From positions 148,021-212,020 of IMG/VR virus record IMGVR_UViG_3300020608_000013: 64,000 nt of DNA, one strand, 5' to 3'. The notes below the pieces were generated by a model. That model was not told the origin of the DNA. It did no database searches and worked only from the letters and a program-made list of their open reading frames with translations. The translations under genes were made by a program, and so were the position numbers. Below, piece by piece: positions 1 to 64,000 of this stretch (positions are counted from its first letter, which is position 1; every line of letters begins with the position of its first letter).

Positions 1-154
1 TTGCCATAAGTAGGTCTCTTGTGTTAATTTAATCCATAGCTATTTGCTAATAGAAGTGTTTAGTAAGTCGTAGTGTCCACTACTTCCACTAAATCAATTA
101 ATGAGGATTTCGTATATTTTTATACATTGATTAAATTTAAATAAAGGTGTACTT

Positions 155-943
155 ATGAAAGTAAGTGATTTTACAGACGATGATTACCGTATTCTAGACG
201 TAAGGGTAGGTAACGAGTCTTTGTTTAGCGTTTACGATGCTGTTGCCGATAAAATAGGTAACTATCTATTAGGGGCGATACAAGATTTTGGCGAGTTCAT
301 CCATAAGCCACAAGCGGAGATTTATACAATACCTCATCGTGATTTTAAAAAGTTGAGAGATAAAATACTAGCATCTTCTTACCACGAGTTATCAGAATTG
401 ACTATAGATGTACCCGCAGGGTTTGAAGGGAATATCTACCAATACGGCCATTACTTAAGAACATCGCTCACAACGAACCGTAGCGCTATTGAAGAGGTTT
501 TAGGGTATACTAGACCTTATCTGGCTAAAAGCCTCAATGAGACTAATACAGGGTCAACTAGACCCATTATAAAATACTTACTCGATTACAAAGAAACGCG
601 AACCTCTCATAAAGAGACGATTGAGACCTACTTCAATCGTTCACATGAGTTAACCCGTCGTAAATTTGGCGATGTGTTCAATACTAAGCAAGAAATGGTC
701 GATTTCTTTGAGGCGTTTAAATCAACTGAAGTCGATGTTAAAGAATTGGCAAAAGTGCAAACTTCAGTGCGAGAGCTTAGTCTGTATCTGAACAAAGTGG
801 TGGAGCGCTCAACGGATATTGATCGTAAAACACTAGCCACACTAGGTCAAGCAGTCTATCAGATCGCGAAGGGGGTTGAAGAGTATAGTGTCTTAAACTA
901 CCGCGCAGGCGAGTTGTTCAATACGGTAAAAAAATTAACTTAA
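155..943 (+). CDS. Putative phiKZ-like internal head/virion protein (262 aa)
   Basis: ORF with AAAGGTG RBS. The YxxLxxxxIDVPAGFEGNIYQY block resembles phiKZ-like head proteins as I recall them. N-terminal G-N-E fits the phiKZ prohead-protease S/A/G-X-E cleavage motif. Confidence 0.45.
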   Translation: MKVSDFTDDDYRILDVRVGNESLFSVYDAVADKIGNYLLGAIQDFGEFIHKPQAEIYTIPHRDFKKLRDKILASSYHELSELTIDVPAGFEGNIYQYGHYLRTSLTTNRSAIEEVLGYTRPYLAKSLNETNTGSTRPIIKYLLDYKETRTSHKETIETYFNRSHELTRRKFGDVFNTKQEMVDFFEAFKSTEVDVKELAKVQTSVRELSLYLNKVVERSTDIDRKTLATLGQAVYQIAKGVEEYSVLNYRAGELFNTVKKLT

Positions 944-947
944 CAAG

Positions 948-988
948 TAACACAACACTACCAGTTTTCTTCTGGTAGTGTTGTGTTA
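948..988. terminator. Bidirectional terminator-like hairpin between convergent genes
   Basis: Perfect 17-bp stem TAACACAACACTACCAG/CTGGTAGTGTTGTGTTA with 7-nt loop. Confidence 0.75.
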
Positions 989-992
989 TTCA

Positions 993-1445
993 TTACTTTA
1001 GGTGTACCTTAGCAATATCTCGCTTGAAGATTTTTGTGAAGTTCTCTACGAAGACTAAACCCATTGCTTTCAAGAAGAAGAAACAATTTATGTCACAAGT
1101 GTTTAAGACGTTGCCTAATTTTACCATCCCTTCTAAATGTCGCCTATCATAAATAACTAAAACATCATCTTCTATAATAGAAGGCTCTATGATGTAGTTT
1201 AGTAATTTACGATTATTGTGAATGAAGGTCTCGTCTAGTGGTTTTAGATAGGGTGTGTCAATGACCTGTATGCGGCGGTATGATCGACTAAACGATTTAG
1301 TAAACATCATTGCCGCGTCTTGATCAGGTTTAGTGACAGTAGCGTCTATGAAGTTAGACGGTATTAATATTTCCTCTAATACATGTTTGTCATAGAGAAC
1401 GTCTAAACCATTGGCTATTGTGAAAATCACAACACGGTTACTCAT
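993..1445 (-). CDS. Hypothetical protein (150 aa), possible paralogue of 1438..1947
   Basis: ORF track; similar beta/alpha pattern ending in DDVLVI / GDVVIL. Confidence 0.7.
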   Translation of the reverse strand: MSNRVVIFTIANGLDVLYDKHVLEEILIPSNFIDATVTKPDQDAAMMFTKSFSRSYRRIQVIDTPYLKPLDETFIHNNRKLLNYIIEPSIIEDDVLVIYDRRHLEGMVKLGNVLNTCDINCFFFLKAMGLVFVENFTKIFKRDIAKVHLK

Positions 1446-1947
1446 GATCTGCTCCCATTATAATATCAACGTATTCGCAAGACGAAGATTCTAGCCAACA
1501 ACACCGATCGGTTAGTACATCACTATAAGGTATTAAATCACCAATAGCGTCACTGAAAAATACACGGAAATAACGTTGAGTGATAAAACCTATTTTCAAG
1601 TAAAGGTTACTCACGATAGACGTATGTGGTTTTAGTATCACTACATCACCACCACTCAACTCATGGAATAATTTTACAAATCCCTTCTTGTTCCCCTTAT
1701 AAAAACCCACCTCTTCAATATCTCTTTTTTCATCACCATCACTAGCAATTAAATCGACATTTCTAAAGGGTACGTAGTTAACTTTTCTATAGTTAATTAG
1801 TGATTTTTTATCTGACGCATCTTTTAAAGTTGTCAAGTCTGTAATAAATATAACATTCTGTAAAGATGGGTCGTAAGTGGTCGCTACTATAGATAGGTCA
1901 TCATAGGGTACTATTAATAGTTTTCTCGACATAAGATTTTTCGACAT
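1438..1947 (-). CDS. Hypothetical protein (up to 169 aa; real start probably MSRKLL)
   Basis: ORF track; stop overlaps the next start. Confidence 0.7.
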   Translation of the reverse strand: MSKNLMSRKLLIVPYDDLSIVATTYDPSLQNVIFITDLTTLKDASDKKSLINYRKVNYVPFRNVDLIASDGDEKRDIEEVGFYKGNKKGFVKLFHELSGGDVVILKPHTSIVSNLYLKIGFITQRYFRVFFSDAIGDLIPYSDVLTDRCCWLESSSCEYVDIIMGADHE

Positions 1948-2416
1948 ATTTACTATTTATACCGTTATACGATTTCAATACTAAATAAAGTAGACCAGGA
2001 CTATAACGCCAAGGTTCGTCAAGTCGTAGTAGACTACCCACCCACTCTGAACAAAAATATTGGTTTTCGTTATGGGTACGTACCTTCAATAACTGACCTA
2101 CCAGAACACCTAGTAGATCGTAGTTAGCGTTTTTCGTACTCTTGTAGTAAGCCTCAACATCCTCTTGGTCTACCCAATCAATCGGTACAAAGTCCCAGTT
2201 TTCGGGTTTAATACAAAGTTCTCGTTTAACAACACCACCGTCTCTAAATGAAGAGGTGTATGCTAAAACCTTTGTACCTGCATCAAAATCATTAGGGTTA
2301 AAATCATTATCACAAACTACGAACTCTACATGTGAGTAGATACTAAATGTTCGTAGGCGAATGGATTTATCGGTAATATTACCCTTACCTTTATAAAACA
2401 TTGCGTAGTATTTCAT
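1901..2416 (-). CDS. Permuted papain-like NlpC/P60 (YaeF/YiiX-type) amidase/peptidase
   Basis: YSHVE (His) near the N-terminus, then YDLLG and FCSEWV (catalytic Cys) near the C-terminus: the circularly permuted order; GGAG RBS. Confidence 0.75.
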   Translation of the reverse strand: MKYYAMFYKGKGNITDKSIRLRTFSIYSHVEFVVCDNDFNPNDFDAGTKVLAYTSSFRDGGVVKRELCIKPENWDFVPIDWVDQEDVEAYYKSTKNANYDLLGVLVGQLLKVRTHNENQYFCSEWVGSLLRLDEPWRYSPGLLYLVLKSYNGINSKYVEKSYVEKTINSTL

Positions 2417-2481
2417 TTGTTACTCCTAACGGTTGACTACTATCAATGAATTATGAGTAGGGTAAACGCTATCGTGTTCGT

Positions 2482-2901
2482 TTAGTACCAACCTCGACCA
2501 CGACCAATATGGTCACTTGAGACCCCGTATACCATACTCCTTTCGTTAGTTAACTTGTAAGTATTACTCAACGCATGGTGTTCACAAAAAAGCCAATCTA
2601 AATGTACCTTGTATTGGTTCGCTAAACCCTTACACATTTTTCTGTTCTTTTCATTAAGCGTTATTAAATAACGCACGATTTCCTCAATCGACTCGTTTAT
2701 AAACGAATTGGCTATCGCGCTAGTTTGAGTACGATGTAGCGCATTCATGTGGATTATCGCATTGAATATTTTTTCATCATTAGCCATTGCAACAATCGTT
2801 GGGTAATCCGTTCTACCAAAACGTTTATCCAGAACGGGCGTGCTTTGTATCGTCTTAACCAGGGTTGTTAAGCGGTCTTTTATAGGAAGGTATTCAAACA
2901 T
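2482..2901 (-). CDS. Hypothetical protein (139 aa)
   Basis: ORF track, downstream of a terminator. Confidence 0.7.
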   Translation of the reverse strand: MFEYLPIKDRLTTLVKTIQSTPVLDKRFGRTDYPTIVAMANDEKIFNAIIHMNALHRTQTSAIANSFINESIEEIVRYLITLNEKNRKMCKGLANQYKVHLDWLFCEHHALSNTYKLTNERSMVYGVSSDHIGRGRGWY

Positions 2902-2925
2902 AACTAATCTCTATTTATGACGGTG

Positions 2926-2963
2926 AAAAAAAAAATAGGTTAGCCCGAAGACTAACCTATTTT
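2926..2963 (-). terminator. Intrinsic terminator with cUUCGg tetraloop
   Basis: - strand AATAGGTTAGT-C-TTCG-G-GCTAACCTATT followed by a T-tract. Confidence 0.85.
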
Positions 2964-2966
2964 GAA

Positions 2967-3155
2967 CTACTTATAAACTAGTTCCCATGTGTAAGACACC
3001 CAGTTATTCTCAAGGTTATCCAACCATTTTCCCTTCAACGCATGATAATGTTCGTTGCTAGGAATAGGGTGGTCATCTACGTGATTTTTTAACTTTGAGT
3101 AATCTAAGTGTTTTGATACTGGTGTGTCTATCGGTCTCTTTGGGGTTTCTACCAT
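2967..3155 (-). CDS. Hypothetical protein (62 aa)
   Basis: ORF track; GGAGGAG RBS. Confidence 0.7.
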   Translation of the reverse strand: MVETPKRPIDTPVSKHLDYSKLKNHVDDHPIPSNEHYHALKGKWLDNLENNWVSYTWELVYK

Positions 3156-3283
3156 AAACTCTCCTCCACCTCTTCTAAGATTGCATCGGCCTCCTCTACA
3201 AGGTCGGAATAGTCATCAAATGGAATTTCGGGTAAAGTTTGCCCTTGATCTTGGTCTTGTGTTTCATTGGGGTCGTTACACAT
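3149..3283 (-). CDS. Unannotated acidic microprotein (44 aa, MCNDPNETQDQDQGQTLPEIPFDDYSDLVEEADAILEEVEESLW)
   Basis: Translated by hand; AGAGGA RBS; fills the gap and overlaps the next start; 15 D/E, no K/R. Confidence 0.7.
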   Translation of the reverse strand: MCNDPNETQDQDQGQTLPEIPFDDYSDLVEEADAILEEVEESLW

Positions 3284-3346
3284 AATATGTTCCTCTTGCG
3301 GTATAGTAAATAGAAACTTCAGTAGCCCGCAAATTACTACTGAAAC

Positions 3347-3508
3347 TCAATACTTTGTTTCGCCGACTTTATTCACTTTAAGACGTTTTCGATGTTTGGA
3401 GGTTGCCTCAACCATTATCTCATCGACCCGTTGTAGAAACTTTTCTTGTTTACGCTTGTCCTCTTCAGGCGAAATCTTAACGTAAGAGGGTACATAGATT
3501 TGATACAT
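3347..3508 (-). CDS. Unannotated small basic protein (53 aa, MYQIYVPSYVKISPEEDKRKQEKF...)
   Basis: Translated by hand; fills the gap in a - strand operon. Confidence 0.55.
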   Translation of the reverse strand: MYQIYVPSYVKISPEEDKRKQEKFLQRVDEIMVEATSKHRKRLKVNKVGETKY

Positions 3509-3519
3509 ATTAAGATACC

Positions 3520-3969
3520 TTATTTAATTTTGATTAGTTTTTTCTTCAGTGGCTTTTTGAAGCCTAATAGTACTGCTAAGGTGAAGCTAAACCAATTAGT
3601 CTTTACAAACTTTTTAAGTGTTTGTAAATCCCCTATTTCATATAAGGTGAGACTATCATCTCTAAGGGTAATAGAGGGGTAGCGAGTACCCTCTAATTTG
3701 AGAAGGTTTATTAGCGTGTATAAGGTGCAATTTGTCAGGTTAGTTGTTCTTGACGCAGACCTTGGTAGCTTATAATCACCTTCGATAAATGAGTCTTGCT
3801 CAACGCCGTTGGTTTTGGTCTCATAACCAATTATTTTAACCATGTCGTTGTTATAGATGCCGAACGCATAGGTTCGGTTTTTTGTCGTTGTGTTCATTTT
3901 ATCATTCCTCTGTATTAGTTGCGGTAAAACAACCTTCAAGTACGTCACACGTTCGGCGTGTGAATTCAT
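3520..3969 (-). CDS. Hypothetical protein (149 aa), short hydrophobic segment near the C-terminus
   Basis: ORF track. Confidence 0.65.
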   Translation of the reverse strand: MNSHAERVTYLKVVLPQLIQRNDKMNTTTKNRTYAFGIYNNDMVKIIGYETKTNGVEQDSFIEGDYKLPRSASRTTNLTNCTLYTLINLLKLEGTRYPSITLRDDSLTLYEIGDLQTLKKFVKTNWFSFTLAVLLGFKKPLKKKLIKIK

Positions 3970-4753
3970 TCACTAACTTTGCATTTAGGGAACGTTTGTC
4001 AGTCTCCTGAAAGTTATAGTGTTTGACAAAGGCCTCATTAAACACCCCGTTTGTAGAAATGAGGTGTTTAGATAACCCAATACTATCTAGGTGTCTTAAA
4101 TTCACTTGGTTCTTCAGGAAATCTTGAGCGACAACCTCCCTATCTAGTTTTGACCACTTCCTTGTTTGTGATACTAGACCTTCTTTAAGCGTTTCGAGAA
4201 TTTCATTTCTCTGAAACTCAACCATCTCATATATATCGTTCAGGAAATTAGAGGTATTGTACATATCGTTGCTATCGTACTCACCATAGGGCATACCTTT
4301 GGTGTCGTACACATAAGACTTACCTTCATGAGAGAAGGTGTTCTTAATGATAAGCATGTAACGACTACCATTAAGTTTAAACACAGGGTGTCTGAACCAC
4401 ACATCGTCTCGCAAGTAGAGGCTTAGCGTGGCGCTATGCTCGCCTAATAACTTCTCTCGGATAGAGGTAGTGTCATCACCGTCATTCATGTCGAGGAGAA
4501 CAGGTAATAACGTATCGTCGTGCGGGTCTGTCGTCTCTAATTGACCCGAAAACGCTATTTCGTCAACCATGTTAGGCACAGCGTCTGCGAACGCTAACGT
4601 TGTGCGTAATTCCTTGTTATTGACATAGACAAAATTGTTTACGTCACTGCGCTTCTTAATACGATCTAAGAGGGCAGGTAGTAATCCTTTACCATACCCA
4701 TACCACTTTACAGGGTCTTTGTTAGTTACGTATATCAGGGGTGATGTGTACAC
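3902..4753 (-). CDS. Hypothetical protein (283 aa, GTG start)
   Basis: ORF track; GGGAGG RBS. Confidence 0.8.
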   Translation of the reverse strand: MYTSPLIYVTNKDPVKWYGYGKGLLPALLDRIKKRSDVNNFVYVNNKELRTTLAFADAVPNMVDEIAFSGQLETTDPHDDTLLPVLLDMNDGDDTTSIREKLLGEHSATLSLYLRDDVWFRHPVFKLNGSRYMLIIKNTFSHEGKSYVYDTKGMPYGEYDSNDMYNTSNFLNDIYEMVEFQRNEILETLKEGLVSQTRKWSKLDREVVAQDFLKNQVNLRHLDSIGLSKHLISTNGVFNEAFVKHYNFQETDKRSLNAKLVNEFTRRTCDVLEGCFTATNTEE

Positions 4754-4754
4754 G

Positions 4755-4874
4755 TTAACCTCCCAACATCGCGATTAAATTCGGGGCGATTGAATAGACC
4801 GCCATTATTAGAAACAAGGTAAGAGGTGTACCCCATAATAGAGCGAGTAGTGTGTTAGTTAGTATGTTATTCAT
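4755..4874 (-). CDS. Unannotated hydrophobic membrane microprotein (39 aa, MNNILTNTLLALLWGTPLTLFLIMAVYSIAPNLIAMLGG)
   Basis: Translated by hand; GGAG RBS; first ORF after the promoter motif at 4920. Confidence 0.65.
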   Translation of the reverse strand: MNNILTNTLLALLWGTPLTLFLIMAVYSIAPNLIAMLGG

Positions 4875-4919
4875 AATTTTCTCCAGTTGTTTGAGGGTTT
4901 AAGTCATTTAACTCATTAC

Positions 4920-4929
4920 TATAATATAC
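4920..4929 (-). promoter_or_regulatory. Putative phage early-promoter motif GTATATTATA
   Basis: One of 12 intergenic same-orientation copies. Confidence 0.65.
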
Positions 4930-4975
4930 GGTTGTTACATTTTATATTATAGTCAAAATAATACTAGATCGGTGT

Positions 4976-5031
4976 AAAAAAATACAAACAATAGTTCTGT
5001 ATACGGGTCAATACCCGTATACAGAACTATT
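4976..5031 (-). terminator. Intrinsic terminator ending the tail-gene operon
   Basis: Perfect 19-bp stem, 4-nt loop, T-tract downstream on the - strand. Confidence 0.8.
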
Positions 5032-5110
5032 TACTTTACAAGATTTGGCTAGATTACTATCAGTATAGATTAAGTTTCAGATAATAGAGTTTAGCCTACT
5101 AAAAATTTAC

Positions 5111-5884
5111 CTAGAATTTACTTACAAGTTGTAAAAATTGCTTATTGTTTAACGTATCTCCTTTATCAGTTTCAAGGGCATCGTCAGCATTTTGTATTTT
5201 CTGCAACCAGTCGTCGTCAAACTTAATTGACTTGTAACGCACTGTACCGCGTCGCTTTATGCCAATCCATGCCGCTGAATATAATTTTAAAAGTTTAGCA
5301 TTTTTATCCAGCACTTTACTAGACCAAATATCAGGTGTCTCGTCGCCCTTTAAACGAAGTTCGATGATAAACCGCTCATCTTCGCCCAACCCACCAATGC
5401 CCAACGACCGTATTTTTAACGCATCGTTTAGTTGAGACTCGTATGTGTCGATCTCTTTCTGGTTAGCGCGTTTTGTGAGTCGCGATAACGCTAAATCAAA
5501 ATCTTGCTCAAGCTTATCTAAACGCGCCAAAACAATACGTTCAAATGCTTCCTCAGATGCTTTCACTACACCGTTTTCTAAATAAAAACCTTTGCCCAAA
5601 TACTCGAATAAAGGGTAATTAACTAGTATCGCATTACTTGAATAACCTTTAGTGACAAATTCACCGTTCTTAGAATCAAAAACAGCATAATCAGCTTTTG
5701 TTTTTGCTGCTAACGTGTAGGTTAGGCTTTTAATATCAAGCGTGCCGTTTTCAACCGTTAAATATTGGTTTTTGGTTATTTTAGGTGAAATAACTGTTAG
5801 TGCTGGTTGTTCGGATGGGTCGATACCTGTTTTGATTAAATTAGCGTATGTTTTTACTTTATTGTCATGTAAATATAAATGCAT
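5111..5884 (-). CDS. Putative tail-fibre-associated/assembly protein (257 aa)
   Basis: Follows the fibre-like gene; helical C-terminal block (EIDTYESQLNDA) resembles tail-fibre assembly proteins. Confidence 0.4.
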   Translation of the reverse strand: MHLYLHDNKVKTYANLIKTGIDPSEQPALTVISPKITKNQYLTVENGTLDIKSLTYTLAAKTKADYAVFDSKNGEFVTKGYSSNAILVNYPLFEYLGKGFYLENGVVKASEEAFERIVLARLDKLEQDFDLALSRLTKRANQKEIDTYESQLNDALKIRSLGIGGLGEDERFIIELRLKGDETPDIWSSKVLDKNAKLLKLYSAAWIGIKRRGTVRYKSIKFDDDWLQKIQNADDALETDKGDTLNNKQFLQLVSKF

Positions 5885-5887
5885 TTC

Positions 5888-7408
5888 TTACCACTCCATT
5901 GTTAAGCTACCACCATTACTGGCGAGGTCAACAAAAACTATATGGTTAGTACCATCGGTTTTTGGTGTTAGGCTTAATACAACTTCTTCAGTTGTAGGTA
6001 GTGTGGCTACACCATAAGCCGCACCTTGAAATGTATGGGATACTGCGCCCGATACTATTGTCGGTTGACCAGGCTGCGGATTTATACCAGGTACTATAAT
6101 TTGAGCAGGATTTTCAACCCCGTATACCATCGTGTATTGACCGAATCCCCAGCTTACACCAACCAAACTTCCTGCGCCGACAGAACCTGTGCGTGTTTGT
6201 ACTCCCGCATGTGTGGTCGCTGTTATTGAGTAATTTATAGTATTCCCACTAATTGATGTTACAGATGCAGAACCTGATAAGTTACCCCCATCGCCAGGTT
6301 TATTAATAGTTAAACTATAAGTGGGTTCGCCATATACGGGTGCCACGCTAGCGACGCCGCCGCCTCCGCGACCGCGCAAAATAATGCTATCGACCAAACC
6401 ATTAATTGCATAATCGGCGCTAGTAAATGCAGTTACACTACCGCTCGGATTACCACCCATCGTTGTATTATATGTTTCAATTAGCGACTCTAAGCTACTT
6501 TCTACTGCATAGATACTAATTTCAACATTTTCACCCTCAACATGATCGCCAACATCAAAAACCAAATCATCATTATTCGGATTTTGCATCACGCTAATAC
6601 CATGATTACTACCATCAAACTTAACGTCTATAGTCGAGTTAGTGGGCTTGTTATTCACAGTCAATGTGAATGTGCTTCCGATGTATAAATTCGCAGGTAC
6701 ATCACCAGTGATTGTTGTATTACTAACGTCAGGCGGCGATGCTTCAATTATCGTAGTCGAGGCATAAACGCGTGCGAAAACATTACCCACCGCGTCTTCT
6801 AAAACAGCGTACACCTGAAAATTTTCGCCGCTAGTTAGCCCGTTGGGCAGCGTGAAAGTTAAATTTCCTGTAATACCTCGCGAAACAGTTATTGAAAATT
6901 CGCCAATTTCATCACCGTTAGCACGATATAGTTTAGCTTTGGAAATTAGTATACCGGTTAACACTGTAGAATTGGTAGTAATAGTAACTTCAATCACCTG
7001 CCCAGATAAAGCGTTTGGCGGCATTGATATTACTGTGTTTGTTTTAATAGCACTTCCAGATGGAAAATCATAAGTATCTGCCCAATTAGCGATAGCAGTA
7101 TTGAAGGAAGTAGTAAACTCGCTTTCAGTCATGCCACCTGTTGGGAAGTCGTACGTGCTCGCCCAGTTTGTAATAGCGGTGTTGAACGAAGACATGAACT
7201 CCGTTTCCGTCATACCGCCAGATGGGAAATCATAGTTGTTCGCCCAATCCGCAATCGAATTTGTAAAATAAGTAACAATTTGTGATTGGGTTAACAATAC
7301 ACCGTTGTTACCGTTGTCGTCGGTAACAAGTACTTGACCTTGAGCGGTATCTACTGTTAAGTCAATGTTTTCTTCAGGGTTTTCCTGTAGGTAGGAATAA
7401 ATTCCCAT
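5888..7408 (-). CDS. Putative tail fibre/adhesin-like virion protein (506 aa) with N-terminal 27-aa repeats and Ig-like beta domains
   Basis: T/S/G/N-rich beta-strand composition, repeats, Gly-rich C-terminus, structural context. Confidence 0.55.
   Translation of the reverse strand: MGIYSYLQENPEENIDLTVDTAQGQVLVTDDNGNNGVLLTQSQIVTYFTNSIADWANNYDFPSGGMTETEFMSSFNTAITNWASTYDFPTGGMTESEFTTSFNTAIANWADTYDFPSGSAIKTNTVISMPPNALSGQVIEVTITTNSTVLTGILISKAKLYRANGDEIGEFSITVSRGITGNLTFTLPNGLTSGENFQVYAVLEDAVGNVFARVYASTTIIEASPPDVSNTTITGDVPANLYIGSTFTLTVNNKPTNSTIDVKFDGSNHGISVMQNPNNDDLVFDVGDHVEGENVEISIYAVESSLESLIETYNTTMGGNPSGSVTAFTSADYAINGLVDSIILRGRGGGGVASVAPVYGEPTYSLTINKPGDGGNLSGSASVTSISGNTINYSITATTHAGVQTRTGSVGAGSLVGVSWGFGQYTMVYGVENPAQIIVPGINPQPGQPTIVSGAVSHTFQGAAYGVATLPTTEEVVLSLTPKTDGTNHIVFVDLASNGGSLTMEW
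7055..7273 (-). repeat. ~2.7 copies of an 81-bp/27-aa coding repeat (xSFNTAIxNWAxTYDFPxGGMTExEF)
   Basis: Visible in the translation; DNA copies differ at synonymous sites. Confidence 0.9.
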
Positions 7409-7436
7409 ATAAATACTCCCCTATAATTGAAGATTG

Positions 7437-7769
7437 TTAAGCGGCAGATTTAGAGAAACCACGCGCATTTACTTCAATGTGATCGGTATCTCCACTGATT
7501 GTGATATAACTACCTGGTTTCAAGACCCAGCAAGTACGTTCTTCGACCTGTTTAGGCTCAAATTCAAAATTATTGAAAATGTGGGTAGTAGCGCCATCGC
7601 TATTAAGCAACTTAACGGTTACTTTACCTGTATTTGTCTCGCTAAGATTAGTCACATATAAATGAACAGATGCTGAAACTTCTGTACTTGGTAGGGCTGG
7701 GAATAAAGTAACAGCGGTGTTATTACCTACTGTAGTTTTAACTTCATTAATAGGTGTTGTGTTCACCAT
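7437..7769 (-). CDS. Small all-beta putative virion protein (110 aa)
   Basis: VHLYVTN...VLKPGSYITISG...VNARG pattern resembles small proteins next to phage tail fibres. Confidence 0.5.
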   Translation of the reverse strand: MVNTTPINEVKTTVGNNTAVTLFPALPSTEVSASVHLYVTNLSETNTGKVTVKLLNSDGATTHIFNNFEFEPKQVEERTCWVLKPGSYITISGDTDHIEVNARGFSKSAA

Positions 7770-7781
7770 TTGGGTAGTCCT

Positions 7782-9176
7782 CTAGTTATTAAAAAAGGGT
7801 GTGTTATTTATCAAACTATGTAGTTCGTAAACAGCTTTCTCAAGTTTGATTATTTTTTCATCTTTTTCTTCAATCGTTGTCTTTAACGCTACTACGCCAT
7901 CTTTAAGCACTTTGAGGTCTTCTGACATTTTAGTATTTTTTACTACTTGTTCCTCAAGTGCGCGATTAACTAGCGTATTCACTTCACTCTGTGTTTCAAA
8001 AGCTTCGTCAACTTTAGTATTTGTAGTCAGTTGGTCGTTGAGTGTAGACCGTATGCTATCAATACTATCTGTGTTCCTTTTAATTGATGTATTGTGGCCG
8101 TTTAGAGTTGATTGTATGGTTAATATACCACTTTCAATATCCTTAAGATTGTTTGCAACCACTACGTTCTCGACAGCTTGTTCCTGAAGTATTTTATCTA
8201 CATTACCATTCCACTCTGTTTGTGTTGATTGTAATGTCTTAAGGTGTTGGTCAATGTTCTCGATGTCAGTAGTTATCGTAGCATCGAATGTTTTTTGATC
8301 TCTAAATGTGTCTTTTACTTCAGTATTAAAATTATTTTGTGTTAACAAAGCTTTCTCAATTAATGTCAATTGAGTATCGTTACTATCCACACGCAGGCTA
8401 AGGGCGTTATGTATCGCCATTGTGGGTAAGTCGTCAATAGCTTTTATTTTAATTTTGATGGGGTCGAGTGCAGATTTCAGACTATATGGTGTAATTAATG
8501 TGTTGGTACTAAGACCTTCTTTCGTTTCTATCCTAGTAGCGAGGGCGCAATTTTCAACCTTTTCAAGCCCTAATTGTTGTTTAGTCACATTGTGCGGATT
8601 ATCATCCATAGTAGTATGCGCGAGAAAAGTCTGGTAGCACTGTTTTGTTTCTGAAATAGCTGTTGCGACTCGACCAACCGCTTCAATTAATTCTGCATGA
8701 CCGTTTACACGATTAAAATCTTGATCGTGAGGTTCAGGTGGGAAAATGTTCCACCGATCGGCCAGTTGGTCCCATGAAACTGTTCGTGGGTTATAGGCAC
8801 GATCAGCCAACAACTTATACACTTCAACATAATCTACTTTATTACCTACCCCAAGCGTCTGATATGTGACAGCGATAGTACCTGCTAGTAGGGGGTTTAA
8901 AAAATGTATTCCTCCATATATCGGATATGTTCTAACGGTATTTGTTGCAGCAATGTAAGGTATTGTGAAACTATAGTCTTTACCTTCAACCAATTTTACA
9001 TAATCACCATCATCGTTATAATGGAGTATAGTGAAGTTGTCGGTTATAAAAAAAGGCGATTGCTTTAAAATAACGTATTGGTAGGTTAAATCATTATTAG
9101 GTGTTAGCGTATGAAGTTCACTCTCTACCAAATTATCAACACTTTTACCCGTTTGATCTACCTTGTAAGTCTGCAT
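7782..9176 (-). CDS. phiKZ-like virion structural (baseplate/tail-fibre) protein with C-terminal coiled-coil stalk (464 aa)
   Basis: N-terminal DQTGKSVDNLV...LVEGKDY...GGIHFLN...YQTLG and NPHNVTKQQLGL motifs typical of jumbo-phage tail proteins; long heptad C-terminus. Confidence 0.65.
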   Translation of the reverse strand: MQTYKVDQTGKSVDNLVESELHTLTPNNDLTYQYVILKQSPFFITDNFTILHYNDDGDYVKLVEGKDYSFTIPYIAATNTVRTYPIYGGIHFLNPLLAGTIAVTYQTLGVGNKVDYVEVYKLLADRAYNPRTVSWDQLADRWNIFPPEPHDQDFNRVNGHAELIEAVGRVATAISETKQCYQTFLAHTTMDDNPHNVTKQQLGLEKVENCALATRIETKEGLSTNTLITPYSLKSALDPIKIKIKAIDDLPTMAIHNALSLRVDSNDTQLTLIEKALLTQNNFNTEVKDTFRDQKTFDATITTDIENIDQHLKTLQSTQTEWNGNVDKILQEQAVENVVVANNLKDIESGILTIQSTLNGHNTSIKRNTDSIDSIRSTLNDQLTTNTKVDEAFETQSEVNTLVNRALEEQVVKNTKMSEDLKVLKDGVVALKTTIEEKDEKIIKLEKAVYELHSLINNTPFFNN

Positions 9177-9232
9177 AATTAGACCTCTTTAAATTATCTA
9201 GAAATTTAGTCAACCTATTACAAACGAGGAAA

Positions 9233-10444
9233 GTGATGTTAATTTATATAGCTTATCATTATAAATGTCGTAAAAAAGGGCGTTATACACGTACCGAAGC
9301 AAATGACAGCCTGTCTGATATATTCAAAAACCCTTATGTGAAAGCAGAGGTGAGTGAAGATGGTGTTGTTAAATATTTAGATTTAGAACCTTATCGCGCA
9401 CAATATGATCAATCACCCATAACAATAAGTGAATTCATAAACGCTTTAACAGATTACGAGCGTTTCTTATCTTTAAAACTCTACACACAGATCGATCGTG
9501 TGGAATATGAGGAATTATATTCTTGTGGGTATACGGTCTTCCTGGGTAAAGAAGGTGAATACGTCCCTGAAGGCTATCCGCTAACAGCGATGGACGATCT
9601 CATTATTAAACGCCCTAATAGTAGTTTTGATAAGCAAGCTTTCTTTGAAGCTTGTGTCGTTACAGTCAATGGGTTCCTCTACCCTATAAAATATACTAAT
9701 GACGAACTCTATGTGAGTAAGGCAGGTCGATCGCGACATATTACCCCAGTGACAAAACAGAACACTATCGGTATTATAAACTTTCAAAACATAGGGGTAA
9801 TCCGAACAATTCCTTTAGAAGATGTAACAGTCAACCCCTACATTGATAACATCGATCTGTTCAAAGGGTTGGTCATTAACTATCCACGTAAAGAGGGTAA
9901 AAGTTATTTAGTGTCTATTGGTGGTTATCTACACCACTTTCCTACAGACTATCTACTACTTAATGATAAACTAACTATATTTTTAGATAAAACGCCTTAT
10001 ATGGAGAGATTGTTAGATACTATACGTATGTTAGACGTTAGTCAATTAGAACTCCCTAAAAGCGATGACGCTACATTAGATAAATCTTTCGTTACGTCAG
10101 ATAGTTTCATCCGAAGGTATTTAAATATGCCTCAAAGTTTCATTATTGAGATCGATACACCGTTCATTGAGACTGAAGTACAGTCTATTAAAAACGGAAG
10201 AATCCCAAATCGATTTCGTTGGTATGATGAACCGAGAGACCTACTAATAACAAATTACGGTAATGTTAGTAATTACGATAAAACGTATTACGGCGATTGG
10301 TTAGTAAAAGTTCTAGACCCTTTATCGTACCGCTATCGTCATAATGAGAGAATGCCTGAAAGATACGGTAATAGCGCTAGAATACCTGGCGTATACACAC
10401 CATCAACCTTCTCTCATTTCCTTTCCATTTTAAAATATAGTTGA
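9233..10444 (+). CDS. Putative phiKZ-like virion structural protein (403 aa)
   Basis: Divergent from 7782..9176; VTVNGFLY...NTIGIINFQNIG...VSIGGYLH pattern recalls conserved phiKZ-like virion proteins. Confidence 0.5.
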   Translation: MMLIYIAYHYKCRKKGRYTRTEANDSLSDIFKNPYVKAEVSEDGVVKYLDLEPYRAQYDQSPITISEFINALTDYERFLSLKLYTQIDRVEYEELYSCGYTVFLGKEGEYVPEGYPLTAMDDLIIKRPNSSFDKQAFFEACVVTVNGFLYPIKYTNDELYVSKAGRSRHITPVTKQNTIGIINFQNIGVIRTIPLEDVTVNPYIDNIDLFKGLVINYPRKEGKSYLVSIGGYLHHFPTDYLLLNDKLTIFLDKTPYMERLLDTIRMLDVSQLELPKSDDATLDKSFVTSDSFIRRYLNMPQSFIIEIDTPFIETEVQSIKNGRIPNRFRWYDEPRDLLITNYGNVSNYDKTYYGDWLVKVLDPLSYRYRHNERMPERYGNSARIPGVYTPSTFSHFLSILKYS

Positions 10445-10451
10445 TAATAAA

Positions 10452-10898
10452 ATGATCGAAATGATTGTCGCCCATACCCCCAACCGAGTAATAGGTTCTA
10501 ACGGACACCTCCCTTGGAAAAATAAAAACGATATGGTTTGGTTTAAAAAGCATACCGTTGGTAAAGCTATCGTAATGGGTCGTAATACATATGACTCGAT
10601 AGGTAGACCTTTACCAAAACGACGTAATATTGTTGTTTCTCGTACTTTAGAGATAGGGAGAATAAACAATATTATGGTTGCTAGAACACCACCTTTGGAA
10701 GGTAATTACATGGTCATTGGCGGTGCTGCGATATATGAGCACTATTTACCCTATGCAGATATACTTTATCGCACAATACTCCATAAAGAGTATGGAGGTG
10801 ACACTTACTTCCCAGTAATCGATGAAAAGTTGTTCAAAATCGTTTTTGCGTCTACTGATAGTGACGCAACTTACCAAATACTTGAGAGAAAAAAATAA
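10452..10898 (+). CDS. folA: Dihydrofolate reductase
   Basis: MIVAHTPNRVIGSNGHLPW, D27-equivalent, VMGRNTYDSIGRPLPKRRNIVVSR, VIGGAAIY, GDTYFP motifs. Confidence 0.97.
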   Translation: MIEMIVAHTPNRVIGSNGHLPWKNKNDMVWFKKHTVGKAIVMGRNTYDSIGRPLPKRRNIVVSRTLEIGRINNIMVARTPPLEGNYMVIGGAAIYEHYLPYADILYRTILHKEYGGDTYFPVIDEKLFKIVFASTDSDATYQILERKK

Positions 10899-10911
10899 AC
10901 GACAAAGGTTA

Positions 10912-10947
10912 TACACGTTACTATAGCTTAAGCTATAGTAACGTGTA
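10912..10947. terminator. 36-bp perfect palindrome between convergent genes (bidirectional terminator candidate)
   Basis: TACACGTTACTATAGCTT/AAGCTATAGTAACGTGTA. Confidence 0.7.
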
Positions 10948-10952
10948 ACGCC

Positions 10953-11120
10953 TTATTCTGTGATACACTCTAGGGCACACAAGAAGATCGGGTCATACCC
11001 ATGTTGATTTTCGCAAAGTACGGGTTTGTCTTCATCTTTATACTTATCTTCTAAGTAATCAATAAAAGATTTACGACCTTCATTCGTGTCGTCAGAGGTA
11101 TCACGGCGATGTACCGTCAT
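10953..11120 (-). CDS. Unannotated small protein (55 aa, MTVHRRDTSDD...CALECITE)
   Basis: Translated by hand; GAGG RBS; overlaps the upstream stop. Confidence 0.5.
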   Translation of the reverse strand: MTVHRRDTSDDTNEGRKSFIDYLEDKYKDEDKPVLCENQHGYDPIFLCALECITE

Positions 11121-12195
11121 CGTTAGTTACCTCATTCTTGCGAGCATAGCGAAGGATCGCGTTTTCGATTTCGCTAAGTTGTCCTAAATCAATAGATGAA
11201 GGGTGTTGTCGAAGGTAGTGTGTGTATGCCTCCTCTACGGTATCGTATTGAGGACACACTTGTTTCACTGCATAGGTGAGTAGTCTTGTGTCCGTATAAT
11301 CACTAAAGCTCGACCAAGCCGTCTTAAACGAACACCCTCTTTTTGCTAAAAGGGCGAGTACTCTCATTAGAGCCATTGTACCGCTATCAATGTTTACGGG
11401 TATGAAAGTTCTATCCATTGTCTGTGCTGCGAAAAGAACATACTCATACCAACCTGGAACATTTCCAGGGTAGTTTTTAATAGCGATCTTTTTTAGCACA
11501 TGTGTTAAGTCGTCACCTAACTCTAGTAAAACATCTGCAATACTTTGGTCAGTCTCTTCACAAATTAGGGGGTAGAGGGGTAGTACTGCCTCATAACCTC
11601 CTTTTAAAGCCACTAAATTATTATGCTTTAGTAATAGTCGCGCCAAAGGGATTGCGTCGCTAAAGTGGTAAGTGATGTCATTAGCGAGGTCTTCGTATTT
11701 TTTTCGACGTTCAAAACCAACATCGTTAAGTCTCAAAGCCTTTTTACCCAACGCTATGTAAGTCTTTTCTAATAACGACCACTCCAAGCCATTGTTGATG
11801 TATACATGGTCTTTAAAGATATTATCATAACAGGTTGGGCTTGAGTCCCGTTCCCGCATTGTTTCACGGATAGTCTTGACCACAAAGCTATTATTATGGA
11901 ATAGCGCTCTGTTTAGCCTAAGCGCTTGAGGTGTATCGACATTTAGTTTAGCTAAAATGTTAATACTAACCGTTTCAGCGACTGTTGCGCTATTTTCTGA
12001 ACTTATTCCCAGCGTGGCATGATAGGCGTAGAACATACACTCTAAAGGTGTTATATCTCGATTATTCGTTTTAGCTCTTGCAAGTTTTTTATTCGCTTCA
12101 CGAACCATATTATCCATGTCCTTGGGTTCTACAGAAGAAACTAGTCCAAGGTCTTTTACAAAAACTTTAATTTCGTTTGGGGTAATTGTATCCAT
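11101..12195 (-). CDS. Hypothetical helical protein (364 aa)
   Basis: ORF track. Confidence 0.8.
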   Translation of the reverse strand: MDTITPNEIKVFVKDLGLVSSVEPKDMDNMVREANKKLARAKTNNRDITPLECMFYAYHATLGISSENSATVAETVSINILAKLNVDTPQALRLNRALFHNNSFVVKTIRETMRERDSSPTCYDNIFKDHVYINNGLEWSLLEKTYIALGKKALRLNDVGFERRKKYEDLANDITYHFSDAIPLARLLLKHNNLVALKGGYEAVLPLYPLICEETDQSIADVLLELGDDLTHVLKKIAIKNYPGNVPGWYEYVLFAAQTMDRTFIPVNIDSGTMALMRVLALLAKRGCSFKTAWSSFSDYTDTRLLTYAVKQVCPQYDTVEEAYTHYLRQHPSSIDLGQLSEIENAILRYARKNEVTNDDGTSP

Positions 12196-12248
12196 TTTCT
12201 TTTACCTTGTGTTGAAGGGCCTGATGTATTAACAGACCCTTGTTAAAT

Positions 12249-12887
12249 TTAAAGAGTGTTAAGATAACTGTGTTGGTGGATGTCTACTTTACTGTAGACT
12301 TCCTTAAAAGTTTTTGCAGTACCCACATCACCCTTTGACTCGACATCATCAAGTATGTCAAGCGCAAGTTGTGACAATTCTATAGTAATTGCCTGAGTGA
12401 ACACACCGTTACTTTCTAAGTAACGTATCGCGTTGCGGTATCCCATACCGTCATCCACCAAGTTTAGAACTTTAGTAATGAGTTCTCTCGATGCAACGTC
12501 TGGCCCTTCTTCGATCATGGCTTTCGCATAAGGAGTCTGATGGTTCCTTAATTTAAAGCGATAAAGCCATTTGTCAATGGCTGTAAATGCCTTAGCATCA
12601 ACCACTCTCAAAGAGGGTCTAACAGCGAAAAATTCTGTTAACCTCTCTAACATTTTTTCAGTGGAGTAGAAACTTAACAACCACGAAGGACTAAGTTTTA
12701 CACTTAGACGTTTAGCCATAAATGTAAAAAGGGGTGCGTTATTCTCACCTTTACAGTGACGCACCGTTGCTAGATGTTTATGCCGATGATAGCATAAATA
12801 GAGTGTGTAGAAATCAGCAATCTCTCTCGGGTTGAGGTTCTTCACCTTACTAATTACTTCTGACGGGTTTCTCGCATCAAATGACAT
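12249..12887 (-). CDS. Hypothetical protein (212 aa)
   Basis: ORF track; coupled start/stop. Confidence 0.8.
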   Translation of the reverse strand: MSFDARNPSEVISKVKNLNPREIADFYTLYLCYHRHKHLATVRHCKGENNAPLFTFMAKRLSVKLSPSWLLSFYSTEKMLERLTEFFAVRPSLRVVDAKAFTAIDKWLYRFKLRNHQTPYAKAMIEEGPDVASRELITKVLNLVDDGMGYRNAIRYLESNGVFTQAITIELSQLALDILDDVESKGDVGTAKTFKEVYSKVDIHQHSYLNTL

Positions 12888-13213
12888 TATTCACCCCCCA
12901 AGATTCTTGAATCGAGTCTAATCTGTGTTAAGATTAGGTTCACAAATTCTACTAGGACAGTAGGGTCTTTTTCACTAAAGTTTTTCAAGAAAGCTATAGT
13001 GTTAATATAACCTGCTATGTTAGACTTCATCATCCAGACATGGGTTTTTAAACAGGGTGATAAATCCTTATCACTAGTTACGCTCATAATCTTATTCTCT
13101 ATTTTCATTAAATAAGGTGTTATTTCTTCGTTAATGAATTCGAGAAAAGCCTTATGAGAGTATTTATCTTCCCGTGTATATTTTTGATTTTTAGTAATTA
13201 ATTTTAAAATCAT
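12887..13213 (-). CDS. Hypothetical protein (108 aa)
   Basis: ORF track; ATGA overlap. Confidence 0.75.
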   Translation of the reverse strand: MILKLITKNQKYTREDKYSHKAFLEFINEEITPYLMKIENKIMSVTSDKDLSPCLKTHVWMMKSNIAGYINTIAFLKNFSEKDPTVLVEFVNLILTQIRLDSRILGGE

Positions 13214-13443
13214 AATAAGTTCTCCCTTTTTAATAAACGAATTACTTCACTCTTTGCCATAATAAACCCACATGAGCATAATAGTTTATGGGTGTTCTCT
13301 ATCGTCAACTCTTCGGGAGCCAACGAATGTAAGATGTTTTTTATCTCATCACCCTTACACACTTCACCAGCGTGCTCGGTTTTAGACGTTAAGTCAATGT
13401 CGGGTATTGGTGTTAGCATTTTATCCCTCATCTGTATCAACAA
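13210..13443 (-). CDS. Hypothetical protein (up to 77 aa)
   Basis: ORF track. Confidence 0.65.
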   Translation of the reverse strand: MLIQMRDKMLTPIPDIDLTSKTEHAGEVCKGDEIKNILHSLAPEELTIENTHKLLCSCGFIMAKSEVIRLLKRENLL

Positions 13444-13561
13444 TGTTTATTTCTAAGAAATCGTCAAAAGGGTAGTCGATTTCCTCTTCTTGTGAGTCGT
13501 TCACGGTATCTGTTTCATGCACTTCTTCATGCTTTTCAGTGTCAATGAGACTTTTTTTCAT
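13421..13561 (-). CDS. Unannotated acidic microprotein (46 aa, MKKSLIDTEKHEEVHETDTVNDSQEEEIDYPFDDFLEINIVDTDEG)
   Basis: Translated by hand; AGGA RBS; 17 D/E. Confidence 0.7.
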   Translation of the reverse strand: MKKSLIDTEKHEEVHETDTVNDSQEEEIDYPFDDFLEINIVDTDEG

Positions 13562-13581
13562 GGGTAGTCCTATCTTTAAAG

Positions 13582-14331
13582 TTAATAGTGGTTTGTGTAG
13601 TGTTTAATACGCAACTCCTCATCTATCTTTTTGAAAAGAGCGCCTAAACTCCCTTGGGGTTCTTTTAAGTACATATCTCCCTCTAAGGCAGATAAGTAGG
13701 AGACTGCCCCAGGTAATTTAAAGAACATTTTAGTCAATAACGTGTGTTCTCCAAACACTTTCTCGAATTCCACGCTTTCTAGGAAGATATGGTCTAAGTC
13801 TTCATGATACACACGTACTGCTACAGCACATATCTGGTTTTGTATCATAAGGGGTAGTGGTTTCAACCACTTTTCAACCATGTCTCTAATGAAGCCCTTA
13901 CCACCAGGGTTATAATGGTAGTGAGCAAGTTCGGGAAACGTGAGTTTCTCCACATCAATATTTAGACGATCGACATCGACACTCTCCAAACTCGTTCTTT
14001 TTAGTAAAGATTCTCGGTAGCTCATCGCTAACAAATAGCGATGGGCTGGTACATTAGGGTCAGGTACTTTACTCTCTATACAATGGTTGAGGAAAACCAC
14101 ATTTAGTATGTCCGTATAGTGGACATAATTAAAATCTTTCATTATATCCTCATACTCTTCTTTAGTACAGGGTGTTAAATTATCGAGGTCTACGTGATCG
14201 CGGACTGAAACATCGCTTTTGATAGCATCTATCATTTTTGGCGTTAAACTCGTTACACCAAAATGGTATTTGTAGAACTTAATTTTGTCTAAATAACTTT
14301 TCCATTTAGTAAGTGGGTTTGTAGTGATCAT
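13582..14331 (-). CDS. Hypothetical protein (249 aa)
   Basis: ORF track; AGGAG RBS. Confidence 0.8.
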   Translation of the reverse strand: MITTNPLTKWKSYLDKIKFYKYHFGVTSLTPKMIDAIKSDVSVRDHVDLDNLTPCTKEEYEDIMKDFNYVHYTDILNVVFLNHCIESKVPDPNVPAHRYLLAMSYRESLLKRTSLESVDVDRLNIDVEKLTFPELAHYHYNPGGKGFIRDMVEKWLKPLPLMIQNQICAVAVRVYHEDLDHIFLESVEFEKVFGEHTLLTKMFFKLPGAVSYLSALEGDMYLKEPQGSLGALFKKIDEELRIKHYTNHY

Positions 14332-14408
14332 CGAGTCTTCTCCTGTTTAACGGGTTTTCTTAAATCTACCAAGGTACGACGGCATTCACCATCGTACCTT
14401 GAGGTCGT

Positions 14409-15209
14409 TTAATTTGCAGTAGTTGTAAGATTCTTTAATAAATTTACTAAGTCTATTAATGGTCGAATCTCTGGATATAGTGACTTTTGTAAGTCAAGTT
14501 CTCCGCAACCATTAACTTCGTAATGTTTCACCATCTCTTCTAACGGTGCTTTGATCACACTATCCTTCTTCAAAAAATCTGCAATAACCTCACACTCTTC
14601 TTCAGAGTGGTATTTAGCCACTACACGAAGAACATAGCGTTTTACGTGAGTCATGTTAAAAAACTCCTCGTGAGTGCCCATGTAAATTAATAGGCTAGTT
14701 AACGACAAGATTTGTTTTGTAGGTTTTAATTGCATTAAAAAGGAAAGGTCGTTGTTTTTATTGGGAGGTAGTCTACGTTCTATAGCACGCTTATAGTAAG
14801 CTATTTTGTCGAAATATTTACTAACCGCACTATCCTTCGTATCTTGTACATACCCTTTTGGATATTTCAATGGGTCGTTTCTCATTAGGGTGGCAAGGTC
14901 TACTGCTTGTTCCTTGGGTATCTCAAACGCTTCCGCATGTTCATAGTAGTCTGCACTACCCCAATAACTGCGTAGATAAGACGGTGTAGCATTTAATAGA
15001 GCGTTATTCGCAAAATGCTCGATTGTTGCAACAAATCGGTAGTGTTTGGGTATATCGTCTAAAGGCGGTCTTTTCTTTTTCTTGCTTTGAGTTCCAAAAG
15101 CGCTCAAATCGTTCCAATTGATCAATGTTCTATCAAATTCTTCAAGCGCTTCCAACACTTGTTTCTCTGATGGTGTTCCCGCAAGGTCTGACGAGTCTTC
15201 TTTAGTCAT
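14409..15209 (-). CDS. Hypothetical protein, paralogue family A (266 aa)
   Basis: Shares SYWG..Y.EHA, LTSLLI..G...EFF.M..VK and LYPE with 15765..16904. Confidence 0.85.
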   Translation of the reverse strand: MTKEDSSDLAGTPSEKQVLEALEEFDRTLINWNDLSAFGTQSKKKKRPPLDDIPKHYRFVATIEHFANNALLNATPSYLRSYWGSADYYEHAEAFEIPKEQAVDLATLMRNDPLKYPKGYVQDTKDSAVSKYFDKIAYYKRAIERRLPPNKNNDLSFLMQLKPTKQILSLTSLLIYMGTHEEFFNMTHVKRYVLRVVAKYHSEEECEVIADFLKKDSVIKAPLEEMVKHYEVNGCGELDLQKSLYPEIRPLIDLVNLLKNLTTTAN

Positions 15210-15270
15210 TTTCTTTTCCTTAATGATTTAGGTTAAAGTTACTGAGCTACGCACTATGGTAACTCAACAT

Positions 15271-15280
15271 TATAATATAC
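15271..15280 (-). promoter_or_regulatory. Putative early-promoter motif GTATATTATA with imperfect downstream stem (15237-15264)
   Basis: Motif copy just downstream of a terminator. Confidence 0.7.
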
Positions 15281-15312
15281 GCCTGTATTAATTTATATTA
15301 AAACACTTTTTC

Positions 15313-15369
15313 AAAAAAAAATAAACTAGAGTAATATAGACCAAGTTGGGCAACCCAACTTGGTCTATA
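15313..15369 (-). terminator. Intrinsic terminator
   Basis: 16-bp perfect stem TATAGACCAAGTTGGG/CCCAACTTGGTCTATA; T9 tract downstream on the - strand. Confidence 0.8.
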
Positions 15370-15394
15370 CCTTCTATCAACCTGCGTAAATTCT

Positions 15395-15418
15395 AATTGT
15401 GTCGAATTCGACATAATT
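15395..15418. repeat. Near-perfect palindrome centred on TCGAATTCGA (copy 2)
   Basis: AATTGTGTCGAATTCGACATAATT, one mismatch; - strand reads FNYVEFDTIR. Confidence 0.8.
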
Positions 15419-15473
15419 AAAACATCGTCATACATACTTTTTAAACAAATCGACGTTCTTAAAGTTAATTAAT

Positions 15474-15762
15474 TCAACTATCTTTCGTCAGGAGACGTAT
15501 TTACTGAATAGCTGTTTTGTTTAACAGTTCAAGACGTTCTTGCTGTGGCGTACATTAAGCGTTTCTAGATTAGCAAAACAAGCCAGTTGCGAAACGTCTG
15601 CATACCACCGTAACGACCTACTCTACTTTGTATACCTATAGCGTTGGTAGCCTGAACCCATTCTTTAACGCTAATTATATAGCTATTCAAACCTACAACA
15701 CTTCTAATTCTATCGAATTCGATAGAATTAGAATTAGGGTTATAAATGCGTTCCCAAACGCC
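15474..15762 (-). pseudogene. Decayed KilA-N domain DNA-binding protein fragment
   Basis: Hand translation GVWERIYNPNSNSIEFDRIRSVVGLNSYIISVKEWVQATNAIGIQSRVGRYGG, frameshift, YADVSQLACFANLETLN, frameshift, QQERLELLNKTAIQ*; matches N- and C-terminal blocks of bacterial KilA-N proteins as recalled; no start codon. Confidence 0.8.
15702..15733. repeat. 32-bp perfect palindrome centred on TCGAATTCGA (copy 1)
   Basis: TTCTAATTCTATCGAA/TTCGATAGAATTAGAA. Confidence 0.9.
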
Positions 15763-15764
15763 TT

Positions 15765-16904
15765 CTACATTTTTTGACTTCTAATAGCGCCGTCTAGTGA
15801 TTTAGCGATATTTAAGAACGGTTTTACTTCTGGATAGAGTGTTTCATACAAATCCCAGTCGTTGCTACCGCCTCCACCATAGTGACTAGCCATTGCTTGC
15901 GTGACCGTATTAAAAGTGTCTGTAAGTAGAAGCGTTTTAAGCATGTCGTGTTCTTGCTTACGGTGGTTCTTCATCACAATATCAACAACCGCCGTTTTTA
16001 CGCGAGACATACTGAAAAACTCACTATATTCCCCGACTACAATTAACAGACTTGTGAGACGAATCGCCTCTAAAGAAGGTATTAACTGACTTAATTGACT
16101 TTTACATACGTAGCAGTCAGGTGTTCTACTTTTAATAACACTTTCATAATACTGTACTGTACGGAAAAACTCGTCGATAATTTTCCCCTCTTTTTCACAA
16201 ACGTTACTTTCGTTGAATGTGTAATCTTTATTCTTAATTAAGGTGTAGAGCTTCCCAACTTCCGTATCGGTTAGACCAAGCGCTTTCGCATGTTCAGCAT
16301 ACGCTTCACCTCCCCAGTAACTAAGGAGATAGCTTGCCGCATCGTCGCCCAATGCCTTTTTTGCGTAATACTCTACAGTACTGATAACACGATTATATTT
16401 AGGTAAGTCAAGTAGATTAATAGGCTCTCCCGAAAGACAGTCGGTCATTTCTTTAAGTGTTGACGTTTCGCCACCTAGCTTCTTTTTGAGGTAGTTTTCG
16501 TATCCATTGGAAATTTCAGTGCGAACTGCCGCTAACGCACGATCTACGGCTTCACTAACCTCCTGTCTTACACGACGCTTCGTCTCTTCTTCAACCTCCG
16601 AAGACGCTTCTTTGCCAGACACCTTACTTGCCCGTTCTTTAAACGTCGTTGTCTCTGCCTCCAACGCTTCTTGAAGTTTAGTAGTGCTAAAGTGACTTCC
16701 ATGTGTGTCCATTGCTAGCTCCTCTTTTAAATCATTCACGAACATCATTGCACGGAGAAAGTGTATTGATTTATTTTCAAATTCGCCACAATAGGTTATG
16801 AAATCACGTTGAGTTGGTGTCAAAACCTCTTCATTCTTACCTATCCCGTAAACATGTTTGTGGAAAAATTTATCAATAGGTGTCGTTAAAGGCGCTTTTT
16901 CCAA
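15765..16904 (-). CDS. Hypothetical protein, paralogue family A (379 aa) with extra N-terminal coiled region
   Basis: C-terminal ~190 aa aligns by eye with 14409..15209. Confidence 0.85.
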   Translation of the reverse strand: MEKAPLTTPIDKFFHKHVYGIGKNEEVLTPTQRDFITYCGEFENKSIHFLRAMMFVNDLKEELAMDTHGSHFSTTKLQEALEAETTTFKERASKVSGKEASSEVEEETKRRVRQEVSEAVDRALAAVRTEISNGYENYLKKKLGGETSTLKEMTDCLSGEPINLLDLPKYNRVISTVEYYAKKALGDDAASYLLSYWGGEAYAEHAKALGLTDTEVGKLYTLIKNKDYTFNESNVCEKEGKIIDEFFRTVQYYESVIKSRTPDCYVCKSQLSQLIPSLEAIRLTSLLIVVGEYSEFFSMSRVKTAVVDIVMKNHRKQEHDMLKTLLLTDTFNTVTQAMASHYGGGGSNDWDLYETLYPEVKPFLNIAKSLDGAIRSQKM

Positions 16905-17899
16905 CTAGGGACGAACAACCATTTGTCGACTAGACCCTCAGTACCCTTTAAGTCTGAAATTAAAGCTTTGACACCTACATCACCTAATAACTCCCCTGTG
17001 TCTTTGATTCTCTTGCGATTGAGTAAATCTACCACATTTTTACCATAGTCTTGATAGACTGCGCTCATCAACCCAACATCAATGGTGTCGTAGTTATAGT
17101 GACGCATTAAAGCAACAACAGTGAAGTGGTCACGACCTAAAAAATCTGCTGGACGTGTAGTGTCGGGCTTTTCGTTTGTGGATTCATCTTGGTTGGGTTT
17201 ACAATGGTGTTTAGCGACATATTTAGTAACATACTTGTTTATTAAACTTGTCTGTGAAGCGCTCAAGGTACATCCTCCGTAATTTTCCCACATACGAGGG
17301 TCGAGATACCGATCATCCTGTAAGATAAAATTTAAAACGAAACTAATGTCTAAACATTTTTCGTGTTTTGAAGTCAATTCTTCTAACACTTCCTCTTCTC
17401 CAAGGTAAGCCATGAAACGCTTGTCGTTACCAAGCCCGTTATCATTAGCTACTCGCCAAACACCATAAGCGTAAACTTTAATAGAGTCTAGACTATCACT
17501 TAGATCAACCCCAACCCTAGTGACATAATAGCTCACTAAGACATCGTAAAGTTTTTTACTAAAACCCATTTTATAAAACTCGCGCTTATCCAGACTATTA
17601 CGCAATAATCTTAGAAAATTGAGTAATTTACTATGTTCCCATGCATAAGTGATCGATTCACTTTCTGCTATAATCGCATTAAGAAGTACATTTACTTCAA
17701 CATCATGACCAATAGTCTCATATATGTATATAAAATGGTCGTGAACATCCCGCCCATAGACTTTTCTAATGGCGTTTAGTAAATCAACACTATTTTCCTT
17801 TGTGAAATGCGCCCCTACATGATTTAACGCTATGGTGGTAGTTTTCAGTAGCGGTAACTCGATTGTAACGTCGATAGTATCGTGGTTCTGATTAATCAT
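16886..17899 (-). CDS. Hypothetical protein, family B (337 aa)
   Basis: Shares ILQDDRYLDPRMW / VLNDNRFADPRVW block with the C-terminus of 18947..21532. Confidence 0.85.
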   Translation of the reverse strand: MINQNHDTIDVTIELPLLKTTTIALNHVGAHFTKENSVDLLNAIRKVYGRDVHDHFIYIYETIGHDVEVNVLLNAIIAESESITYAWEHSKLLNFLRLLRNSLDKREFYKMGFSKKLYDVLVSYYVTRVGVDLSDSLDSIKVYAYGVWRVANDNGLGNDKRFMAYLGEEEVLEELTSKHEKCLDISFVLNFILQDDRYLDPRMWENYGGCTLSASQTSLINKYVTKYVAKHHCKPNQDESTNEKPDTTRPADFLGRDHFTVVALMRHYNYDTIDVGLMSAVYQDYGKNVVDLLNRKRIKDTGELLGDVGVKALISDLKGTEGLVDKWLFVPSWKKRL

Positions 17900-17951
17900 A
17901 ATATTTCTCTCATGTATTTGTAGGTATTCAGGTAACTACTGTTGTGGATTA

Positions 17952-17986
17952 TTGAGCTAACGGTTTAGCTCAACACTATAATATAC
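17952..17986 (-). promoter_or_regulatory. Promoter motif (17977-17986) plus downstream 9-bp hairpin (17952-17973)
   Basis: GTATATTATA then TTGAGCTAA/TTAGCTCAA. Confidence 0.75.
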
Positions 17987-18020
17987 ACCTGTATAAATTT
18001 ACTTTACTAGGTTAGTTTAT

Positions 18021-18070
18021 AAAAAAAATACAGACACGTTGTACCCTAGAGAACACTCTCTAGGGTACAA
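18021..18070 (-). terminator. Intrinsic terminator
   Basis: 14-bp perfect stem plus T8 tract on the - strand. Confidence 0.75.
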
Positions 18071-18075
18071 TATAG

Positions 18076-18882
18076 TTAGTCAGTTTTAAAAATTGTAAGT
18101 ATCTCTGGATACGTGGGTAGTCGATTCCTAACGATCAGTTTCTTTAACTTATCTGGTTCATCGATTAAACAATCGTTAATGTACGAAAGCACATACGGTA
18201 GGTTTTCGGAACGTAAGATGGTTTTCACTGACTCATTATCAGTTTTACAATACTCTAAAACAATATCGTTTATTTCACGATAGGTATTTAGTGGGAAACA
18301 TTTTGCTTTATAATGGTAGGCTAGGTATGCTAAATTATTCAAAAACCAAACTTTGTGTGTTCTCGACTTTATATCATGCCGAGCGGCGCGAACTAGTTCG
18401 TGGACTTCTCTTTGAGACATTGTAGCTTTTAAAGAGAATGTAGGTATCTCGCTAACATTTTTGAGATATTGGGTTAATAAAGTATCAATACCTAGATTAA
18501 TAGGTCGATTACCGAACCCAACTTTCTCGAAAGCGCGTGACATTACTGCACCAATCCCTTGTTGTGAAAAACCCGTCATTATGTCTACACACAAGTGTGG
18601 ATCGAACCCTCTTGACGCTAATAGGAAGATGAATTCGTTTGTATGAATGATGGCTTTGTAAGCCATATCGTCGAGTACTAAATCATTCATCGTGAACGGG
18701 AGATTCAGAGTGCGTATAGTTTCTATGTCTTTTGACATTACATAGTCGACTAATGTAGTGATCTCACCGTCTGACCAATTTGCTAAACGCTCGTTATTGT
18801 TATAACACTCATAATACATCCCTGTTAAAGAAGTTTGATTTGAAATGTAATGTAAATTTATTTTAAGGACCATAGTAAACAC
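18076..18882 (-). CDS. Hypothetical protein (268 aa)
   Basis: ORF track. Confidence 0.8.
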   Translation of the reverse strand: MFTMVLKINLHYISNQTSLTGMYYECYNNNERLANWSDGEITTLVDYVMSKDIETIRTLNLPFTMNDLVLDDMAYKAIIHTNEFIFLLASRGFDPHLCVDIMTGFSQQGIGAVMSRAFEKVGFGNRPINLGIDTLLTQYLKNVSEIPTFSLKATMSQREVHELVRAARHDIKSRTHKVWFLNNLAYLAYHYKAKCFPLNTYREINDIVLEYCKTDNESVKTILRSENLPYVLSYINDCLIDEPDKLKKLIVRNRLPTYPEILTIFKTD

Positions 18883-18891
18883 TCGTGTTTA

Positions 18892-18933
18892 ATTAGAGGG
18901 TCTAGTGTGCTATAGCACACTAGACCCTCTAAT
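18892..18933. repeat. 42-bp perfect intergenic palindrome
   Basis: ATTAGAGGGTCTAGTGTGCTA/TAGCACACTAGACCCTCTAAT; no U-tract. Confidence 0.9.
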
Positions 18934-18946
18934 AAGTTAATTAAGA

Positions 18947-21532
18947 TTAATAAATAAACTTTTTACGTAGGTTGTTCAATTCCTCCAATTTCTCTGTGTA
19001 GTCTGTGATTTCATCAAAAGGTTTTTTACTAACCATATCTCGTTCGTCGACTTTAGCCAAAGTTCTTGCTATCGTTTTAGCATAATCTTTATAATGACCA
19101 CTTGAGAATATTTCAAAAACCACTGGGTTTCGTCTACAGTTTTTAAACGCTACGCTTTTCAAAAACTGTAGGTTTTCTAACACATTATAGTACTCTCTAT
19201 GTTCGTACAAATGGAGTAAAGTGTTCGCTACTTTCACTCGATTCTCTGACTCAGGGATTCGGTTTAATAGCTGGTAGAGTTTACTATCTGTATCTAAACC
19301 TAATAGGTGTTTCAGATAGTAATTCTTGTCATGCACGCGCTCATAATCGGCGACAAGGTAACGAACCGCTTGCATTTGTTCTTCGGGTAATGAAGTCGTG
19401 TGGTAGGTTTTCCACACGCGTGGGTCAGCGAAACGATTGTCATTGAGAACATTCTCGATTAGACGTTGTACAACTTTTCCTCTCTCGTCACGAGGGATGA
19501 ACTTACCTACTAGCCCTTCCCGTACTAGATATTTAAAAACAAAAGTGTTCCCGCCAAGATTGTATTGATCAACCACGCGCATAGTAGATGATAAACATAC
19601 TCTTATGTAGTCGTAATCATCTATTGTTGCAAGCCCCATTTCTAGCGCATGACGCTCGATAAGTGATTTTGGGATATGGTAGTCTGCCCCAATCGTGCCT
19701 AAATGTTTTAAGCACTTGTATGCTTCAACATACTCCCATACCTCAGTCAAGGGGAGGCTCTTTTCAACATGTCGATTAAGTACGTTGTCTACATGGGAGG
19801 CATCGCTAGAGCCTTTATACAGATTCAAGAGATGTTCGTAAACCCCAGCACCATAAGCAACTTTAGCGGCACGCATTATGATTTCGCGCACATCTACTGC
19901 AAAACGTTCTTTAGCATACTTCAACGTTTTAAAAAGGCCGCTTAACAACACCACATCTACTTTTTTATTAGCATCTTCAAACTCATCTACTGAGAGACTG
20001 TGGATAAAACTAACAACAAACTTGTTGACGCTGACGAAATTGATAGTATTCGTATCTAGTGACAGGTAATATAAATTACCCATTAATGCTACATCTGTTA
20101 AGACTCCCTTAAAGAAGTCTACAGTTATACTCAATGCGTTCAATTCGTGCGTAGTGACTGGCGAGTCTAACTTAAGCGCTCGTGTAACTAAAGTGTTAAG
20201 GTCACATTTTTTAACAAATGTTATGATGTTCTTTCTATTTAATTCACCATAGCTTTGAAGTATTATCAAAACACAAGTAATTAGATTCTTAACACCGCTT
20301 AGGGTCGTAGGGTCAAGACTAAACGCATGTTTACTATGTTTCCAATCGACGAACACCTCTAACGACGTTTGGGTAATCCCCAACTCTTTATAAGCCTCCT
20401 CATCTAGTAATTGAGTTAGTAACTTATTAAACATATAGGCGCTATGGAAATCTGCTTGTGAGTGATTAGGTTCAACCACCCGCTCAAAATCCATTCCATG
20501 AGAACCTACTTTACGCGCCTCTTCCCCGAACACTTTACCTAATGCGGTAGCGACAGCTTGGGGAGCCGCGCCTTCGCGATCATACCCGAGGTAAGTTAGC
20601 ACACTACTAACGTTCTTATCGAAGGATAATGTTGATGTTTTAGAACTTGGTATAGTAACTGTACTCGTTTTTGAGTCAACGACACTATCAATGCAAGCGT
20701 TGATATATTTGTCAACTAAATCGACATCAACCGTGTGTTTATACAAGGCGGCTAACCAACGGCTATCTTCGCCAGTCTCGCCACCTATATTCGAGAACAT
20801 TAGTTGTCTCGTACCGTTATTAACTTTAAAGCCCATAGTGTGGTAAATGGTGAAGTATGGGTTTAGATAAGATGGGTACCAAGGTTGGTCTAACTTTGTA
20901 AACAACCCTGTTAGCACACCGCCAACTACGGCTACAACAATACTTCTTGTGAAGTCTATGGGGAACACGCATTCTTGATCGACACGCACTTCTTCTAAGC
21001 TTTTTGTTATGTCACTATAACAATTGATCTTCTTCGATAGTAGGTAACGTCTACAGTCTTTTGCGACCGTAGTTGTGAAATGTTGTTCAACTAGGGCAAT
21101 TATACAGTCTAATGAACCCTCATCTATCTCTACTCTAAAGAAACTTAAAACGCCAACTATTTGTTTGATAGTTTGACATTTGTTCCCATTACCTGACACA
21201 TCACTGATTTTGCAATCAATGGTTCTTTTCCCCCACACGTTAGTAATGCCTTCGTACACATTCTCAGGAGACTCTTTTTCCAGTACGGTTTCAAACATCT
21301 TCGCTAGATTTTCATCATAACATGATGGGTCTTTACTAACAACCCATCCGCCCAATATGTCGGTTAAGACAGTCCCACTTCCTTTAATGAAGTTTTCAAT
21401 ATGTTTTTGAGAAGTCTTGTCTTCCTCTTTTAAGTTGGTAAGTAGTTTCTTAAAAACGGTAATGTCATCAACACCTTTTTCACGCATGATTGTGGAGGCG
21501 GTGTTTAATATTGTAAGCGTTCGAGTTTGCAT
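18947..21532 (-). CDS. Large multidomain helical hypothetical protein (861 aa), family B C-terminus
   Basis: ORF track; AAGGA RBS; C-terminal third similar to 16886..17899. Confidence 0.9.
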   Translation of the reverse strand: MQTRTLTILNTASTIMREKGVDDITVFKKLLTNLKEEDKTSQKHIENFIKGSGTVLTDILGGWVVSKDPSCYDENLAKMFETVLEKESPENVYEGITNVWGKRTIDCKISDVSGNGNKCQTIKQIVGVLSFFRVEIDEGSLDCIIALVEQHFTTTVAKDCRRYLLSKKINCYSDITKSLEEVRVDQECVFPIDFTRSIVVAVVGGVLTGLFTKLDQPWYPSYLNPYFTIYHTMGFKVNNGTRQLMFSNIGGETGEDSRWLAALYKHTVDVDLVDKYINACIDSVVDSKTSTVTIPSSKTSTLSFDKNVSSVLTYLGYDREGAAPQAVATALGKVFGEEARKVGSHGMDFERVVEPNHSQADFHSAYMFNKLLTQLLDEEAYKELGITQTSLEVFVDWKHSKHAFSLDPTTLSGVKNLITCVLIILQSYGELNRKNIITFVKKCDLNTLVTRALKLDSPVTTHELNALSITVDFFKGVLTDVALMGNLYYLSLDTNTINFVSVNKFVVSFIHSLSVDEFEDANKKVDVVLLSGLFKTLKYAKERFAVDVREIIMRAAKVAYGAGVYEHLLNLYKGSSDASHVDNVLNRHVEKSLPLTEVWEYVEAYKCLKHLGTIGADYHIPKSLIERHALEMGLATIDDYDYIRVCLSSTMRVVDQYNLGGNTFVFKYLVREGLVGKFIPRDERGKVVQRLIENVLNDNRFADPRVWKTYHTTSLPEEQMQAVRYLVADYERVHDKNYYLKHLLGLDTDSKLYQLLNRIPESENRVKVANTLLHLYEHREYYNVLENLQFLKSVAFKNCRRNPVVFEIFSSGHYKDYAKTIARTLAKVDERDMVSKKPFDEITDYTEKLEELNNLRKKFIY

Positions 21533-21618
21533 AATATGTTCCTTTTGTTAATGGAGTAAGTGAGAGTAGTTTACTCCCACTTTATTGACATTGTTGATAT
21601 TTAACTACGGTAACTACC

Positions 21619-22524
21619 CTATGCTTTCGGGTAGTATGCTTTAATATCTTCCATGAGTGCATTATACCGCACCATTTCCGCAGGTGTGGCAATACTTTTA
21701 AGGCGCTCTTCCATCATATTTAGGTTTTCGTGTAGGTGGGGTTTCAATACAATACCATGATCTTTTAACTCATGGTGCATGTTATTAAAGTATAGTGGGT
21801 GACGCTTCTTAACTAATAGGTAGCATATATGACTAAAGAGGTCATGGTTATCGTTAAGACCCAGCGTACGCGTTTGACACGGATATTCTCTATTACAGAA
21901 CGTCTTGTCGAGTGCGATTGCTCCAGGCGTGTGAAGAGGAAGTTTGTGGTAATTAGAGGAAACCACGAACCATTTTACCGCACTATCTCCATCCATTCCC
22001 CAAGTGTTAAAAACAGTGTTAAACACGCCCATTGTTTCGGGCGAAAAATGCTCTTCGAGTAGGGTAGTGAGGTAGTCGTTCTCTAGGGTTAAGTTATGAT
22101 AATGGTTTAGAATGTAAAATATTTCAAAAAAACCTCTACGCTCATAACTGCCCACGTCCTCTATAAAACCAAGAATATGACCTTTAATACCCTTAAGTAA
22201 TTCTGCCTCAGTCATGCCTGTATACTTCATCCAAAACAGGTTCCACGCCCTCAATTTAGGCGCGACTCTGTAATCCTCTAGACAAACCCCATCGTTTCGT
22301 AGCGAGTAGATGCAAGTGTCAAGCGCACCTTCAACATCTTCAAATGTCAAGAGTTGTTTGACAAAATTATTAATCGTTGGTTCGTGTCTATCTAATGGTC
22401 CTGTGGTGTAAATGTCTTTCCGTACTCTATCCAGGTATTTCTCAACCTGTACCAGTACAAATAACATTTCATGTTTATTGTTAATCTTACTAAGTTTGGT
22501 TAGTAATTCAGCGAAGTCGTCCAT
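21619..22524 (-). CDS. Hypothetical protein, family C (301 aa)
   Basis: FFEIFYILNHYHNL...FNTWG block shared with neighbours. Confidence 0.85.
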   Translation of the reverse strand: MDDFAELLTKLSKINNKHEMLFVLVQVEKYLDRVRKDIYTTGPLDRHEPTINNFVKQLLTFEDVEGALDTCIYSLRNDGVCLEDYRVAPKLRAWNLFWMKYTGMTEAELLKGIKGHILGFIEDVGSYERRGFFEIFYILNHYHNLTLENDYLTTLLEEHFSPETMGVFNTVFNTWGMDGDSAVKWFVVSSNYHKLPLHTPGAIALDKTFCNREYPCQTRTLGLNDNHDLFSHICYLLVKKRHPLYFNNMHHELKDHGIVLKPHLHENLNMMEERLKSIATPAEMVRYNALMEDIKAYYPKA

Positions 22525-22546
22525 AGTTTTATTCCTATATTTAAGG

Positions 22547-22587
22547 TTATGGTTGTTAAATATTTAACAACCATAATTATAATATAT
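22547..22587 (-). promoter_or_regulatory. Promoter motif (22578-22587) abutting a 30-bp perfect palindrome (22547-22576)
   Basis: ATATATTATA then TTATGGTTGTTAAAT/ATTTAACAACCATAA. Confidence 0.7.
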
Positions 22588-22599
22588 GGTTAAATTAAT

Positions 22600-23553
22600 T
22601 TAAACATATCCACCTTGTTTAAAAACTTCGATTATTGATAACGTTTTTTGAGAGAGTTTAGTTTTTGTGTAGTTTAGATTCCGTTTCTGGTAAAGATTGA
22701 TTGAATTAAATAAACGTTTTACAATTTCTTTTTCATGAGGTGTTGTACCCGACATTACTTTAGTAACGATATTGGTAGTTGGTTTATAAGGTACTGGTAG
22801 AGGTTTATCCATGTAAGGTTTAAAGACATCATTTTGTTTTAAATAGTCTTCAAAATATGTTTCTAAAATAGTCCTAATAAAATATCTGAACTTATAATGT
22901 TGGTCAACCACACTTTTCTCGTCATAAGGGTTGTCTTCACTTAAACCTTTGTCTAAGTATAATCCTAATGGTGTAATAATATTAAAAGACCCATTTTCAT
23001 GAACCACCGCCCTTTTAAAATCACTATTACCATAAAGATTATAGAATTGCGTGAGCCTTAGTAACGCACATGGTGACAAATGTCGTTCACAGACTTTTAA
23101 ATGTTCTTGAAATGGCGTAGGGTTGCTTTTATAGTGGGTTAAGACAATAGATAGCTCTACAACACTTCGTCGCTCGAACAAATCGAACTGAGGTAACATA
23201 TTTGCTATACTATCAACTACAATATTATCCTGTAAAATATATTCAGTTGTATAACTAGACCACCCTTGTCGGAGTATCGCATGTGTTTGGAAAGCCAGTC
23301 CATCCTTAACAGGAGCTTTAAACAGTTCTTTAAAAAGTATTTCATCTAATTCGTCATAAAGGTTGTTATTGTTTTTACTAATTAATTCTATTAATAAACG
23401 AAAAATATTAGGAGGTAGATAACTAAGCGGAGAATGTTTAATGTAGTTAATATCTTCACACTTCTTTAAATACGGTAATGCGATACATATATCCTCCACA
23501 CAACCCTCTACCACCACTTTTTCGCAAAAATCTTTAATTAGTGCGTCGCTCAT
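22600..23553 (-). CDS. Hypothetical protein, family C (317 aa)
   Basis: VVELSIVLTHYKSN...FYNLYG block. Confidence 0.85.
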   Translation of the reverse strand: MSDALIKDFCEKVVVEGCVEDICIALPYLKKCEDINYIKHSPLSYLPPNIFRLLIELISKNNNNLYDELDEILFKELFKAPVKDGLAFQTHAILRQGWSSYTTEYILQDNIVVDSIANMLPQFDLFERRSVVELSIVLTHYKSNPTPFQEHLKVCERHLSPCALLRLTQFYNLYGNSDFKRAVVHENGSFNIITPLGLYLDKGLSEDNPYDEKSVVDQHYKFRYFIRTILETYFEDYLKQNDVFKPYMDKPLPVPYKPTTNIVTKVMSGTTPHEKEIVKRLFNSINLYQKRNLNYTKTKLSQKTLSIIEVFKQGGYV

Positions 23554-23588
23554 TTCTTAAATCCTTTAATAGAAAAAAAAATAGTATT

Positions 23589-23625
23589 TATAATATACGC
23601 TACTAACTTAGTTAGTAGCGTATAT
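23589..23625 (-). terminator. Terminator hairpin (15-bp stem) whose distal arm overlaps a promoter-motif copy (23589-23598)
   Basis: ATATACGCTACTAAC-TTA-GTTAGTAGCGTATAT followed by a T-tract on the - strand. Confidence 0.65.
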
Positions 23626-23639
23626 TTCCTTCATTTCAT

Positions 23640-24902
23640 TTATGTGTAAGGGTATTCTTTCACAAACCGCGAACCTTCCGTTTCAATATACTCAATTAGA
23701 AAGTCAAGTGTGACACCCTCTTCTTTAGTTGGGTCGACTAACTTTAAGGGGATATTAAACAAGGTCTTGTATCCGTGCTTCTCTACTAACCCTGCAAAGG
23801 TAGTGTAGTCGTCTTCAGATAGTGTAGTTTTAAGGTTGTCTAACACCCACGCCTCTTTTTGATCAATACCCTTACGGTTTTGACGATGAGTGTGTAATAA
23901 CTGACCTACTACTGTTTTCAAGACCACATTATTTTCCAGATCATTAACCACTTGACTGATTTCTTCAGGTAAAGCGAGGTTTTCTGTCACGAACCCAGTA
24001 TAATGGTCAACTAATTTAATTAAAAGCTTTTCTACGAAAGTTTGCTGACTAGGTGTAATATCCGCATAATCCACACCCTGTGTAGCCACACCATCTACAA
24101 TACCTTTATCCACCGCCTCAATACAGCCTGGGGGTAGTTCATACCCCTTACAGAAGTCTGGGTAGTTTCTCGATAGTGCTGTACCGATACTCGCTAGTAA
24201 AGCAGTTTGTCTACTAACATAAACGTATTGAGGGAAAACTATTCCTTTATTAAAAAGTAGTTCATCTAGTTTATGGGCTAACGTAGTCTCGATTTCCAAT
24301 GGTGTGAGGTCTGTATCAAAAGTGTGTTGTATTGACTTCACACCACTAGTATTAAAACATGCGTTCATTGCGCGTGTCAGCTCATCCGACCCTTCCTCTT
24401 TAACAATCACCATGATCTCTTGCGCTGTAACCTCAACATCGCGGTAGATGTTAAGAATGTACATCAATTCAACAAAACGTTGCTGAACTCTTGGTTGTAG
24501 CTTACACAACAATGAAGCAGCTTGACCTCTACGTAAAGGCCGATCATAAACTTCTTCAGTCGATGGTAATGTGCCATATTCTTGACTATTTTTAATATAT
24601 CTACCATCGATAATGATGTCCTTATGGAGGAAAGGTTTCCAGTGTGATGGTACATCTAACGGGGGGCGCGGGCAATGTTCTTTAACATAGTCTTCGTCAA
24701 GGGTGGGTAGTAATTCTACCATATAGTTTCGTAACGGAATGTCGTATGCGTTTAAAGGGTTGTTATATAGTACTAATGTACTTAACAACGCTTCTTTATG
24801 TTTTAGCATGAGGGGTAGTACATCTTCAAGAGAGTGTTCACGAAATGTTCGTTCATCAGGATCAACATATGTCGTTTCCATGAATTCTTTAATAGATAAC
24901 AT
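23640..24902 (-). CDS. Hypothetical protein, family C (420 aa)
   Basis: FVELMYILNIYRDV...FNTSG block. Confidence 0.85.
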   Translation of the reverse strand: MLSIKEFMETTYVDPDERTFREHSLEDVLPLMLKHKEALLSTLVLYNNPLNAYDIPLRNYMVELLPTLDEDYVKEHCPRPPLDVPSHWKPFLHKDIIIDGRYIKNSQEYGTLPSTEEVYDRPLRRGQAASLLCKLQPRVQQRFVELMYILNIYRDVEVTAQEIMVIVKEEGSDELTRAMNACFNTSGVKSIQHTFDTDLTPLEIETTLAHKLDELLFNKGIVFPQYVYVSRQTALLASIGTALSRNYPDFCKGYELPPGCIEAVDKGIVDGVATQGVDYADITPSQQTFVEKLLIKLVDHYTGFVTENLALPEEISQVVNDLENNVVLKTVVGQLLHTHRQNRKGIDQKEAWVLDNLKTTLSEDDYTTFAGLVEKHGYKTLFNIPLKLVDPTKEEGVTLDFLIEYIETEGSRFVKEYPYT

Positions 24903-24920
24903 TTTATATAGGTCCTACGG

Positions 24921-25724
24921 TTAATGGGTTTTAAGGTGGTTTATGATAGTGTCTTGTAACGCTTCGTTCAAGACAGATGTATTGTTCACAACAAGATGAT
25001 CGCACAGGTTGTTCACAAGATTTTGGGTATAGTTTCCTATACTACCAATACTATTCGGTCGTCTATGTATTTTTTTACCCCCCTTTTTAAATTCGATTAA
25101 GTTTTCTATTTGGGTGGTGTAGTTATATAATACATTTACTTCTGCGTTTGTAAGCACGGCATCTTTTATTGAGGTGATGTTGTAAAACACCCCCTTTTCT
25201 GCAATAATAAAACCAAGTCCACTTCCTATCCGCTGCACAAGCACCTCATCAACAATCTCAAAAGGCGGGCAGGCTTCTAAAAGATAGTTGGTAATCACCC
25301 CTCTATTGTAAGTATGTGTATTAGCGCAACTCGTGAGATCAGATAAATTAATACGTGGTTTCGGTAAGCTGCACAACCAAGTGTCGAGACCTTTTGATTG
25401 CACAGATTGTTTTAGCGCATTAGGTAACGTGGCAGGTGTATGCCAGATTACATCAGTAAACGCTCCGTAATCAAGTAACTTGACTAGGTAGTTATAATGC
25501 GGGACATTCTGGTCCTCCAACGCGGAGAGAATTTCGTGATTGGTTTGATTCATAAAACAAGCACTATAATGTCGTAACAACCCAACCGTTTCTTTAAATT
25601 CAGCTTCCATTGGCGTGTCTCGTAAGATATTATACCAGAAACCACCAATTTGTTCTCGCAACAGTTTAATAACAGCGCGGTCTTGCGTTTGACCAACCTC
25701 GACATTCACATCAATAACACTCAT
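24921..25724 (-). CDS. Hypothetical protein, possibly family C (267 aa)
   Basis: FKETVGLLRHYSA...LLDYG block. Confidence 0.8.
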   Translation of the reverse strand: MSVIDVNVEVGQTQDRAVIKLLREQIGGFWYNILRDTPMEAEFKETVGLLRHYSACFMNQTNHEILSALEDQNVPHYNYLVKLLDYGAFTDVIWHTPATLPNALKQSVQSKGLDTWLCSLPKPRINLSDLTSCANTHTYNRGVITNYLLEACPPFEIVDEVLVQRIGSGLGFIIAEKGVFYNITSIKDAVLTNAEVNVLYNYTTQIENLIEFKKGGKKIHRRPNSIGSIGNYTQNLVNNLCDHLVVNNTSVLNEALQDTIINHLKTH

Positions 25725-25784
25725 ATTTATCTCCTAGTTTATGAAGGAAGAGAGGTATAGTTTCTATACCTCTACACTAACGTA

Positions 25785-27458
25785 TTACTTACTCAAATAA
25801 TCTCTTACCAAAGCGATTAGACTATGTTCCGCTTCAACATCGTTATTAAGCGTGTCACGAAGGTACACATAAAATTGTTGTTTTAGGCCAGCTTCTTTAC
25901 TATCTTTTAAAAAGTGATCCATATGTTCTAATAACGCACTACTTTTAAAACGATCAATGGTATAGCCATCACACCTTACATTGTGTTCAAGGTCTTGTAG
26001 TACACCTAAATACAGTTTAAATACCTCGATTTCAGGTTGATTGCGATAATACCGTCTAAAGTAATGGTCGAACACGCCATTATCGAATTTATCATCCACG
26101 CAAACTTTGTAGATGATATTAAATAGGCTATTTTTATCACAAACCCCTACACGCTCTTTTACATAATTGTAGATTCGACTGACGTTACGTTTAACAACGT
26201 CTTTGTATACCCAGGCTGTCGCAACTAAACCGAGTTCTATTTTAGCCTCACTTAGTTGATAGGTCGCTGTAAGCGGTTTAATAAGTTTAAGTATCTTTCC
26301 TAACCCTACACGTTTTACCTTATTTTCGTAAAGCGATACTAAGGCATCTAAAGAGCCTTTCTCGTCAGGTGAAAGTTCCTCCGCTACATGTTTTCTAAGT
26401 ATATTAATATTTAGTAATAGAGGGTCTAATGTGGTATAATCAACATCGTCGTTATTGACAAAAGATTTTAGCGCATTAACGACGTACGCATAGCGAACAT
26501 GAGTAGCGTTAGTTTTCTCAAAATCAAACGTTTTGTACATATCGTTAGTGCGTATCATTAACATAGCGTCTACACAAACGTCATAACAATCAACATCTGC
26601 GTAGTAGTTTAAGTCCACCTCATTAATTTCCGTATATTTCCCCAAATGTTGCGCGAGGTGGTGGGCATCATCAAACTTGTCATTACGCCCTACATCAATA
26701 GCGTCACGCATGTCTTTTAAAAGTTCTGGAGGTAGTGTTAACCCAGAACACATGATCGCTTCGTGGAGTAAGTTAGGTTTCTTTAAAATGTAAGCCCAGT
26801 AATGGTTTAGACAGCGGACGAGTTTAATAATCTCTTTAGATAGTGCAGGGCTTGGGCTTGGTTTTTTACCACCATATTTATAAATATCCTGTAGTTCGAT
26901 TTCTTTAAGTAGTGTGTCAGTCCCTACACTACCTGTCTTTTCCATTAACTCCGCACGACCTTTAAAGAAGTCTAAAGTCTGTTTCTCAATAGGTGTAAGA
27001 CGCTTAACTAAGAAATGGTAGGGCGTGTAGGCAAGGTTGTTAAGTCCCATCCGACTACCAGCGATAAAGGCATTATCTATAGTCTCTGCGTTGCTCACAT
27101 AGTACAGTGAGTAATCTGTACGCAATAGTAATAAACATAACGTAGTATTTGTTATATGGTTTACCGTTTTATTAATTTCCTCAGCCGTTTTATCTTTAAG
27201 GATGTCTTTAGTAGTATAGTAAGTAAGATCACCATCATTATAGGGATTTTGTGCTCGCATTATAAAACTTAATTCTAATCGAGTACAATAATCGCCCTGT
27301 TGAACAACACCTTCAGAACCTTTATCACTACACACTTTTGTAATTCGTTTTTCGGTGAGCGTATCACACGCAGTTGGGAAGAACCCAATGCAATCGATGT
27401 AGTGTTTCTCCGTTTTTTCAATTTGACTGTCTGTACAAACGATGTTACTATTTTCCAT
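25785..27458 (-). CDS. Hypothetical helical protein (557 aa)
   Basis: ORF track; AGGA RBS. Confidence 0.85.
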   Translation of the reverse strand: MENSNIVCTDSQIEKTEKHYIDCIGFFPTACDTLTEKRITKVCSDKGSEGVVQQGDYCTRLELSFIMRAQNPYNDGDLTYYTTKDILKDKTAEEINKTVNHITNTTLCLLLLRTDYSLYYVSNAETIDNAFIAGSRMGLNNLAYTPYHFLVKRLTPIEKQTLDFFKGRAELMEKTGSVGTDTLLKEIELQDIYKYGGKKPSPSPALSKEIIKLVRCLNHYWAYILKKPNLLHEAIMCSGLTLPPELLKDMRDAIDVGRNDKFDDAHHLAQHLGKYTEINEVDLNYYADVDCYDVCVDAMLMIRTNDMYKTFDFEKTNATHVRYAYVVNALKSFVNNDDVDYTTLDPLLLNINILRKHVAEELSPDEKGSLDALVSLYENKVKRVGLGKILKLIKPLTATYQLSEAKIELGLVATAWVYKDVVKRNVSRIYNYVKERVGVCDKNSLFNIIYKVCVDDKFDNGVFDHYFRRYYRNQPEIEVFKLYLGVLQDLEHNVRCDGYTIDRFKSSALLEHMDHFLKDSKEAGLKQQFYVYLRDTLNNDVEAEHSLIALVRDYLSK

Positions 27459-27461
27459 GAT

Positions 27462-28262
27462 TTAATTTCCTGTTTTTACGTAAATGTTATGGTTTTGTAA
27501 ATATTCAACACTATCATAATCAAAATAGTATTGCTTTTCAGTGATTGTCACGACCTTTAAAGAAGGGCACGCGACTAGTTCTCGCAAGTTTTTAATAGTG
27601 GTGTTAACACATATCAAAGACGCTAAGTTACTAGGAAAGCTCCCATTGAAACAAAAATTACGGCAGTTAGAAAGTACTAAACGTTCTAACCGTACTAATG
27701 GTTTAAAAACCATTTGATGTTCAGTAAGATCGCAATCGAGTATAAATAACGATGAACAGCTTCGCCACTCATAAACCACATTGCGGAGTTCTTTCCTAAC
27801 ATCTAAGAATTTGTCTTTCGTCTTATCTTGTATGACGACCTCTTGCCTCAAATCACTATGTGTGATGACAAATTCGGTAAATTTAGCAATGTGACCGTCA
27901 GCCCAATGTTTAAGGTTAGGGTGGCTAACAGCACACCCATAATCTTTTAATTCGCTAACGATGGCGCGAATAGCTTTCGTATTTGGCATAGTAAGTTCAC
28001 TGAGTAACGTGACGTTATCCAAATACATGCGTTTAGGCACAACATAGTTAGTAAGAACATTGAAGTCTCCTGACACTTCACAGTTCTCAAGCACAATAAC
28101 ACTGGCATTGTGTTTCGCAACGTCTTCTACAGGGAGTCGCGAATCGTTCTTAACGGTTATTTGTTGCACACTTCCATGACAAGTATCTCGTAAACCTTCT
28201 ACTATATCCACATAGTTGTATAAAGCGCCCTGATCATCGAGCAATGGGTAGTTTTCACTCAT
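27462..28262 (-). CDS. LRR-like protein, outlier of the array family (266 aa)
   Basis: LERLVLSNC, FPSNLASLICVNTTIKNLRELVACPSLKVVTI, terminal LQNHNIYV cap. Confidence 0.7.
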   Translation of the reverse strand: MSENYPLLDDQGALYNYVDIVEGLRDTCHGSVQQITVKNDSRLPVEDVAKHNASVIVLENCEVSGDFNVLTNYVVPKRMYLDNVTLLSELTMPNTKAIRAIVSELKDYGCAVSHPNLKHWADGHIAKFTEFVITHSDLRQEVVIQDKTKDKFLDVRKELRNVVYEWRSCSSLFILDCDLTEHQMVFKPLVRLERLVLSNCRNFCFNGSFPSNLASLICVNTTIKNLRELVACPSLKVVTITEKQYYFDYDSVEYLQNHNIYVKTGN

Positions 28263-28351
28263 AAATTTCCCCTTTATTTAAAATAGGGTGTCGGTCAATG
28301 AGTTAAGAGATAATCCTTCATTTACCTAACACCCACAAAAATGTTAAATAA

Positions 28352-29110
28352 TTATACTAATTGTTTCTCCAGCGATTCTGTTTGACCGCTACATGCAAGG
28401 ACTAGTAGTATAGTATTTAACTCGTTAAAGTTCCTATGGTTTAAGGACAGCATTTTACCCACAACATCATCTTTACCAGATGAGTTCTGTTCGATACGTT
28501 TATAGGTATTCACCGCACGACTTAAAAGCTCTTCACTATGGCGAAAGAGTAATTTCTCGACAATCTTATCAGGTCGATCCCATGACCCTATAATAGTAGT
28601 AAGGTGTTGCGATAAGGCTTGCTCGACTTCCCAAGGTAGGTCTAACCATACGGGTGGTTTTTGCATATACTGGAGTAGTAACCCTACATTAAGAATATCG
28701 CTATGAGCGCACCGAATACTCTTTAAGTATACTGCGGCGGCACTTAACGTCGCTAATGTCATATTATCGAGCGTTACACGGTTTTTAAAGTAATGTGGTA
28801 TTATGTTACTAAACAGAAAGTGTAAGAACAGATCGTCGTCCAAAATAGAAACTTTACCATTAACATAAGCTGTACACATATCGGTTAAAATACGCTGGAA
28901 TTTCTTAATGACAAAACTATCTAGCCCACCCGACCGTTCGACAAGGGTGCGGGGTACGCTGATACGGTTACTATCAGCACTATCAATAACCTCTTGACTG
29001 AAATATTGAAAAGGTGAGAATATATTATCTTCTACTGCACTACGGAAAACATTTTCAGCTCTTCTCAATACGAACACTTCTTGATATTGTACGCTTAATG
29101 TAGTTTTCAT
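28352..29110 (-). CDS. Hypothetical protein, paralogue pair D (252 aa)
   Basis: QYFSQE / SILDDDLFLHFL similar to HYFTKE / SIDKDPFILYL of the next gene. Confidence 0.8.
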   Translation of the reverse strand: MKTTLSVQYQEVFVLRRAENVFRSAVEDNIFSPFQYFSQEVIDSADSNRISVPRTLVERSGGLDSFVIKKFQRILTDMCTAYVNGKVSILDDDLFLHFLFSNIIPHYFKNRVTLDNMTLATLSAAAVYLKSIRCAHSDILNVGLLLQYMQKPPVWLDLPWEVEQALSQHLTTIIGSWDRPDKIVEKLLFRHSEELLSRAVNTYKRIEQNSSGKDDVVGKMLSLNHRNFNELNTILLVLACSGQTESLEKQLV

Positions 29111-29976
29111 TACTTTACTCCTAAAAAAGTTTTAGCTTGACTTACGAAACGTGGCATAACACTGTCTGTAGGGATCATTACAGGCTTTTCATTTTCGTGT
29201 AAGGGTGTAAGTCTTAGTGTTGGTAAATTATCGAAAAAACGCTGTTTAAGCTCGGCTACGATTTTTGGGTGGCGTAACCAACGGGCCAGCTCTTCGCCTT
29301 CATAGTTACCGAAACTTCCGCGTAATTTATCTAACTTGTTAGAGGTGAGGTGGAGATGTAATTGCTTAATTTGTCCCTCGCTCAACTTGTCAAATAAGTT
29401 ATGGCTTAACCCTTTATATCGCACAGGATGACCAGCTAATAAAACATCTACAAATTCGTCGACGATGGGTGCAAAAGGCCGTTGTACCATGTTTTCTATA
29501 TGCGATTCACAATGTGCGAGCACCTCATCAACATACCCTTGTAATTTCCAGCTATCTAAAGCGTGTATATCCATATACCGAATCATTTCTTCAATGATAG
29601 GTTGCTCTGGATCGTTGAAATCTAATTCATTTATCGGTGTTCGACTAACTTTCTCAATCGCACGTACAGTTAGGTAAAGGATGAATGGGTCTTTATCAAT
29701 CGAGAAATTAGAGCCAAAACTGTACAGTTGTAAAACATCTTTACAGAACGCATCGCGCTTTTCAACACTATCCTGCTCCCAGAAAATTGGTTCGTCGTTT
29801 ACGTGAGTACAAGATGTATTTATTAACGTATTCCACTCTTCTTTGGTGAAATAATGATAGATTACGTTATTACATGCTAGACTCTCCTTATTTAACTCAT
29901 TAGTAATTGAACTAAAAAATGACACGACAGGTTTTAATAGGATCAGTTCTTTATTCACGGAGGTGTACATTAACAT
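29110..29976 (-). CDS. Hypothetical protein, paralogue pair D (288 aa)
   Basis: ORF track; see 28352..29110. Confidence 0.8.
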   Translation of the reverse strand: MLMYTSVNKELILLKPVVSFFSSITNELNKESLACNNVIYHYFTKEEWNTLINTSCTHVNDEPIFWEQDSVEKRDAFCKDVLQLYSFGSNFSIDKDPFILYLTVRAIEKVSRTPINELDFNDPEQPIIEEMIRYMDIHALDSWKLQGYVDEVLAHCESHIENMVQRPFAPIVDEFVDVLLAGHPVRYKGLSHNLFDKLSEGQIKQLHLHLTSNKLDKLRGSFGNYEGEELARWLRHPKIVAELKQRFFDNLPTLRLTPLHENEKPVMIPTDSVMPRFVSQAKTFLGVK

Positions 29977-29993
29977 AGTCTCTTATTTTATTT

Positions 29994-30027
29994 AAAAAAA
30001 AATAGGTGTTGGTCGCCAACCAACACC
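29994..30027 (-). terminator. Intrinsic terminator
   Basis: GGTGTTGGT/ACCAACACC stem then T9 on the - strand. Confidence 0.75.
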
Positions 30028-30046
30028 CCACGGTTTACTACAACTT

Positions 30047-31102
30047 TCAACGTTCGTTCAATTCTGTGACGAACCTAACCAGTTGTTCTTTAAAAGCTTC
30101 GAGATCGGGTTCATGTAATTTACATGGGCCAAGTTCTTCGAGACCTTTCAAGGGTCGAATTTCTCCCGCAATGTAAGCTTTCAATAACACTTTTTCAAAC
30201 CCTAATAGTTGATCACTAACTCTAGGTATGAATTGATTAAGCGGGAAGGGATTTTGACTATCGTTGAACTGATCACCCACTACCTCTTTCCAGATAGTGT
30301 ATTTAGCGTAGGCTAAATATGAATTAATACGAACCACTTTGTTATCTACGACTGAGGCTTTCGTGCAGATCAAATCCACTCTTTTAACGAGTAGGTCGAC
30401 TAAATTATTCACTCTATCAGTGAGACAAATTGGTAATTGTGTCCCTGTTGAAGGAGTGGTTCGAGAAGGTGGTGTTGTTCTCGCGTACTCATTAACTTGT
30501 ATATGGAAACCTTCGTAAGTGACAGTGACAGGACAATACCCGTGCTGCGTAACAATATCGCCTACATAAGCGCGTAAGTTATCAAGAATTGTATTAGCGA
30601 TAACATCGTAAGTTACAGTGGTCTGTGTAGAGCCGTTATAGCAGTCGATAATACCTGTAGCTAACGACTCCACCCATTTATCAATACCTGTGTCATCACT
30701 AAAAGTGATATTATTTAAACGCGACTTACGGTAATCATCGTCGTTCAACATGGCTAAAAATAGCCGCGTATCGCCGTTCAAATAGTTACTTAGCAGTTTA
30801 TTAAAGTTGTTGGAAGTCGCGCATTTAGGACATAGCTCGATAGCTCTAAACATTATAAAAGCTTTGAGCGTATTATATTTTTCTGGCACGTATGCAACGG
30901 CGAATGGTTTAAAATCGCGGTCTAGTCTAAACCCAGCATCTAGTATTTTAGTAAAGTCGTCTCTAGTGACGGCTCTTGTACTCTTAGCAATCGCATCCAA
31001 GACACTTTCACTAATATCATATTCTTTACAAAGAGCTTCTAAACCCCCGTCATGCAGGTAGTGTAAGGGCTTTACACTTAACTTGGTGGGTGCTAATTTC
31101 AT
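30047..31102 (-). CDS. Hypothetical protein (351 aa)
   Basis: ORF track; AAGGAG RBS. Confidence 0.85.
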   Translation of the reverse strand: MKLAPTKLSVKPLHYLHDGGLEALCKEYDISESVLDAIAKSTRAVTRDDFTKILDAGFRLDRDFKPFAVAYVPEKYNTLKAFIMFRAIELCPKCATSNNFNKLLSNYLNGDTRLFLAMLNDDDYRKSRLNNITFSDDTGIDKWVESLATGIIDCYNGSTQTTVTYDVIANTILDNLRAYVGDIVTQHGYCPVTVTYEGFHIQVNEYARTTPPSRTTPSTGTQLPICLTDRVNNLVDLLVKRVDLICTKASVVDNKVVRINSYLAYAKYTIWKEVVGDQFNDSQNPFPLNQFIPRVSDQLLGFEKVLLKAYIAGEIRPLKGLEELGPCKLHEPDLEAFKEQLVRFVTELNER

Positions 31103-31431
31103 GACATCTCCTTTTTATCGCCGTGTATGTGGTTTAGGTATTTAACTTCATCAATAAGTGCGTCGAGCGCTTTATTGACCAATGGGTATAGTGGTTGCCC
31201 TGTAAAATACACCTTTGTTTCTTCAGGTTCGTTAATAAACTCAGTTGTTGTACGGTTGAATAACATAGGCTCGACTTGTTTAAGTTCGCGTCTTGTGTAA
31301 AAAGATGCAAAAAGACTAAGAATGTCTTCTGGTGCCAGTTTAATTACTGTATTGTAATAGTAATGTACTAAACTTAGTTTTTCTTTTAAAGATTGTTCAT
31401 CAATTTTAAAAATTGTATATTTTGACTCCAT
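31099..31431 (-). CDS. Hypothetical protein (110 aa)
   Basis: ORF track; AAGGAG RBS. Confidence 0.8.
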   Translation of the reverse strand: MESKYTIFKIDEQSLKEKLSLVHYYYNTVIKLAPEDILSLFASFYTRRELKQVEPMLFNRTTTEFINEPEETKVYFTGQPLYPLVNKALDALIDEVKYLNHIHGDKKEMS

Positions 31432-31509
31432 TTGAGTTCTCCTTTATTTCTCACTATATTTACTTACACGGTATTTTATTACCGTGTAAGCTGTTACAAA
31501 ATATGTTGT

Positions 31510-32088
31510 TTATTTAAATAAGTTTTTCAATCGACTTACAACATATTTTAAAGACCCCATTAACTGTTTTGTAATTAAGGTAGCGGCTAACGTAAAATTA
31601 AAACTAGTTTTCTCCATATTAGAAACTTTATCAATAGTGTGTGGTACATACCCATTTAGAAAAAGAAAGTAATGGTTTGTATCACCACCATCGTCGACCG
31701 CATGAATAATATTAACGCCCCCACTCAAAGGTTTTGTAACACGATGCTTTAACCACTTAATGTGATAGATAATACTATAACGCTCCTTTCCCACCCTAGT
31801 ATTGACCCATTTCACAATAGGGTGGTAATAAGAATAACCTTTATCAATTACCTCTACTTCATTTAATAGATTAACGTCAATAGATTCTAAAAACCGTTTA
31901 TTGTTTAAGCAAATTAAATTAATTATAAATAACGGTTTATCAACGCGGACATAACTTACCACAGGGATAATTAATTTACTATTTTTAAAGAACGTATATA
32001 GTGTATCATAGTTTATCCTACATTCGTAATAATCTACTACATAAGTCCAATTTTTAGCAAACATTTCTTCTTTACTAAATACATGCAT
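31510..32088 (-). CDS. Hypothetical protein, paralogue pair E (192 aa)
   Basis: IINLICLNNKRFLESIDVN...KWVN shared with the next gene. Confidence 0.8.
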   Translation of the reverse strand: MHVFSKEEMFAKNWTYVVDYYECRINYDTLYTFFKNSKLIIPVVSYVRVDKPLFIINLICLNNKRFLESIDVNLLNEVEVIDKGYSYYHPIVKWVNTRVGKERYSIIYHIKWLKHRVTKPLSGGVNIIHAVDDGGDTNHYFLFLNGYVPHTIDKVSNMEKTSFNFTLAATLITKQLMGSLKYVVSRLKNLFK

Positions 32089-32110
32089 AATAGCTTCCCC
32101 TACATTTTAC

Positions 32111-32623
32111 TTAAAAGTGGCGTTTAAACCAATTTAAACACTTTCTAAAAAACGACTCTACCTCTTCAAATGGCAGAGGGTTTACAGAAAGGTTATAATT
32201 TTCATTTAACCCGTAGCGGTGGTTTAACCATATAATCATACCAACATCGTCTTTTAGAACACTCATCTTTTCAAGTATGTTATCGGGGCAATCGGGTAGA
32301 TTATGGTCTAGGAGTCGTTCTATGTGACCAACTGCTAGTTTACGATCGTTTTGGGGTAAACCATTTACCCATTTTGAAAAGTAAACATGGTCTTTAAAAA
32401 GCGCTGTGCTCGTAAGTACCCCACCATTTAAATCGATATTATCCAGTAAGTAGTCGTCATTTATACACACTAAGTCGATTACATACCTAACATCTAAAGG
32501 GACAATGAGTTGCCTAGGCATAACCAACATTAAACCCATTGCTTTTTCGACATACGCTTCATACCTGTGGGGGTGCTCGTATAGTTCAACAAAAAACAAG
32601 GGTACGTTTATACCTGATTCCAT
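32111..32623 (-). CDS. Hypothetical protein, paralogue pair E (170 aa)
   Basis: VIDLVCINDDYLLDNIDLN...KWVN. Confidence 0.8.
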   Translation of the reverse strand: MESGINVPLFFVELYEHPHRYEAYVEKAMGLMLVMPRQLIVPLDVRYVIDLVCINDDYLLDNIDLNGGVLTSTALFKDHVYFSKWVNGLPQNDRKLAVGHIERLLDHNLPDCPDNILEKMSVLKDDVGMIIWLNHRYGLNENYNLSVNPLPFEEVESFFRKCLNWFKRHF

Positions 32624-34305
32624 TTACGACCCCCATTGTGAGGTTGCGTAATAACGTTTACGCTTTTACCCATCTTCGTCAGTCGTTTAAAATTTTCCAT
32701 ACTACCAACTGACTTCCCATCCCATATTACAATACCTCTCGTACAATCCGTACTCATGTGAAAGTCTTTAGCCATGTGTAAGATACGTCCGTTACTACTC
32801 TTCGCTTCGATGTAGCGTAAATGGAATAGACCGCTTGCTAAATTACGCGGTTGTTTACCTGAGTAGTAGACCATCACATTCTTTTCATAGTGGTGCTTCT
32901 TCAAGTATTCTTGTACAAGCGTGTCTACACCGCTACAATCCCCCACAAACACGATTTCGTTATTAGTCATTAAAACATCAAGTCCTTTAATCACTTTAGG
33001 AGGTAATTCTCGTACAATAGACCGAGACCCACTTATGAAGACACTATCTCGACCACTAAATAAGTCAGCAAGAGGTTCTTTCAATAGCTGCTTAATAATG
33101 TTGTCAAACTCAACCACTAAAACGGAATCTACATTAGTGACATCTACACTATGCTCAAACACCTTGAGAATAATAGAAAAATATTCATTATTATTCATTT
33201 TATTTTGAGCCACTTGTTCTTTAACACAAGCGATTATTTCATCACTATCTCTAAAGATAGTGTATTCTTGACATATTTTTTCCAGTATAGCGATCCCTGT
33301 CGCAACGCTAGTATTTAATATAGCATCAATATTACCTTCAATAGCTTGCTTAAAACTAGCTATTGTCTTTACAGGTGTTATTGTAATACCCCCTGTTATT
33401 AACGTTTCAAAGAGTTTTTCAAAACTCTTCTCAGCTTCTAAAGTACTCCCAAGATTATCGAAATAATCACCCATGTCATCAATAGTCAACCCGTTAATAA
33501 CCTCTACAGACTTGTTAAATAAGGTATTAAGTTCGTTCAATACGCGTTGATATTGCTCAGTGATATTATAAGACGCGATCTCTCCTTCAGATAGTGCGTA
33601 GGGTTCGAGAACCTTTCGTAAAAAGTAAATAAGCGTATTAGTGTCACCATTACCCAATACACCCGTTAACGCTACATCGCCCATAGCTTCTAAATCACGG
33701 GTCACACCATATGCACGCTCCACCTCTACTAGGAAGTTTAATATGGTGTAATTAGCTCGCTCTACTTTACTATTAATTATGTTCAGTATATCGTATAGTG
33801 CGGTAACTACCACGACATCATTCACATAAAACAAGGTTTCTTCGCTACTTTCCCTAGCCTCTTCCAGTATTTCACCGACCAATCCGTCGTTTACTCTACC
33901 AGTTTCTTCAAGTTTAAAAGTTGCGTATTCTAATATCTCCTTTTTAAATTCTATTAATACTGAATTTATCATTTTAATATCAATAGACATTAAGCATAGG
34001 TCGAGGTCATGAGTGGTCAACCCAGATTTAAACACTTTTAGTACATCAGGTTTTGACCGCCCGTCATTAATAATCTTTACTATTTTATCATTGTCAAAGC
34101 CAAACTTTAGTCTATTATTTAACCATAATAACGTTTGCGTGAACCCTTTTGTATTGAGGGCACGTAGATCACTTTCGCTTAATTCAATAAGTATGAAGCC
34201 GTTAATATGCTTTTTACAAGCTTCTTTATCCTTTTCAGAGTACTCTGTGTTAGGTAGTGTTAGCGAATCTGCTATATCGTTTAATAATGTATTTTTTACT
34301 TTCAT
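32608..34305 (-). CDS. 565-aa protein: helical N-terminus fused to a C-terminal SLOG-superfamily (DprA/YspA-like Rossmann) domain
   Basis: FISGSRSI, VFVGDCSGVDTLVQEYL, KDFHM, IVIWDGKSVGS motifs in the last ~135 aa. Confidence 0.75.
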   Translation of the reverse strand: MKVKNTLLNDIADSLTLPNTEYSEKDKEACKKHINGFILIELSESDLRALNTKGFTQTLLWLNNRLKFGFDNDKIVKIINDGRSKPDVLKVFKSGLTTHDLDLCLMSIDIKMINSVLIEFKKEILEYATFKLEETGRVNDGLVGEILEEARESSEETLFYVNDVVVVTALYDILNIINSKVERANYTILNFLVEVERAYGVTRDLEAMGDVALTGVLGNGDTNTLIYFLRKVLEPYALSEGEIASYNITEQYQRVLNELNTLFNKSVEVINGLTIDDMGDYFDNLGSTLEAEKSFEKLFETLITGGITITPVKTIASFKQAIEGNIDAILNTSVATGIAILEKICQEYTIFRDSDEIIACVKEQVAQNKMNNNEYFSIILKVFEHSVDVTNVDSVLVVEFDNIIKQLLKEPLADLFSGRDSVFISGSRSIVRELPPKVIKGLDVLMTNNEIVFVGDCSGVDTLVQEYLKKHHYEKNVMVYYSGKQPRNLASGLFHLRYIEAKSSNGRILHMAKDFHMSTDCTRGIVIWDGKSVGSMENFKRLTKMGKSVNVITQPHNGGRKWNQV

Positions 34306-34466
34306 GTTGATTTCCTAATTGTTGAAAAAATTTACCAATAACCCATTTCTTAATTTTACATTAGAACCTCCTTCATTTCTACACAAACTATTTTTTTAAA
34401 GTGGTAAAAAAATATTAAAACAGATTATGTATAGGAGGTAGTCTAACTACCTCCCATACATCCACG

Positions 34467-34619
34467 CTACTCTTCTAAATCACGGTGCAGGTGTTCGCCT
34501 ACATCGATTGGCTCACTATCATCGTCGTCATCATCAATGGAGTCTACCACGGCATCAAACGTCAGTGACTCATCTTCTGGCAAACATTTTACCAAAAGGT
34601 TTATTAATTGTTCGATCAT
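34467..34619 (-). CDS. Unannotated acidic microprotein (50 aa, MIEQLINLLVKCLPEDESLTFDAVVDSIDDDDDDSEPIDVGEHLHRDLEE)
   Basis: Translated by hand; GGAGG RBS; ATGA overlap with the upstream gene; 18 D/E. Confidence 0.7.
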   Translation of the reverse strand: MIEQLINLLVKCLPEDESLTFDAVVDSIDDDDDDSEPIDVGEHLHRDLEE

Positions 34620-34882
34620 GAATCGCCCTCCGTCTCAATACTACACTCTCTCAAATAGAGTTGTGTCACAGAACGATCTAACAAAATACCAGCTTTGTTA
34701 GTTTTAGGGTAACTATACACTCTGTCTAGAAGCCTCCTCCGCACCTCTGCTAAAGTCGCGTTTGGTGTGAAAACCAGCCCACAATCCCTCTCTAATAATT
34801 GACGGACTTTCACTACATCAAGTTGTCTTGAATGTCGCTCGATGACAACAGACACTGTGAAAAAATATGATACGTCGTTCAT
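34616..34882 (-). CDS. Hypothetical protein (88 aa)
   Basis: ORF track; GAGG RBS. Confidence 0.75.
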   Translation of the reverse strand: MNDVSYFFTVSVVIERHSRQLDVVKVRQLLERDCGLVFTPNATLAEVRRRLLDRVYSYPKTNKAGILLDRSVTQLYLRECSIETEGDS

Positions 34883-34898
34883 AATAACCTCTTATTAC

Positions 34899-35333
34899 TT
34901 AAGTTAAATTGTATCCACTACCGCAAATTACGGCAATGTAAGCTTTTGTACACTCTCTTATCAATTCTTTCTTTATACGAGGGTTCTTAATCGTGTTAAT
35001 TTTCGCTAATGATGATTTAATAACCATAAGTCTAACCTCCATATAATCGTCTTTTAACTCCCCCTCAGTGAGAGGGTTTTCTAATTTACTATAAAACGAA
35101 CAATCCTCCATTAAACGATTGTAGATGTTTTGGTATAGGAGACCCCTCATTTGCCCCTCTAGTACCTCTTTTTCTTTACGTAATGTTGTTCTTAAAAGAG
35201 CATCGTCGACGCTATCCTCATCTACCACATTCCATCGTTTTTTCAACTTAGACAAGTTTACATCACTCAGCTCTAGCTCGCGCTCTAGAAGCAATTGGGT
35301 AGGCATATCACCTAAGAATTTTAAGTGGTTCAT
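34899..35333 (-). CDS. Hypothetical protein (144 aa)
   Basis: ORF track. Confidence 0.75.
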   Translation of the reverse strand: MNHLKFLGDMPTQLLLERELELSDVNLSKLKKRWNVVDEDSVDDALLRTTLRKEKEVLEGQMRGLLYQNIYNRLMEDCSFYSKLENPLTEGELKDDYMEVRLMVIKSSLAKINTIKNPRIKKELIRECTKAYIAVICGSGYNLT

Positions 35334-35338
35334 ATTAT

Positions 35339-35788
35339 CTATCCTATATCATATATTACGAAATGGGTGTCTGTCCCCATGTATTTTTCAATCATCGACG
35401 GGTATACGTCAGACCTTTCCAGTTTACCTAAACCACAACCTAATGGTGGTAACGCGACTGAATGTAGATTCATGTCTACACTACATTGATATATTACATC
35501 TATCGCGGCTTTCACATACTCTTTCGTAGACTCATCTTTCCAATGTTTTTTAGTCGGTACGTTTAGTATGTAGTATGGCGCATAAGCGCCGTTAATTGAG
35601 TGGATCAACGCGCTCCCTATACGAAGACGACCTTCGCTACAAGCCTCTTTATAAAGAGTGTAGTTTTCAGGGTAATGGTTCTTAAACGCCAGTGCGAGAC
35701 CTGCGCCTGAAACACCGACAGTGTTAACAGGGTTGATAATCGCCATCTCTGTGGCGTTAAAGATATTCCCACGCTTAAAGGTTATCAT
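35339..35788 (-). CDS. Macrodomain ADP-ribosylhydrolase, DarG/TARG1-like (149 aa)
   Basis: GNIF, NPVNTVGVSGAGLALAFK, NVPTKKHW (Lys at the DarG catalytic position), ALPPLGCGLG. Confidence 0.9.
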   Translation of the reverse strand: MITFKRGNIFNATEMAIINPVNTVGVSGAGLALAFKNHYPENYTLYKEACSEGRLRIGSALIHSINGAYAPYYILNVPTKKHWKDESTKEYVKAAIDVIYQCSVDMNLHSVALPPLGCGLGKLERSDVYPSMIEKYMGTDTHFVIYDIG

Positions 35789-36591
35789 ACACTCCCCAGA
35801 CCCTTTAACTTTTTACGTAAGATGCGCTCTCTTACAAAACTATATGGTGCTGTATAGAAAAATTTAAGTTTAGGCACTAGTCTTTCCTCTTTTAAATGAG
35901 CAACTAGGCTCTCTACAAGCACTTTTAAAAGTTTAGGGTTCGTTGTTTGGTACATAATAAGAGACATTTGTACACTCCCTTTATCAAGTGTACTTATTAC
36001 GTCTTTTATTTCGGTATAAAAATGTAAAGACCCCCACGTAATATTTTTCTCCTTACACACCATGTAAAGTCTCAATGCGAACAGAACGTAAGTAGTACGT
36101 GACTTAACCCCAAACTTACCATCAATGACTAACCTTGCTAGACTAACCGTATTCTCTTCCGTCATTGAGTTATCATGGCTCAATTCTGGTAAAGGGTGTG
36201 CGGCGGTAACTATTCGCCATTTTAGTAGCCCGTCTAACCATAACTCTCTCACAAGCGTTAATGGGTGTGTATAAGGTAGATATGTAAACCCTAACAATTC
36301 TCTTGCTGTAAAAAAAACATGTGCGCCTGCAATGATGTACTTGTGGTCCATTTCAACATAACGCTGTAACCGCTCTTTAACAACCTTATCTTTAACGTGA
36401 TCAATCTCTCGCACTATTATATCTCTTATACGGTCCTCATTTACAGGGACAGTCTCCTTCTCTGTCATATTACTTAACTTTAAGTAAAATATTGTTAATT
36501 CATTACGGGCGCTCGTCCCATGCTGGTAGAATAATGTAGTGGACACCCAGTCCACTAAGTCTACTAATATTTTCTTATCTAGCTTACTCAT
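35785..36591 (-). CDS. Hypothetical protein (268 aa)
   Basis: ORF track; ATGA overlap. Confidence 0.8.
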   Translation of the reverse strand: MSKLDKKILVDLVDWVSTTLFYQHGTSARNELTIFYLKLSNMTEKETVPVNEDRIRDIIVREIDHVKDKVVKERLQRYVEMDHKYIIAGAHVFFTARELLGFTYLPYTHPLTLVRELWLDGLLKWRIVTAAHPLPELSHDNSMTEENTVSLARLVIDGKFGVKSRTTYVLFALRLYMVCKEKNITWGSLHFYTEIKDVISTLDKGSVQMSLIMYQTTNPKLLKVLVESLVAHLKEERLVPKLKFFYTAPYSFVRERILRKKLKGLGSV

Positions 36592-36613
36592 TTTAAAATA
36601 CCTTTTAGTATGA

Positions 36614-36639
36614 GACCATGTTCATATATGAACATGGTC
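36614..36639. repeat. 26-bp perfect intergenic palindrome
   Basis: GACCATGTTCATA/TATGAACATGGTC. Confidence 0.85.
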
Positions 36640-36656
36640 GTGATTAAGCGCTTGTT

Positions 36657-37064
36657 TTAGAATTTAACCCCGTTAAATTCTCCATATAAAGCGAAGAAAG
36701 TAATATGTACTAGCATCTCTTTGATGCGAGATTTATACGCCTTTAGGAAATAGCGAATATCACTTCTTCTATTACGGACTGCATAGGCCTGCATATAAAT
36801 ACGACCCAATTCAACCATCGTGATCTGATCTTTCTTACACAAGATCAAAATCCTCGTGCGCTCGCAAGGGAGCGAGTTTAACTTCTCTAATAGTTCGACG
36901 GCATCGTACGCCTCCCCCGTCACACTACATTCGTAATCTAGTACGAAAGCATGATTAAAAAAACCTGACAGGGTTTTCCGCGCTTCCACTCCTTTATTCC
37001 CATTTAGGATGTTTTTGAATTGAAGGAAGGTGTCATATTTTAATTGTTCACGACGTGTTGTCAT
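36657..37064 (-). CDS. Hypothetical protein (135 aa)
   Basis: ORF track; GAGG RBS; first gene after the promoter motif. Confidence 0.8.
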   Translation of the reverse strand: MTTRREQLKYDTFLQFKNILNGNKGVEARKTLSGFFNHAFVLDYECSVTGEAYDAVELLEKLNSLPCERTRILILCKKDQITMVELGRIYMQAYAVRNRRSDIRYFLKAYKSRIKEMLVHITFFALYGEFNGVKF

Positions 37065-37087
37065 CTTAATAACCTCTTATAAATTTA

Positions 37088-37127
37088 AAGTATGGTATTA
37101 TCCCTTAATACCATACTTATAATATAT
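37088..37127 (-). promoter_or_regulatory. Promoter motif (37118-37127) plus 13-bp hairpin (37088-37118)
   Basis: ATATATTATA overlapping AAGTATGGTATTA/TAATACCATACTT. Confidence 0.75.
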
Positions 37128-37155
37128 GTTTATAATTAGCTATATTAACCCTTTT

Positions 37156-37211
37156 AAAAAAAAATATGATGCATTAGTTAGTATAAAGGTGGAAAACCAC
37201 CTTTATACTAA
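37156..37211 (-). terminator. Intrinsic terminator closing the LRR array transcript
   Basis: 15-bp perfect stem, 4-nt loop, T9 tract downstream on the - strand. Confidence 0.75.
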
Positions 37212-37219
37212 TAGATATT

Positions 37220-37906
37220 TTACATAATATCTAGAACAGAGCCTTTAAAGAGTTCGGTGTTTAACACCTCACCTCCACTAACGTGGAGGTAGCCCAACTT
37301 GTCTAACGGTAGGTCTTTTAAATCGACTTTAAACCCCATTCCTGTAACAGAAAGAAAGTCTAAATGTTTATACCCTTTCAATAAACTGAAGTCTGGTTGA
37401 CTATCGACAGTCAGCATTATATTCAGCGCATCGTCTCTTAACCTGAAGATATTGTTGACAACATTACTACTAACGACCTCGATAGGCGCAATAAGTCCAC
37501 ATGACACCCCTCTAAAAGCTTCATCTGGGATGATAGTAGAGCCTTTTATAATCTCTCCAATTTCACGACGCACACGTACCTCAATACCAGCATCAATGCA
37601 AGCTAGTAAAGGTGCTACGTGTTTCTTGGCAGTACTACCTTCATAGTACACCGTCTTTAAGCCTTTAATGGCTGACAAGTCTTGCGTCTTAATACTACAA
37701 TTCTCAATAACAATACAATTTACGCTACCTGTGATTAGTACATCGTACACGAACCCGTCACCTGTGAATACAAGTGTATCAAGGTCTTGTTTAATAGCAA
37801 TTGGGTTTCTAATGGTGGCATTATTAAAAAATAATACATTTACTTTTACAGAAGAAACCATATTCTGACCAACGACTATTTCTTCAAAATATTTCACATT
37901 TTCCAT
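37220..37906 (-). CDS. LRR-like array protein (228 aa)
   Basis: LSAIKGLKTVYY, FSLLKGYKHLDFLSVTG, CIDAGIEV cap. Confidence 0.7.
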   Translation of the reverse strand: MENVKYFEEIVVGQNMVSSVKVNVLFFNNATIRNPIAIKQDLDTLVFTGDGFVYDVLITGSVNCIVIENCSIKTQDLSAIKGLKTVYYEGSTAKKHVAPLLACIDAGIEVRVRREIGEIIKGSTIIPDEAFRGVSCGLIAPIEVVSSNVVNNIFRLRDDALNIMLTVDSQPDFSLLKGYKHLDFLSVTGMGFKVDLKDLPLDKLGYLHVSGGEVLNTELFKGSVLDIM

Positions 37907-37984
37907 TTCTATTACCTTATATTAAAATTAATAGAAAGGTGGATAACTGACCACCTTTCTATACTAAACAATTAGACTATACCA

Positions 37985-38509
37985 CTACTTACCTTTTTTA
38001 GCCTTGGTCTTTTTACCCACCGATTGTTTGTGCAATCGTGTTGGAATAAAAGCACCCACTGACTTAAAAGTGTACGTCACTTTATTATGTGTTCTAGGGA
38101 GGTCGAGGTTTGACATAAGGCAATGTTGTATTACTGCTTTTCTAGCTTTAACTAACAATGGCTTCTTCGCTATTGAATGCATGGCGGCTATGTTATCAAC
38201 CTTGATCTCTCTATTAAAGACACCATAGTGTTTCAACTGGTAGTGTCTCCCCTCTACAAACTCCCACCCGAAAAAGGACGTAGTCTTGATATACTCGAAG
38301 AGTTGCTTACTCGTGGCGAATACGGGGACTGAACTCACTGATTTTGCACGTTTGTTCAATTTTTTCACAGACCCTTTCGAGGTCAAGTCTGTCAGTGGTG
38401 ATGGTACATACGTGTCCGCTGGCTTCCATTCAAGCCCTACATCTGCCGAGGTATTTAAAGCAGTTACGATAGTTGCAGTGGCTAAGGTATATAGTATTAC
38501 GTTTTTCAT
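37985..38509 (-). CDS. Predicted secreted protein with Sec signal peptide and basic tail (174 aa)
   Basis: MKNVILYTLATATIVTALNTSA-D; ends KKTKAKKGK; similar to 46768..47301. Confidence 0.75.
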   Translation of the reverse strand: MKNVILYTLATATIVTALNTSADVGLEWKPADTYVPSPLTDLTSKGSVKKLNKRAKSVSSVPVFATSKQLFEYIKTTSFFGWEFVEGRHYQLKHYGVFNREIKVDNIAAMHSIAKKPLLVKARKAVIQHCLMSNLDLPRTHNKVTYTFKSVGAFIPTRLHKQSVGKKTKAKKGK

Positions 38510-38606
38510 AAAGTTCCCTTTTAAAAGTTTAGTTTAGTGTAATGGGTGTGTATTTCACCCATTACAAATAGACTCATCTTGCAGTAGATGGTCGTCATGA
38601 TACGCA

Positions 38607-39323
38607 CTATCTTGATCGCATAGTACGCACTTTCGTCATCCCAATATGGTTGATGGCGTTTTCAATACCCGTGGGTAGGTTGACAAGAATAATCTCGTCG
38701 ATTTCTAACGGCTCAATTACATCTAGGAGCGTGGTATGTGAGCCACGCCAATCCTTTATGATTAGACGTTTAAGGGTGGGGAAGTCTTCTAGGTTTAATT
38801 CTAATGAACTTCTTCGGCGTAGTTCTAGTGATAATATACATGCGCGGTCGTCACCTAAATTGTCTAATGGTGCGTTACCACTCATGCGCTCGAAAAAACA
38901 ACAGGGTTCTTCTTCATAAACAACCACACCTTTCACCTTTAGTCTTTTCAGTACTTCCTTATCGTTACATGATAAGGGTTCTTCAAGCCTGTAGTAAGAG
39001 ACTGTCTTCAACGGCAATTCTTCTAGGGAATCGAAATTGTATAGAATACAACCTTCAAAATGGAGGTGTTGTACCTTAGTACCCCATAACCGTCTCAACT
39101 CGACTTCCACGCCTTTAAACTCAAGGTGTGTTACACCTCTCAAATCTACGCCATTCAAGTCGTGGGGTAGGTCTAGAATACGATGGGCAGGATGCGTACC
39201 CATGTCAACCGTAGTCCCATAATATGTATATCCTTCACCATAAGATGTTATTTGAGTCACGCTATCGCCTGTTGCGATAGGTGAGTTTTTTAAATTGCCG
39301 TTTATGTTAATCACATTTGCCAT
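38607..39323 (-). CDS. LRR-like array protein (238 aa) with unusual N-terminal ININGNLKNSPIATGDSVTQ segment
   Basis: VTHLEF, VQHLHFEGC, FPTLKRLII; LKVKGVVV cap. Confidence 0.75.
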   Translation of the reverse strand: MANVININGNLKNSPIATGDSVTQITSYGEGYTYYGTTVDMGTHPAHRILDLPHDLNGVDLRGVTHLEFKGVEVELRRLWGTKVQHLHFEGCILYNFDSLEELPLKTVSYYRLEEPLSCNDKEVLKRLKVKGVVVYEEEPCCFFERMSGNAPLDNLGDDRACILSLELRRRSSLELNLEDFPTLKRLIIKDWRGSHTTLLDVIEPLEIDEIILVNLPTGIENAINHIGMTKVRTMRSR

Positions 39324-39326
39324 TTT

Positions 39327-40061
39327 TTAGTCCTCAATCACTTCTAAGACCACACCTTTACTAGCAAGACGTTTAATCTCTGTTGGTAATGGTACACTTT
39401 GACCTTTAAGTGTAAGATGTCTCAACGTTGTTAGGTTATGTAATAATTCAGGGTGTGGTATATTCCCTTGAATTGTTAAGTGAAATACCTTTGTCTTGGC
39501 GATTTCGTTAATCAAGAAAGGCCAGCCTCCTTCGTAATCGTTGATTACGACCTCTTCCAGGTTTTTATGACGTAGTAAAATCGACCGAACGCCAATGCCA
39601 GGACCTTTCTTTATAATAAACTTCGTTACAAAGCGATCCTCATCATCGCCTAAACCTGTCTTGGGTGAGAAGAACTCTACCCACACACCTCTCTCACGTA
39701 ACGTTGGGATTACGTCATCAATGCGACCGTCAAAGACGACCGAATTAGAGACAATGCCAACAAACCCTAATTTCTTTAGATCGCAAAGTTTGTCAATACT
39801 ACGGATCGTTGCGTTCTCTAGCAGTAATTCAGCTACACTACTATCGTTACATAAGTGACGTAAGTCAAAAGTGTCGTTTCGCAAATGTAATGATCGTACA
39901 TATCGGTCATTTACTTTTTTGAGCACGCTATCATTACCGATAGTGGTTGCTTTACTCAGTAGCTCAACTCTGTCAAGCTTGTTGTTTAAAACTGGGTTTA
40001 ATACCTCCTGTATCTGTACTTTATTATAAAGTTCAACGTTATTGGAATCGATAGTTAACAT
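39327..40061 (-). CDS. LRR-like array protein (244 aa)
   Basis: VRSLHLRN, LHNLTTLRHLTLKG; LRERGVWV and LASKGVVL caps. Confidence 0.8.
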   Translation of the reverse strand: MLTIDSNNVELYNKVQIQEVLNPVLNNKLDRVELLSKATTIGNDSVLKKVNDRYVRSLHLRNDTFDLRHLCNDSSVAELLLENATIRSIDKLCDLKKLGFVGIVSNSVVFDGRIDDVIPTLRERGVWVEFFSPKTGLGDDEDRFVTKFIIKKGPGIGVRSILLRHKNLEEVVINDYEGGWPFLINEIAKTKVFHLTIQGNIPHPELLHNLTTLRHLTLKGQSVPLPTEIKRLASKGVVLEVIED

Positions 40062-40094
40062 TGTAGTTGCCTCATATAGTGAGTTAAAATAGAT

Positions 40095-40133
40095 TATTAG
40101 TGACTAGTTTTTCTAGTCACTAATATAATATAC
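40095..40133 (-). promoter_or_regulatory. Promoter motif (40124-40133) plus 13-bp hairpin (40095-40125)
   Basis: GTATATTATA overlapping TATTAGTGACTAG/CTAGTCACTAATA. Confidence 0.75.
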
Positions 40134-40157
40134 ACCTGTAAAAAACTACATTACCAG

Positions 40158-41135
40158 TCATGTAGCAGCTACTTCTACGTCTATTTCGCGCTTTCGTAAC
40201 TTCTTCACCGCAGCGCTATTCTTACTATAAGCATCCTTATCTAGTACTAAGGTGTTCAGTCTAGGGAGCTGTGCCAACACATCTAGCTTAAAGTGACGGG
40301 TACGAATGACCTCTAGTCGCCTCAAAGTGGCGGGTAACTTAATACAGTAGACACTTTTAGCAGAATCGATTACTGCTAAATTTTCTAGATTAGTAAAGCG
40401 TTCAAATTTAAGTGGTGTGTCCGTACAGGACACATCTTTAACAGTGAGGTTAATAATATCTTTCTCATGTCGGTACAACCCACTTATGTAGGCACGGCGC
40501 AACGCCTCTAGTATCTCTACGCTAGGTTTATGTTTACCTTTAGTAGAAGGGGCGTATGTATTATACACTTTAGATACGCGATGTTGTCGCCCAGTAGGGG
40601 TGATCACACACGTACCGTCTTGATAGATAGTGTTATAGTTTACACTAAGTGCAGACTTATAGTCGTGCATATAATACTTTGCAATACGATGGTTGCGAGG
40701 TACTGTTTGTTCAAAAGACGCGTCTTCGTAAACCTCAACGCCATTGCTCTCAAGCTCTTTTAAATCATTGGGGTTAATAACACACTTTGTAAAATAAACA
40801 CGCTTTAACCTTTTAAACCGTTTAAGTAAATTACAACTCGGCTCTAATTTAATGTTATTAAAATGGATTACATTAATACCTAACCCTTGAATAGGAAGAC
40901 TATTTAATGATAAAAAGGGGTTAGTGTTTACCCCATTACACTTAACCACACAACCCTCGATGACGAGCCGATTATACCCTTTTAAATTAATATTTTTTAA
41001 AGTAGGTATACATGTAGTTAAGTTTACTTTCTTTATAAGCTTTGATTCTCGATGTGTTAACGAAATTGCTTTTTCCATAATTCTAACTTTATTTTTAATA
41101 AAAAAAAATATTAAGTAGCTGAGACGACTAAACAT
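40158..41135 (-). CDS. LRR-like array protein (up to 325 aa; likely start MEKAIS)
   Basis: FKRLKRVYF, FTNLENLAV, LPATLRRLEV, LPRLNTLVL; two caps. Confidence 0.85.
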   Translation of the reverse strand: MFSRLSYLIFFFIKNKVRIMEKAISLTHRESKLIKKVNLTTCIPTLKNINLKGYNRLVIEGCVVKCNGVNTNPFLSLNSLPIQGLGINVIHFNNIKLEPSCNLLKRFKRLKRVYFTKCVINPNDLKELESNGVEVYEDASFEQTVPRNHRIAKYYMHDYKSALSVNYNTIYQDGTCVITPTGRQHRVSKVYNTYAPSTKGKHKPSVEILEALRRAYISGLYRHEKDIINLTVKDVSCTDTPLKFERFTNLENLAVIDSAKSVYCIKLPATLRRLEVIRTRHFKLDVLAQLPRLNTLVLDKDAYSKNSAAVKKLRKREIDVEVAAT

Positions 41136-41155
41136 CCCAGCTACATTTTTAAGCC

Positions 41156-41968
41156 CTATAGTGCGGTGTTATTCACCACCTCTACATCTTGCGGAAATCT
41201 TACTTTAGGGGGTTTTACAACACTATTCTCTATCTCAATATACTTTAAAGAGCTGGGTGCATCATTGAGATCGACAACGATATTATTGTCTGTCAATGTC
41301 AGAGAGGTTAAGTTTTTAAACACAGATAAGTTAAAAGGTGTGTTCCATCCTTTAACCCCCGCGATTGTTAAAGCTTTAACTAAATGGCCGACTTCCTCAA
41401 ACCCATCGTTAAAACAAAGACCTGTCATCTCATTAACGTGTTCAACCGCTTCTAAGAGAGGAATATCCTTCCCTTCTATAATAGCGGTATCAAGAGTAGT
41501 ACCGTACAGGCATAGCACTCCATTAGTATGGAGTGTATGGATGTGTTCGGATATACAACTGGCGAAGCGAATATTAAATCTCCCATTTACATCTAAGTAG
41601 TGTTGGTGTAAGTCTCTCATCATACGTTCATGATGAATATTAACCTCACATCCCCTTACGAAGGCTTCGATGACTACAGTAGGGAACATTACCCCACTAA
41701 CCACTAGTGTTTTAAGGGAGGTTAGACCCTTCAACCATAATCGAACTTCCTCATATATTAAATGTTGCTCATGTAAATACACGGTCTCAATAGAGTCACA
41801 TTTAATCATTCGGAATATGTGTCCGAAATTCAACTCCATCGGGACGACGATGGCAACCGTTTTAATACCCGTGAGATCAATATCCCCAGGTTCTTTTGGA
41901 AGTTGTGTAATAGTGATGGCGGTAGTGTCGTTCTCTTTTTTAAATATCGGTGTGCGTAGTATGAACAT
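41156..41968 (-). CDS. LRR-like array protein, CxN-GYE subfamily (270 aa)
   Basis: GLCFNDGFE, FKNLTSLTL, APSSLKYIEI. Confidence 0.85.
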   Translation of the reverse strand: MFILRTPIFKKENDTTAITITQLPKEPGDIDLTGIKTVAIVVPMELNFGHIFRMIKCDSIETVYLHEQHLIYEEVRLWLKGLTSLKTLVVSGVMFPTVVIEAFVRGCEVNIHHERMMRDLHQHYLDVNGRFNIRFASCISEHIHTLHTNGVLCLYGTTLDTAIIEGKDIPLLEAVEHVNEMTGLCFNDGFEEVGHLVKALTIAGVKGWNTPFNLSVFKNLTSLTLTDNNIVVDLNDAPSSLKYIEIENSVVKPPKVRFPQDVEVVNNTAL

Positions 41969-42055
41969 AACTAATCCTTAAAATAATTTAATTAAAATGG
42001 TACAAGTTAGTGTCATAAGATACTAACTTGTATTTAAAAGACACTAAACAAGTCT

Positions 42056-42883
42056 CTACCACACAATAGGTGGAATTTCTAAGACGTTATCTAATAGTCC
42101 TTCTCTTGGGTGCGTTATTGGGGAACGCTCTACCTCCAAATATCGTAAGCTAGGCGGTATATCATTAATTTCAATTTCTACTTCGTTGCCTATTAAGGTT
42201 AACGAAGTTAGATTAACGAACGGTCTTAAACTAAACGGTGTATTCCAGCACCGAACCCCCACAATGCTTAACCCTAGTACTAAAGGGGCAATTGCCTCGT
42301 ACTTGTCGTTGAGACACACTCCCTCATTAGCGTAAATGAAATGGTGTAGGTTTGTTAGAGATACTCCACTACTTCTCACGACAGCGGTGTCGTTTGTGAC
42401 CCCGCTTAACTCAAACGTACCTGTACGGTAGATTGCAGTCAGATCGTTGCTAACACAACTACCGAATAATGCATCTACACCCACCCCATCTTTTGGGTGT
42501 TTAACCCGTACGAAATGGTTGTGGTAATCAACCGTTTCTCTCGCATAGTGTACGTCCACTCCTTTACTTGTTAACGCACCCACAATACCCCTTTCTAAGC
42601 TACTATTGTCGTGTAATATGAGGGTTTTAAGCACAGGGAGTTTACCTAACCATGTTGAGAGGTTAGTTCGTGTGTTATACTTGCGTATAGTAATCAACTC
42701 TATAGACTGGCAATCATCAACAGGGAAACTTATCAAGTAGTCTATCGGCTCATCAATGTCAATGAAGACGTTACGCACGCCTTTTAGTTCCACGCTCCCA
42801 GGGTACGCTGGGGGCTTTTTCAGAGCTACTGTTGGGAATTTGTTTTCATTTTTGAATATTGGTGTAAATACGTGATGCATCAT
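42056..42883 (-). CDS. LRR-like array protein, close paralogue of 41156..41968 (275 aa)
   Basis: TPIFKNEN, GVCLNDKYE, WNTPF, NLTSLTL. Confidence 0.85.
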   Translation of the reverse strand: MMHHVFTPIFKNENKFPTVALKKPPAYPGSVELKGVRNVFIDIDEPIDYLISFPVDDCQSIELITIRKYNTRTNLSTWLGKLPVLKTLILHDNSSLERGIVGALTSKGVDVHYARETVDYHNHFVRVKHPKDGVGVDALFGSCVSNDLTAIYRTGTFELSGVTNDTAVVRSSGVSLTNLHHFIYANEGVCLNDKYEAIAPLVLGLSIVGVRCWNTPFSLRPFVNLTSLTLIGNEVEIEINDIPPSLRYLEVERSPITHPREGLLDNVLEIPPIVW

Positions 42884-42946
42884 AATAATGTCCTATTACT
42901 AGTAATTATGTGGGCGTGGTAGATTACAGCACTACCACGTAATTTA

Positions 42947-42981
42947 GACTATTGTTCTGAATAGCCACTTTTATAATATAT
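42947..42981 (-). promoter_or_regulatory. Promoter motif (42972-42981) plus short hairpin (42947-42966)
   Basis: ATATATTATA; GGCTATT/AATAGTC stem with a G-U pair on the - strand. Confidence 0.65.
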
Positions 42982-43175
42982 GACCATCCTATTCTAAAAT
43001 AAACTAGGCGTTAACCAATCTTTTCATAACAGCTAGTCTGTAGAGTAGTATGGGAGCACAGCCTTTATAGTGACCCCGTGGTATATTCATAGAAGACTCA
43101 CTTCTCCTAAAAAAACAATTTAATAACAGTACACGGGCTAGTGACTTTCATCATTAGCCCGTGTACTAACACGTT

Positions 43176-43955
43176 TTATTCACGTTCTACATTATCGATT
43201 GTAAGCTTGATTTGACAGTTAGTTCTCAAAATCTCTTTCAAAAGCTTTAGTGTCAAACGATTGTCAGTCGGGTTAATTAGGACGATCTCTTCAAGACTAT
43301 CCATGTTAGTGAGGTGTTCAACATCCGTAATGTGAGTTTCCTCAACAATCAGTCTTTCGAGGTTTGGCGGTAGATGCTTCATTGATAACGAGGTATCGCA
43401 GCCCATAATACGCATGTCAACTGCTCGTTTGAACAGCGTCCAATCAGGTTCTACACTAAACCACGAGACACCCGAGACTTCAATTACTAGGACATCGCTA
43501 GCATACTGCTCATACCCCTGGTTATGACAGACGTTATGGAGCATTGGTAATACCTTTTCCAGCTCCTCGTATTTGATTCCCTTGATGTTCAGGTAAGTTT
43601 CCTTATTGTAGTTCTTAAAGACCATTGTACCTTCACCATAAAGTTCGTCGAGGTTACACATGAAGGGTGTTTGTACTTCTAGTGAGTCCCCTTCATTGTT
43701 TTCATACGCGACTTGGTAGCGCTCTTGTTCGTTCGGGAGGAGGGTTGTCACGCCCCGATCTTCAAGTACGGTTAAGTTTTCACTACATAGTTTAACACCG
43801 CCTTTATTGACGTACACTTTTTCCAACGATTGGAACATTTCTAAATCCAGTTCGTTGAAGGTTTCTCCATCTACAAAGAGAACTTCTACTTTAGAGACGT
43901 TAGTGTTAGCCAATTCGTTGCTGTCGTTTACTGCTAATGTAATAATGTCTATGAT
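43176..43955 (-). CDS. LRR-like array protein; ORF track start TTG at 43913, but homology extends to an ATC codon at 43955
   Basis: NVCHNQGYEQYASDV, LPPNLERLIV; upstream in-frame ITLAVNDS aligns with STLAVGES of 44093..44914; AGGA 5 nt before the ATC. Confidence 0.75.
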   Translation of the reverse strand: MIDIITLAVNDSNELANTNVSKVEVLFVDGETFNELDLEMFQSLEKVYVNKGGVKLCSENLTVLEDRGVTTLLPNEQERYQVAYENNEGDSLEVQTPFMCNLDELYGEGTMVFKNYNKETYLNIKGIKYEELEKVLPMLHNVCHNQGYEQYASDVLVIEVSGVSWFSVEPDWTLFKRAVDMRIMGCDTSLSMKHLPPNLERLIVEETHITDVEHLTNMDSLEEIVLINPTDNRLTLKLLKEILRTNCQIKLTIDNVERE

Positions 43956-44092
43956 ATATGTCCTATTAAAGTATTTTAAATGTAGCGACCCTAGGCAGAG
44001 TGAGTCGTCACAGATAAGGGGGTAAACAGTTTAATTTAAATTCCTCTACGCAAGCGTATTATAAAACTAAACTTCTATTAAAGATATGTAAA

Positions 44093-44914
44093 TCAGTTAC
44101 AGCTACCCGTAAAGGTAACTCTCAACTTAGTCTCGCGACCACTCACCCCCTCCAGAAGGGTTATTATATCCAATTTATCGTAATTTGTATCGAAAACAAC
44201 TTCTTCTAGACACGACATGTCTAGAAGGGCTGAAATGTTTATCAACGTTGTGTTTACGACACTAATACGCTTTAGATTTTTCGGAAGTGTCGTGCAATCG
44301 ATGATAAACTCATTATCGATTAAAGATAAATCGTTTGCACGATCAAACAAAGTCCAGTCAATATCACTAGTAAAAGCACTGACCCCTTCAACACGAATTG
44401 AAATCACATCAGGGGCATATTTTTCATACCCTTGATTGTGACATACGCCATTTTGATCTTTCAGTAATGGTGAGAGTTCGTTTGGCGCGATGCCTTCGAC
44501 ACACATTCGTGTTTTGTTCGGGTTATGACCAGTTAACCACATTTCCCCTTCCGCAAAGAGAGAGGCTGTATTTTGAAGGTAGCTTTTCTGAACACTAAAG
44601 TATCCTCCCTCAGGACCTTCATATACTAGTTCATAAAAATCGCTTTCGTTAGATAGCAATATTTTAACACCCCGGTCTCGAAGCTCCTGGACCATCTCTG
44701 TATCCAATACATGACCATTTTGGTCAATATAGATGCGCTTCAAGGCTTTATAGAAGTAGAGATGTAATTCGTTGAAGGTTAGTCCTGATGTAAACAGTAC
44801 CTCTACGCTATCGACGGTTTCGTTTGTTGTGATACAACTCTCGCCTACAGCAAGCGTAGACGTGTTAGTAAAATCCACTTGTGTTAAATCGTTTGAATAG
44901 CGTAATTTAGACAT
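44093..44914 (-). CDS. LRR-like array protein (273 aa)
   Basis: GVCHNQGYEKYAPDV, LPKNLKRISV, LRDRGVKI cap; AGGAG RBS. Confidence 0.85.
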   Translation of the reverse strand: MSKLRYSNDLTQVDFTNTSTLAVGESCITTNETVDSVEVLFTSGLTFNELHLYFYKALKRIYIDQNGHVLDTEMVQELRDRGVKILLSNESDFYELVYEGPEGGYFSVQKSYLQNTASLFAEGEMWLTGHNPNKTRMCVEGIAPNELSPLLKDQNGVCHNQGYEKYAPDVISIRVEGVSAFTSDIDWTLFDRANDLSLIDNEFIIDCTTLPKNLKRISVVNTTLINISALLDMSCLEEVVFDTNYDKLDIITLLEGVSGRETKLRVTFTGSCN

Positions 44915-44981
44915 TTGTTTCTCCTAATTTAAAATTATGGGTGTGACGGTCATGTAAAACCGTCACACTTAGGGGGAAGGG

Positions 44982-45782
44982 TTATCGGTCTAGCTCGAAG
45001 ATTAGATCGAACATTTCGCCCTTCACTTCGTTGCAAATTTTATTGAAAAGCCGAAAATCTTCTCCAATAACCTTAAGTGTTGATAGGTTTGGGTGGTGTG
45101 CTAGCGCACCAATATTTGTTAGTACTGAGGTGTTTACAGTCAGGGTTGAAAGACTGGCGGGCAGTGTCCCGCAATCTACAGGATATGAGGTTTTAAACAA
45201 CACTAACTCTCTAACCTTGGTGAAACGAGCGAAATCCAGTGATTCCATAAAGCGATTCACGCTATCTAGTTCCAGATATTGTACATCACCTGCAATTTTT
45301 TCATATCCTACATTAAGACATAGACCTGAATGAAAATGCAATACTTCTGCACGCATATTTTCTTCTAATAAATGTTCTCCTAGTCCCTCTAGTACAAGCG
45401 CTTGATCGTCAAATAAATCGCTCTCAAGAACGGGAGTGAAATTACCTACTTCAAAAACCTTACCGTTTGGGAGGTAGACTTCCGTGGTCTCTGAGATTAA
45501 GTTACGTAAACCTCCTTTCCAGATAACCTCAACGCCTCGGCGTTGAAGGGCATTTAGATGATCACCAGGCTCTTGCACACGCCCGACATAGATGCGTTTA
45601 AGATTTGGGAAGCCCTCGACGCATTTTAGTAACTCACCATTTACTAAACCGTCTGTAAAAACGGTTTCAACTGAATCGAAGTTAGGTTTAATGAACATAT
45701 TCTCCTTAACTCCCATAAGACCCATAGTGATGTTTTGGACATTAGTGTTACCGTCGAAAGATTTTAAGCTGTAAGTTTTCAT
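44982..45782 (-). CDS. LRR-like array protein (266 aa)
   Basis: FPNLKRIYV, GLCLNVGYEKIAGDV, LPASLSTLTV, HPNLSTLKV. Confidence 0.85.
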   Translation of the reverse strand: MKTYSLKSFDGNTNVQNITMGLMGVKENMFIKPNFDSVETVFTDGLVNGELLKCVEGFPNLKRIYVGRVQEPGDHLNALQRRGVEVIWKGGLRNLISETTEVYLPNGKVFEVGNFTPVLESDLFDDQALVLEGLGEHLLEENMRAEVLHFHSGLCLNVGYEKIAGDVQYLELDSVNRFMESLDFARFTKVRELVLFKTSYPVDCGTLPASLSTLTVNTSVLTNIGALAHHPNLSTLKVIGEDFRLFNKICNEVKGEMFDLIFELDR

Positions 45783-45813
45783 AGTACTTTCCTATTAATG
45801 TTTAAATGTTAAT

Positions 45814-45849
45814 GAATGACTAGCCCTATTACTAGTCACTCTTATAATA
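45814..45849 (-). promoter_or_regulatory. Variant promoter motif (CTATTATA) plus 10-bp hairpin
   Basis: GAGTGACTAG/CTAGTCATTC with a G-U pair on the - strand; flanks resemble the 63486 copy. Confidence 0.55.
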
Positions 45850-45863
45850 GCGTTTTTGTAAAA

Positions 45864-46676
45864 CTACGCTAATTTAAAATACAAATTGAAATAAGCGTCT
45901 ACATTCGCGTTGTGAATTTTATGGTAAAGGTCTAAATTATCATCAACGATAACAACTTTCCCCAACTCTTCTAGTTTGTTTAGTGCCGATAGGTTGGTCA
46001 ACCCAACACCACCGACAGTCAATTCAGTAAGCGTTTGTGGTAGGTCTGCACAATCTAACTGGAAATTACCTACATCAAATAACTCAACATAAGTTAAATT
46101 CTTAAACAGAGTAATGTCTAAAGGACTTTGGAACTTATTGACATTGTTAATGTGTAGGGATACTACGTCTTCAGCGTAACACTCGTATCCGCGATTTAGG
46201 CAACGGCCTTTATTCTCATCTAAAAAGTTTTGACTATACTCATTAGGTTTGAATGAATTATCATCAAACCCCTCAAGGAAGAGCGCACTTAAGCCGTAAA
46301 GATGACGTTCTGTAAAGTGGATGAAAGACGGTACTTCTAAACTCTTTCCACTACTAGTGTGCAATGTTGTGTAGCGTGAAACTAGTCTCTCTACTTCGTA
46401 AGAGGTGCGTACGTCGACCCCTCTTTCTAGTAGAGGGGTGAACACGGTTGTTGGTTTATCTGTATCCGCATATACTCGTTTGAGGTTTTCCAAATCAGTT
46501 AGGCGTTCAATTTGATCACCCGTAGGTTCATTAAAGAAAAAGATTCTTTCAACATTTCTCAGCCAGCCACTTTCAGGCAGGTCGGTGTCTCTCGCCATAA
46601 CTAATGTCTTTACATTAGTGGTAGGGGAGGTTAAGGTTTCTAAAACGGTATTTTCTAAAGTTTGGTAGGTTTTCAT
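45864..46676 (-). CDS. LRR-like array protein (270 aa)
   Basis: LENLKRVYA, GRCLNRGYECYAEDV, LPQTLTELTV. Confidence 0.85.
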   Translation of the reverse strand: MKTYQTLENTVLETLTSPTTNVKTLVMARDTDLPESGWLRNVERIFFFNEPTGDQIERLTDLENLKRVYADTDKPTTVFTPLLERGVDVRTSYEVERLVSRYTTLHTSSGKSLEVPSFIHFTERHLYGLSALFLEGFDDNSFKPNEYSQNFLDENKGRCLNRGYECYAEDVVSLHINNVNKFQSPLDITLFKNLTYVELFDVGNFQLDCADLPQTLTELTVGGVGLTNLSALNKLEELGKVVIVDDNLDLYHKIHNANVDAYFNLYFKLA

Positions 46677-46767
46677 TTCGTTTCCCTTTTAAATTCAATG
46701 TGCTAATTAGATGGATTGATAAACACTCATCACTCATATAGTGATGAGTGCTATATGTCGGTGACTT

Positions 46768-47301
46768 CTACTTACGTTTTCTCTTACCTTTCTTCACATT
46801 AATATCCTTTTCTTTTTTACGATAAATGCGGTAGGGTATGTTATCATCCGTAATTTTTTCTAGACAGTAATTATATCCTTTTATTAAAGAACATAATTGC
46901 TCTTTAGAGACAATTACATAAGGTATATAACATAGGGGTAGATTAGAAAAGAAATTTTTAGCGAACCGCTCTCTCGCTCCCTTTTTCCCGACTGGTTTAA
47001 GATCAGTAATGCGTCTTTTTTGAACGACTCCATTCACTGTATAATAGCTAAACACATTAACATGATCCGTACCTTTGGTTTCAAACCCGCAATAAGGTGT
47101 AGCTTTCAGAAGTTTTAAATGGTCTCGTCCAGTTTTAGGGACAACTGCTTCAGCCGCTACTACGTTAGCCTCCTTAATAGCCTTCTCAGACCCAATTTCT
47201 ATAATGTTTTTAGGAATATAGCTAATCTTACCATTCGCCATAATACCCAACGGCAATGTAGCTAACAAAACAGTTAGAGTGATGGTTAAACTATGTTTCA
47301 T
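46768..47301 (-). CDS. Predicted secreted protein with Sec signal peptide and basic tail (177 aa)
   Basis: MKHSLTITLTVLLATLPLGIMA-N; ends KKGKRKRK; similar to 37985..38509. Confidence 0.75.
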   Translation of the reverse strand: MKHSLTITLTVLLATLPLGIMANGKISYIPKNIIEIGSEKAIKEANVVAAEAVVPKTGRDHLKLLKATPYCGFETKGTDHVNVFSYYTVNGVVQKRRITDLKPVGKKGARERFAKNFFSNLPLCYIPYVIVSKEQLCSLIKGYNYCLEKITDDNIPYRIYRKKEKDINVKKGKRKRK

Positions 47302-47356
47302 ATTTACTCCAATTGACTATAGGGTAGTCAGCCCTATAGCCCAACAAGAACCCTCT

Positions 47357-48259
47357 CTAGTTAGTAAGGTAGTTAGAGAAGAACACCTCGATTGCGTTAT
47401 CATTAAACCTGTCAAAGACTCCATTATAGGATTCTAACAATGATGGTGTCAGCTCATCTTCCACGATAACCCGTTTTAAACTCCTATGAGACCAAAGTGT
47501 TTTAGGGTTCATTAGTTTTGTATTTTTCAATCCCAATTGCGTAGCTGCTGACGGAATGAGTTTACAGTCAAACTCACCTATATGGTTAACCACCTTCACA
47601 GTATAGAGATTTTTAAATAGGCTTAAGTCTATACCCACATCTCTAGTCGATGCGTTGAGCCACGTCAGTTTATTGACGTAAGGGGCGTAATTACGATACC
47701 CCTCGGTCATCACATTACCTGACAAAGCACTACCTATTTCTATCAGTGTGTTGTAGTTTAAGTAGCCATCTGACTCGACGGGACGGGCTTCTAAACTATT
47801 CTCATCTATTCCTGAGAAAACCATTTCACCAAGCCCTAGTAGACTTTCTCTCCATTGCCTTATTGATGTTCTAACATCATAAAGAAGACCATCGTGTTCA
47901 ATAGTCGTTTTATCGACAACAGATTCTTCATTATATAGACTAACCCCTACTTTCCGTAGGTATTTAATGAGTTCGTCATTTTGAGCGTTATTATAGTCAC
48001 CTGTCACGAAGATAGCTTTAAGCCCTCCAGCTATTTCATTTATGAAGCGAGTTGTGAGGTGAGGTAACACCTCGTTAGTAGCATAAAGCACCTCTAACGA
48101 ACGAAGGTCTTTAGCTATTTTCAACGAACTGTAGTCAAATCTATCGGAAAGGATGAGTGTCTCTACGTGTGAGAGATCAATGTCAGGGAAACTACCTTCC
48201 TGTAAAAATAAGATTGGGTGTTGAACCTTACCAAATGTGTGGGTATTAATAATGTCCAT
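47357..48259 (-). CDS. LRR-like array protein (300 aa)
   Basis: LRSLEVLYA, EGYRNYAPYV, FKNLYTVKV. Confidence 0.8.
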   Translation of the reverse strand: MDIINTHTFGKVQHPILFLQEGSFPDIDLSHVETLILSDRFDYSSLKIAKDLRSLEVLYATNEVLPHLTTRFINEIAGGLKAIFVTGDYNNAQNDELIKYLRKVGVSLYNEESVVDKTTIEHDGLLYDVRTSIRQWRESLLGLGEMVFSGIDENSLEARPVESDGYLNYNTLIEIGSALSGNVMTEGYRNYAPYVNKLTWLNASTRDVGIDLSLFKNLYTVKVVNHIGEFDCKLIPSAATQLGLKNTKLMNPKTLWSHRSLKRVIVEDELTPSLLESYNGVFDRFNDNAIEVFFSNYLTN

Positions 48260-48301
48260 TATAATTTCCTTTTACTTTCTATTAAGGGAGGGGGTAGTTT
48301 C

Positions 48302-49201
48302 CTACCCTCTCGTTGATAAGCTCTGCAATTTTTTAATTAGTGTAGGTTGAATCGTACCGCCCGCATCAGGTAGTGGTTGCGCTAGATCGTTGTTGAACAA
48401 TCTAGTGCTTTGGGCAGAGACACCTTCTTTAAAAACAAAACTTTCAAAGTTCCGCGAACTAAGAAGCACGTCTATGTTTTTAAGTAGAGTGTGTTCCGCC
48501 TCTACGTGCGTAAGTGACGGAGGTAATTCTTCGCAATCGACCCATTCAGCAATTTTCACTTTCAGCTCTGTTAGTTGAGTGAACGATGACCAGTTTATTG
48601 GTTGCGTATACTCATCTACGTTTTTCACTATCACTTTAACAACGTACGGCGCAAGTATCTCTACTTGCTCAGACACGCAAACATTAAGAGGTTGATTGAG
48701 CATCCCAATCGCGTCTGAAAGGCTCGCACCCTCAAGAATTACTCGATGGCTTTCAGCATCTCGCCCTTGTAGCGTCAAAACACCTTCTTCAAAAAGTAGG
48801 AATTGGTCGGCGTATACCGTACTCTCGACCTTTAGCGTATACTCGCCATCAACTAACGACACCCAACGGGGTATTTTATCTGTAAAGTTACTCCGTGTGA
48901 AGACATTAATACCTCTCTGTTCTAACTCCGCCTCATAAGGGTTAGTATTTTTGAACGAGTCCCTTACAAATATGGCTTTCAAATTACTGAACTTGCCCAT
49001 GTACTCAGGCAACGCCTTCGCACTTCCGTAATTTATATAAAACACTTCAATATCGTCAATATTACCCGCCTCGGCCAGTTTATAAATATAAGCATCGTCT
49101 TGTACTATTACAACGCCACAACCTTTAAAATCAACACCCTTCTCTAACATATCGGAGGTTAATTTCCGATCTCGAACTTCTTTAAACAACAACATAGTCA
49201 T
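48302..49201 (-). CDS. LRR-like array protein (299 aa)
   Basis: FSNLKAIFV, FTQLTELKV, LPPSLTHVEA; LEQRGINV cap. Confidence 0.8.
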   Translation of the reverse strand: MTMLLFKEVRDRKLTSDMLEKGVDFKGCGVVIVQDDAYIYKLAEAGNIDDIEVFYINYGSAKALPEYMGKFSNLKAIFVRDSFKNTNPYEAELEQRGINVFTRSNFTDKIPRWVSLVDGEYTLKVESTVYADQFLLFEEGVLTLQGRDAESHRVILEGASLSDAIGMLNQPLNVCVSEQVEILAPYVVKVIVKNVDEYTQPINWSSFTQLTELKVKIAEWVDCEELPPSLTHVEAEHTLLKNIDVLLSSRNFESFVFKEGVSAQSTRLFNNDLAQPLPDAGGTIQPTLIKKLQSLSTRG

Positions 49202-49206
49202 TTCTC

Positions 49207-50067
49207 CTACTTACGGTTACAAGTTACATTAACACCTTTATCGTTCAATGCGCTAAGCGTATCCACTAGCACAAATGAACCATCGTTCTCGACGACATTA
49301 TTTAAAGACACAATTTTCAAATTGGGTAATTCGGTTAAGTGTGCTATGTTGTTCAACACACTTTCTTCAACATGTAGATACTCTACTGATCTAGGGATGT
49401 TATGGGCATCAAAGATACTATTTTCTATCCGAACCTCTGGCGTATTGTAATCACTCCAATTCGGCTCTGTTATGAAAACATCGGTATTTTTCACCTTTAA
49501 TGTTATAGCCTCTCCAACATACCCCGCAAACCCTGCGCCGTTGCACACTTTATTTTTCCCATATTGGGTAAAATATTTTTCAACCTCTCTACTACTTACA
49601 CCATCTGTCTTTAACAAGAGGTCGCGCCATTCTACTCCTTCCAAAATAAATGTTCCTGACTCAAAGAACTCTTTTAGGTTGTTAAAGAAAGAACTCATCG
49701 TCGCTACTTCAAAATCTGTAGGTCTATCGGGTAACGTCATCCAGTCATTACAACAGGTATCATCACCCTCCCAGTATATATCTACAGGGTAGCTAGATAT
49801 TCTATCCTCAAATGACTCAAAGCTGTCTTTATAATCAACCCCTCTTAAATTAAGCGTGGAAACTTTCCATAAATGCCCAAGACTTACCTCTAGGTCGATA
49901 AGGTGTTTCATATTACAGAAAATACACTTAACGTCGCTGACAGTGTGGTTATTCTTTAATAGATCAATATCAACATCATCTGCGACGTACATTATTTCAA
50001 TCCCTGTGAAATCGTTATTCACGTCTTCACTACACACACGGTTACTAACCCTATGTTTTTCACACAT
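49207..50067 (-). CDS. LRR-like array protein (286 aa)
   Basis: IPRSVEYLHV, LPNLKIVSL; LNDKGVNV cap. Confidence 0.8.
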   Translation of the reverse strand: MCEKHRVSNRVCSEDVNNDFTGIEIMYVADDVDIDLLKNNHTVSDVKCIFCNMKHLIDLEVSLGHLWKVSTLNLRGVDYKDSFESFEDRISSYPVDIYWEGDDTCCNDWMTLPDRPTDFEVATMSSFFNNLKEFFESGTFILEGVEWRDLLLKTDGVSSREVEKYFTQYGKNKVCNGAGFAGYVGEAITLKVKNTDVFITEPNWSDYNTPEVRIENSIFDAHNIPRSVEYLHVEESVLNNIAHLTELPNLKIVSLNNVVENDGSFVLVDTLSALNDKGVNVTCNRK

Positions 50068-50091
50068 ATTAATTGCCTCTTAAATAGTTAA

Positions 50092-50128
50092 ACGACCACT
50101 TTAATTAGTAGTCGCTTTTATAATATAC
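50092..50128 (-). promoter_or_regulatory. Promoter motif (50119-50128) plus 9-bp hairpin with G-U pairs
   Basis: GTATATTATA; GCGACTACT/AGTGGTCGT on the - strand. Confidence 0.7.
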
Positions 50129-50152
50129 GTTTGAATTAAATTAAAATATTAT

Positions 50153-50932
50153 TTAATAAGGGAAAACACCCCGTTTAACCAACGTAGCATGAACGTTATT
50201 ACTTGTATCATGTCCCGAAAAACCTACTAATTTTTTATATTTTAGAATATAATGTTGTGTCTTTTTAAACGACTCGCAATCGCGATAGGCTAGAAGTGTT
50301 AATTCTAACGGCAAATTCTTTAAAACTTCCCCATCGCCTAAATAAGTATTAAAGGCAATTTTCTTTAAATAAGGGAACTTTTTAAAACTACCTTTAATTT
50401 CAATTAGATCATTTAATTCTAAACTATGGATAAAAGAGTATTCTTTATATAAATCATCAAGATTTAATGTGTTATCTTTTAATTTATCACCATCTATCCT
50501 AACTGTGAAATTATAATATTCACCAAACACCGACTCTCTCGGTAAATCAATAGTGACACAAACACCCTTAGCTTTCAGTCTATAGACTACCGTACGCCCC
50601 CATTCTGTAAAAATAACATTATCTAGCTCTAGTCTTTCTAAGGGCCAAGTTAATAGAGCGTCTATATTATTAACAAATACCCTTTCAAGACGTAAATGCT
50701 TCACACCTATAGCACAGTTATCATACGGTGTATTTAACACTAGGCTTGTTGGGTTCGTATAAGTTAAGAACCTACACGCTTTCGCGATTCGTAGAGATTG
50801 TGCCCCATAACGACCCACTAGGTGTAATGCGTTAGTACTATACTCGCACATGCGGGTATCAGAAGCTCCGTTACTAAAATAATCATTAAACTCGCTTATT
50901 GTTTGCATTTCGCACTCCTTCATAATTAACAT
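50153..50932 (-). CDS. LRR-like array protein (up to 259 aa; likely start MQTISE)
   Basis: VKHLRLERV, LERLELDNV, FPYLKKIAF; two caps. Confidence 0.8.
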   Translation of the reverse strand: MLIMKECEMQTISEFNDYFSNGASDTRMCEYSTNALHLVGRYGAQSLRIAKACRFLTYTNPTSLVLNTPYDNCAIGVKHLRLERVFVNNIDALLTWPLERLELDNVIFTEWGRTVVYRLKAKGVCVTIDLPRESVFGEYYNFTVRIDGDKLKDNTLNLDDLYKEYSFIHSLELNDLIEIKGSFKKFPYLKKIAFNTYLGDGEVLKNLPLELTLLAYRDCESFKKTQHYILKYKKLVGFSGHDTSNNVHATLVKRGVFPY

Positions 50933-50963
50933 GCCTCACTCACTATAATAAAAAAGATGGTTT

Positions 50964-51007
50964 AAAAAAACAAAGGAGACTAGGGTGTCGAACACCCTAG
51001 TCTCCTT
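50964..51007 (-). terminator. Intrinsic terminator
   Basis: 15-bp perfect stem, TTCGA loop, T7 tract on the - strand. Confidence 0.85.
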
Positions 51008-51011
51008 AGTA

Positions 51012-51941
51012 TCAACCTACATCAATAAGGACGGCAATATCTTGACTTTCAGCGTAGTCTAAAAGAACAACATGACTTTCTTTGGTTAAATTTTTCTCCT
51101 TTACAAAAATCCGTTTCGTTACGTCTAACGCTTCTAAGCCACTCAAATCGTCAATAGGGTCGTATAACGTAAGTACATCAACTGTTAAACCAGCAAACAC
51201 TTCGAGACCCGTCTCTTTTGGTAGTGTACCTAGTCTCAAATCAACTAGTGATTTAAGTTTTTTAACTTCTTCTATATTAACAATCTCTTTACTCGAACAT
51301 AGTGAGATAAGCTCGACAAATCTTAATTCACTTAACCCTTTTAAATCAATGCGCTCAACACCATTAGTATCTAAAAGCCCAACATAGAAGCTATCTGTAC
51401 CGACGACATCATAGACGGTTGCACGGTGTTTAGTATACTTACTATGTACATACCGTCGTTCTTTGACACGCTTACAATAACGTTTTACAAAGGAGCGATT
51501 TTCCTTACGAAAAGTGCTATAATGATCTATAAAAAGATTAACCCCTAACTCATACAACTTTTCAAGAAGTGGGAGAGATAAACTAGTGAAATCAAAATCA
51601 ATATAAATATTTCTTAACCCATTTATTTCTAAGAGAGCTTCTTCATTAACCACCCCACCGTTTGAAAAGGTGAAGGTATTAACTTCTTTACTCTTAAATT
51701 TGTTTAAATCGACCACTACGTTTTTACTGGTGTTAATAACATTATTAATACTTTTAACTTTCGCAAACCCTTCACCCATGTTAGGGTGACTATGCTTAAC
51801 ATAAAAACTTCTTACTGTATGAGCGTTACGGCAACCAACACTGTTGTCAGCGTAATCAATAATTCCTTTCTCAATATTAGCTTTACTAAATGCAGCGTTG
51901 AATAACAAATTAATCGCATTATCTTTAATAATTTCAAACAT
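51012..51941 (-). CDS. LRR-like array protein (309 aa), paralogue of 52007..52918
   Basis: INGLRNIYI, LSELRFVEL, LKSLVDLRL. Confidence 0.85.
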   Translation of the reverse strand: MFEIIKDNAINLLFNAAFSKANIEKGIIDYADNSVGCRNAHTVRSFYVKHSHPNMGEGFAKVKSINNVINTSKNVVVDLNKFKSKEVNTFTFSNGGVVNEEALLEINGLRNIYIDFDFTSLSLPLLEKLYELGVNLFIDHYSTFRKENRSFVKRYCKRVKERRYVHSKYTKHRATVYDVVGTDSFYVGLLDTNGVERIDLKGLSELRFVELISLCSSKEIVNIEEVKKLKSLVDLRLGTLPKETGLEVFAGLTVDVLTLYDPIDDLSGLEALDVTKRIFVKEKNLTKESHVVLLDYAESQDIAVLIDVG

Positions 51942-52006
51942 TTCTACTCTCCTACTTAAAAATATATAGTGACATGGTGAGAAATCTTACCATGTCACTA
52001 ACAGGT

Positions 52007-52918
52007 CTAACGTTCTAGGTATAGTGTGATACTACGATCGCGACAATATTCTTCGATACGTATCATGACACTACCGTCGGTTTTTTGTGCTTCACTACTG
52101 AGCGCAATATACTTAGTAATCTTAAGTCTCGATAAAGACTCAATGTCTTTAGGTAATTCATACATTACCAACCCAGCTACCTCTAAACCCGCTAAACTTG
52201 CCAGCTTAAAGGTTGATGGTAATGTATTGAAAATTACTTGCACAATACTCTTAGATTTTACAAGACATTCTACGTTCATATAGTCTACTTGATTACTAAA
52301 GTAGATACTTTGCAGAAACGGTAGCTTCTCAATACCTTTAAAATCTAGTACTTTATGTGATCTACATACTGTTTCAAGGAAACGGTTTGTCACACACTCA
52401 CTGGTTAAGGTGTGGGCTACGTTACCTACATTCTTACCAGGACTACGCGTGAATTGATAATCGACATTCTTATCACTCACCATTTCTTCGTCTTCTATGA
52501 TAACAGTAACACCTTTAGCGTGTAGCTCATTTAGTATTGATGGCTCAATACCGCTCGACATTCTGCCTACATAGACACACTCTAGACCTTTGATCTCCGT
52601 CAGCACCTCATCGTCAATGACATTGCACTCGCAGAAGCAAATCGTAGTCACCTCCACACCCTTTAGGAACTCGATTGAGAAATCTTTGTCTAGGGTTCGT
52701 AGTATATCGATTGTTAGTAAGTTGATATAGGATAAACCTTCAGGGGCGCGTCTACCTTTTGGTTTTGTAAGATGTATATCTACATCATAAATACGACCTG
52801 TTAGCGGAAGGCCATCTGTATCAAAATAAGCAGGGGATGTGTAATCACCCTCTACTTTTAGTAACATGGGTACCTTGGTAAACCAGGGGCTTGTTAAATA
52901 CTCAATATTTAATTCCAT
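52007..52918 (-). CDS. LRR-like array protein (303 aa)
   Basis: IKGLECVYV, LPFLQSIYF; LHAKGVTV cap. Confidence 0.85.
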   Translation of the reverse strand: MELNIEYLTSPWFTKVPMLLKVEGDYTSPAYFDTDGLPLTGRIYDVDIHLTKPKGRRAPEGLSYINLLTIDILRTLDKDFSIEFLKGVEVTTICFCECNVIDDEVLTEIKGLECVYVGRMSSGIEPSILNELHAKGVTVIIEDEEMVSDKNVDYQFTRSPGKNVGNVAHTLTSECVTNRFLETVCRSHKVLDFKGIEKLPFLQSIYFSNQVDYMNVECLVKSKSIVQVIFNTLPSTFKLASLAGLEVAGLVMYELPKDIESLSRLKITKYIALSSEAQKTDGSVMIRIEEYCRDRSITLYLER

Positions 52919-52931
52919 ATTTTACTCCTTT

Positions 52932-53789
52932 TTACGCTCGTAATAATTTCTGATCTTTAACGACCAGTTCTGTCAAATTGTGTATTTTCCCAATATCGGG
53001 AAAACCGACAACATACCCACCATAAACATGCAGACGCTGAATACTGAAACCTTCCAACAAACTGAGGTCTAATGTTGTTTTCAAATCGATTAAATGTAAC
53101 TCACCGATAGTTATCAACTCTAGCGCTAGTAATTCCTTGCGCTTATAGAGGCTACAATTTTTAATCGTTAAGGACTGAATGTGTTCTTCATTCATTAACT
53201 TTACCAGCGATAAATGGTCTACATCTTTAACAATATAGCTACCATCTTTTACCTTATTCGCATTATCAATATAGTGCGGCTTAACATGCCTATCGCAACG
53301 AATTGTTTCGTGAAATATATCGGGTAGGTCTTTGTAATGTACCTGATGCATTGGGCTATATTGATCGAGATCACTCATAGCGCAAGGGACGATAGATACG
53401 TTTTTACGTATCAAACTATCGTAGCAGTCTCGTTTAACATCACGACCATCCTTTTCAAGTACACAACCTTTCAATAAAATAGCTTCACTGATATTAAGGT
53501 GTGCGAACCTACTGGTTGGTACAATAGTGGTGTCAGATATATCCAGTATACCGATCTTAATGCCCGTGAATGGGCAATCATCAAGGACTAACTGAGTTGC
53601 TATTTTCATACGATCTACAATAGCTGGTCTCCCGTCACCGAAATCGATATATGCTAAATCTACCGTAAAGCAAGGCATCTCTATACCTGCACCACTAAAA
53701 CTTTCCAGCGGTCGACGATCTCTCAAATACGTCATTAATTGCATTAAGGTCGCAGTGTTTAAGTTGTAAGTTACTTTTACTAAATCCAT
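52932..53789 (-). CDS. LRR-like array protein (285 aa)
   Basis: IQSLTIKNC, IGELHLIDL, IQRLHVYG, IHNLTELVV. Confidence 0.8.
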   Translation of the reverse strand: MDLVKVTYNLNTATLMQLMTYLRDRRPLESFSGAGIEMPCFTVDLAYIDFGDGRPAIVDRMKIATQLVLDDCPFTGIKIGILDISDTTIVPTSRFAHLNISEAILLKGCVLEKDGRDVKRDCYDSLIRKNVSIVPCAMSDLDQYSPMHQVHYKDLPDIFHETIRCDRHVKPHYIDNANKVKDGSYIVKDVDHLSLVKLMNEEHIQSLTIKNCSLYKRKELLALELITIGELHLIDLKTTLDLSLLEGFSIQRLHVYGGYVVGFPDIGKIHNLTELVVKDQKLLRA

Positions 53790-53807
53790 GACTATCTCCT
53801 ATATGAG

Positions 53808-54173
53808 TCATTTATTAGAATTGTTGAACACTAGTAAGCGCTCGATATTAAAAAAACGATGTAACGATTCACCGTTTATAAATTCACAATTATCGAACAC
53901 AATATCCTTAGCGATACCTGTAGGTAACTGTGAAACATCCACCGTACATCGATAAAACCGTAGTTGGCGAATCGCGCACTTCTTTAAATGATGAAACTCT
54001 TCATAGTTCGGAAGCGTGTGCTTAAACACTAGCGTGCGGCTAGCTGCCGTTACCTCAACCCCTTCTAGTGTCATGCCGACACTATTATAGAAGATTAAGA
54101 ATTGAATTTTCTCATAACTTCTTTCCCTCCACGACACGTACTCATTAGTTTTAAACGTTAGAACCTTCCCCAT
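53808..54173 (-). CDS. Short single-module LRR-like protein (121 aa)
   Basis: IRQLRFYRC, FFNIERLLV. Confidence 0.65.
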   Translation of the reverse strand: MGKVLTFKTNEYVSWRERSYEKIQFLIFYNSVGMTLEGVEVTAASRTLVFKHTLPNYEEFHHLKKCAIRQLRFYRCTVDVSQLPTGIAKDIVFDNCEFINGESLHRFFNIERLLVFNNSNK

Positions 54174-55351
54174 TACTTATCCTCCTTTTCCACAGTTACA
54201 ATCGTAGGTACATTTTTCACGTTGATAGCAACCACTCCACCAACTTTTAAAGTGTGGGTGTTACCAGAACCTCTAAACGTAACGTTGTTTAACATTAACA
54301 CGCGTTTCTCCAAACTTTTAGAAAGTAGCGTTTCAATAGGCACTTCAACGTTAGAATAGAGTAAATACGACATACCGTTATTAGTAGTTCCTTCGACACC
54401 CATAATAGAACTATACTCGTCTACACCCTCAAGTCCGTAAAGGGCAACAATGAAACAGAATTGCATCCAACTATCATGGGTTTCTACGTTGTTTAGGACG
54501 ATCTCACTGAACTTTCTCTTCTTCAGCACCTCCCTTATAGAAAAGGGTGCTAGTACACATCGATTCAATGTCAAGCTTGCTACATTACACCAGTTTTCAA
54601 GGACTATAGGTTCAAGAATGTCTTCCAGAGTAACTTCCACATTATCGAGATTATGGGTGTTAAATAATTGCTGTGCGTTCTTAATAGTAACTCGCTCTAC
54701 TTCAGGGAAGTATGTTAACCCGTACATACAGATTATTTTGCTAAAATCCACCGTTACGTCTTTAGGTGGGATACCATTATAATCTAAAGTCTTCACAAGG
54801 TGAGAGGCTATTGAACTAACACCCTCTCTAAGTTTTGATTTGTAGGCGTAATATTCACCAAATCTAGTTCCCGTTGTGAGGACATCCTCTCCGCTCAAAT
54901 AGTCGTTGTATTGTATGAGGTAGGTGTAGTGGTCGCTTTCTAACGACTCCATAGGTGAGAACGGGAAGCGCGGTTTCTTCCGAATAAAGTCGTTAACACT
55001 ACCGTAATAGATAGTAACAGGAGGTCTCTCTACATTTAGTAATTTACGGACATCTGTTAACTCCACCATCTTACTTGTAATGAACACTTTCTTGACGTTA
55101 TTGAACGTCAAGAATTGTAAGTTTGTGACTTCGGTGTCATAGAAATCAACCACATCTATATCGACACTAGGGCTAATTTGACTTACATCAAACGGCTTTT
55201 CCAACCCTCTCATGAGAAGGTACTTAATTTTCACTCCCTTTCCTTTATCAAGACGACTGTTGACTAAAGAACCTCGTTTGAAAGCTACTACATCGTATGT
55301 AGTATTGTCTTTAATTTCGTCGATTACTTGGACAGGTCTATTCTCTTTCAT
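54173..55351 (-). CDS. LRR-like array protein (392 aa)
   Basis: IKYLLMRGL, FPEVERVTI, VASLTLNRC. Confidence 0.75.
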   Translation of the reverse strand: MKENRPVQVIDEIKDNTTYDVVAFKRGSLVNSRLDKGKGVKIKYLLMRGLEKPFDVSQISPSVDIDVVDFYDTEVTNLQFLTFNNVKKVFITSKMVELTDVRKLLNVERPPVTIYYGSVNDFIRKKPRFPFSPMESLESDHYTYLIQYNDYLSGEDVLTTGTRFGEYYAYKSKLREGVSSIASHLVKTLDYNGIPPKDVTVDFSKIICMYGLTYFPEVERVTIKNAQQLFNTHNLDNVEVTLEDILEPIVLENWCNVASLTLNRCVLAPFSIREVLKKRKFSEIVLNNVETHDSWMQFCFIVALYGLEGVDEYSSIMGVEGTTNNGMSYLLYSNVEVPIETLLSKSLEKRVLMLNNVTFRGSGNTHTLKVGGVVAINVKNVPTIVTVEKEDK

Positions 55352-55354
55352 TTC

Positions 55355-56260
55355 CTACACTCCTGTATATAAATCACTGCTTGTTAAATTTGGTTCATAA
55401 TAATCTACACTCCATCTTAACTCATTCTCAAGACCTGAGTTATTAGTATCGCGGTTAACGATACTATCAAGATAGTCTGCCAAATCATCAAAATTCTCAT
55501 CATCTCTAAAAATAATAACGCCTTGACCGTTAAGTCTATTTAAGAATTTTCGATGTTTGTTAAAATACGACAACTCCACATCGACTTGATGTAGATGGGG
55601 TAGTGTGAGTAACGCTTCCTCGCTTTTTAATGACGCGTTGCTTAAATAAAGGTATTCGACACTTGGTCCTATATACGAACAATCAAACGGCGCTGGATTA
55701 TCGCAAATTGCGAGCATTTGTAGATTAGGAAGCCTACTAATAAAACTAACCTCAGTCATATCAGTTTCCCATAACCATAGGGTCGAAATAGCTTCTAATA
55801 TAATGTGATCATTATCAATGCCATATAGCGAATGGGCAAAAACCGATTCTTCTAACCAGAAATCTTCGTTACTCAACGCGTCTATCACGCTACCGCGTAG
55901 CGCCTTTGGGTACTTAAACACATACTGAGCGATACCAATAACATCACAGTGTGTTCTTATAGTATCAGGCACTTCCCCATCTTTATGAACAATTAGGCGT
56001 TTTAAATCTGGGGCGACCTTTGGTAGTGCGTCTATATTACGCCAAGTGGCGTTACTTATATTCAATACCCGCACACCCGTCAAGTCAAGTTTTTCTAAAT
56101 CGATGAAATTCTCATAACACACTGTTAGTATGCTAACAGTGTCTATGCCAACAGCGTCAATCCAACCGATGTCGTCATTATCCTCAATAATAAATTCAAC
56201 ATTATTTTTACGGGCTTTGTTTTTCAAAAAACGAGCATTAACTCTATCTACTTTGTACAT
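55355..56260 (-). CDS. LRR-like array protein (301 aa)
   Basis: LTGVRVLNISN, LPNLQMLAICDN, VEYLYLSN, LPHLHQVDV. Confidence 0.85.
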   Translation of the reverse strand: MYKVDRVNARFLKNKARKNNVEFIIEDNDDIGWIDAVGIDTVSILTVCYENFIDLEKLDLTGVRVLNISNATWRNIDALPKVAPDLKRLIVHKDGEVPDTIRTHCDVIGIAQYVFKYPKALRGSVIDALSNEDFWLEESVFAHSLYGIDNDHIILEAISTLWLWETDMTEVSFISRLPNLQMLAICDNPAPFDCSYIGPSVEYLYLSNASLKSEEALLTLPHLHQVDVELSYFNKHRKFLNRLNGQGVIIFRDDENFDDLADYLDSIVNRDTNNSGLENELRWSVDYYEPNLTSSDLYTGV

Positions 56261-56282
56261 TATATCAGTCTTTTTTTTTAAG

Positions 56283-56320
56283 TAAAGTTGAGTCGTTTTT
56301 GACTCAACTTTATAATATAT
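56283..56320 (-). promoter_or_regulatory. Promoter motif (56311-56320) plus 12-bp hairpin (56283-56312)
   Basis: ATATATTATA overlapping TAAAGTTGAGTC/GACTCAACTTTA. Confidence 0.75.
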
Positions 56321-56333
56321 GTTTATATTTTTT

Positions 56334-56441
56334 TTATCTGTTAACTAAAATAACAGGTTGTGGTGTTGGTTCTTCCTTAACATCTGTACAACAAGATGTT
56401 AGGGGGACGAGCATTATTAAAAATAAAATAAATCTAAACAT
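56334..56441 (-). CDS. Unannotated putative small lipoprotein (35 aa, MFRFILFLIMLVPLTS-CCTDVKEEPTPQPVILVNR)
   Basis: Translated by hand; basic n-region, hydrophobic h-region, lipobox LTS-C. Confidence 0.55.
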   Translation of the reverse strand: MFRFILFLIMLVPLTSCCTDVKEEPTPQPVILVNR

Positions 56442-56455
56442 AATTAAATCCCATT

Positions 56456-57283
56456 TTAAACTACCTTGATTTCAACATTTTGATCCATTAATTGTTTTAC
56501 TAGAGTGTTCTGATTTTCTAGTAAACTATAATTAACCCTTAATACTTTAAGTTTAGGTAAATTCTCTATTTTTGATAGATTAATCACATTAACATTAATA
56601 AGTATCAAATGTTTTATACTCCGAGGAATGAATTTTAAATCGATTACTCCTATATTGTTTTCAATATGTAGTGCTTCCAGATTGTTAAATCTACAAACCT
56701 CTAGCATATCTAAAGTATGGGGTTTAACAACCACCAATTTTACAACATCTTGTTTTATCAATCTAGTGAAATGAAAATCAGGCGCAATTTGTTGCTTATA
56801 GAAATAGATGCTTTCATCGCCACACTTTGTCTTCTTCACGGTATCGAAGATGTGTAAGACACCTGTTCCATAGAACGTCTCAAGCTGGGTTTGGTGGTTG
56901 TTAAAATAAATATCACCATTAACCCGTTCCTCAGTCCCTAAAGGGGAGGCATCTCGTATATTATGTACGCGGATTCCTAAAAGTTCGTCACGTTCTTTAA
57001 TCAACCCTGAACGTAATGTTAAATTAGTGTAGATGCTCCGCAGTTTTGGGAATTTGTCGCGCAACACTGGTATGTCTGTCGGTCGTGTATCGTTTAAATA
57101 CAACACCTCTAACGCTGCCGAAGATGATAGCATTTTTAGACACACTACTCTATTTGTTGAACGTATTGAGAGAAACCGTATTGTACTAAGATCGAGCCAT
57201 TCGACATCGTACTGGCCCTTTATAGTGATCGCTATCCCTGTCATCTCGTTAAAGTACTCTTTACGTGAATATAAATCAAACAT
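56456..57283 (-). CDS. LRR-like array protein (275 aa)
   Basis: LEVLYLND, FPKLRSIY, FNNLEALHIEN, IPRSIKHLIL, LPKLKVLRV. Confidence 0.9.
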   Translation of the reverse strand: MFDLYSRKEYFNEMTGIAITIKGQYDVEWLDLSTIRFLSIRSTNRVVCLKMLSSSAALEVLYLNDTRPTDIPVLRDKFPKLRSIYTNLTLRSGLIKERDELLGIRVHNIRDASPLGTEERVNGDIYFNNHQTQLETFYGTGVLHIFDTVKKTKCGDESIYFYKQQIAPDFHFTRLIKQDVVKLVVVKPHTLDMLEVCRFNNLEALHIENNIGVIDLKFIPRSIKHLILINVNVINLSKIENLPKLKVLRVNYSLLENQNTLVKQLMDQNVEIKVV

Positions 57284-57371
57284 TTTCTACATACCCTTTT
57301 AAATAAAAAATAAACAGTACTTATGAGCCACGATAGCTCATAAGTATACACTCTTCTTACACCATTACGTT

Positions 57372-57806
57372 TTAACGCCAACGTTCCCCACTACTGTCGA
57401 AGACATCAATGTCCCGACTATGTAGTTTATCAAATAAAGCGTAATGTTGCTCTAATGCTTTATTTGGCACTTGGACACTTTTTAAGCTTTTCATCGCTTT
57501 AAGCGCCGAGTAGTTTTTAACTACACCAACATCATCTTTAATAATAACTACTTCACAGTTTGGCGGTAGCCCATTTAAGCACTCGAAGACAGGTGAATTG
57601 CTTATATAGATATAAGCAACCTTAGTAAAGTTTAGCAATGTTTTATGTGCGGTGAAGCGCGAAACATTATGGATGGTTAAGCCGTAAAGAAGGTCTATAA
57701 GCTTGTTAAGTCCCTCTGTATTACAGGTAGAGGGTGTGGTACTTAAACTTTCTCCTCTAAGCGTTAAGTACCCTCTCGTGCATAGTTCACCATAGTTATA
57801 ACTCAT
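57372..57806 (-). CDS. Single-module (C-terminal half) LRR-like protein (144 aa)
   Basis: FTKVAYIYISN, MKSLKSVQV; LHSRDIDV cap. Confidence 0.7.
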   Translation of the reverse strand: MSYNYGELCTRGYLTLRGESLSTTPSTCNTEGLNKLIDLLYGLTIHNVSRFTAHKTLLNFTKVAYIYISNSPVFECLNGLPPNCEVVIIKDDVGVVKNYSALKAMKSLKSVQVPNKALEQHYALFDKLHSRDIDVFDSSGERWR

Positions 57807-58441
57807 ACACTACCCCCAAACTCCATACCGCTTTCGGACACAAGTTTAATAAGCACAATTTGCTCTTTCATAAACTCTGTACCAATGACCTCCATTTCAT
57901 GCGGCGATGTCCCTCGGAGGTAGTGGTCTACGAAGCGCTTATTGCAAGCCATTATACTTTCTGATGGTGGACTACTAAGTAAATGTTTTGTAATAAGTCG
58001 GTGGGTAATAGTATACCCAGCCATATGTCTCAGCAAGTCTCGTATACTGGCTAGGTGCGTAGTCTCTAGGTTGTTCGCTACATGTTTAGCAATTTCACCC
58101 AAGTAGAACCTTGTAGCCATATCTTTGAAATGACTTGGTTCGTATTCCACAACAGAGAACCCATTAACAAATCTCTCTAGTTTATATGCCAACATAGGAT
58201 CAGTGGGGAGGTATTCTAATTTCTCCTCAAGCGGAATACGATTTTTGTTAGATATTACGACACCCTTACTTTTCAGTAGGTGTTTCGCTTTAGCGGTATC
58301 GTAAAGAACCATTAAGTCTACAAAACGCTCACGAGAGCTTTGTAGCATGTGTGCTCCCTGATAAATGTGCATCAAACGAACACATTCTTTTGTGTAAACT
58401 AACGAAGTATCGGTATCGAATAACATGTCTTTAATACTCAT
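57803..58441 (-). CDS. Hypothetical protein (212 aa)
   Basis: ORF track; ATGA overlaps. Confidence 0.8.
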   Translation of the reverse strand: MSIKDMLFDTDTSLVYTKECVRLMHIYQGAHMLQSSRERFVDLMVLYDTAKAKHLLKSKGVVISNKNRIPLEEKLEYLPTDPMLAYKLERFVNGFSVVEYEPSHFKDMATRFYLGEIAKHVANNLETTHLASIRDLLRHMAGYTITHRLITKHLLSSPPSESIMACNKRFVDHYLRGTSPHEMEVIGTEFMKEQIVLIKLVSESGMEFGGSV

Positions 58442-58647
58442 ACTACATCACCCATAACGAAAACTTTATCAAAAATGTGATTTACTCGATCCCAAACGAG
58501 CGGTTTTAGGGGTCTTTTGGGGTCAATTGTTAGAAACAACGTGTTACCCGTCTGTTTTAACAGTTTCGATTCTAGTACAGTTTCCACTGCGTCACTGCGT
58601 AAACGCCACTGCGATTTCTTATTTTTTAATACCATAATTACCTCCAA
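58438..58647 (-). CDS. Hypothetical protein (69 aa)
   Basis: ORF track. Confidence 0.65.
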   Translation of the reverse strand: MEVIMVLKNKKSQWRLRSDAVETVLESKLLKQTGNTLFLTIDPKRPLKPLVWDRVNHIFDKVFVMGDVV

Positions 58648-59213
58648 TTTAAAATAACTTCATCAATTAAAAGTTTGATTTTTAGATACGTTTGTTTTTG
58701 TTCAGTAAACAACTTATCATGGCGTTGATCTACAGACTTTACCTTTGCCATCAGGTTAGTCGCTTTGTTGAAGATAACACCTTCTTGTGCTCTTGCCGCT
58801 GGACAATTTTTGACTTCAATCAACTTCCTTAGTTTTTTAAGCTGGTTGATTAGATTGTCTACTTGTTTTGACACTTTTTTTAGAGTGTGAAAAACTTTCA
58901 CACGCTCGTCTACAATGCCATTGTAGCGATGGACTTCGCCCTCCAATGTGTCAAGACGATCTAGACGTTCTATCATACACTGACGCAGTTTGTCATTGAG
59001 TTGTAAACTCGCATCTGCGTTTACCGTACGTCGCCTTTCCAACAACTTGCGTATATTACGTGTGTAGTAATCCCTACGACGTATTGTCGTAGAGCGAAGT
59101 ATGTGTAGCGCATCCATTGCTTGTTCAAGTACTATACTTTCCATTTTCCAATCCAAAGGTAAATTACCGATACCATAAAAAATCACCACCGACACGTCTG
59201 GCAAAGACCTCAA
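58638..59213 (-). CDS. Basic coiled-coil protein (likely start MESIVL)
   Basis: K/R-rich heptad pattern. Confidence 0.7.
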   Translation of the reverse strand: MRSLPDVSVVIFYGIGNLPLDWKMESIVLEQAMDALHILRSTTIRRRDYYTRNIRKLLERRRTVNADASLQLNDKLRQCMIERLDRLDTLEGEVHRYNGIVDERVKVFHTLKKVSKQVDNLINQLKKLRKLIEVKNCPAARAQEGVIFNKATNLMAKVKSVDQRHDKLFTEQKQTYLKIKLLIDEVILNWR

Positions 59214-60048
59214 TACCCTTCGCTTTAAGGTCAGATAGCGTCTCTAAAAAAGTTCCATCCATAGTAGTCACATCATCGACAATGACCCTTTTCAGAACTT
59301 TACTGTATAACAACGCTTCATGGTTTATAACGGTCGCTGAAGTGATAACAAGTCGCGATACGTTTGTTATATATGGTCTGGATAAATCATACACCTTCGC
59401 ACCAAAACCAATCGTTGTAGAATGCAGCTTTAAATCATGTAAGTGTGATTCGTTCAACATCCTATCAACCCCTGTTAGAAATAAGTGTCGAAAATCATGT
59501 ATCTTCTTCACGTTTGTGAAGTCACAATAGCGACGTTTCGTGAACAACGCATCATATTTCAAATGTTTATCCGTGACATCGGCCAATACACTTGTTAACC
59601 GCCCTTGATCTAAAGACCACCCGCCATCAACCTTATCACGATCTTGTATATCGAGGATAAGTGGGTGGTCGCCTATCAATGGGTGTGTGTATTCTTCAAA
59701 GGGTTTTGACACTTTTACCCTGTTTTCAATACAATACTCTACTAGAGTATCTAGCTCGCTAATAGAGGTTATCCTGGGGTGTATTATAGACACTGCTTCT
59801 AATGAGGGGTTGTGGAGTAGTTCTACGCCCTTTTTTAGGTTGAAGCAGGGTGAATCCCTAATATAAAGATACCTTATCTTTTTACCTACCAGGAATGTAA
59901 GGTCGATCGGTGTATTGTTACCGATAAACCTTAATGTTTTGAATTTAATAGGCAGGTGATACAACTCTCTGGGAGTGTAGAATATCCCCTTATCAATCCT
60001 AGCTTCCGCAATATCCCAATCATGGGGTATTGAGTAATTTGTCATCAT
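59164..60048 (-). CDS. LRR-like array protein (294 aa)
   Basis: IRYLYIRDS, NPSLEAVSI, VSRLVITS; LKAKGIEV cap. Confidence 0.8.
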   Translation of the reverse strand: MMTNYSIPHDWDIAEARIDKGIFYTPRELYHLPIKFKTLRFIGNNTPIDLTFLVGKKIRYLYIRDSPCFNLKKGVELLHNPSLEAVSIIHPRITSISELDTLVEYCIENRVKVSKPFEEYTHPLIGDHPLILDIQDRDKVDGGWSLDQGRLTSVLADVTDKHLKYDALFTKRRYCDFTNVKKIHDFRHLFLTGVDRMLNESHLHDLKLHSTTIGFGAKVYDLSRPYITNVSRLVITSATVINHEALLYSKVLKRVIVDDVTTMDGTFLETLSDLKAKGIEVFARRVGGDFLWYR

Positions 60049-60299
60049 AATCTATTACTCTCTGTCTCTTTTAAAAAACGGATAAAAATATTGACTAACG
60101 TATCATAGTCAACCCCTTCTTCCATAAGTTGCTCCATACCCAAAACGGGTTTAGTATAGCACGCCTCTAGTTGTATTAACACATCGTATAGGTCATACGA
60201 CCCTCGTGTAATACACTCGTGCGCTAGGCTCTTTAGTTTAGCACATCTATGGGGCACGCCAGGAATCGCGTAGTTTAATTTCACTTCTTCCATTTTCAC
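60045..60299 (-). CDS. Hypothetical protein (84 aa)
   Basis: ORF track. Confidence 0.7.
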   Translation of the reverse strand: MKMEEVKLNYAIPGVPHRCAKLKSLAHECITRGSYDLYDVLIQLEACYTKPVLGMEQLMEEGVDYDTLVNIFIRFLKETESNRL

Positions 60300-60304
60300 C
60301 TCTC

Positions 60305-60979
60305 TTAGTCTTTCATATCTTCCAAACGAGTTTGGTCGAACCCTAACTTTTTATCGATATTAATAGCCAAATTTAGTAAATCGCGGCGAAGATACCGAAT
60401 ATTAATCAACATCTTACTTATTTGAACACTATACTTCCCCATCCCTTCCTTTTTTAAACGGAAGGCTTTACTATCTTTTTTAGTAATATGTTTATTAAAG
60501 TATGCGTATTTCGACGCATCGTTATCTAGTCGAGAAACCATTCGCTCAGCTTCTCTATAGTTAGAAAGTAATGTATCATATTTCTCTAAGCTACTATAGC
60601 AGTCATAATACCGTTTCATGGTTTTTCGTCTATGCGCTTGACGAACTTTCAGTACACTTTTAACCCTCTGTAAACGCTTTTTTAGGGTAGGCGATAAGAG
60701 AGGGTTTGATAATTTATGTTTGATAAATACATAGCGCTCCAACTCCTCATACAAAATTCTTTCGTGGGTGCGTATAACTCTATCTAATAGACAACGTGTA
60801 TGTTTTGGATACCTCTTCAATGCTAAATCCTCGCTATTCATATCATGTAAATATTCTTTTCTTGACTTGAACGAGATTTTCTGTACTCTCATGATAACAC
60901 CTTCAATTTTATAGAAACAATCGTTAAAAAATACAGATAGTGAGTGGGGACTTCCCCACTCACTATCTGTACTCCGCAT
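60305..60979 (-). CDS. Highly basic helical protein, pair F (up to 224 aa)
   Basis: YAYFNKHITKKDS block shared with the next gene. Confidence 0.75.
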   Translation of the reverse strand: MRSTDSEWGSPHSLSVFFNDCFYKIEGVIMRVQKISFKSRKEYLHDMNSEDLALKRYPKHTRCLLDRVIRTHERILYEELERYVFIKHKLSNPLLSPTLKKRLQRVKSVLKVRQAHRRKTMKRYYDCYSSLEKYDTLLSNYREAERMVSRLDNDASKYAYFNKHITKKDSKAFRLKKEGMGKYSVQISKMLINIRYLRRDLLNLAINIDKKLGFDQTRLEDMKD

Positions 60980-60998
60980 AGACTAAATCGCGCACACC

Positions 60999-61574
60999 CT
61001 AAATAATTCTAGTAAGGCGACTTTCTAAGTAAGCCACCTCGATTTTAAGGAAGCGTAGTTGTTTTTCATACTTCTTTAATCGCTGCTTTTTAATAATATT
61101 CGATCCTGAATCCTCTTCAGTGATGTGCCTATTAAAATGCTCAAACTTTTTCTCATCTTTAAGCGTTCGATGAAGTCTATGTCGTACATTTTTGTAGATT
61201 TCTAATGTAGTTCTATACTCATCTAGTTTCAAAATTGCTTCACCAAACCTATCAACCACTTTCATCCGATGTTGGATTCGCTTAACTATTGACGCTTTAG
61301 AACGAACATAACGTTTAAGCATAGATGGACGATCTTCTTTGGTTATTAATCTATCGATGTAGTCTATTCGTCTAGCATCGATAACATCACACCTAACCAA
61401 CTGACTATAGCGTTCAACGATCACTTTACCCGTCACTTTCAGAAAACGGTTCAGTGTGTTAAAACGCCTTAATTCCATAGTACGCAGCTTTTTAGGGGTT
61501 ATTAACAGCGTATAAGATTTCATCACAATCTCCCTATTAGAGGTAATGTAAGTCCGAAACAGGTACGCCCGCAA
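60999..61574 (-). CDS. Highly basic helical protein, pair F (up to 191 aa)
   Basis: FEHFNRHITEEDS block. Confidence 0.75.
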   Translation of the reverse strand: MRAYLFRTYITSNREIVMKSYTLLITPKKLRTMELRRFNTLNRFLKVTGKVIVERYSQLVRCDVIDARRIDYIDRLITKEDRPSMLKRYVRSKASIVKRIQHRMKVVDRFGEAILKLDEYRTTLEIYKNVRHRLHRTLKDEKKFEHFNRHITEEDSGSNIIKKQRLKKYEKQLRFLKIEVAYLESRLTRII

Positions 61575-61830
61575 TGCGATACCGTGTAGTACTCACCTTT
61601 ATTTTCACTTGATAGCACTGACTTGCACCGCAGTGTTTGACAGTTGGCGCGTAAACAAGGACTTCGTTATGGTGATCCTTAATCAGTCCGTCTATTTTCT
61701 CCAGTATTTCTTTGTTCGTCTTTACAGTGCCCTCTTTGTGTGCTTTCTCAAGCCAGTTTAGTGCCATTTGTTCAACCAAACGTGTTCTGTGTTTTACATC
61801 TTTATTTTTCATTTCGCTCTCCGTTTCCAT
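61537..61830 (-). CDS. Hypothetical protein (97 aa)
   Basis: ORF track. Confidence 0.7.
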   Translation of the reverse strand: METESEMKNKDVKHRTRLVEQMALNWLEKAHKEGTVKTNKEILEKIDGLIKDHHNEVLVYAPTVKHCGASQCYQVKIKVSTTRYRIAGVPVSDLHYL

Positions 61831-62047
61831 AAATTACTGATTTATTAGACAGGTCGGTCAACTCCACCACATTATCTCTAGTGTTTGCAGAGAATATATA
61901 AAACGACTCTTTCAAAAGTTCTCGGTGTTTGTAATTCAACTCAAGAACTAAATAACGTAGTTCATTAGAGCACATTTTCCGTTTATTGTGCTTACGAACT
62001 ATATTCAACAATTTGCGATAGACCATACTAAACTCGTAAAGCGTCAC
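61802..62047 (-). CDS. Hypothetical protein (81 aa)
   Basis: ORF track. Confidence 0.65.
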   Translation of the reverse strand: MTLYEFSMVYRKLLNIVRKHNKRKMCSNELRYLVLELNYKHRELLKESFYIFSANTRDNVVELTDLSNKSVIYGNGERNEK

Positions 62048-62082
62048 TCACTACCTTTATTAGATAGTGAGTGACTGGTTAG

Positions 62083-62292
62083 TTAAGTTTCAAACGGAGT
62101 AAAGCTCCATTTTACACGTATGTGGTTCTCTGACAGCATAGAGATGTACCCCTCTATCAAAACGTCAGGGTATGCTCTAGCTACCTGGGAAACCATTTCT
62201 ATTTCAAGGTCGCGTTTATTTAAAACGACATCCCCAGCCGTCTCAAAGGCTAGAGTATTGGCAACTCTATCCATATAGGTTTGTATACTCAT
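62083..62292 (-). CDS. Hypothetical protein (69 aa)
   Basis: ORF track; ATGA overlap. Confidence 0.7.
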   Translation of the reverse strand: MSIQTYMDRVANTLAFETAGDVVLNKRDLEIEMVSQVARAYPDVLIEGYISMLSENHIRVKWSFTPFET

Positions 62293-62783
62293 TCCACTTT
62301 ACTCCCTTTAACAGCAAGTTCGTATTTATCGCTCTTCGTTTTACTATAATAGACAATACTAAAGTTATCGAAATTTACGCCCTCGATCACACTTGTGACC
62401 TCTTCTACCTCAACAGGTGTCGCTCCACCCAACTTAGCAGAGACTTGGGCTGACAACGCTCTGTCATAAATAAATGTCTTTTTAAGATACCAAGACACAT
62501 CTTTAAAAAAACGACTCAATAACCCACGACCATCTTTTTTAAACGCAACATGGATTTTTATATGCGTTGTACCGTCTTTATGGCCGTTACTCTCGAATTG
62601 AGTAATAATAACATCATCACTCCAACCGACGAACACGTCGTCGATGACACCTTGAAGTGTGTAAAGTGTCGGGAGAGTGCTGTCGTAATAATGTTCTATT
62701 AGGGCACTGTGCGTTTTGATTCGCGTATTCGCGGCCATGTTCTTTAGTTCGTCAGAATAAATAATTTTAAATGTACTACTCAT
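62289..62783 (-). CDS. Hypothetical protein, pair G (164 aa)
   Basis: GVNFDNFSIVY...YELAVKG shared with 62987..63457. Confidence 0.8.
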   Translation of the reverse strand: MSSTFKIIYSDELKNMAANTRIKTHSALIEHYYDSTLPTLYTLQGVIDDVFVGWSDDVIITQFESNGHKDGTTHIKIHVAFKKDGRGLLSRFFKDVSWYLKKTFIYDRALSAQVSAKLGGATPVEVEEVTSVIEGVNFDNFSIVYYSKTKSDKYELAVKGSKVE

Positions 62784-62808
62784 GATTTTTACCTTAGTTT
62801 AATAATAA

Positions 62809-62845
62809 ATGGTTACGCGGTATTGTAACCATCTTTATAATATAC
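62809..62845 (-). promoter_or_regulatory. Promoter motif (62836-62845) plus 8-bp hairpin
   Basis: GTATATTATA; ATGGTTAC/GTAACCAT. Confidence 0.7.
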
Positions 62846-62986
62846 GCCCGACCTATTTTATAATAAAGTATTTTACACTATCAACGTAAATATAACATTA
62901 CAAAGTGGTGTAAGAAATAAAAAAAATAGAGCTAGATAATTATGTATGCCGTGAAACAATGTCACGACATACTCAATAATAAGAGA

Positions 62987-63457
62987 CTAAATAGTCTTAC
63001 CTTTCACGGACACATCATATCCGTCTTGGTTGCGAAGGTAGACTATCTTAAATTCCTTAAAGCGTAAACCTTTATAAAGCTGCCCTAGATTTATTTTGCG
63101 AAGGTCTAATGGTAAGTCACGCTCCTCTCTAGCGATGTTGGTAAAATGTTTTGTCAGTTCCTTTGACTCTAGTCCAAAAACTGAGCCTAGGTCTAAGCTA
63201 CGTAAGCGATGTGAGAATAATAAGTCTAGTGATTCTAGTCTTTCTTCCTTAGCGGCGACTAAAACTTTAACTTCGACATCATTCCCTTTAATAACACTTT
63301 CATACCTTAACACAGAGGCATTGCAATGTATTTTAAACACTTCATTAAGCTCTGCTAATGTCTTAGCATTCTTAATTTTAACTGCATCGCGTACTTCATC
63401 AAAATTGATTTCTTTACTTAGTTTAAGACTTAGGTGTAATGAGTAGGTTGTTTTCAT
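62987..63457 (-). CDS. Hypothetical protein, pair G (156 aa)
   Basis: GLRFKEFKIVY...YDVSVKG. Confidence 0.8.
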   Translation of the reverse strand: MKTTYSLHLSLKLSKEINFDEVRDAVKIKNAKTLAELNEVFKIHCNASVLRYESVIKGNDVEVKVLVAAKEERLESLDLLFSHRLRSLDLGSVFGLESKELTKHFTNIAREERDLPLDLRKINLGQLYKGLRFKEFKIVYLRNQDGYDVSVKGKTI

Positions 63458-63485
63458 GGTAATTCCCTATTTGATGTTTAAAAGA

Positions 63486-63522
63486 GTGGCTAGTTCTATT
63501 ACTAGTCACCTTTATAATATAC
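63486..63522 (-). promoter_or_regulatory. Promoter motif (63513-63522) plus 9-bp hairpin (one mismatch)
   Basis: GTATATTATA; GTGACTAGT/ACTAGCCAC. Confidence 0.7.
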
Positions 63523-64000
63523 ATCAAACTTATTTTAAATTAGTATTTCTGTCTTCACTATCTACTACTCCTATATCTTATTTTTACCCCAACGCTTATC
63601 TTCTAAATAAACCCAGGGGTAGGGAAGGGAATAAACACTCTTATACTTAAAATTAATATACAATACTAGATAGACTATACATTACACTTGAATACCTTTT
63701 ATCATTAACCTCTTTACTTACTGTATAATCATTTATTTCTTTTACTAATGATCGCTAGGATTATATAAATAACATAAACAATATACTAAACTTCTTTATA
63801 ATACTCCTCTTAAGAAGGGCTACCCCCCCCCCAAGTATGCTTAGTTTAGTGTTTGATGGCTCGTTCCTTCGTAACTCGTACAATACATTACAACACAAGG
63901 TATAAAAATACAGAGTGAAAAATAGGCAAAAAAAATAACATAACGAATAGGTATGCCTTAAGGGTTTACTCTAGCCAATCGCTTAGATCGAAATCATTGC

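What the first reader, a model, noticed from the sequence alone, without database searches (positions are those of the whole stretch)
4920..63522. Twelve copies of a (G/A)TATATTATA motif, usually fused to a downstream hairpin: promoter-plus-stem-loop architecture
Seen: + strand TATAATATA(C/T) occurs at 4920, 15271, 17977, 22578, 23589, 37118, 40124, 42972, 50119, 56311, 62836 and 63513, with a variant at 45843. All are intergenic, all face - strand genes, and none lies in the 5.1-10.9 kb structural block. Ten of the 13 sites have a 7-15-bp stem beginning within a few nt downstream or overlapping the motif end; 15271 has only an imperfect stem, and 4920 and 23589 lack one. Stem sequences differ, so structure rather than sequence is conserved. 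Known: phiKZ early promoters read by the virion RNA polymerase have an AT-rich TATTAC-type core; N4 virion RNAP uses DNA hairpin promoters. Inference: early promoters for a virion RNAP, with either a 5' mRNA-protecting stem or a DNA-structure element.
Basis: partly seen in the sequence, partly recalled or inferred. Interest (0 to 1): 0.65.

Follow-up and report, generated by a model that had tools for sequence, protein, structure and literature searches.

The report
Jumbo-phage early promoters with start-site hairpins
The repeated motif is the core of the early promoters that a giant (phiKZ-like) phage's injected RNA polymerase most likely reads, an ordinary feature of such phages; the unusual part is that most copies start transcription inside a stable stem-loop, which the two best-studied relatives do not have.

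Summary
TATAATATAY occurs 12 times in the window, all on one strand, against 1.2 expected. The 212-kb phage genome has 24 such sites, all intergenic and all facing leftward genes. The 10-mer is the core of a roughly 50-bp promoter: an AT-rich block at -35..-25, then C-R-TATATTAT-A, four variable bases, and T(-1)G(+1). It has the same geometry as the experimentally mapped virion-RNA-polymerase promoters of AR9 (ATATATTAT-6N-G) and phiKZ (TATATTAC...TG). The genome encodes two sets of split multisubunit RNA polymerase genes.

The hairpin coupling is also real. A stem of at least 7 bp starts at -8..+2 of the predicted start in 17 of 24 sites, against 20% of control intergenic positions. AR9 and phiKZ early promoters lack it.

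- Nearly every leftward spacer has a strong stem-loop, with or without a promoter.
- The stems run 4-7 bp upstream of the predicted start.
- Site 23589 is probably not a promoter.

The evidence points to an RNA-level role, either 5'-end protection or insulation of read-through transcripts. It does not fit an N4-type DNA hairpin promoter. No RNA data exist, so start sites and function remain inferred. This is a new variant of a known kind and of moderate interest.

The parts
63513..63522 (-). Promoter core GTATATTATA. Predicted start is G at 63507.
63485..63510 (-). Stem-loop from -3 to +23, with one A-C mismatch (-8.2 kcal/mol).
   Evidence: Identical in relative L041.
62836..62845 (-). Promoter core. 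Predicted start is G at 62830.
62807..62834 (-). Stem-loop from -4 to +24 (-10.6 kcal/mol).
56311..56320 (-). Promoter core. Predicted start is G at 56305.
56283..56312 (-). 12-bp stem-loop from -7 to +23 (-15.1 kcal/mol).
50119..50128 (-). Promoter core. Predicted start is G at 50113.
50090..50117 (-). 11-bp stem-loop with two G-U pairs, from -4 to +24 (-13.0 kcal/mol).
45843..45852 (-). Variant core CGCTATTATA. Predicted start is G at 45837.
   Evidence: In relatives a canonical core lies 14 nt downstream of this variant.
45814..45841 (-). 11-bp stem-loop from -4 to +24 (-14.3 kcal/mol).
42972..42981 (-). Promoter core. Predicted start is G at 42966.
42947..42966 (-). 7-bp stem-loop from +1 to +20 with a G-U pair at +2.
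   Evidence: Relatives carry A-U at that pair and changed loop bases.
42915..42939 (-). Second 8-bp stem-loop, +28 to +52 of the same leader.
   Evidence: In relatives 8 of the 9 loop bases are changed while the stem is intact; indels lie only in the loop.
40124..40133 (-). Promoter core. Predicted start is G at 40118.
40095..40125 (-). 13-bp stem-loop from -7 to +24 (-16.0 kcal/mol).
37118..37127 (-). Promoter core. Predicted start is G at 37112.
37088..37118 (-). 13-bp stem-loop from -6 to +25 (-13.9 kcal/mol).
   Evidence: Relative L042 breaks the -4/-3 pairs without compensation.
23589..23598 (-). Exact 10-mer but a doubtful promoter. It has C-1/T+1, no downstream stem, and its 5' half is the 3' arm of an upstream 16-bp stem followed by a T9 run.
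22578..22587 (-). Promoter core. Predicted start is G at 22572.
22547..22576 (-). 12-13-bp stem-loop from -4 to +26 (-13.7 kcal/mol).
17977..17986 (-). Promoter core. Predicted start is G at 17971.
17950..17975 (-). 11-bp stem-loop from -4 to +22 (-11.8 kcal/mol).
15271..15280 (-). Promoter core. Predicted start is G at 15265.
15240..15269 (-). Imperfect stem-loop that reaches 11 pairs only with three G-U pairs (-9.6 kcal/mol).
4920..4929 (-). Promoter core. Predicted start is G at 4914.
4900..4915 (-). Weak 5-6-bp stem-loop (-2.1 kcal/mol).

Best explanation
The window is the early-gene end of a divergent phiKZ-like jumbo phage.

The (G/A)TATATTATA motif is the -10-like core of a roughly 50-bp promoter, most likely read by the virion-packaged multisubunit RNA polymerase. 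Transcription is predicted to start at the invariant G seven bases after TATTAT. This is inferred from identical geometry with the mapped AR9 and phiKZ early promoters.

The inverted repeat that follows acts as an RNA stem-loop, not as a DNA promoter element. Because the start lies inside the 5' arm, each early mRNA begins with a base-paired 5' end, with 5-9 bp of stem remaining. This would shield it from 5'-end-dependent decay by RppH and RNase E or RNase J types of enzyme. That function is inferred.

The same palindrome is 4-7 bp longer in transcripts that read through from upstream. There it probably serves as the generic intergenic stem-loop found in nearly all spacers of this genome, acting as an attenuator or a barrier to decay. 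That role is also inferred.
For: Promoter:
- 12 copies against 1.2 expected, all on one strand. There are 24 sites genome-wide, all intergenic with 30-60-nt leaders.
- T-1 is present in 20 of 24 sites and G+1 in 23 of 24. Positions -12..-7 are invariant, and there is an upstream AT-rich block.
- The geometry is the same as AR9 (PMC5312081) and phiKZ. Such motifs are stated to exist in every jumbo phage that encodes its own RNA polymerases (PMC7598289).
- Two RNA polymerase gene sets are present.
- No -35 element is present, and sigma-70-like sites are not enriched.
- Rightward blocks carrying sheath, terminase and other structural genes have no copies.

Hairpin:
- A stem of at least 7 bp starts at -8..+2 in 17 of 24 sites, against 20% of control intergenic positions (p = 8e-8). 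For stems of at least 9 bp the figures are 10 of 24 against 9%.
- The first three transcript bases are paired with mean probability 0.73, against 0.35 for shuffles, 0.19 for AR9 and 0.30 for phiKZ.
- There are about 12 different stem sequences.
- The internal mismatches are 4 G-U, 0 A-C and 0 other.
- In relatives at 92-99% identity, the transcribed stem shows one event, G-U to A-U. Loops changed freely.
- 5' stem-loops are known to stabilise bacterial mRNA (PMC3997798).
Against: - No transcription start or RNA half-life has been measured. No RNA run holds this phage.
- Stems extend 3.2 bp on average upstream of the predicted start, against 1.7 in permutations. 5'-end protection does not require this.
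- Strong stem-loops also fill promoter-less spacers, at the same distance from the next start codon. The stem is therefore not specific to promoters.
- The divergent promoters at genome positions 131386 and 143675 lack stems.
- AR9 and phiKZ do without such stems.
- Evidence from relatives rests on very few substitutions.
Confidence: 0.6

Rival explanations
1. Self-insulating promoter-terminator module. The full 10-13-bp stem terminates or attenuates transcripts that arrive from upstream. Transcripts that start inside its 5' arm carry a shortened stem and escape. On this reading 5'-end protection is incidental.
For: - Stems extend 4-7 bp upstream of the predicted start, more than permutation gives.
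- Removing these pairs roughly halves the folding energy, from about -14 to about -7 kcal/mol.
- Stem-loops are generic in spacers.
- Divergent promoters with no upstream co-directional gene lack them.
- The tails are somewhat T-rich, 4.8 T in 10 nt. phiKZ terminators need only a TTAT-type tail (PMC10914365).
- Terminators lying just downstream of promoters are reported in 201phi2-1 (PMC11512511).
Against: - Five or six of these promoters already have a separate long stem plus a T7-9 run upstream.
- Only 1 of the 4 promoter stems in 36-52 kb passes a terminator scan.
- The shortened stems remain stable, at 5-9 bp.
- One relative breaks the upstream extension without compensation.
Confidence: 0.2
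2. The stem-loops are simply the generic intergenic hairpins of this genome. Their contact with the promoter is a by-product of very short spacers and has no function tied to the start site.
For: Nearly every leftward spacer has a stem-loop 20-35 nt before the next start codon, whether or not a promoter is present.
Against: - The stem start falls in a 10-nt window around the predicted start in 17 of 24 sites, against 20% for other positions in the same kind of spacer.
- The order is always promoter, then stem.
- Spacers that already have an upstream hairpin still carry a second one at the start site.
Confidence: 0.1
3. The palindrome is a DNA-structure promoter element in the manner of phage N4, a hairpin or cruciform extruded from supercoiled injected DNA.
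For: - These are perfect 26-31-bp palindromes with short loops, next to an easily melted AT-rich element.
- The complementarity extends into non-transcribed bases.
Against: - The N4 hairpin is GC-rich, has a 3-nt loop, is centred at -11 upstream of the start, and is read by a single-subunit polymerase (PMC4496689).
- Here the stem is AT-rich, with 4-8-nt variable loops, is centred near +10 and would bury the start site.
- The mismatches are G-U only on the sense strand.
- Seven of 24 promoters have no stem of at least 7 bp starting at -8..+2.
- The homologous AR9 and phiKZ promoters work without one.
Confidence: 0.04
4. The motif is a -10-only promoter for the host sigma-70 RNA polymerase.
For: TATTAT differs from TATAAT at one base, and the spacing to G+1 fits the geometry of the host polymerase.
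Against: - There is no -35 element and no TG extension. Only one site scores 9 of 12 in the scan, and the region is not enriched (49 found against 45 expected).
- Ten or more positions are invariant, far stricter than host promoters.
- phiKZ-type phages are known to transcribe independently of host polymerase (PMC7598289).
Confidence: 0.05

Closest known systems
AR9 (Bacillus jumbo phage) early promoters read by the virion RNA polymerase, AAATATATATTAT-(6N)-G+1
   Same: The core ATATATTAT is identical, with the same 6-nt gap to an invariant G start. Both recur upstream of early gene arrays, and both phages have two multisubunit RNA polymerases.
   Different: The 30 of 33 AR9 copies that were analysed show no start-site stem: mean best stem 5.8 bp and 5'-end pairing probability 0.19. 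AR9 has uracil DNA and 28% G+C (the G+C figure is from my own knowledge). This phage's nearest polymerase relatives are only about 26-34% identical.
phiKZ early promoters (TTTAAACAG-TATATTAC-N4-TG)
   Same: Both have a bipartite AT-rich upstream block plus a TATATTA(C/T) core, with T-1/G+1 at the same distance.
   Different: The last core base is C rather than T. There is no consistent downstream stem: mean best stem 5.6 bp and 5'-end pairing probability 0.30.
5'-terminal stabilising stem-loops (ompA and papA leaders; the T7 gene 10 leader, from my own knowledge)
   Same: A stem-loop begins at or within about 1 nt of the transcript's first base, well upstream of the ribosome-binding site. It is known to block RppH and RNase E access (PMC3997798).
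   Different: Here the stem-loop is deployed systematically at one promoter class of a phage, and the complementarity continues upstream of the start. Its function is untested.
Phage N4 early promoter hairpins
   Same: Both involve a virion-packaged polymerase and an inverted repeat at the promoter.
   Different: Position, composition, loop size and polymerase type all differ. See the membership rows.
Promoter-proximal terminators in jumbo phage 201phi2-1 (T055 and T056 after P033 and P034)
   Same: A stem-loop lies immediately downstream of a phage promoter and is proposed to control timing (PMC11512511).
   Different: [quoted passage not shown] Here they are at predicted early promoters, overlap the start and mostly lack a U-tract.

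Membership tests
Jumbo-phage virion-RNAP early promoters (phiKZ/AR9 type) | Highly conserved AT-rich element of about 10 nt centred near -10, recurring upstream of gene arrays. | tested here: met
   12 copies in the window against 1.2 expected. There are 24 sites genome-wide, all on one strand and all intergenic. Positions -12..-7 are invariant.
Jumbo-phage virion-RNAP early promoters (phiKZ/AR9 type) | Conserved purine start 6 nt downstream of the element. | tested here: met
   G is present at that position in 23 of 24 sites, preceded by T in 20 of 24. This is a sequence result only; the start itself has not been mapped.
Jumbo-phage virion-RNAP early promoters (phiKZ/AR9 type) | The genome encodes two sets of split beta/beta'-like multisubunit RNA polymerase genes. 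| tested here: met
   Genome 75709-79790 matches phrog_3015 and PF00562. Genome 122583-128218 matches phrog_3148 (1340 aa) and phrog_2986.
Jumbo-phage virion-RNAP early promoters (phiKZ/AR9 type) | Transcripts appear first after infection, without new protein synthesis and independently of host polymerase. | not testable with these tools
   No RNA run holds this uncultivated phage.
N4-type DNA hairpin promoters | GC-rich hairpin with a 3-nt loop, centred at -11 upstream of the start, with conserved stem and loop bases. | tested here: not met
   The stems span -7..+26, are about 34% G+C, have 4-8-nt loops and differ in sequence. The N4 features are taken from PMC4496689.
N4-type DNA hairpin promoters | Single-subunit T7-like giant virion polymerase. 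| tested here: inconclusive
   PF00940 gave no match, but the control genomes did not ring either. The genome does carry multisubunit polymerase genes instead.
5'-terminal stabilising stem-loops | The stem begins within about 0-2 nt of the RNA 5' end. | tested here: met
   With the predicted start, bases 1-3 are paired with probability above 0.5 in 18 of 24 sites.
5'-terminal stabilising stem-loops | The stem lengthens mRNA half-life. | not testable with these tools
   This needs decay assays.
Intrinsic (rho-independent) terminators | G+C-rich stem directly followed by a U-tract. | tested here: not met
   Only 40124 of the four promoter stems in 36-52 kb passes the scan. Three of 11 tails have at least 6 T in 10 nt. 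The canonical-looking elements lie upstream of the promoters instead.
Host sigma-70 promoters | A -35 hexamer 16-18 bp upstream of the -10 hexamer. | tested here: not met
   Only 37118 scores 9 of 12. Counts in the region equal shuffles.

The most novel reading that the evidence does not exclude
The palindrome and promoter form one dual-use module. Read from upstream, the full 10-13-bp stem insulates each early transcription unit by attenuation or as a 3' decay barrier. The virion polymerase starts inside the 5' arm, so its own transcript escapes that block and keeps a protective 5'-terminal stem. This would be a compact way for an RNA polymerase for which no sigma-like factor is known (from own knowledge; not tested here) to run many independent early units on one strand. 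It is absent from phiKZ and AR9.
Probability: 0.2. Interest if true: 0.6.

Novelty: new variant of a known kind. Interest (0 to 1): 0.4.

Why it matters
Early promoters of jumbo phages that encode their own RNA polymerases are a known class, and finding them in a new lineage is routine annotation.

The systematic placement of the predicted start inside a stable stem-loop, in 17 of 24 promoters, is not seen in the two reference phages examined here. If it acts on RNA, this lineage solves early-mRNA survival or transcription-unit insulation in cis. phiKZ, by contrast, uses a protein inhibitor of the degradosome (from my own knowledge).

The promoter-plus-stem modules are short and modular. They could serve as test substrates for virion RNA polymerases and as parts for phage engineering. 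They also give 24 precise predictions of start sites for any future transcriptome of this uncultivated phage.

Tried and rejected
- Near-identity DNA search in the phage collection found no match.
- Looking for relatives with the nvRNAP-like beta protein found none in viral contigs. The protein database held only a 99% twin and a 25% hit. The vRNAP-like large subunit has relatives at 34% identity at best.
- A scan of viral contigs with the promoter pattern returned only single, apparently chance hits.
- A search for RNA-seq runs found no RNA holder. DNA holders come from biofilm, marine and hydrothermal metagenomes.
- Laying contigs on 37060-43059 showed relatives at about 95-98% identity. The table of differences was cut before the sites of interest, and only loop indels at 42922-42931 were usable. 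The variants were recovered instead through cluster members and their contigs. Too few substitutions exist for a formal covariation test.
- Rfam and tRNA scans of the window found nothing.
- A literature search for a report of start-site hairpins at jumbo-phage early promoters found none in the papers read.
- Distant relatives (L224, L228) have a different repeated motif with a short stem in 2 of 3 copies, which is too few to use.
- The idea that the start lies at -4, where many stems begin, was rejected. There is no purine preference at -4, whereas T-1/G+1 is invariant and matches mapped starts in AR9 and phiKZ.

Full report
**Observation**

The + strand 10-mer TATAATATAY occurs 12 times at exactly the reported coordinates and never on the other strand. 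Dinucleotide-preserving shuffles give 1.22 copies, with a maximum of 4. Read on the - strand, it is (G/A)TATATTATA upstream of leftward genes.

The window is the last 64 kb of a 212,020-bp IMG/VR virus record. That record has a 141-bp terminal repeat, which is probably an assembly overlap. Genome-wide there are 19 exact copies, all on the - strand. There are 24 sites of the form TATATTAT-N6-G, counting the 45843 variant and the doubtful 23589 site. All are intergenic, with predicted leaders mostly of 30-60 nt.

**What phage this is**

One open frame carries the RNA polymerase Rpb2_6 domain. It is about 26% identical to the non-virion RNA polymerase beta subunits of Erwinia RAY-like phages and of phiKZ.

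PHROG scans show two polymerase gene sets. One is at genome 75709-79790. The other, at 122583-128218, comprises a 1340-aa and a 535-aa protein. The scans also find a phiKZ-type major head protein, tail sheath, terminase and DNA polymerases.

This is therefore a divergent phiKZ-like jumbo phage. Its closest database relatives for the polymerase subunits are at 25-34% identity, apart from near-identical environmental variants. DNA holders come from biofilm, marine and hydrothermal-vent metagenomes, and no RNA run holds it.

**The motif is part of a larger promoter**

Aligning the 24 sites on the conserved G gives the following pattern:
- positions -12..-7, TATTAT, are invariant;
- T-14 and A-13 are nearly invariant;
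- C-16 is present in 17 of 24 sites and A-6 in 21 of 24;
- T-1 is present in 20 of 24 and G+1 in 23 of 24;
- A+2 is present in 18 of 24;
- a second AT-rich block lies at -35..-25.

The mapped AR9 early promoter consensus is AAATATATATTAT-(6N)-G+1. The phiKZ and phiR1-37 starts also lie 6 nt downstream of their elements (PMC5312081). I fetched the phiKZ copies, and they read TTTAAACAG-TATATTAC-N4-TG, with the same geometry.

A review states that such a motif can be found upstream of presumed early operons in every jumbo phage that encodes its own RNA polymerases, and that it proved to be the early promoter wherever it was tested (PMC7598289).

There is no -35 hexamer, and sigma-70-like sites are not enriched (49 against 45 expected). 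None of the sites lies on the + strand, which carries the sheath, the terminase and other large structural genes.

I conclude with high confidence, but without RNA evidence, that these are virion-polymerase early promoters that start at the conserved G.

**Site 23589 is probably an exception**

This site differs from the others in several ways:
- It has C-1/T+1 in place of T-1/G+1 and no downstream stem.
- Its 5' half is the 3' arm of a 16-bp upstream stem, which is followed by a spacer and a T9 run.
- A close relative carries TATTAC there.

About one chance copy per window is expected.

**The stem-loops**

The stems are 7-13 bp and -4 to -16 kcal/mol, and they start between -7 and +1.

The coupling to the predicted start is statistically strong.
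- Genome-wide, a stem of at least 7 bp (G-U allowed) starts at -8..+2 in 17 of 24 sites. The figure is 20% for other positions in the same kind of spacer and 10% for random genome positions (p = 8e-8).
- For stems of at least 9 bp the figures are 10 of 24 against 9% (p = 2e-5).
- The first three bases of the predicted transcripts are paired with mean probability 0.73. Shuffles give 0.35, AR9 early transcripts 0.19 and phiKZ early transcripts 0.30.

AR9 and phiKZ early promoters have no comparable stem. The papers I read on phiKZ, 201phi2-1, AR9 and phiR1-37 transcription mention none.

**Three qualifications**

First, strong stem-loops of 10-23 bp fill almost every leftward intergenic spacer, with or without a promoter, and typically end 20-35 nt before the next start codon. 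Several promoters also have a separate long stem upstream, followed after 7-16 nt by a T7-9 run.

Second, the promoter-proximal stems continue upstream of the predicted start. The mean extension is 3.2 bp against 1.7 when the flanks are permuted among sites (Monte-Carlo p < 5e-5), and the most common starting point is -4. Protection of the RNA 5' end does not need those pairs.

Third, the divergent promoters at genome positions 131386 and 143675 have no stem, and 91665 has only 6 bp. No co-directional transcription can arrive from upstream at these sites.

**RNA or DNA**

Within the promoter-proximal stems, the four internal non-Watson-Crick positions are all G-U on the sense strand, with none A-C. 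Further G-U pairs occur in the stems of 15271, 50119, 45843 and 42972.

Environmental variants at 92-99% identity were recovered through protein clusters. In them:
- The transcribed part of the stems shows a single event, G-U to A-U at +2 of the 42972 stem.
- Loops changed at 4 of 67 positions.
- The loop of the second stem in that leader changed at 8 of 9 bases with its stem intact, and indels fall only in that loop.
- The only change that breaks pairing is at -4/-3 of the 37118 stem, upstream of the predicted start, and it is not compensated.

These counts are small. They point to selection on a sense-strand RNA structure, strongest in the transcribed part.

The N4 promoter hairpin is GC-rich, has a 3-nt loop, is centred at -11 and is read by a single-subunit polymerase (PMC4496689). 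None of these features is met here.

**Mechanism**

The best-supported reading has three parts:
- The virion polymerase starts at G+1, inside the 5' arm of an intergenic palindrome.
- The mRNA therefore begins base-paired. In bacteria this blocks RppH and 5'-end-dependent RNase E or RNase J attack (PMC3997798).
- The longer version of the stem, which is present only in read-through RNA, acts as the generic spacer stem-loop, either as an attenuator or as a decay barrier.

The main rival is that insulation is the primary function and that starting inside the arm serves to escape it. The upstream extension, the generic spacer stems and the bare divergent promoters favour this rival. The separate upstream terminator-like elements, the poor U-tracts and the uncompensated break in a relative argue against it. 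I cannot separate these two readings from sequence alone.

**Verdict**

- The promoter interpretation is supported by homology of sequence and geometry with mapped promoters, and this part is a known kind of feature.
- The start-site stem-loop is a real, lineage-specific addition of uncertain function, most likely acting at the RNA level.
- The N4-like DNA-hairpin idea is not supported.

The read-laying run was kept to 6,000 bases.

Noticed in passing
window 12196-62082, e.g. 18883-18946, 14332-14408, 44915-44981, 50933-51011: Nearly every leftward intergenic spacer holds a strong stem-loop of 10-23 bp, with or without a promoter. The stem usually ends 20-35 nt before the next start codon, and most lack a U-tract.
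   Followed up: partly
window 37160-37215, 18000-18060, 15300-15370, 4985-5050, 23599-23640: These are terminator-like elements with an unusual layout: a long stem of 13-19 bp, then a 7-16-nt spacer, then a T7-9 run. They lie upstream of several early promoters. The reason for the gap between the stem and the T-run is unexplained.
   Followed up: no
window 40158-50067; relatives L044 1-330 and L052 1050-1255: There is a tandem family of ten paralogous genes of about 245-325 aa and unknown function. Environmental relatives lack about 43001-45843, which holds three paralogs. The junction lies inside the promoter modules, so these modules seem to be recombination points.
   Followed up: partly
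window 15210-15764: This is a 555-nt ORF-free spacer with several long perfect palindromes upstream of promoter 15271. It has no tRNA and no Rfam match.
   Followed up: no
window 55355-56260: The first gene after promoter 56311 encodes a 301-aa protein with a leucine-rich repeat (LRR_4, E = 7e-9). Products of the other nine early genes tested have no Pfam match.
   Followed up: no
L224 23064-23110 and 23798-23845; L228 10230-10290: Distant relatives (virion-polymerase large subunit 34% identical) also have hairpin-rich spacers. They carry a different repeated AT-rich motif, AGTyACATATAyCTATAyTGAAkT. In 2 of 3 copies a short stem starting at GGGAA follows it, so this may be the same architecture with another promoter sequence.
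   Followed up: partly
genome 1-141 and 211880-212020 (window 63860-64000): The 141-bp direct terminal repeat of the record is most likely an assembly overlap of a circular or permuted genome rather than a biological terminal repeat.
   Followed up: no

Follow-up and report, generated by a model that had tools for sequence, protein, structure and literature searches.

A perfect 32-bp palindrome in a broken KilA-N gene of a jumbo phage marks an undescribed DNA element found in nearly every gene copy examined of the PDC-S22 family and, without the gene, in many other phage genomes

Introduction

Why should a short intergenic stretch of a jumbo phage genome, which no longer encodes a functional product, retain a perfect 32-bp palindrome within the codons of a decayed gene? 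The stretch lies in a 64,000-nt window, i.e. the last 64 kb of the 212,020-bp virus record IMGVR_UViG_3300020608_000013, which has direct terminal repeats; all coordinates below are those of the window. A preliminary description, made from the sequence alone, had recognized here the minus-strand remains of a KilA-N gene lacking its middle part and carrying a frameshift, bracketed by two homologous GAATTC-centred palindromes with a doubtful third copy, and had proposed that host or mobile DNA was captured between two paralogous phage genes by recombination at a palindromic site that might be an unrecognized recombination or operator site travelling with KilA-N genes. We have therefore asked what the remnant is, whether the palindrome is a property of the gene family or of this phage, and which function, if any, can be assigned to it.

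Results

A remnant of a PDC-S22-type KilA-N gene in the 3' untranslated region of a phage gene

The features of the locus are collected in Table 1. The translations given in the preliminary description were all found in the 555-bp gap between two minus-strand phage genes, the missing middle and the frameshift are real, and the flanking genes are paralogues (33% identity, E 3e-39). Therefore, the observation as such was confirmed, with the only corrections that the second palindrome is slightly longer than first reported and that the putative third copy is not a palindrome. The homology begins within 10 nt of the stop codon of the upstream gene and ends 10 nt before an intrinsic terminator-like hairpin, the foreign DNA thus filling the 3' untranslated region exactly. 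No other piece of the gene was found anywhere in the 212-kb genome, and the G+C content of the stretch is like that of the rest of the phage.

Table 1. Features of the remnant and its surroundings (window coordinates; residues refer to a 276-aa homologue)
Position	Strand	Feature	Supporting observation
15765-16904	-	Upstream phage gene (379 aa), paralogue of the downstream gene; the insert begins at its stop codon	33% identity, E 3e-39
15601-15762	-	Remnant piece A, residues 55-108, open frame	PADLOC PDC-S22, E 3.2e-20, profile positions 57-110 of 281; tblastn 45-59% identity, E down to 2e-18
15702-15733		Palindrome 1, perfect, 16+16 bp centred on GAA|TTC, encoding residues ~64-75; pair 14 is C-G (TTCTAA...TTAGAA), replacing the invariant Phe of the family with Ser	-11.9 kcal/mol as single-stranded DNA, z -9.2
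~15600-15604	-	Junction marking a deletion of about 108 codons (residues ~109-216)	tblastn mapping
15554-15604	-	Remnant piece B, residues ~217-235, second frame	tblastn with the Xenorhabdus homologue, query residues 215-235
15471-15539	-	Remnant piece C, residues ~246-268, third frame, premature stop	tblastn with another homologue, query 246-268, 74% identity, E 1e-7
15441-15470	-	Possible third unit (reads NFKNV-DLFKK), resembling the palindrome unit with its central six bases lost; not a palindrome	z +0.3, does not fold; weak
15391-15422		Palindrome 2, 14 of 16 pairs, inner half-site type TTATG	-5.3 kcal/mol, z -1.5
15380-15421	-	Second partial copy of codons 65-78 (palindrome plus the Ala-Gly codons), right end of the foreign DNA	44-nt direct repeat (15379-15422 against 15690-15733), 77% identical; tblastn query residues 65-78
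15333-15371	-	Intrinsic terminator-like hairpin plus T run, directly after the insert	Inverted repeat
14409-15209	-	Downstream phage gene (266 aa), paralogue of the upstream gene; promoter-like site at 15272-15301	33% identity, E 3e-39

The identity of the remnant rests on several lines of evidence. Profile searches with the 65-aa open fragment alone gave no match in Pfam (E <= 1) or NCBIfam and only two weak rows in PHROGs (best phrog_32500, E 0.029), the fragment covering less than half of the KilA-N domain (PF04383). However, the PADLOC model of the phage defence candidate PDC-S22 matched it, and tblastn retrieved genes annotated as KilA-N domain-containing proteins on plasmids and phages with E 1e-13 to 1e-14 and 45-58% identity. 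Full-length homologues (~276 aa) match PDC-S22 (E 1e-130), Pfam KilA-N over residues 12-139 (E 2e-20 to 8e-19) and PHROG 2657 (E 3e-67), and three pieces of the remnant map collinearly on such a homologue. With the first 54 residues and residues ~109-216 absent, two frameshifts and a premature stop, this is not an intact gene able to make the protein. The absence of any similarity to KilA-N proteins had been named in advance as an outcome that would overturn the assignment, and such similarity was found.

Palindrome 1 is one of only eight perfect palindromes of 20 bp or more in the whole genome, and palindromes 1 and 2 are its only two TCGAATTCGA sites. The motif test applied to the third unit was designed after inspection of the sequence and is circular, although the motif occurs once in 212 kb; a loose motif match at 55539-55564 is not a palindrome and is taken as chance. 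The inner half-site type of palindrome 2 is also found in three genes of our homologue set (L134, L135 and L155, where L numbers denote the retrieved loci) and in stacked upstream copies elsewhere. Neither palindrome was called as a terminator.

The palindrome is a nucleotide-level feature of the gene family

Inspection of the same codons in seven homologues from plasmids and a Staphylococcus phage revealed a palindrome with different, compensated inner bases in six of them. We then retrieved 160 loci from genomes and viral contigs, which span many bacterial phyla, candidate-phyla bacteria, Nanoarchaeota and Methanocella and whose members are 51-67% identical across bacterial phyla, candidate-phyla bacteria and archaea. 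Of 172 gene copies in 167 loci, 171 carry a GAATTC-centred 16+16 palindrome at these codons and 160 have 13 or more of 16 pairs; the loci are the best-scoring 80 from each collection (80 of 588 hits in the case of genomes), so that more distant members may differ. The general form is TTTTAA-N5-TCGAA|TTCGA-N5-TTAAAA, ending sharply at pair 16. On 146 distinct 48-mers 94.6% of cells are paired, 275 cells changed on both sides against 71.9 +/- 10.2 in shuffles (0 of 500), the covariation score is 0.355 against 0.120, and slid controls reach at most 64% pairing.

Synonymous sites within the palindrome are frozen. Glu is encoded by GAA in 101 cases and by GAG in none, against 17-45% GAG at other Glu positions of the gene; Phe by TTC in 104 and TTT in 2, its usage being mixed elsewhere; Lys by AAA in 56 and AAG in none, against 35-53% AAG elsewhere; and the Ile, Val or Leu codon preceding Glu ends in C in 97 of 98 cases (one GTG), a position for which usage elsewhere was not compared. 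The inner bases force residue pairs that make no chemical sense, such as Ser-Gly, Pro-Gly, Leu-Gln and Val-His, which are exactly reverse-complement codons. This is selection on the nucleic acid, not on the protein. The inner 5 bp come in 44 or more half-site types and evolve fast, differing in 33-55% of protein pairs that are 80-90% identical.

The element is not tied to the reading frame

The one homologue lacking the internal palindrome, from Latilactobacillus (L008), has a similar palindrome 32 nt upstream of its start codon. About 12 of ~150 distinct loci have one to four extra palindromes upstream of an intact gene, and in locus L289 one lies 70 nt downstream of the gene, as in the window. 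KilA-N genes elsewhere showing neither the palindrome nor additional flanking copies was the other result that the preliminary description had set as refuting its reading, and this is not what was observed. In addition, 5' gene fragments that end 0-9 nt after their palindrome, about 50 nt before the next start codon, lie upstream of intact genes in six loci (L026, L047, L056, L062, L087 and L144), whereas L071 has a fragment that starts at the palindrome. PHROG 32500 (76 aa) is a family made of such fragments.

Scanning of viral contigs for the motif with free inner bases retrieved at least 118 stretches, against 1 for the reversed control pattern; of 92 of these loci analysed, 54 have no KilA-N gene over the site. 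A second scan for the TTCTAA...TTAGAA form gave 21 contigs, all without the gene and without a second palindrome nearby. Only 16 of these 75 solitary sites lie in an ORF of 100 aa or more, although such ORFs cover 72% of those loci, and only 6 are followed by a T run. They lie in either orientation and their neighbourhoods vary widely. Of 43 distinct solitary sites, 30 have mismatched arms, yet 55% of those arms are exact half-sites known from genes, against 4.3% expected, so that they look like hybrids.

Palindrome 1 itself has the C-G pair at position 14 that is seen in non-coding copies, whereas in intact genes this position is T-A or T-G because the left base lies in the invariant Phe codon; the dead gene has thus drifted, or been selected, towards the form of the free element. 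A distant relative of the phage (G001, 154.5 kb; syntenic proteins 25-39% identical) has one solitary perfect palindrome that differs from palindrome 1 by a single compensated pair, lies at a non-syntenic place and is accompanied by no KilA-N gene in the record. The exact window-type palindrome also occurs in five metagenome contigs: inside genes, in a frameshifted pseudogene 77% identical to the window over 102 nt, and as solitary copies.

An empty site had been proposed as a means of checking the capture. Megablast and tblastn searches of the phage collection with the flanking genes, and two scans of viral contigs with the flanking proteins, found no relatives, and G001 is not syntenic at this place; read mapping, large protein searches and alternative genetic codes were not used in this study. 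Nor did the analysis include a census of the conserved core in paired phage-host genome sets, a tree-aware test of coupling between the inner type and residues outside codons 64-77, or exact breakpoint mapping of all fragments. The left end of the insert (15757-15765) lies about 30 nt before palindrome 1, and only the right end, 10 nt after palindrome 2, falls where fragments usually end.

Predicted properties of the protein and its genomic neighbourhood

The AlphaFold2 model of one homologue (pLDDT 83.5) has a predicted N-terminal Mbp1/APSES-type DNA-binding fold (Z 10.0, rmsd 2.5 A over 86 residues aligned to the Mbp1 DNA-binding domain); the fold was tested on this homologue, not on the fragment. 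The C-terminal half is predicted to be all-helical and gave only non-specific helical matches at Z <= 5.1. No solved structure was found by sequence and Foldseek against PDB returned nothing at E <= 0.001; the idea that the protein is itself a nuclease or recombinase therefore has no support. A homodimer model passed its controls (score 0.62, best control 0.00), a mark reached by 20 of 30 proteins solved as pairs and 1 of 23 solved as single chains, with runs agreeing in at least 61% of contacts, partner pLDDT of at least 71 and a symmetric interface through helix 124-143. This supports pairing but does not prove it. Among the neighbours of the gene we found type I restriction-modification genes in 13 loci, cI-like repressors in 24, tyrosine integrases in 24 and large serine recombinases in 22 of the 167 loci, plus small serine recombinases in L002, L003 and L005; no family is constant.

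Discussion

The interpretation advanced in the preliminary description is only partly supported by our data. The stretch is a KilA-N remnant, the palindrome is a feature of the gene family selected at the nucleotide level, it turns up as extra flanking copies and without any gene, and gene fragments in other genomes end at it, so that an unrecognized site travelling with KilA-N genes is a fair description. Neither the capture of this insert by recombination at the palindrome nor a role of the site in recombination, as an operator or in self-immunity has been shown. What our analysis does demonstrate is that window 15380-15762 is a dead, horizontally acquired piece of a PDC-S22-type gene and that its palindrome is a DNA-level element of the family, independent of the coding needs of the protein. 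All that follows on function is inference. We favour, tentatively and at somewhat less than even odds, that the palindrome is the DNA site recognized by the homodimeric KilA-N protein, kept inside or just upstream of the gene so that it cannot be separated from it, and serving as a self-recognition, self-immunity or operator site. The conserved 10-bp core is also the longest stretch shared by diverged copies, so that breaks and joins pile up there, which would explain the truncated fragments, the stacked copies and the hybrid arms; phages, including this one and its distant relative, keep the site without the gene, possibly because the site alone is useful to them.

Several facts fit poorly with this proposal. 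No binding, immunity or defence activity has been measured for PDC-S22, an untested candidate identified because it is embedded in BREX, DISARM and type I restriction systems, and none was assayed here. Extra upstream palindromes usually differ from the gene's own in the inner 5 bp (locus L287 is an exception), which hardly suits a simple cognate operator; moreover, a dimer that ignores these bases would not need them to be complementary, whereas one that reads them would need more than 40 specificities. Piece A has no stop codon, so the capture may be recent and the perfect palindrome may not be evidence of selection in this phage. It is tempting to speculate further, although we regard it as unlikely, that the palindrome is a portable anti-defence decoy: in its home gene it would switch off the PDC-S22 protein when the element carrying the gene replicates, its inner five base pairs setting which protein variant is silenced, and phages would capture and keep the bare site (and mobile elements stack several) to disarm the matching defence protein of their hosts, making it a DNA-only counter-defence spread across many phyla.

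Other explanations have to be weighed against this reading, and sequence alone does not separate them. A dedicated recombination site, cut and rejoined at the core by a recombinase or structure-specific nuclease other than the KilA-N protein, perhaps on an extruded hairpin or cruciform as at integron attC sites, would let KilA-N genes move, stack and swap their 5' parts, the window holding a footprint of such an event. Fragments ending or starting at the palindrome, stacks of two to four copies, apparently hybrid arms, self-complementary inner bases with free sequence as a folded substrate needs, and the frequent integrase and serine recombinase neighbours speak in its favour. Yet exact crossover points vary, some hybrid sites are related by descent and the hybrid arms may be one lineage of related phage sites rather than many separate events, so that the evidence on junctions points neither way. 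No recombinase is a constant neighbour of a palindrome present in 171 of 172 genes (recombinase genes were not sought in the loci of the 21 TTCTAA-type solitary sites), a fully symmetric core gives no direction to a serine or tyrosine recombinase, a gene has no reason to keep a site that lets others break it, and the left end of the insert is not at a palindrome. We consider this reading unlikely, and the more specific one of an att site of a large serine recombinase was rejected because the central dinucleotide is symmetric and the recombinase is not constant.

It is likewise possible, but in our opinion improbable, that in this phage the stretch is inert junk, a recently captured pseudogene whose palindrome is perfect only because little time has passed or because replication slippage on the hairpin corrects one arm against the other (quasi-palindrome correction), which says nothing about its role in intact genes. 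The 54 undamaged codons of piece A, as similar to intact homologues as these are to each other, damage explicable by one deletion and two small indels, the imperfect palindrome 2, the decayed third unit and the phage-like G+C content agree with this view; the Phe-to-Ser change towards the non-coding form, the near-identical palindrome of G001 and the 75 solitary copies sitting mainly between genes do not. Least likely is an RNA hairpin acting in mRNA stability, processing, ribosome pausing or translational control, which in the window would be a hairpin in the 3' untranslated region. A 14-bp stem with an AAUU loop is predicted, the palindrome is transcribed in every gene, some upstream copies sit next to the ribosome-binding site (L008, L287 and L289) and the window copies lie between a stop codon and a terminator. 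However, mismatches show no wobble bias once the single codon-driven pair 14 is set aside (48 G-T against 43 A-C), which argues for DNA rather than RNA, the loop and closing pairs are the most conserved part, solitary copies occur in either orientation with few T runs, and no Rfam family matched the palindrome in four loci at E <= 1.

The remnant itself is ordinary phage debris, but it points to a palindrome written into the coding sequence of a very widespread and very mobile defence-candidate gene, changing through paired substitutions that impose odd residue pairs on the protein, and also living on its own in phage genomes. If it is the protein's own recognition site, it gives a direct handle on how KilA-N defence proteins tell self from non-self and would be a simple, searchable marker for a DNA-based counter-defence in phages; if it is a recombination site, it is a new kind of cassette joint. 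DNA elements embedded in KilA-N defence genes have a precedent, but we found no paper linking KilA-N with a palindrome.

Comparison with known systems

The in-frame selfish palindromic elements of Rickettsia also sit within protein-coding genes, but they are 100-150 bp long, present in many copies per genome and inserted into many unrelated genes, whereas the palindrome described here occupies one fixed place in one gene family, usually once per locus. Integron attC sites are imperfect palindromes with conserved outer and inner boxes and a variable but self-complementary middle, lie next to gene cassettes and can stack; they are 57-141 bp long, lie between cassettes, have extrahelical bases that mark the strand and depend on an IntI integrase, while our site lies inside a coding sequence, is fully symmetric and has no constant recombinase. 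Operators such as gal OI and lac O2 show that palindromic protein-binding sites can lie inside genes and pair with promoter-proximal copies, and the KilA-N/APSES fold, as in Mbp1 and Swi4, binds short CG-containing motifs; those operators are not conserved across phyla and show no compensatory change, and nothing in our data shows repression. PDC-S22, PF04383 and PHROG 2657 are protein families, and none of the descriptions consulted mentions a nucleotide element.

The closest precedent is BstA of the Salmonella prophage BTP1 (Owen et al. 2021, PMC8585504), a KilA-N abortive-infection protein encoded by mobile elements whose gene overlaps the aba element, which switches BstA off for the prophage that carries it. 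PDC-S22 homologues do not match the BstA model, the PADLOC scan of homologues returning only PDC-S22, the two share only the KilA-N domain, and aba is 63 bp long at the gene start with terminal direct repeats and is not a palindrome, whereas our element is a 32-bp palindrome about 200 nt inside the gene. On the other hand, both are short DNA elements that overlap the gene itself, so that gene and element stay linked, and that differ between homologues. aba works as DNA and in trans, its transcription having no effect, is specific to each homologue and makes phage P22 immune when moved into it, although how self is told from non-self is still unexplained for BstA and aba; neutralization of a cognate protein was not measured for the PDC-S22 palindrome. 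The solitary palindromes in phages are what such a system would predict.

Other palindromes and features of the phage genome

Besides the palindrome of the KilA-N remnant, the window contains four other long perfect palindromes without a loop, all of them unrelated in sequence to the KilA-N palindrome. Comparison with the ORF list placed three of these between genes, the location of the palindrome at 36614-36639 not having been checked, and one of them sits between convergent genes. This phage seems to use such palindromes as intergenic signals. GAATTC occurs 26 times in the whole genome (212,020 bp), whereas about 70 occurrences are expected by hand calculation from the base composition (38.7% G+C), which may reflect avoidance of an EcoRI-type site. 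The last nine residues of the 379-aa gene preceding the remnant have no counterpart in its paralogue and its stop codon abuts the foreign DNA; the insertion may have replaced the original end of this gene. The only relative of this phage that was found is the viral contig IMGVR_UViG_3300035661_000011 (154.5 kb; L294/G001), a distant one with synteny over about 8 kb at 25-39% protein identity.

Coordinates of the additional features
Sequence	Positions	Feature
Window	18892-18933	Perfect palindrome without a loop, 42 bp
Window	10912-10947	Perfect palindrome without a loop, 36 bp
Window	22547-22576	Perfect palindrome without a loop, 30 bp
Window	36614-36639	Perfect palindrome without a loop, 26 bp
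Window	15765-15795	Last nine residues of the 379-aa gene
L287 (metagenome contig)	1545-1960	Four palindromes stacked upstream of a KilA-N gene
L144, L146, L147, L149 (viral contigs)	about 1980-3530	Array of KilA-N gene copies

Palindromes and KilA-N genes in other loci

In the metagenome contig L287, two of the stacked palindromes share the inner bases of the internal palindrome of the gene itself and two are of other types, the copy at 1666 having GGAATTCC at its centre. The viral contigs L144, L146, L147 and L149 carry a frameshifted KilA-N gene, then a 5' fragment ending at its palindrome and then an intact gene, i.e. an array of three generations of the gene. Among loci L169-L260, fetched from viral contigs, solitary palindromes lie near the ends of the fetched loci more often than gene-borne ones do (34 of 54 within 2 kb; median 1.5 kb against 2.6 kb), which could reflect either prophage ends or assembly breaks at the palindrome. 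The PDC-S22 family is 57-63% identical to a Xenorhabdus plasmid protein even in archaea (loci L047 and L049 of Nanoarchaeota and L072 of Methanocella) and candidate-phyla bacteria (L038, L059 and L062), which points to a very wide and recent horizontal spread.

What the first reader, a model, noticed from the sequence alone, without database searches (positions are those of the whole stretch)
37220..60048. ~23 kb tandem array of 23 divergent LRR-like genes in a jumbo-phage early region
Seen: 23 co-oriented genes of 121-392 aa carry LxxLxxLxL-type strands (FKNLTSLTL, LPNLQMLAI, LPKLKVLRV) and (L/I)PxxLxxL repeats. There is no recognisable catalytic or TIR/NACHT domain. They fall into subfamilies: CxNxGYExYA group at 41.1-50.1 kb, the 51012/52007 pair, and the 38607/39327/50153 group. 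Amino-acid motifs are conserved but no long exact DNA repeats were seen, which suggests an old, repeated expansion. Known: LRR solenoids are variable protein-binding scaffolds; large repeat-gene expansions are characteristic of eukaryotic giant viruses (FNIP/ANK repeats) and I do not know of a comparable array in phages. Inference: a phage-encoded repertoire of binders, i.e. an accordion-like arsenal that inhibits or decoys host defence or regulatory proteins, expressed early from at least five promoter motifs inside the array. This is the best candidate for an undescribed system.
Basis: partly seen in the sequence, partly recalled or inferred. Interest (0 to 1): 0.88.

Follow-up and report, generated by a model that had tools for sequence, protein, structure and literature searches.

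The report
Phage array of divergent LRR genes
An uncultivated 212-kb jumbo phage gives about a tenth of its genome to some twenty very divergent, tandemly duplicated leucine-rich-repeat proteins with no enzymatic domain; they are most likely early-made binders of host proteins, and I found no comparable array in the phage resources searched.

Summary
The observation largely holds. Eleven form a firm paralogous family (BLASTP E 1e-5 to 1e-52). Four more join by profile, five are probable, and three (52932, 53808, 54173) cannot be shown to belong. One extra member lies outside the array at 27462-28262.

A profile of the core family hits only this phage's own proteins full-length among 1.84 billion representatives. 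Beyond those it hits true LRR proteins (E down to 1e-22), and in the PDB it hits only LRR chains.

AlphaFold (pLDDT 87) shows two short LRR modules of about five strands each, flanking a family-specific middle subdomain. It is not one long solenoid.

No DNA repeats remain and the closest paralogues are mostly neighbours, so the array arose by old tandem duplication, not as a recent "accordion".

A strand-specific, strictly intergenic motif, TATATTATA followed by a hairpin, heads operons in and around the array. [quoted passage not shown] A 99%-identical variant contig lacks three array genes, which suggests they are dispensable. I rate this a new variant of a known kind, of moderate to high interest.

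The parts
40158..41135 (-). Core family member. The likely true start is the ATG at 41078 (306 aa). Basic, pI 9.8.
   Evidence: BLASTP network; HMM; JGI gene call of 306 aa; pI.
41156..41968 (-). Core family member. Sister of 42056. Its C-terminal module is shortened.
   Evidence: BLASTP E 1e-44 to g42056; tree support 99/99; module alignment.
42056..42883 (-). Core family member, first gene after promoter-like motif 42980.
43176..43913 (-). Core family member. TTG start. Lacks about 30 N-terminal residues compared with its sister 44093.
   Evidence: BLASTP E 9e-52 to g44093; alignment A1.
44093..44914 (-). Core family member, and the protein that was modelled: two LRR modules (residues 4-87 and 172-269) and a middle subdomain (94-154).
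   Evidence: AlphaFold pLDDT 87.2, pTM 0.84; Foldseek best matches are LRR proteins but weak.
44982..45782 (-). Core family member. Sister of 45864.
   Evidence: BLASTP E 2e-29; tree support 98/96.
45864..46676 (-). Core family member.
47357..48259 (-). Core family member.
48302..49201 (-). Core family member.
49207..50067 (-). Core family member, first gene after promoter-like motif 50127. Frameshifted in the variant contig L003.
56456..57283 (-). Core family member, the most divergent of the core.
55355..56260 (-). Family member by profile, and the only one that passes a Pfam LRR gathering score. First gene after motif 56319. Has an acidic C-terminal tail.
   Evidence: LRR_4 at 36.1 bits against a cutoff of 27; hhalign 95.5% against the core profile, which did not include it.
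57372..57806 (-). Single-module member (144 aa), equivalent to the C-terminal module.
   Evidence: HMM E 4e-12; hhalign 96.7% against the core profile.
59164..60048 (-). Divergent family member at the upstream edge of the array.
   Evidence: HMM E 2e-5, then recruited on iteration; C-module hit.
39327..40061 (-). Divergent family member, first gene after motif 40132.
   Evidence: Recruited in the last HMM round at E 2.4e-4; module hit at residues 47-132.
37220..37906 (-). Probable family member, last gene of the array.
   Evidence: HMM E 2.8e-6; hhalign E 8e-4 against a non-array background of 0.027 or worse.
38607..39323 (-). Probable family member, paired with 50153.
   Evidence: BLASTP E 1.4e-5 to g50153; HMM E 5.9e-6; hhalign E 1e-3.
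50153..50932 (-). Probable family member. The likely start is the ATG at 50908 (251 aa).
   Evidence: BLASTP to g38607; hhalign E 8e-5; 251-aa gene calls in L002 and L003.
51012..51941 (-). Probable family member, paired with 52007. Absent from variant L003.
   Evidence: BLASTP E 8e-14 to g52007; hhalign E 1.7e-4; deletion.
52007..52918 (-). Probable family member. Absent from variant L003.
   Evidence: HMM E 4.5e-8; hhalign E 8e-4; deletion.
52932..53789 (-). Candidate only. LRR-like strands can be seen by eye, but the statistics are borderline. Truncated to 63 aa in variant L003.
   Evidence: Module HMM E 0.02; hhalign E 0.012.
53808..54173 (-). Candidate only (121 aa). Membership not demonstrable.
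   Evidence: hhalign E 0.049, within background.
54173..55351 (-). Candidate only (392 aa). Membership not demonstrable. Residues 198-287 are modelled with strands every 19-24 residues.
   Evidence: AlphaFold pLDDT 54.5 overall, 70-85 for residues about 200-290; Foldseek not significant; hhalign in background.
27462..28262 (-). Family member outside the array (266 aa). Sister of g40158.
   Evidence: HMM E 7e-6; hhalign 78% against the core profile; tree support 99/93.
56311..56319 (-). Promoter-like motif TATATTATA followed by a hairpin, 51 nt before the g55355 start.
50119..50127 (-). Promoter-like motif plus hairpin, 52 nt before the g49207 start.
42972..42980 (-). Promoter-like motif plus hairpin, 89 nt before the g42056 start.
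40124..40132 (-). Promoter-like motif plus hairpin, 63 nt before the g39327 start.
62836..62844 (-). Promoter-like motif plus hairpin upstream of g62289. Probable start of the transcript that enters the array from the high-coordinate side.
37985..38509 (-). Interspersed non-LRR gene with a signal peptide and a Lys-rich tail (pI 10.2).
   Evidence: Translation; pI; weak paralogy to g46768.
46768..47301 (-). Interspersed non-LRR gene with a signal peptide and a Lys-rich tail (pI 9.9).

Best explanation
What it is. The region holds a family of about 20 paralogous proteins found only in this phage lineage. They are small (144-325 aa), have no enzymatic domain and are probably cytoplasmic. The family grew by repeated local tandem duplication in an uncultivated 212-kb jumbo phage and then diverged almost to saturation.

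Architecture. A typical member has two short leucine-rich-repeat modules of about five parallel strands spaced 16-27 residues apart. Each module ends in a helix and a final strand (the motif L..L...GV.V). Between the two modules sits a family-specific subdomain that carries the CxNxGYE motif.

Expression (inferred). The genes lie in four to six short operons. Each operon is headed by a phage-specific AT-rich motif (TATATTATA) followed by a hairpin, and most genes are separated by stable hairpins. This is the layout of jumbo-phage early, host-takeover regions.

Most likely function (inferred). The proteins are made early in the cytoplasm. Each uses the variable exposed face of its LRR strands to bind a different host protein, either a defence or a housekeeping factor, and blocks, sequesters or redirects it. 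On this reading the family is a repertoire of binders, not a set of enzymes.

Shown: paralogy, LRR type, two-module architecture, tandem origin, absence from other sequenced phages, and the promoter-like motif.
Inferred: timing, location, and the identity and nature of the targets.
For: Paralogy. BLASTP network E 1e-5 to 1e-52. The iterated HMM converges on 19 proteins, with no hit among 650 shuffled decoys and no recruit among the other ~110 window ORFs. hhalign ranks the array proteins above every non-array ORF.

LRR type. The core profile hits 900 library proteins at E<=0.001. The best non-self hits (E down to 1e-22) are LRR_4/LRR_8/LRR_14/FNIP proteins, and both halves of the profile take part. 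All 23 PDB sequence hits are LRR proteins. g55355 passes the Pfam LRR_4 threshold.

Fold. AlphaFold pLDDT 87.2 with periodic strands in both modules. Foldseek top matches are mostly LRR, plus FNIP in the viral library.

Variable face. Strand positions alternate between conserved hydrophobic residues (mean entropy 1.70 bits) and variable exposed residues (2.61 bits; all columns 2.24). pI ranges from 4.5 to 9.8 across members.

No other domains. No signal peptide or TM segment in the LRR members. No catalytic or defence-domain hit in Pfam, PHROGs, PADLOC or NCBIfam.

Tandem origin. Three of the four well-supported sister pairs are physical neighbours. No DNA repeats remain.

Expression signals. 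Twelve of the 14 TATATTATA/T sites in the window are on the gene strand. All 12 are intergenic (P about 6e-13) and lie 36-89 nt upstream of a start codon, with one at 167 nt. This matches the ~10-nt AT-rich early-promoter motifs described for RNAP-encoding jumbo phages (PMC7598289, PMC8244752). Sigma-70-like sites are not enriched. Hairpins of -14 to -29 kcal/mol occupy nearly every gap of 55 nt or more.

Context. A Macro-domain gene lies 1.4 kb downstream.

Dispensability. A 99%-identical variant contig lacks 52007 and 51012, truncates 52932 and frameshifts 49207.
Against: There are no expression, localisation or interaction data, the host is unknown and the phage is uncultivated.

'Early' rests on analogy. 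I could not verify that this phage encodes virion or non-virion RNA polymerases, because those genes, if present, lie outside the window.

Foldseek matches are weak (best E 0.016 in PDB, 0.0035 in BFVD; TM 0.35 or less), so the overall shape is not a classical LRR horseshoe.

Only one member passes a curated LRR threshold on its own.

Three of the 23 genes cannot be tied to the family.

No relatives exist in other phages, so conservation and selection cannot be measured.

High variability of exposed positions is expected for any old paralogue set and does not prove diversifying selection.

The deletion variant rests on one 1.7-kb assembled contig.
Confidence: 0.5

Rival explanations
1. The LRR proteins are virion-associated host-recognition or ejected proteins. 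Examples would be decorations of a fibre network, or internal head proteins delivered with the DNA. They would be made late.
For: Tandem paralogous families of virion and ejection proteins are reported for the phiKZ-related giant phage SPN3US (PMC5694885). In the chimallivirus Goslar a paralogous set of DUF7941 fibre proteins includes members with LRR/beta-helix domains, proposed to recognise the host (bioRxiv 10.64898/2026.04.21.720040). The window does encode a phiKZ-type virion protein at 7782-9176.
Against: The array proteins are small and start directly with LRR strands. They have no N-terminal docking or fibre module, and Pfam and PHROGs give no structural-protein hit. The block that holds the recognisable virion gene (5111-9176) has no TATATTATA motif directly upstream, whereas the array operons do. 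The array is more than 28 kb from that gene.
Confidence: 0.15
2. The proteins bind the phage's own components rather than host proteins. They might act as assembly chaperones, as adaptors that sort proteins into a phage compartment, or as regulators of phage enzymes.
For: LRR modules are generic protein-binding scaffolds. The window is full of other lineage-specific paralogue pairs, so duplication here is not limited to host-interaction genes. Each operon also carries non-LRR genes that could be partners (37985, 46768, 57803, 58638).
Against: Roughly twenty members that differ in charge and in their exposed face are more than a housekeeping role would need. A near-identical variant appears to lose three of them, which fits accessory functions better than core ones. 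No relative of the family exists in any other phage.
Confidence: 0.17
3. The array is largely evolutionary debris. A once-useful gene was duplicated many times by recombination between promoter/hairpin cassettes, and most copies are now drifting with little function.
For: Terminal branches are extremely long (median 1.65 substitutions per site). One member lacks its N-terminus and uses a TTG start (43176). One is a single module (57372). Two have shortened C-modules (41156, 42056). The variant shows a frameshift, a 7:2 nonsynonymous-to-synonymous ratio in g49207 and a three-gene deletion. The repeated promoter-plus-hairpin cassettes recall the PeSL cassettes that mediate shuffling in T4-type phages (my own recollection of Arbiol et al. 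2010; not checked here).
Against: All of these 121-392-aa ORFs are intact in the reference genome despite saturating divergence, which is not expected without purifying selection. The hydrophobic framework positions are conserved. Start codons, ribosome-binding sites and hairpins are kept between genes. Three independent assemblies are 99.98-100% identical over 13-21 kb.
Confidence: 0.1
4. The LRR resemblance is a compositional artefact of Leu/Ile/Asn-rich sequence from an AT-rich genome, and the genes are not a true LRR family.
For: Only one of 24 proteins passes a curated Pfam LRR threshold. Foldseek E-values are all above 1e-3.
Against: The other ORFs of the same genome, with the same composition, do not match the profile, and shuffled decoys give nothing. 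Profile hits to true LRR proteins reach E 1e-22 over 1.84 billion sequences. All 23 PDB hits are LRR proteins. The confident model has the expected 16-27-residue strand periodicity.
Confidence: 0.03

Closest known systems
LRR/FNIP repeat multigene families of eukaryotic giant viruses and entomopoxviruses (Klosneuvirinae and mimivirus 'leucine-rich repeat protein' and 'FNIP repeat' families; the entomopoxvirus 'leucine rich repeat gene family')
   Same: Both are virus-encoded, lineage-specific expansions of many small repeat proteins with no enzymatic domain. These families are the best structural matches in the viral structure library. Both use a recurring 'LP.SL..L'-type repeat.
   Different: Those viruses infect eukaryotes, and their proteins are often fused to F-box domains that hijack ubiquitin ligases. 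Here the host is a bacterium, no F-box or other adaptor domain is present, each protein has only two five-strand modules plus a unique middle subdomain, and no window protein hits the Pfam FNIP model.
Poxvirus 'genomic accordions' (transient tandem amplification of a host-range gene under selection; own knowledge of Elde et al. 2012)
   Same: Tandem duplication of a putative host-interaction gene in a large dsDNA virus. Gene content appears to vary between near-identical genomes.
   Different: Accordions are recent, near-identical copies that expand and collapse quickly. Here identity is 38% or less, no DNA repeats remain and branches are saturated. This is an old, fixed family.
Early host-takeover regions of large lytic phages (phiKZ early operons transcribed by the virion RNA polymerase; also the SPO1 host-takeover module and the T4 hyperplastic regions with promoter/stem-loop cassettes, both from my own knowledge)
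   Same: A co-oriented block of small ORFan genes, a short conserved AT-rich promoter motif repeated in front of short operons, and hairpins between genes (PMC7598289, PMC8244752).
   Different: As far as I know, those regions hold many unrelated small genes, not about 20 members of one repeat-protein family. Expression timing is measured for them and only inferred here.
Bacterial LRR-only proteins and LRR effectors (Leptospira LIC LRR proteins, internalin domains, LRR-type secreted effectors)
   Same: These are the closest sequence-profile matches in the PDB (E 2e-10 to 1e-3). They are non-enzymatic binding domains built from repeats of about 22 residues.
   Different: Those are secreted or surface proteins with one continuous solenoid of 6-20 repeats. 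The phage proteins have no secretion signal, only about five repeats per module, and two modules per protein.
Chimalliviridae DUF7941 fibre proteins with C-terminal LRR/beta-helix domains (Goslar gp86, gp92, gp161)
   Same: A paralogous family in a jumbo phage, some of whose members carry LRR-like domains.
   Different: Those are virion fibre proteins defined by an N-terminal DUF7941 module. The array proteins have no such module and no structural-protein match.

Membership tests
Leucine-rich repeat superfamily | Tandem repeats of 20-30 residues with a conserved LxxLxLxx(N/C)-type segment, detectable by LRR profiles. | tested here: met
   The core-family profile hits LRR_4/LRR_8/LRR_14 proteins at E down to 1e-22, and only LRR chains in the PDB. 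g55355 passes the LRR_4 gathering score. The C-module consensus shows four or five such units. Met for the 11 core and 4-5 profile-linked members; not shown for 52932, 53808 and 54173.
Leucine-rich repeat superfamily | Each individual protein passes a curated Pfam LRR threshold. | tested here: not met
   Only 1 of 24 passes; 5 of 24 match LRR_4 at E<=1.
Leucine-rich repeat superfamily | A solenoid fold with one parallel beta-strand per repeat forming a continuous sheet. | tested here: inconclusive
   The AlphaFold model (pLDDT 87) has strands spaced 16-27 residues apart in two blocks of five. Foldseek top hits are mostly LRR proteins, but E is 0.0035 or worse and TM 0.35 or less. I could not inspect the model coordinates.
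FNIP / IP22 repeat family (Pfam PF05725) | A match to the FNIP repeat model. | tested here: not met
   No window protein hits FNIP at E<=1. The resemblance is limited to the LP.SL..L motif and to Foldseek neighbours.
Genomic accordion (recent tandem amplification) | Near-identical tandem copies with DNA-level repeats. | tested here: not met
   No direct repeat longer than 49 nt at 60-71% identity; the only recurring DNA is the promoter motif. Best paralogue identity is 38%.
Genomic accordion (recent tandem amplification) | Copy-number differences between closely related genomes. | tested here: inconclusive
   One 1,666-nt contig at about 99% identity joins window 53618 to 50909, which removes or truncates three genes. 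Three other assemblies are collinear. This is a single short contig and could be chimeric.
Jumbo-phage early (virion-RNAP) transcription units | [quoted passage not shown] | tested here: met
   TATATTATA occurs at 12 sites on the gene strand. All are intergenic and lie 36-167 nt before a start codon. The definition is taken from PMC7598289.
Jumbo-phage early (virion-RNAP) transcription units | The phage encodes multisubunit virion and non-virion RNA polymerases. | not testable with these tools
   None were found among the window ORFs scanned.
Jumbo-phage early (virion-RNAP) transcription units | Transcripts appear early in infection. | not testable with these tools
   The phage is uncultivated and no expression data exist.
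Chimalliviridae DUF7941 fibre proteins | An N-terminal DUF7941 module. | tested here: inconclusive
   No Pfam hit of any kind at the N-termini. I could not confirm that the Pfam copy used contains DUF7941.
Known anti-phage defence proteins (PADLOC) | A match to a defence-system model (TIR, STAND and others). | tested here: not met
   One weak ThsB hit (E 0.0049) among 24 proteins, not significant after multiple testing and not in the ten divergent members rescanned.

The most novel reading that the evidence does not exclude
A bacteriophage carries its own diversified 'recognition repertoire'. [quoted passage not shown] This would be a virus-side counterpart of the LRR-based receptor families of cellular immunity, and the first multigene repeat-protein counter-defence arsenal described in a phage.
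Probability: 0.25. Interest if true: 0.85.

Novelty: new variant of a known kind. Interest (0 to 1): 0.62.

Why it matters
LRR proteins are a common way for cells to build variable binding surfaces. Large repeat-protein families are known from giant viruses of eukaryotes, but the phage resources and literature searched here gave none. This phage spends about 20 kb, roughly 10% of its genome, on such a family.

If the proteins are early host-protein binders, they would be a new class of phage counter-defence or takeover factors. They would also be a compact natural library of two-module LRR scaffolds with unknown bacterial targets, and each target could point to a defence or essential pathway.

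The finding also shows that a phage can build and keep a multigene family by tandem duplication, a mode of genome growth usually discussed for giant eukaryotic viruses.

Even on the more conservative readings (virion or assembly roles), the family is an architecture not previously described: LRR module, CxNxGYE subdomain, LRR module. It has no full-length relative among 1.84 billion representative proteins.

Tried and rejected
- **Nucleotide searches** of the array against GenBank phages, near and distant: no match.
- **tblastn** of g44093 and g55355 against phages, at E up to 0.01 and 1: no match. tblastn of the 861-aa ORF: no match.
- **PHROGs** on ten array proteins: no family.
With single proteins it returned only the source contig.
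- **Word-indexed searches** of 5.8 billion proteins with g44093, with the flanking 565-aa gene and with A1: self hits only. Synteny in related phages therefore could not be examined.
- **PADLOC and NCBIfam**: nothing significant. The single weak ThsB hit (E 0.0049 among 24 proteins) could not be located in the ten divergent members and I treat it as noise.
- **AlphaFold of the unlinked 392-aa gene 54173** with the mixed alignment: low confidence (pLDDT 54.5), and its Foldseek search was not significant. Membership of 54173, 53808 and 52932 stays open.
- **tRNA and Rfam scans** of the window: nothing.
- **Sigma-70 promoter scan**: no enrichment (66 found, 61.6 expected). I therefore do not assign host-type promoters.
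- **Internal duplication of the two modules**: only weakly supported (hhalign E 4e-4, probability 34%). I report it as possible, not shown.
- **Literature searches** for LRR arrays or paralogous repeat families in phages: no precedent found. Only single LRR-annotated tail or surface proteins and the Goslar DUF7941 proteins turned up.

Full report
**Where the window comes from.** The window is the last 64 kb of a 212,020-nt IMG/VR viral contig, IMGVR_UViG_3300020608_000013 (window position = contig position minus 148,020). Its final 141 nt are identical to the first 141 nt of the contig, so the assembly closes on itself and is probably a complete genome. The same sequence (99.98-100% identity) occurs in a second JGI sample and in one SRA run. 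It is a phage. The ORF at 7782-9176 matches PHROG virion and tail families (E 3e-41) and is about 32% identical to virion proteins of phiKZ-like jumbo phages of Burkholderia, Ralstonia, Xanthomonas, Pseudomonas and Erwinia. Almost everything else is dark matter: most large ORFs have no Pfam or PHROG match, and the 565-aa gene next to the array has no relative but itself among 5.8 billion proteins. GC content is uniform at 0.34-0.41, so the array is not compositionally foreign.

**The observation.** Between 37,220 and 60,048 all plausible genes are on the minus strand. There are 27 of them. The quoted peptide strands are present.

**Which genes are family members.**
- All-against-all BLASTP gives a firm network of eleven genes at E 1e-5 to 1e-52: 40158, 41156, 42056, 43176, 44093, 44982, 45864, 47357, 48302, 49207 and 56456. 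It also gives the pairs 51012/52007 (8e-14) and 38607/50153 (1.4e-5).
- An iterated HMM over all 130 window ORFs converges on 19 proteins. It adds 57372, 55355, 37220, 59164, 52007, 38607 and 39327, and also a gene outside the array at 27462-28262. No other window ORF is recruited and none of 650 shuffled decoys hits.
- In hhalign, every array candidate outranks every non-array ORF except 53808 and 54173, which fall in the background. 52932 is borderline.
- My count is 15 firm, 5 probable and 3 undemonstrated in the array, plus one firm member outside it.

**Are they LRR proteins?** One at a time, the evidence is weak. Only g55355 passes a curated Pfam LRR threshold (LRR_4, 36.1 bits) and only 5 of 24 match LRR_4 at E<=1. 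As a family, the answer is clearly yes.
- A profile of the eleven core members was searched against 1.84 billion representative proteins. At E<1e-30 it finds only this phage's own proteins. Next come long multi-repeat proteins (E 1e-22 to 1e-7) that Pfam calls LRR_4, LRR_8, LRR_14, LRR_EndoS or FNIP. Both halves of the profile (positions about 10-100 and 180-280) take part.
- Against PDB sequences, all 23 hits are LRR proteins: Leptospira LIC proteins at 2e-10, designed LRRs, internalins, U2A', RSU1 and decorin.
- AlphaFold of g44093 with the family alignment is confident (pLDDT 87.2, pTM 0.84). It shows five strands spaced 16-24 residues apart in residues 4-87, then a beta-beta-alpha-beta-beta-alpha subdomain (94-154) that carries the family-specific CxNxGYE motif, then five more strands spaced 21-27 residues apart in residues 172-269.
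- Each module ends in a helix and a strand that correspond to the recurrent motif L..L...GV.V.
- Foldseek places LRR proteins (NRC resistosomes, internalins, SDS22) among the top matches in the PDB. In the viral library the top matches are the LRR/FNIP families of giant viruses and entomopoxviruses. E-values are weak (0.016 and 0.0035) and TM-scores are 0.35 or less, as expected if the protein is two short modules and not one horseshoe. No phage structure was among the matches.
- The two modules resemble each other only weakly (hhalign E 4e-4).
- The model of the unlinked 392-aa protein 54173 was poor (pLDDT 54.5). Its best part, residues 198-287, again has strands every 19-24 residues. Its fold search was not significant.

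**Evolution.** No direct DNA repeats survive apart from the promoter motif. The best paralogue identity is 38%, and terminal branches of the tree have a median of 1.65 substitutions per site. Three of the four well-supported sister pairs are physical neighbours: 41156+42056, 43176+44093 and 44982+45864. The fourth joins 40158 to the out-of-array copy 27462. The family therefore grew by local tandem duplication long ago, with at least one dispersal. It is not a recent accordion. Other paralogue pairs elsewhere in the window show that duplication is common in this genome. Within the strands, conserved hydrophobic positions (mean entropy 1.70 bits) alternate with variable exposed ones (2.61 bits; all columns 2.24). 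Members range from pI 4.5 to 9.8. This fits a conserved scaffold with diversified surfaces.

**Variation between genomes.** A 1,666-nt contig from another run (L003, about 99% identity) joins window 53618 directly to 50909. That truncates 52932 and removes 52007 and 51012. The contig also has a 1-nt deletion in g49207 and seven nonsynonymous against two synonymous changes there. If real, some members are dispensable and gene content is in flux. It is one short assembled contig and needs read-level confirmation.

**Expression signals.** Reading the intergenic regions on the gene strand shows a recurring TATATTATA motif, usually preceded by C/G-R and an AT-rich stretch and, at 11 of the 12 sites, followed at once by a perfect stem-loop.
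- Twelve of the 14 copies of TATATTAT(A/T) in the window are on the minus strand. All twelve are intergenic, although only 9.5% of the window is intergenic (P about 6e-13).
- Eleven of them lie 36-89 nt before the next start codon.
- Four exact copies lie inside the array (56319, 50127, 42980, 40132). Two degenerate copies lie upstream of g44982 and g43176. Further copies at 62844 and 63521 lie upstream of the array, and one at 37126 lies just downstream.
- Sigma-70-like sites are not enriched.
- Nearly every intergenic gap of 55 nt or more contains a 10-16-bp hairpin of -14 to -29 kcal/mol, against a coding control of -11.1 ± 3.0.

A review of jumbo-phage RNA polymerases states that in each RNAP-encoding jumbo phage a highly conserved AT-rich motif of about 10 nt, centred near -10, can be found upstream of presumed early operons, and that it proved to be the early promoter wherever it was tested (PMC7598289). 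phiKZ early promoters fit this description (PMC8244752). The motif here fits it too. The block that holds the only recognisable virion gene (5111-9176) has no copy directly upstream. I therefore consider early expression likely. It remains an inference, because I could not read the rest of the genome to see whether such polymerases are encoded.

**Mechanism.** The proteins have no signal peptide, no membrane segment and no catalytic or nucleotide-binding domain. They consist of binding scaffolds with diversified exposed faces. They sit in what looks like an early, host-takeover-type region beside a Macro-domain gene (35339-35788, Pfam E 1e-15), and at least some appear dispensable. The best-supported reading is a repertoire of cytoplasmic binders made early, each aimed at a different host protein. 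Whether the targets are defence systems or housekeeping machinery cannot be told. I give this reading a probability of about 0.5. The rivals are:
- virion or host-recognition proteins, on the precedent of the Goslar DUF7941 fibres with LRR domains. Small size, the lack of any docking module and the promoter class count against it.
- binders of the phage's own proteins.
- a decaying family with little current function. The uniformly intact ORFs and the conserved framework count against this.
- a compositional artefact, which the controls exclude.

**Comparison with known systems.** The closest analogues in logic are the LRR/FNIP/ankyrin multigene families of giant eukaryotic viruses and entomopoxviruses. 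The closest in genome organisation are early host-takeover regions of large lytic phages. The closest in sequence are bacterial LRR-only proteins. The array is not a member of the FNIP family (no Pfam match), not a strict genomic accordion (no recent copies), and not a DUF7941-type fibre family (no such module detected). No phage in GenBank, no PHROG and no paper I could find describes a comparable array.

**Verdict.** It is a new variant of a known kind: a virus-encoded repeat-protein multigene family, here in a bacteriophage and with a new two-module architecture. The proposed counter-defence role is plausible but untested.

Noticed in passing
window 35339-35788 (-): A Macro-domain protein (149 aa, Pfam PF01661, E 1e-15) lies 1.4 kb downstream of the array in the same co-oriented block. 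It may be an ADP-ribose-processing enzyme, and so a counter-defence candidate in its own right.
   Followed up: partly
window 37985-38509 (-) and 46768-47301 (-): Two ~175-aa proteins are embedded in the LRR array. Each has an N-terminal signal peptide, pI of about 10 and a Lys-rich C-terminal tail. They are weakly similar to each other (BLASTP E 0.006 over 123 residues), have no family match and their role is unknown.
   Followed up: partly
window 56334-56441 (-): An unannotated 35-aa ORF has a signal peptide and a lipobox-like LTSC motif, so it is a possible small lipoprotein. It sits between g56456 and the promoter-like motif at 56319.
   Followed up: no
L003:1-1666 (Logan ERR15087792) against window 49567-53945: A variant contig at about 99% identity joins window 53618 directly to 50909, a 2.7-kb deletion that truncates g52932 and removes g52007 and g51012. 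It also carries a 1-nt deletion at codon 100 of g49207. It is a single short contig and could be an assembly chimera.
   Followed up: partly
window 63860-64000 and L007:1-141: The last 141 nt of the window are identical to the first 141 nt of the 212,020-nt source contig. This terminal direct repeat indicates a closed, probably complete genome. The gene that runs off the window end continues at the contig start.
   Followed up: yes
window minus strand: 63521, 62844, 56319, 50127, 42980, 40132, 37126, 23597, 22586, 17985, 15279, 4928: There are twelve strictly intergenic, strand-specific copies of TATATTATA, eleven of them followed by a non-conserved perfect hairpin. They are spread over the whole window, not just the array. 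I read them as a phage-specific promoter class. Why a hairpin directly follows the motif is unexplained (a 5' stabiliser, or part of the promoter?).
   Followed up: partly
window 27462-28262 (-): One more member of the LRR family (266 aa) lies 9 kb outside the array. It is sister to g40158 in the tree (support 99/93).
   Followed up: yes
window 14409-16904, 16886-21532, 60305-61574, 31510-32623, 21619-24902 (all -): Other tandem or nearby paralogue pairs with no known family: 14409/15765 (E 1e-37), 16886/18947 (8e-14), 60305/60999 (2e-12), 31510/32111 (9e-4) and 21619/23640 (4e-4). Gene duplication is pervasive in this genome region.
   Followed up: no
P0014 and P0020 (external hits of the family profile): Two of the best non-self matches are not plain LRR proteins. 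One is a 1,021-aa protein with an nSTAND1 NTPase domain. The other is a 782-aa protein whose N-terminus looks TIR-like by eye (no Pfam hit). Both carry LP.SL..L-type repeats. This is a lead, not evidence, that the phage repeats resemble the sensor arms of bacterial NLR-like proteins.
   Followed up: no
window 43914-44092 and 43176-43913 (-): g43176 starts with TTG and lacks about 30 N-terminal residues that its sister g44093 has. The 179-nt upstream gap carries only a degenerate promoter motif (TATATCATA). This may be a partly eroded copy.
   Followed up: no
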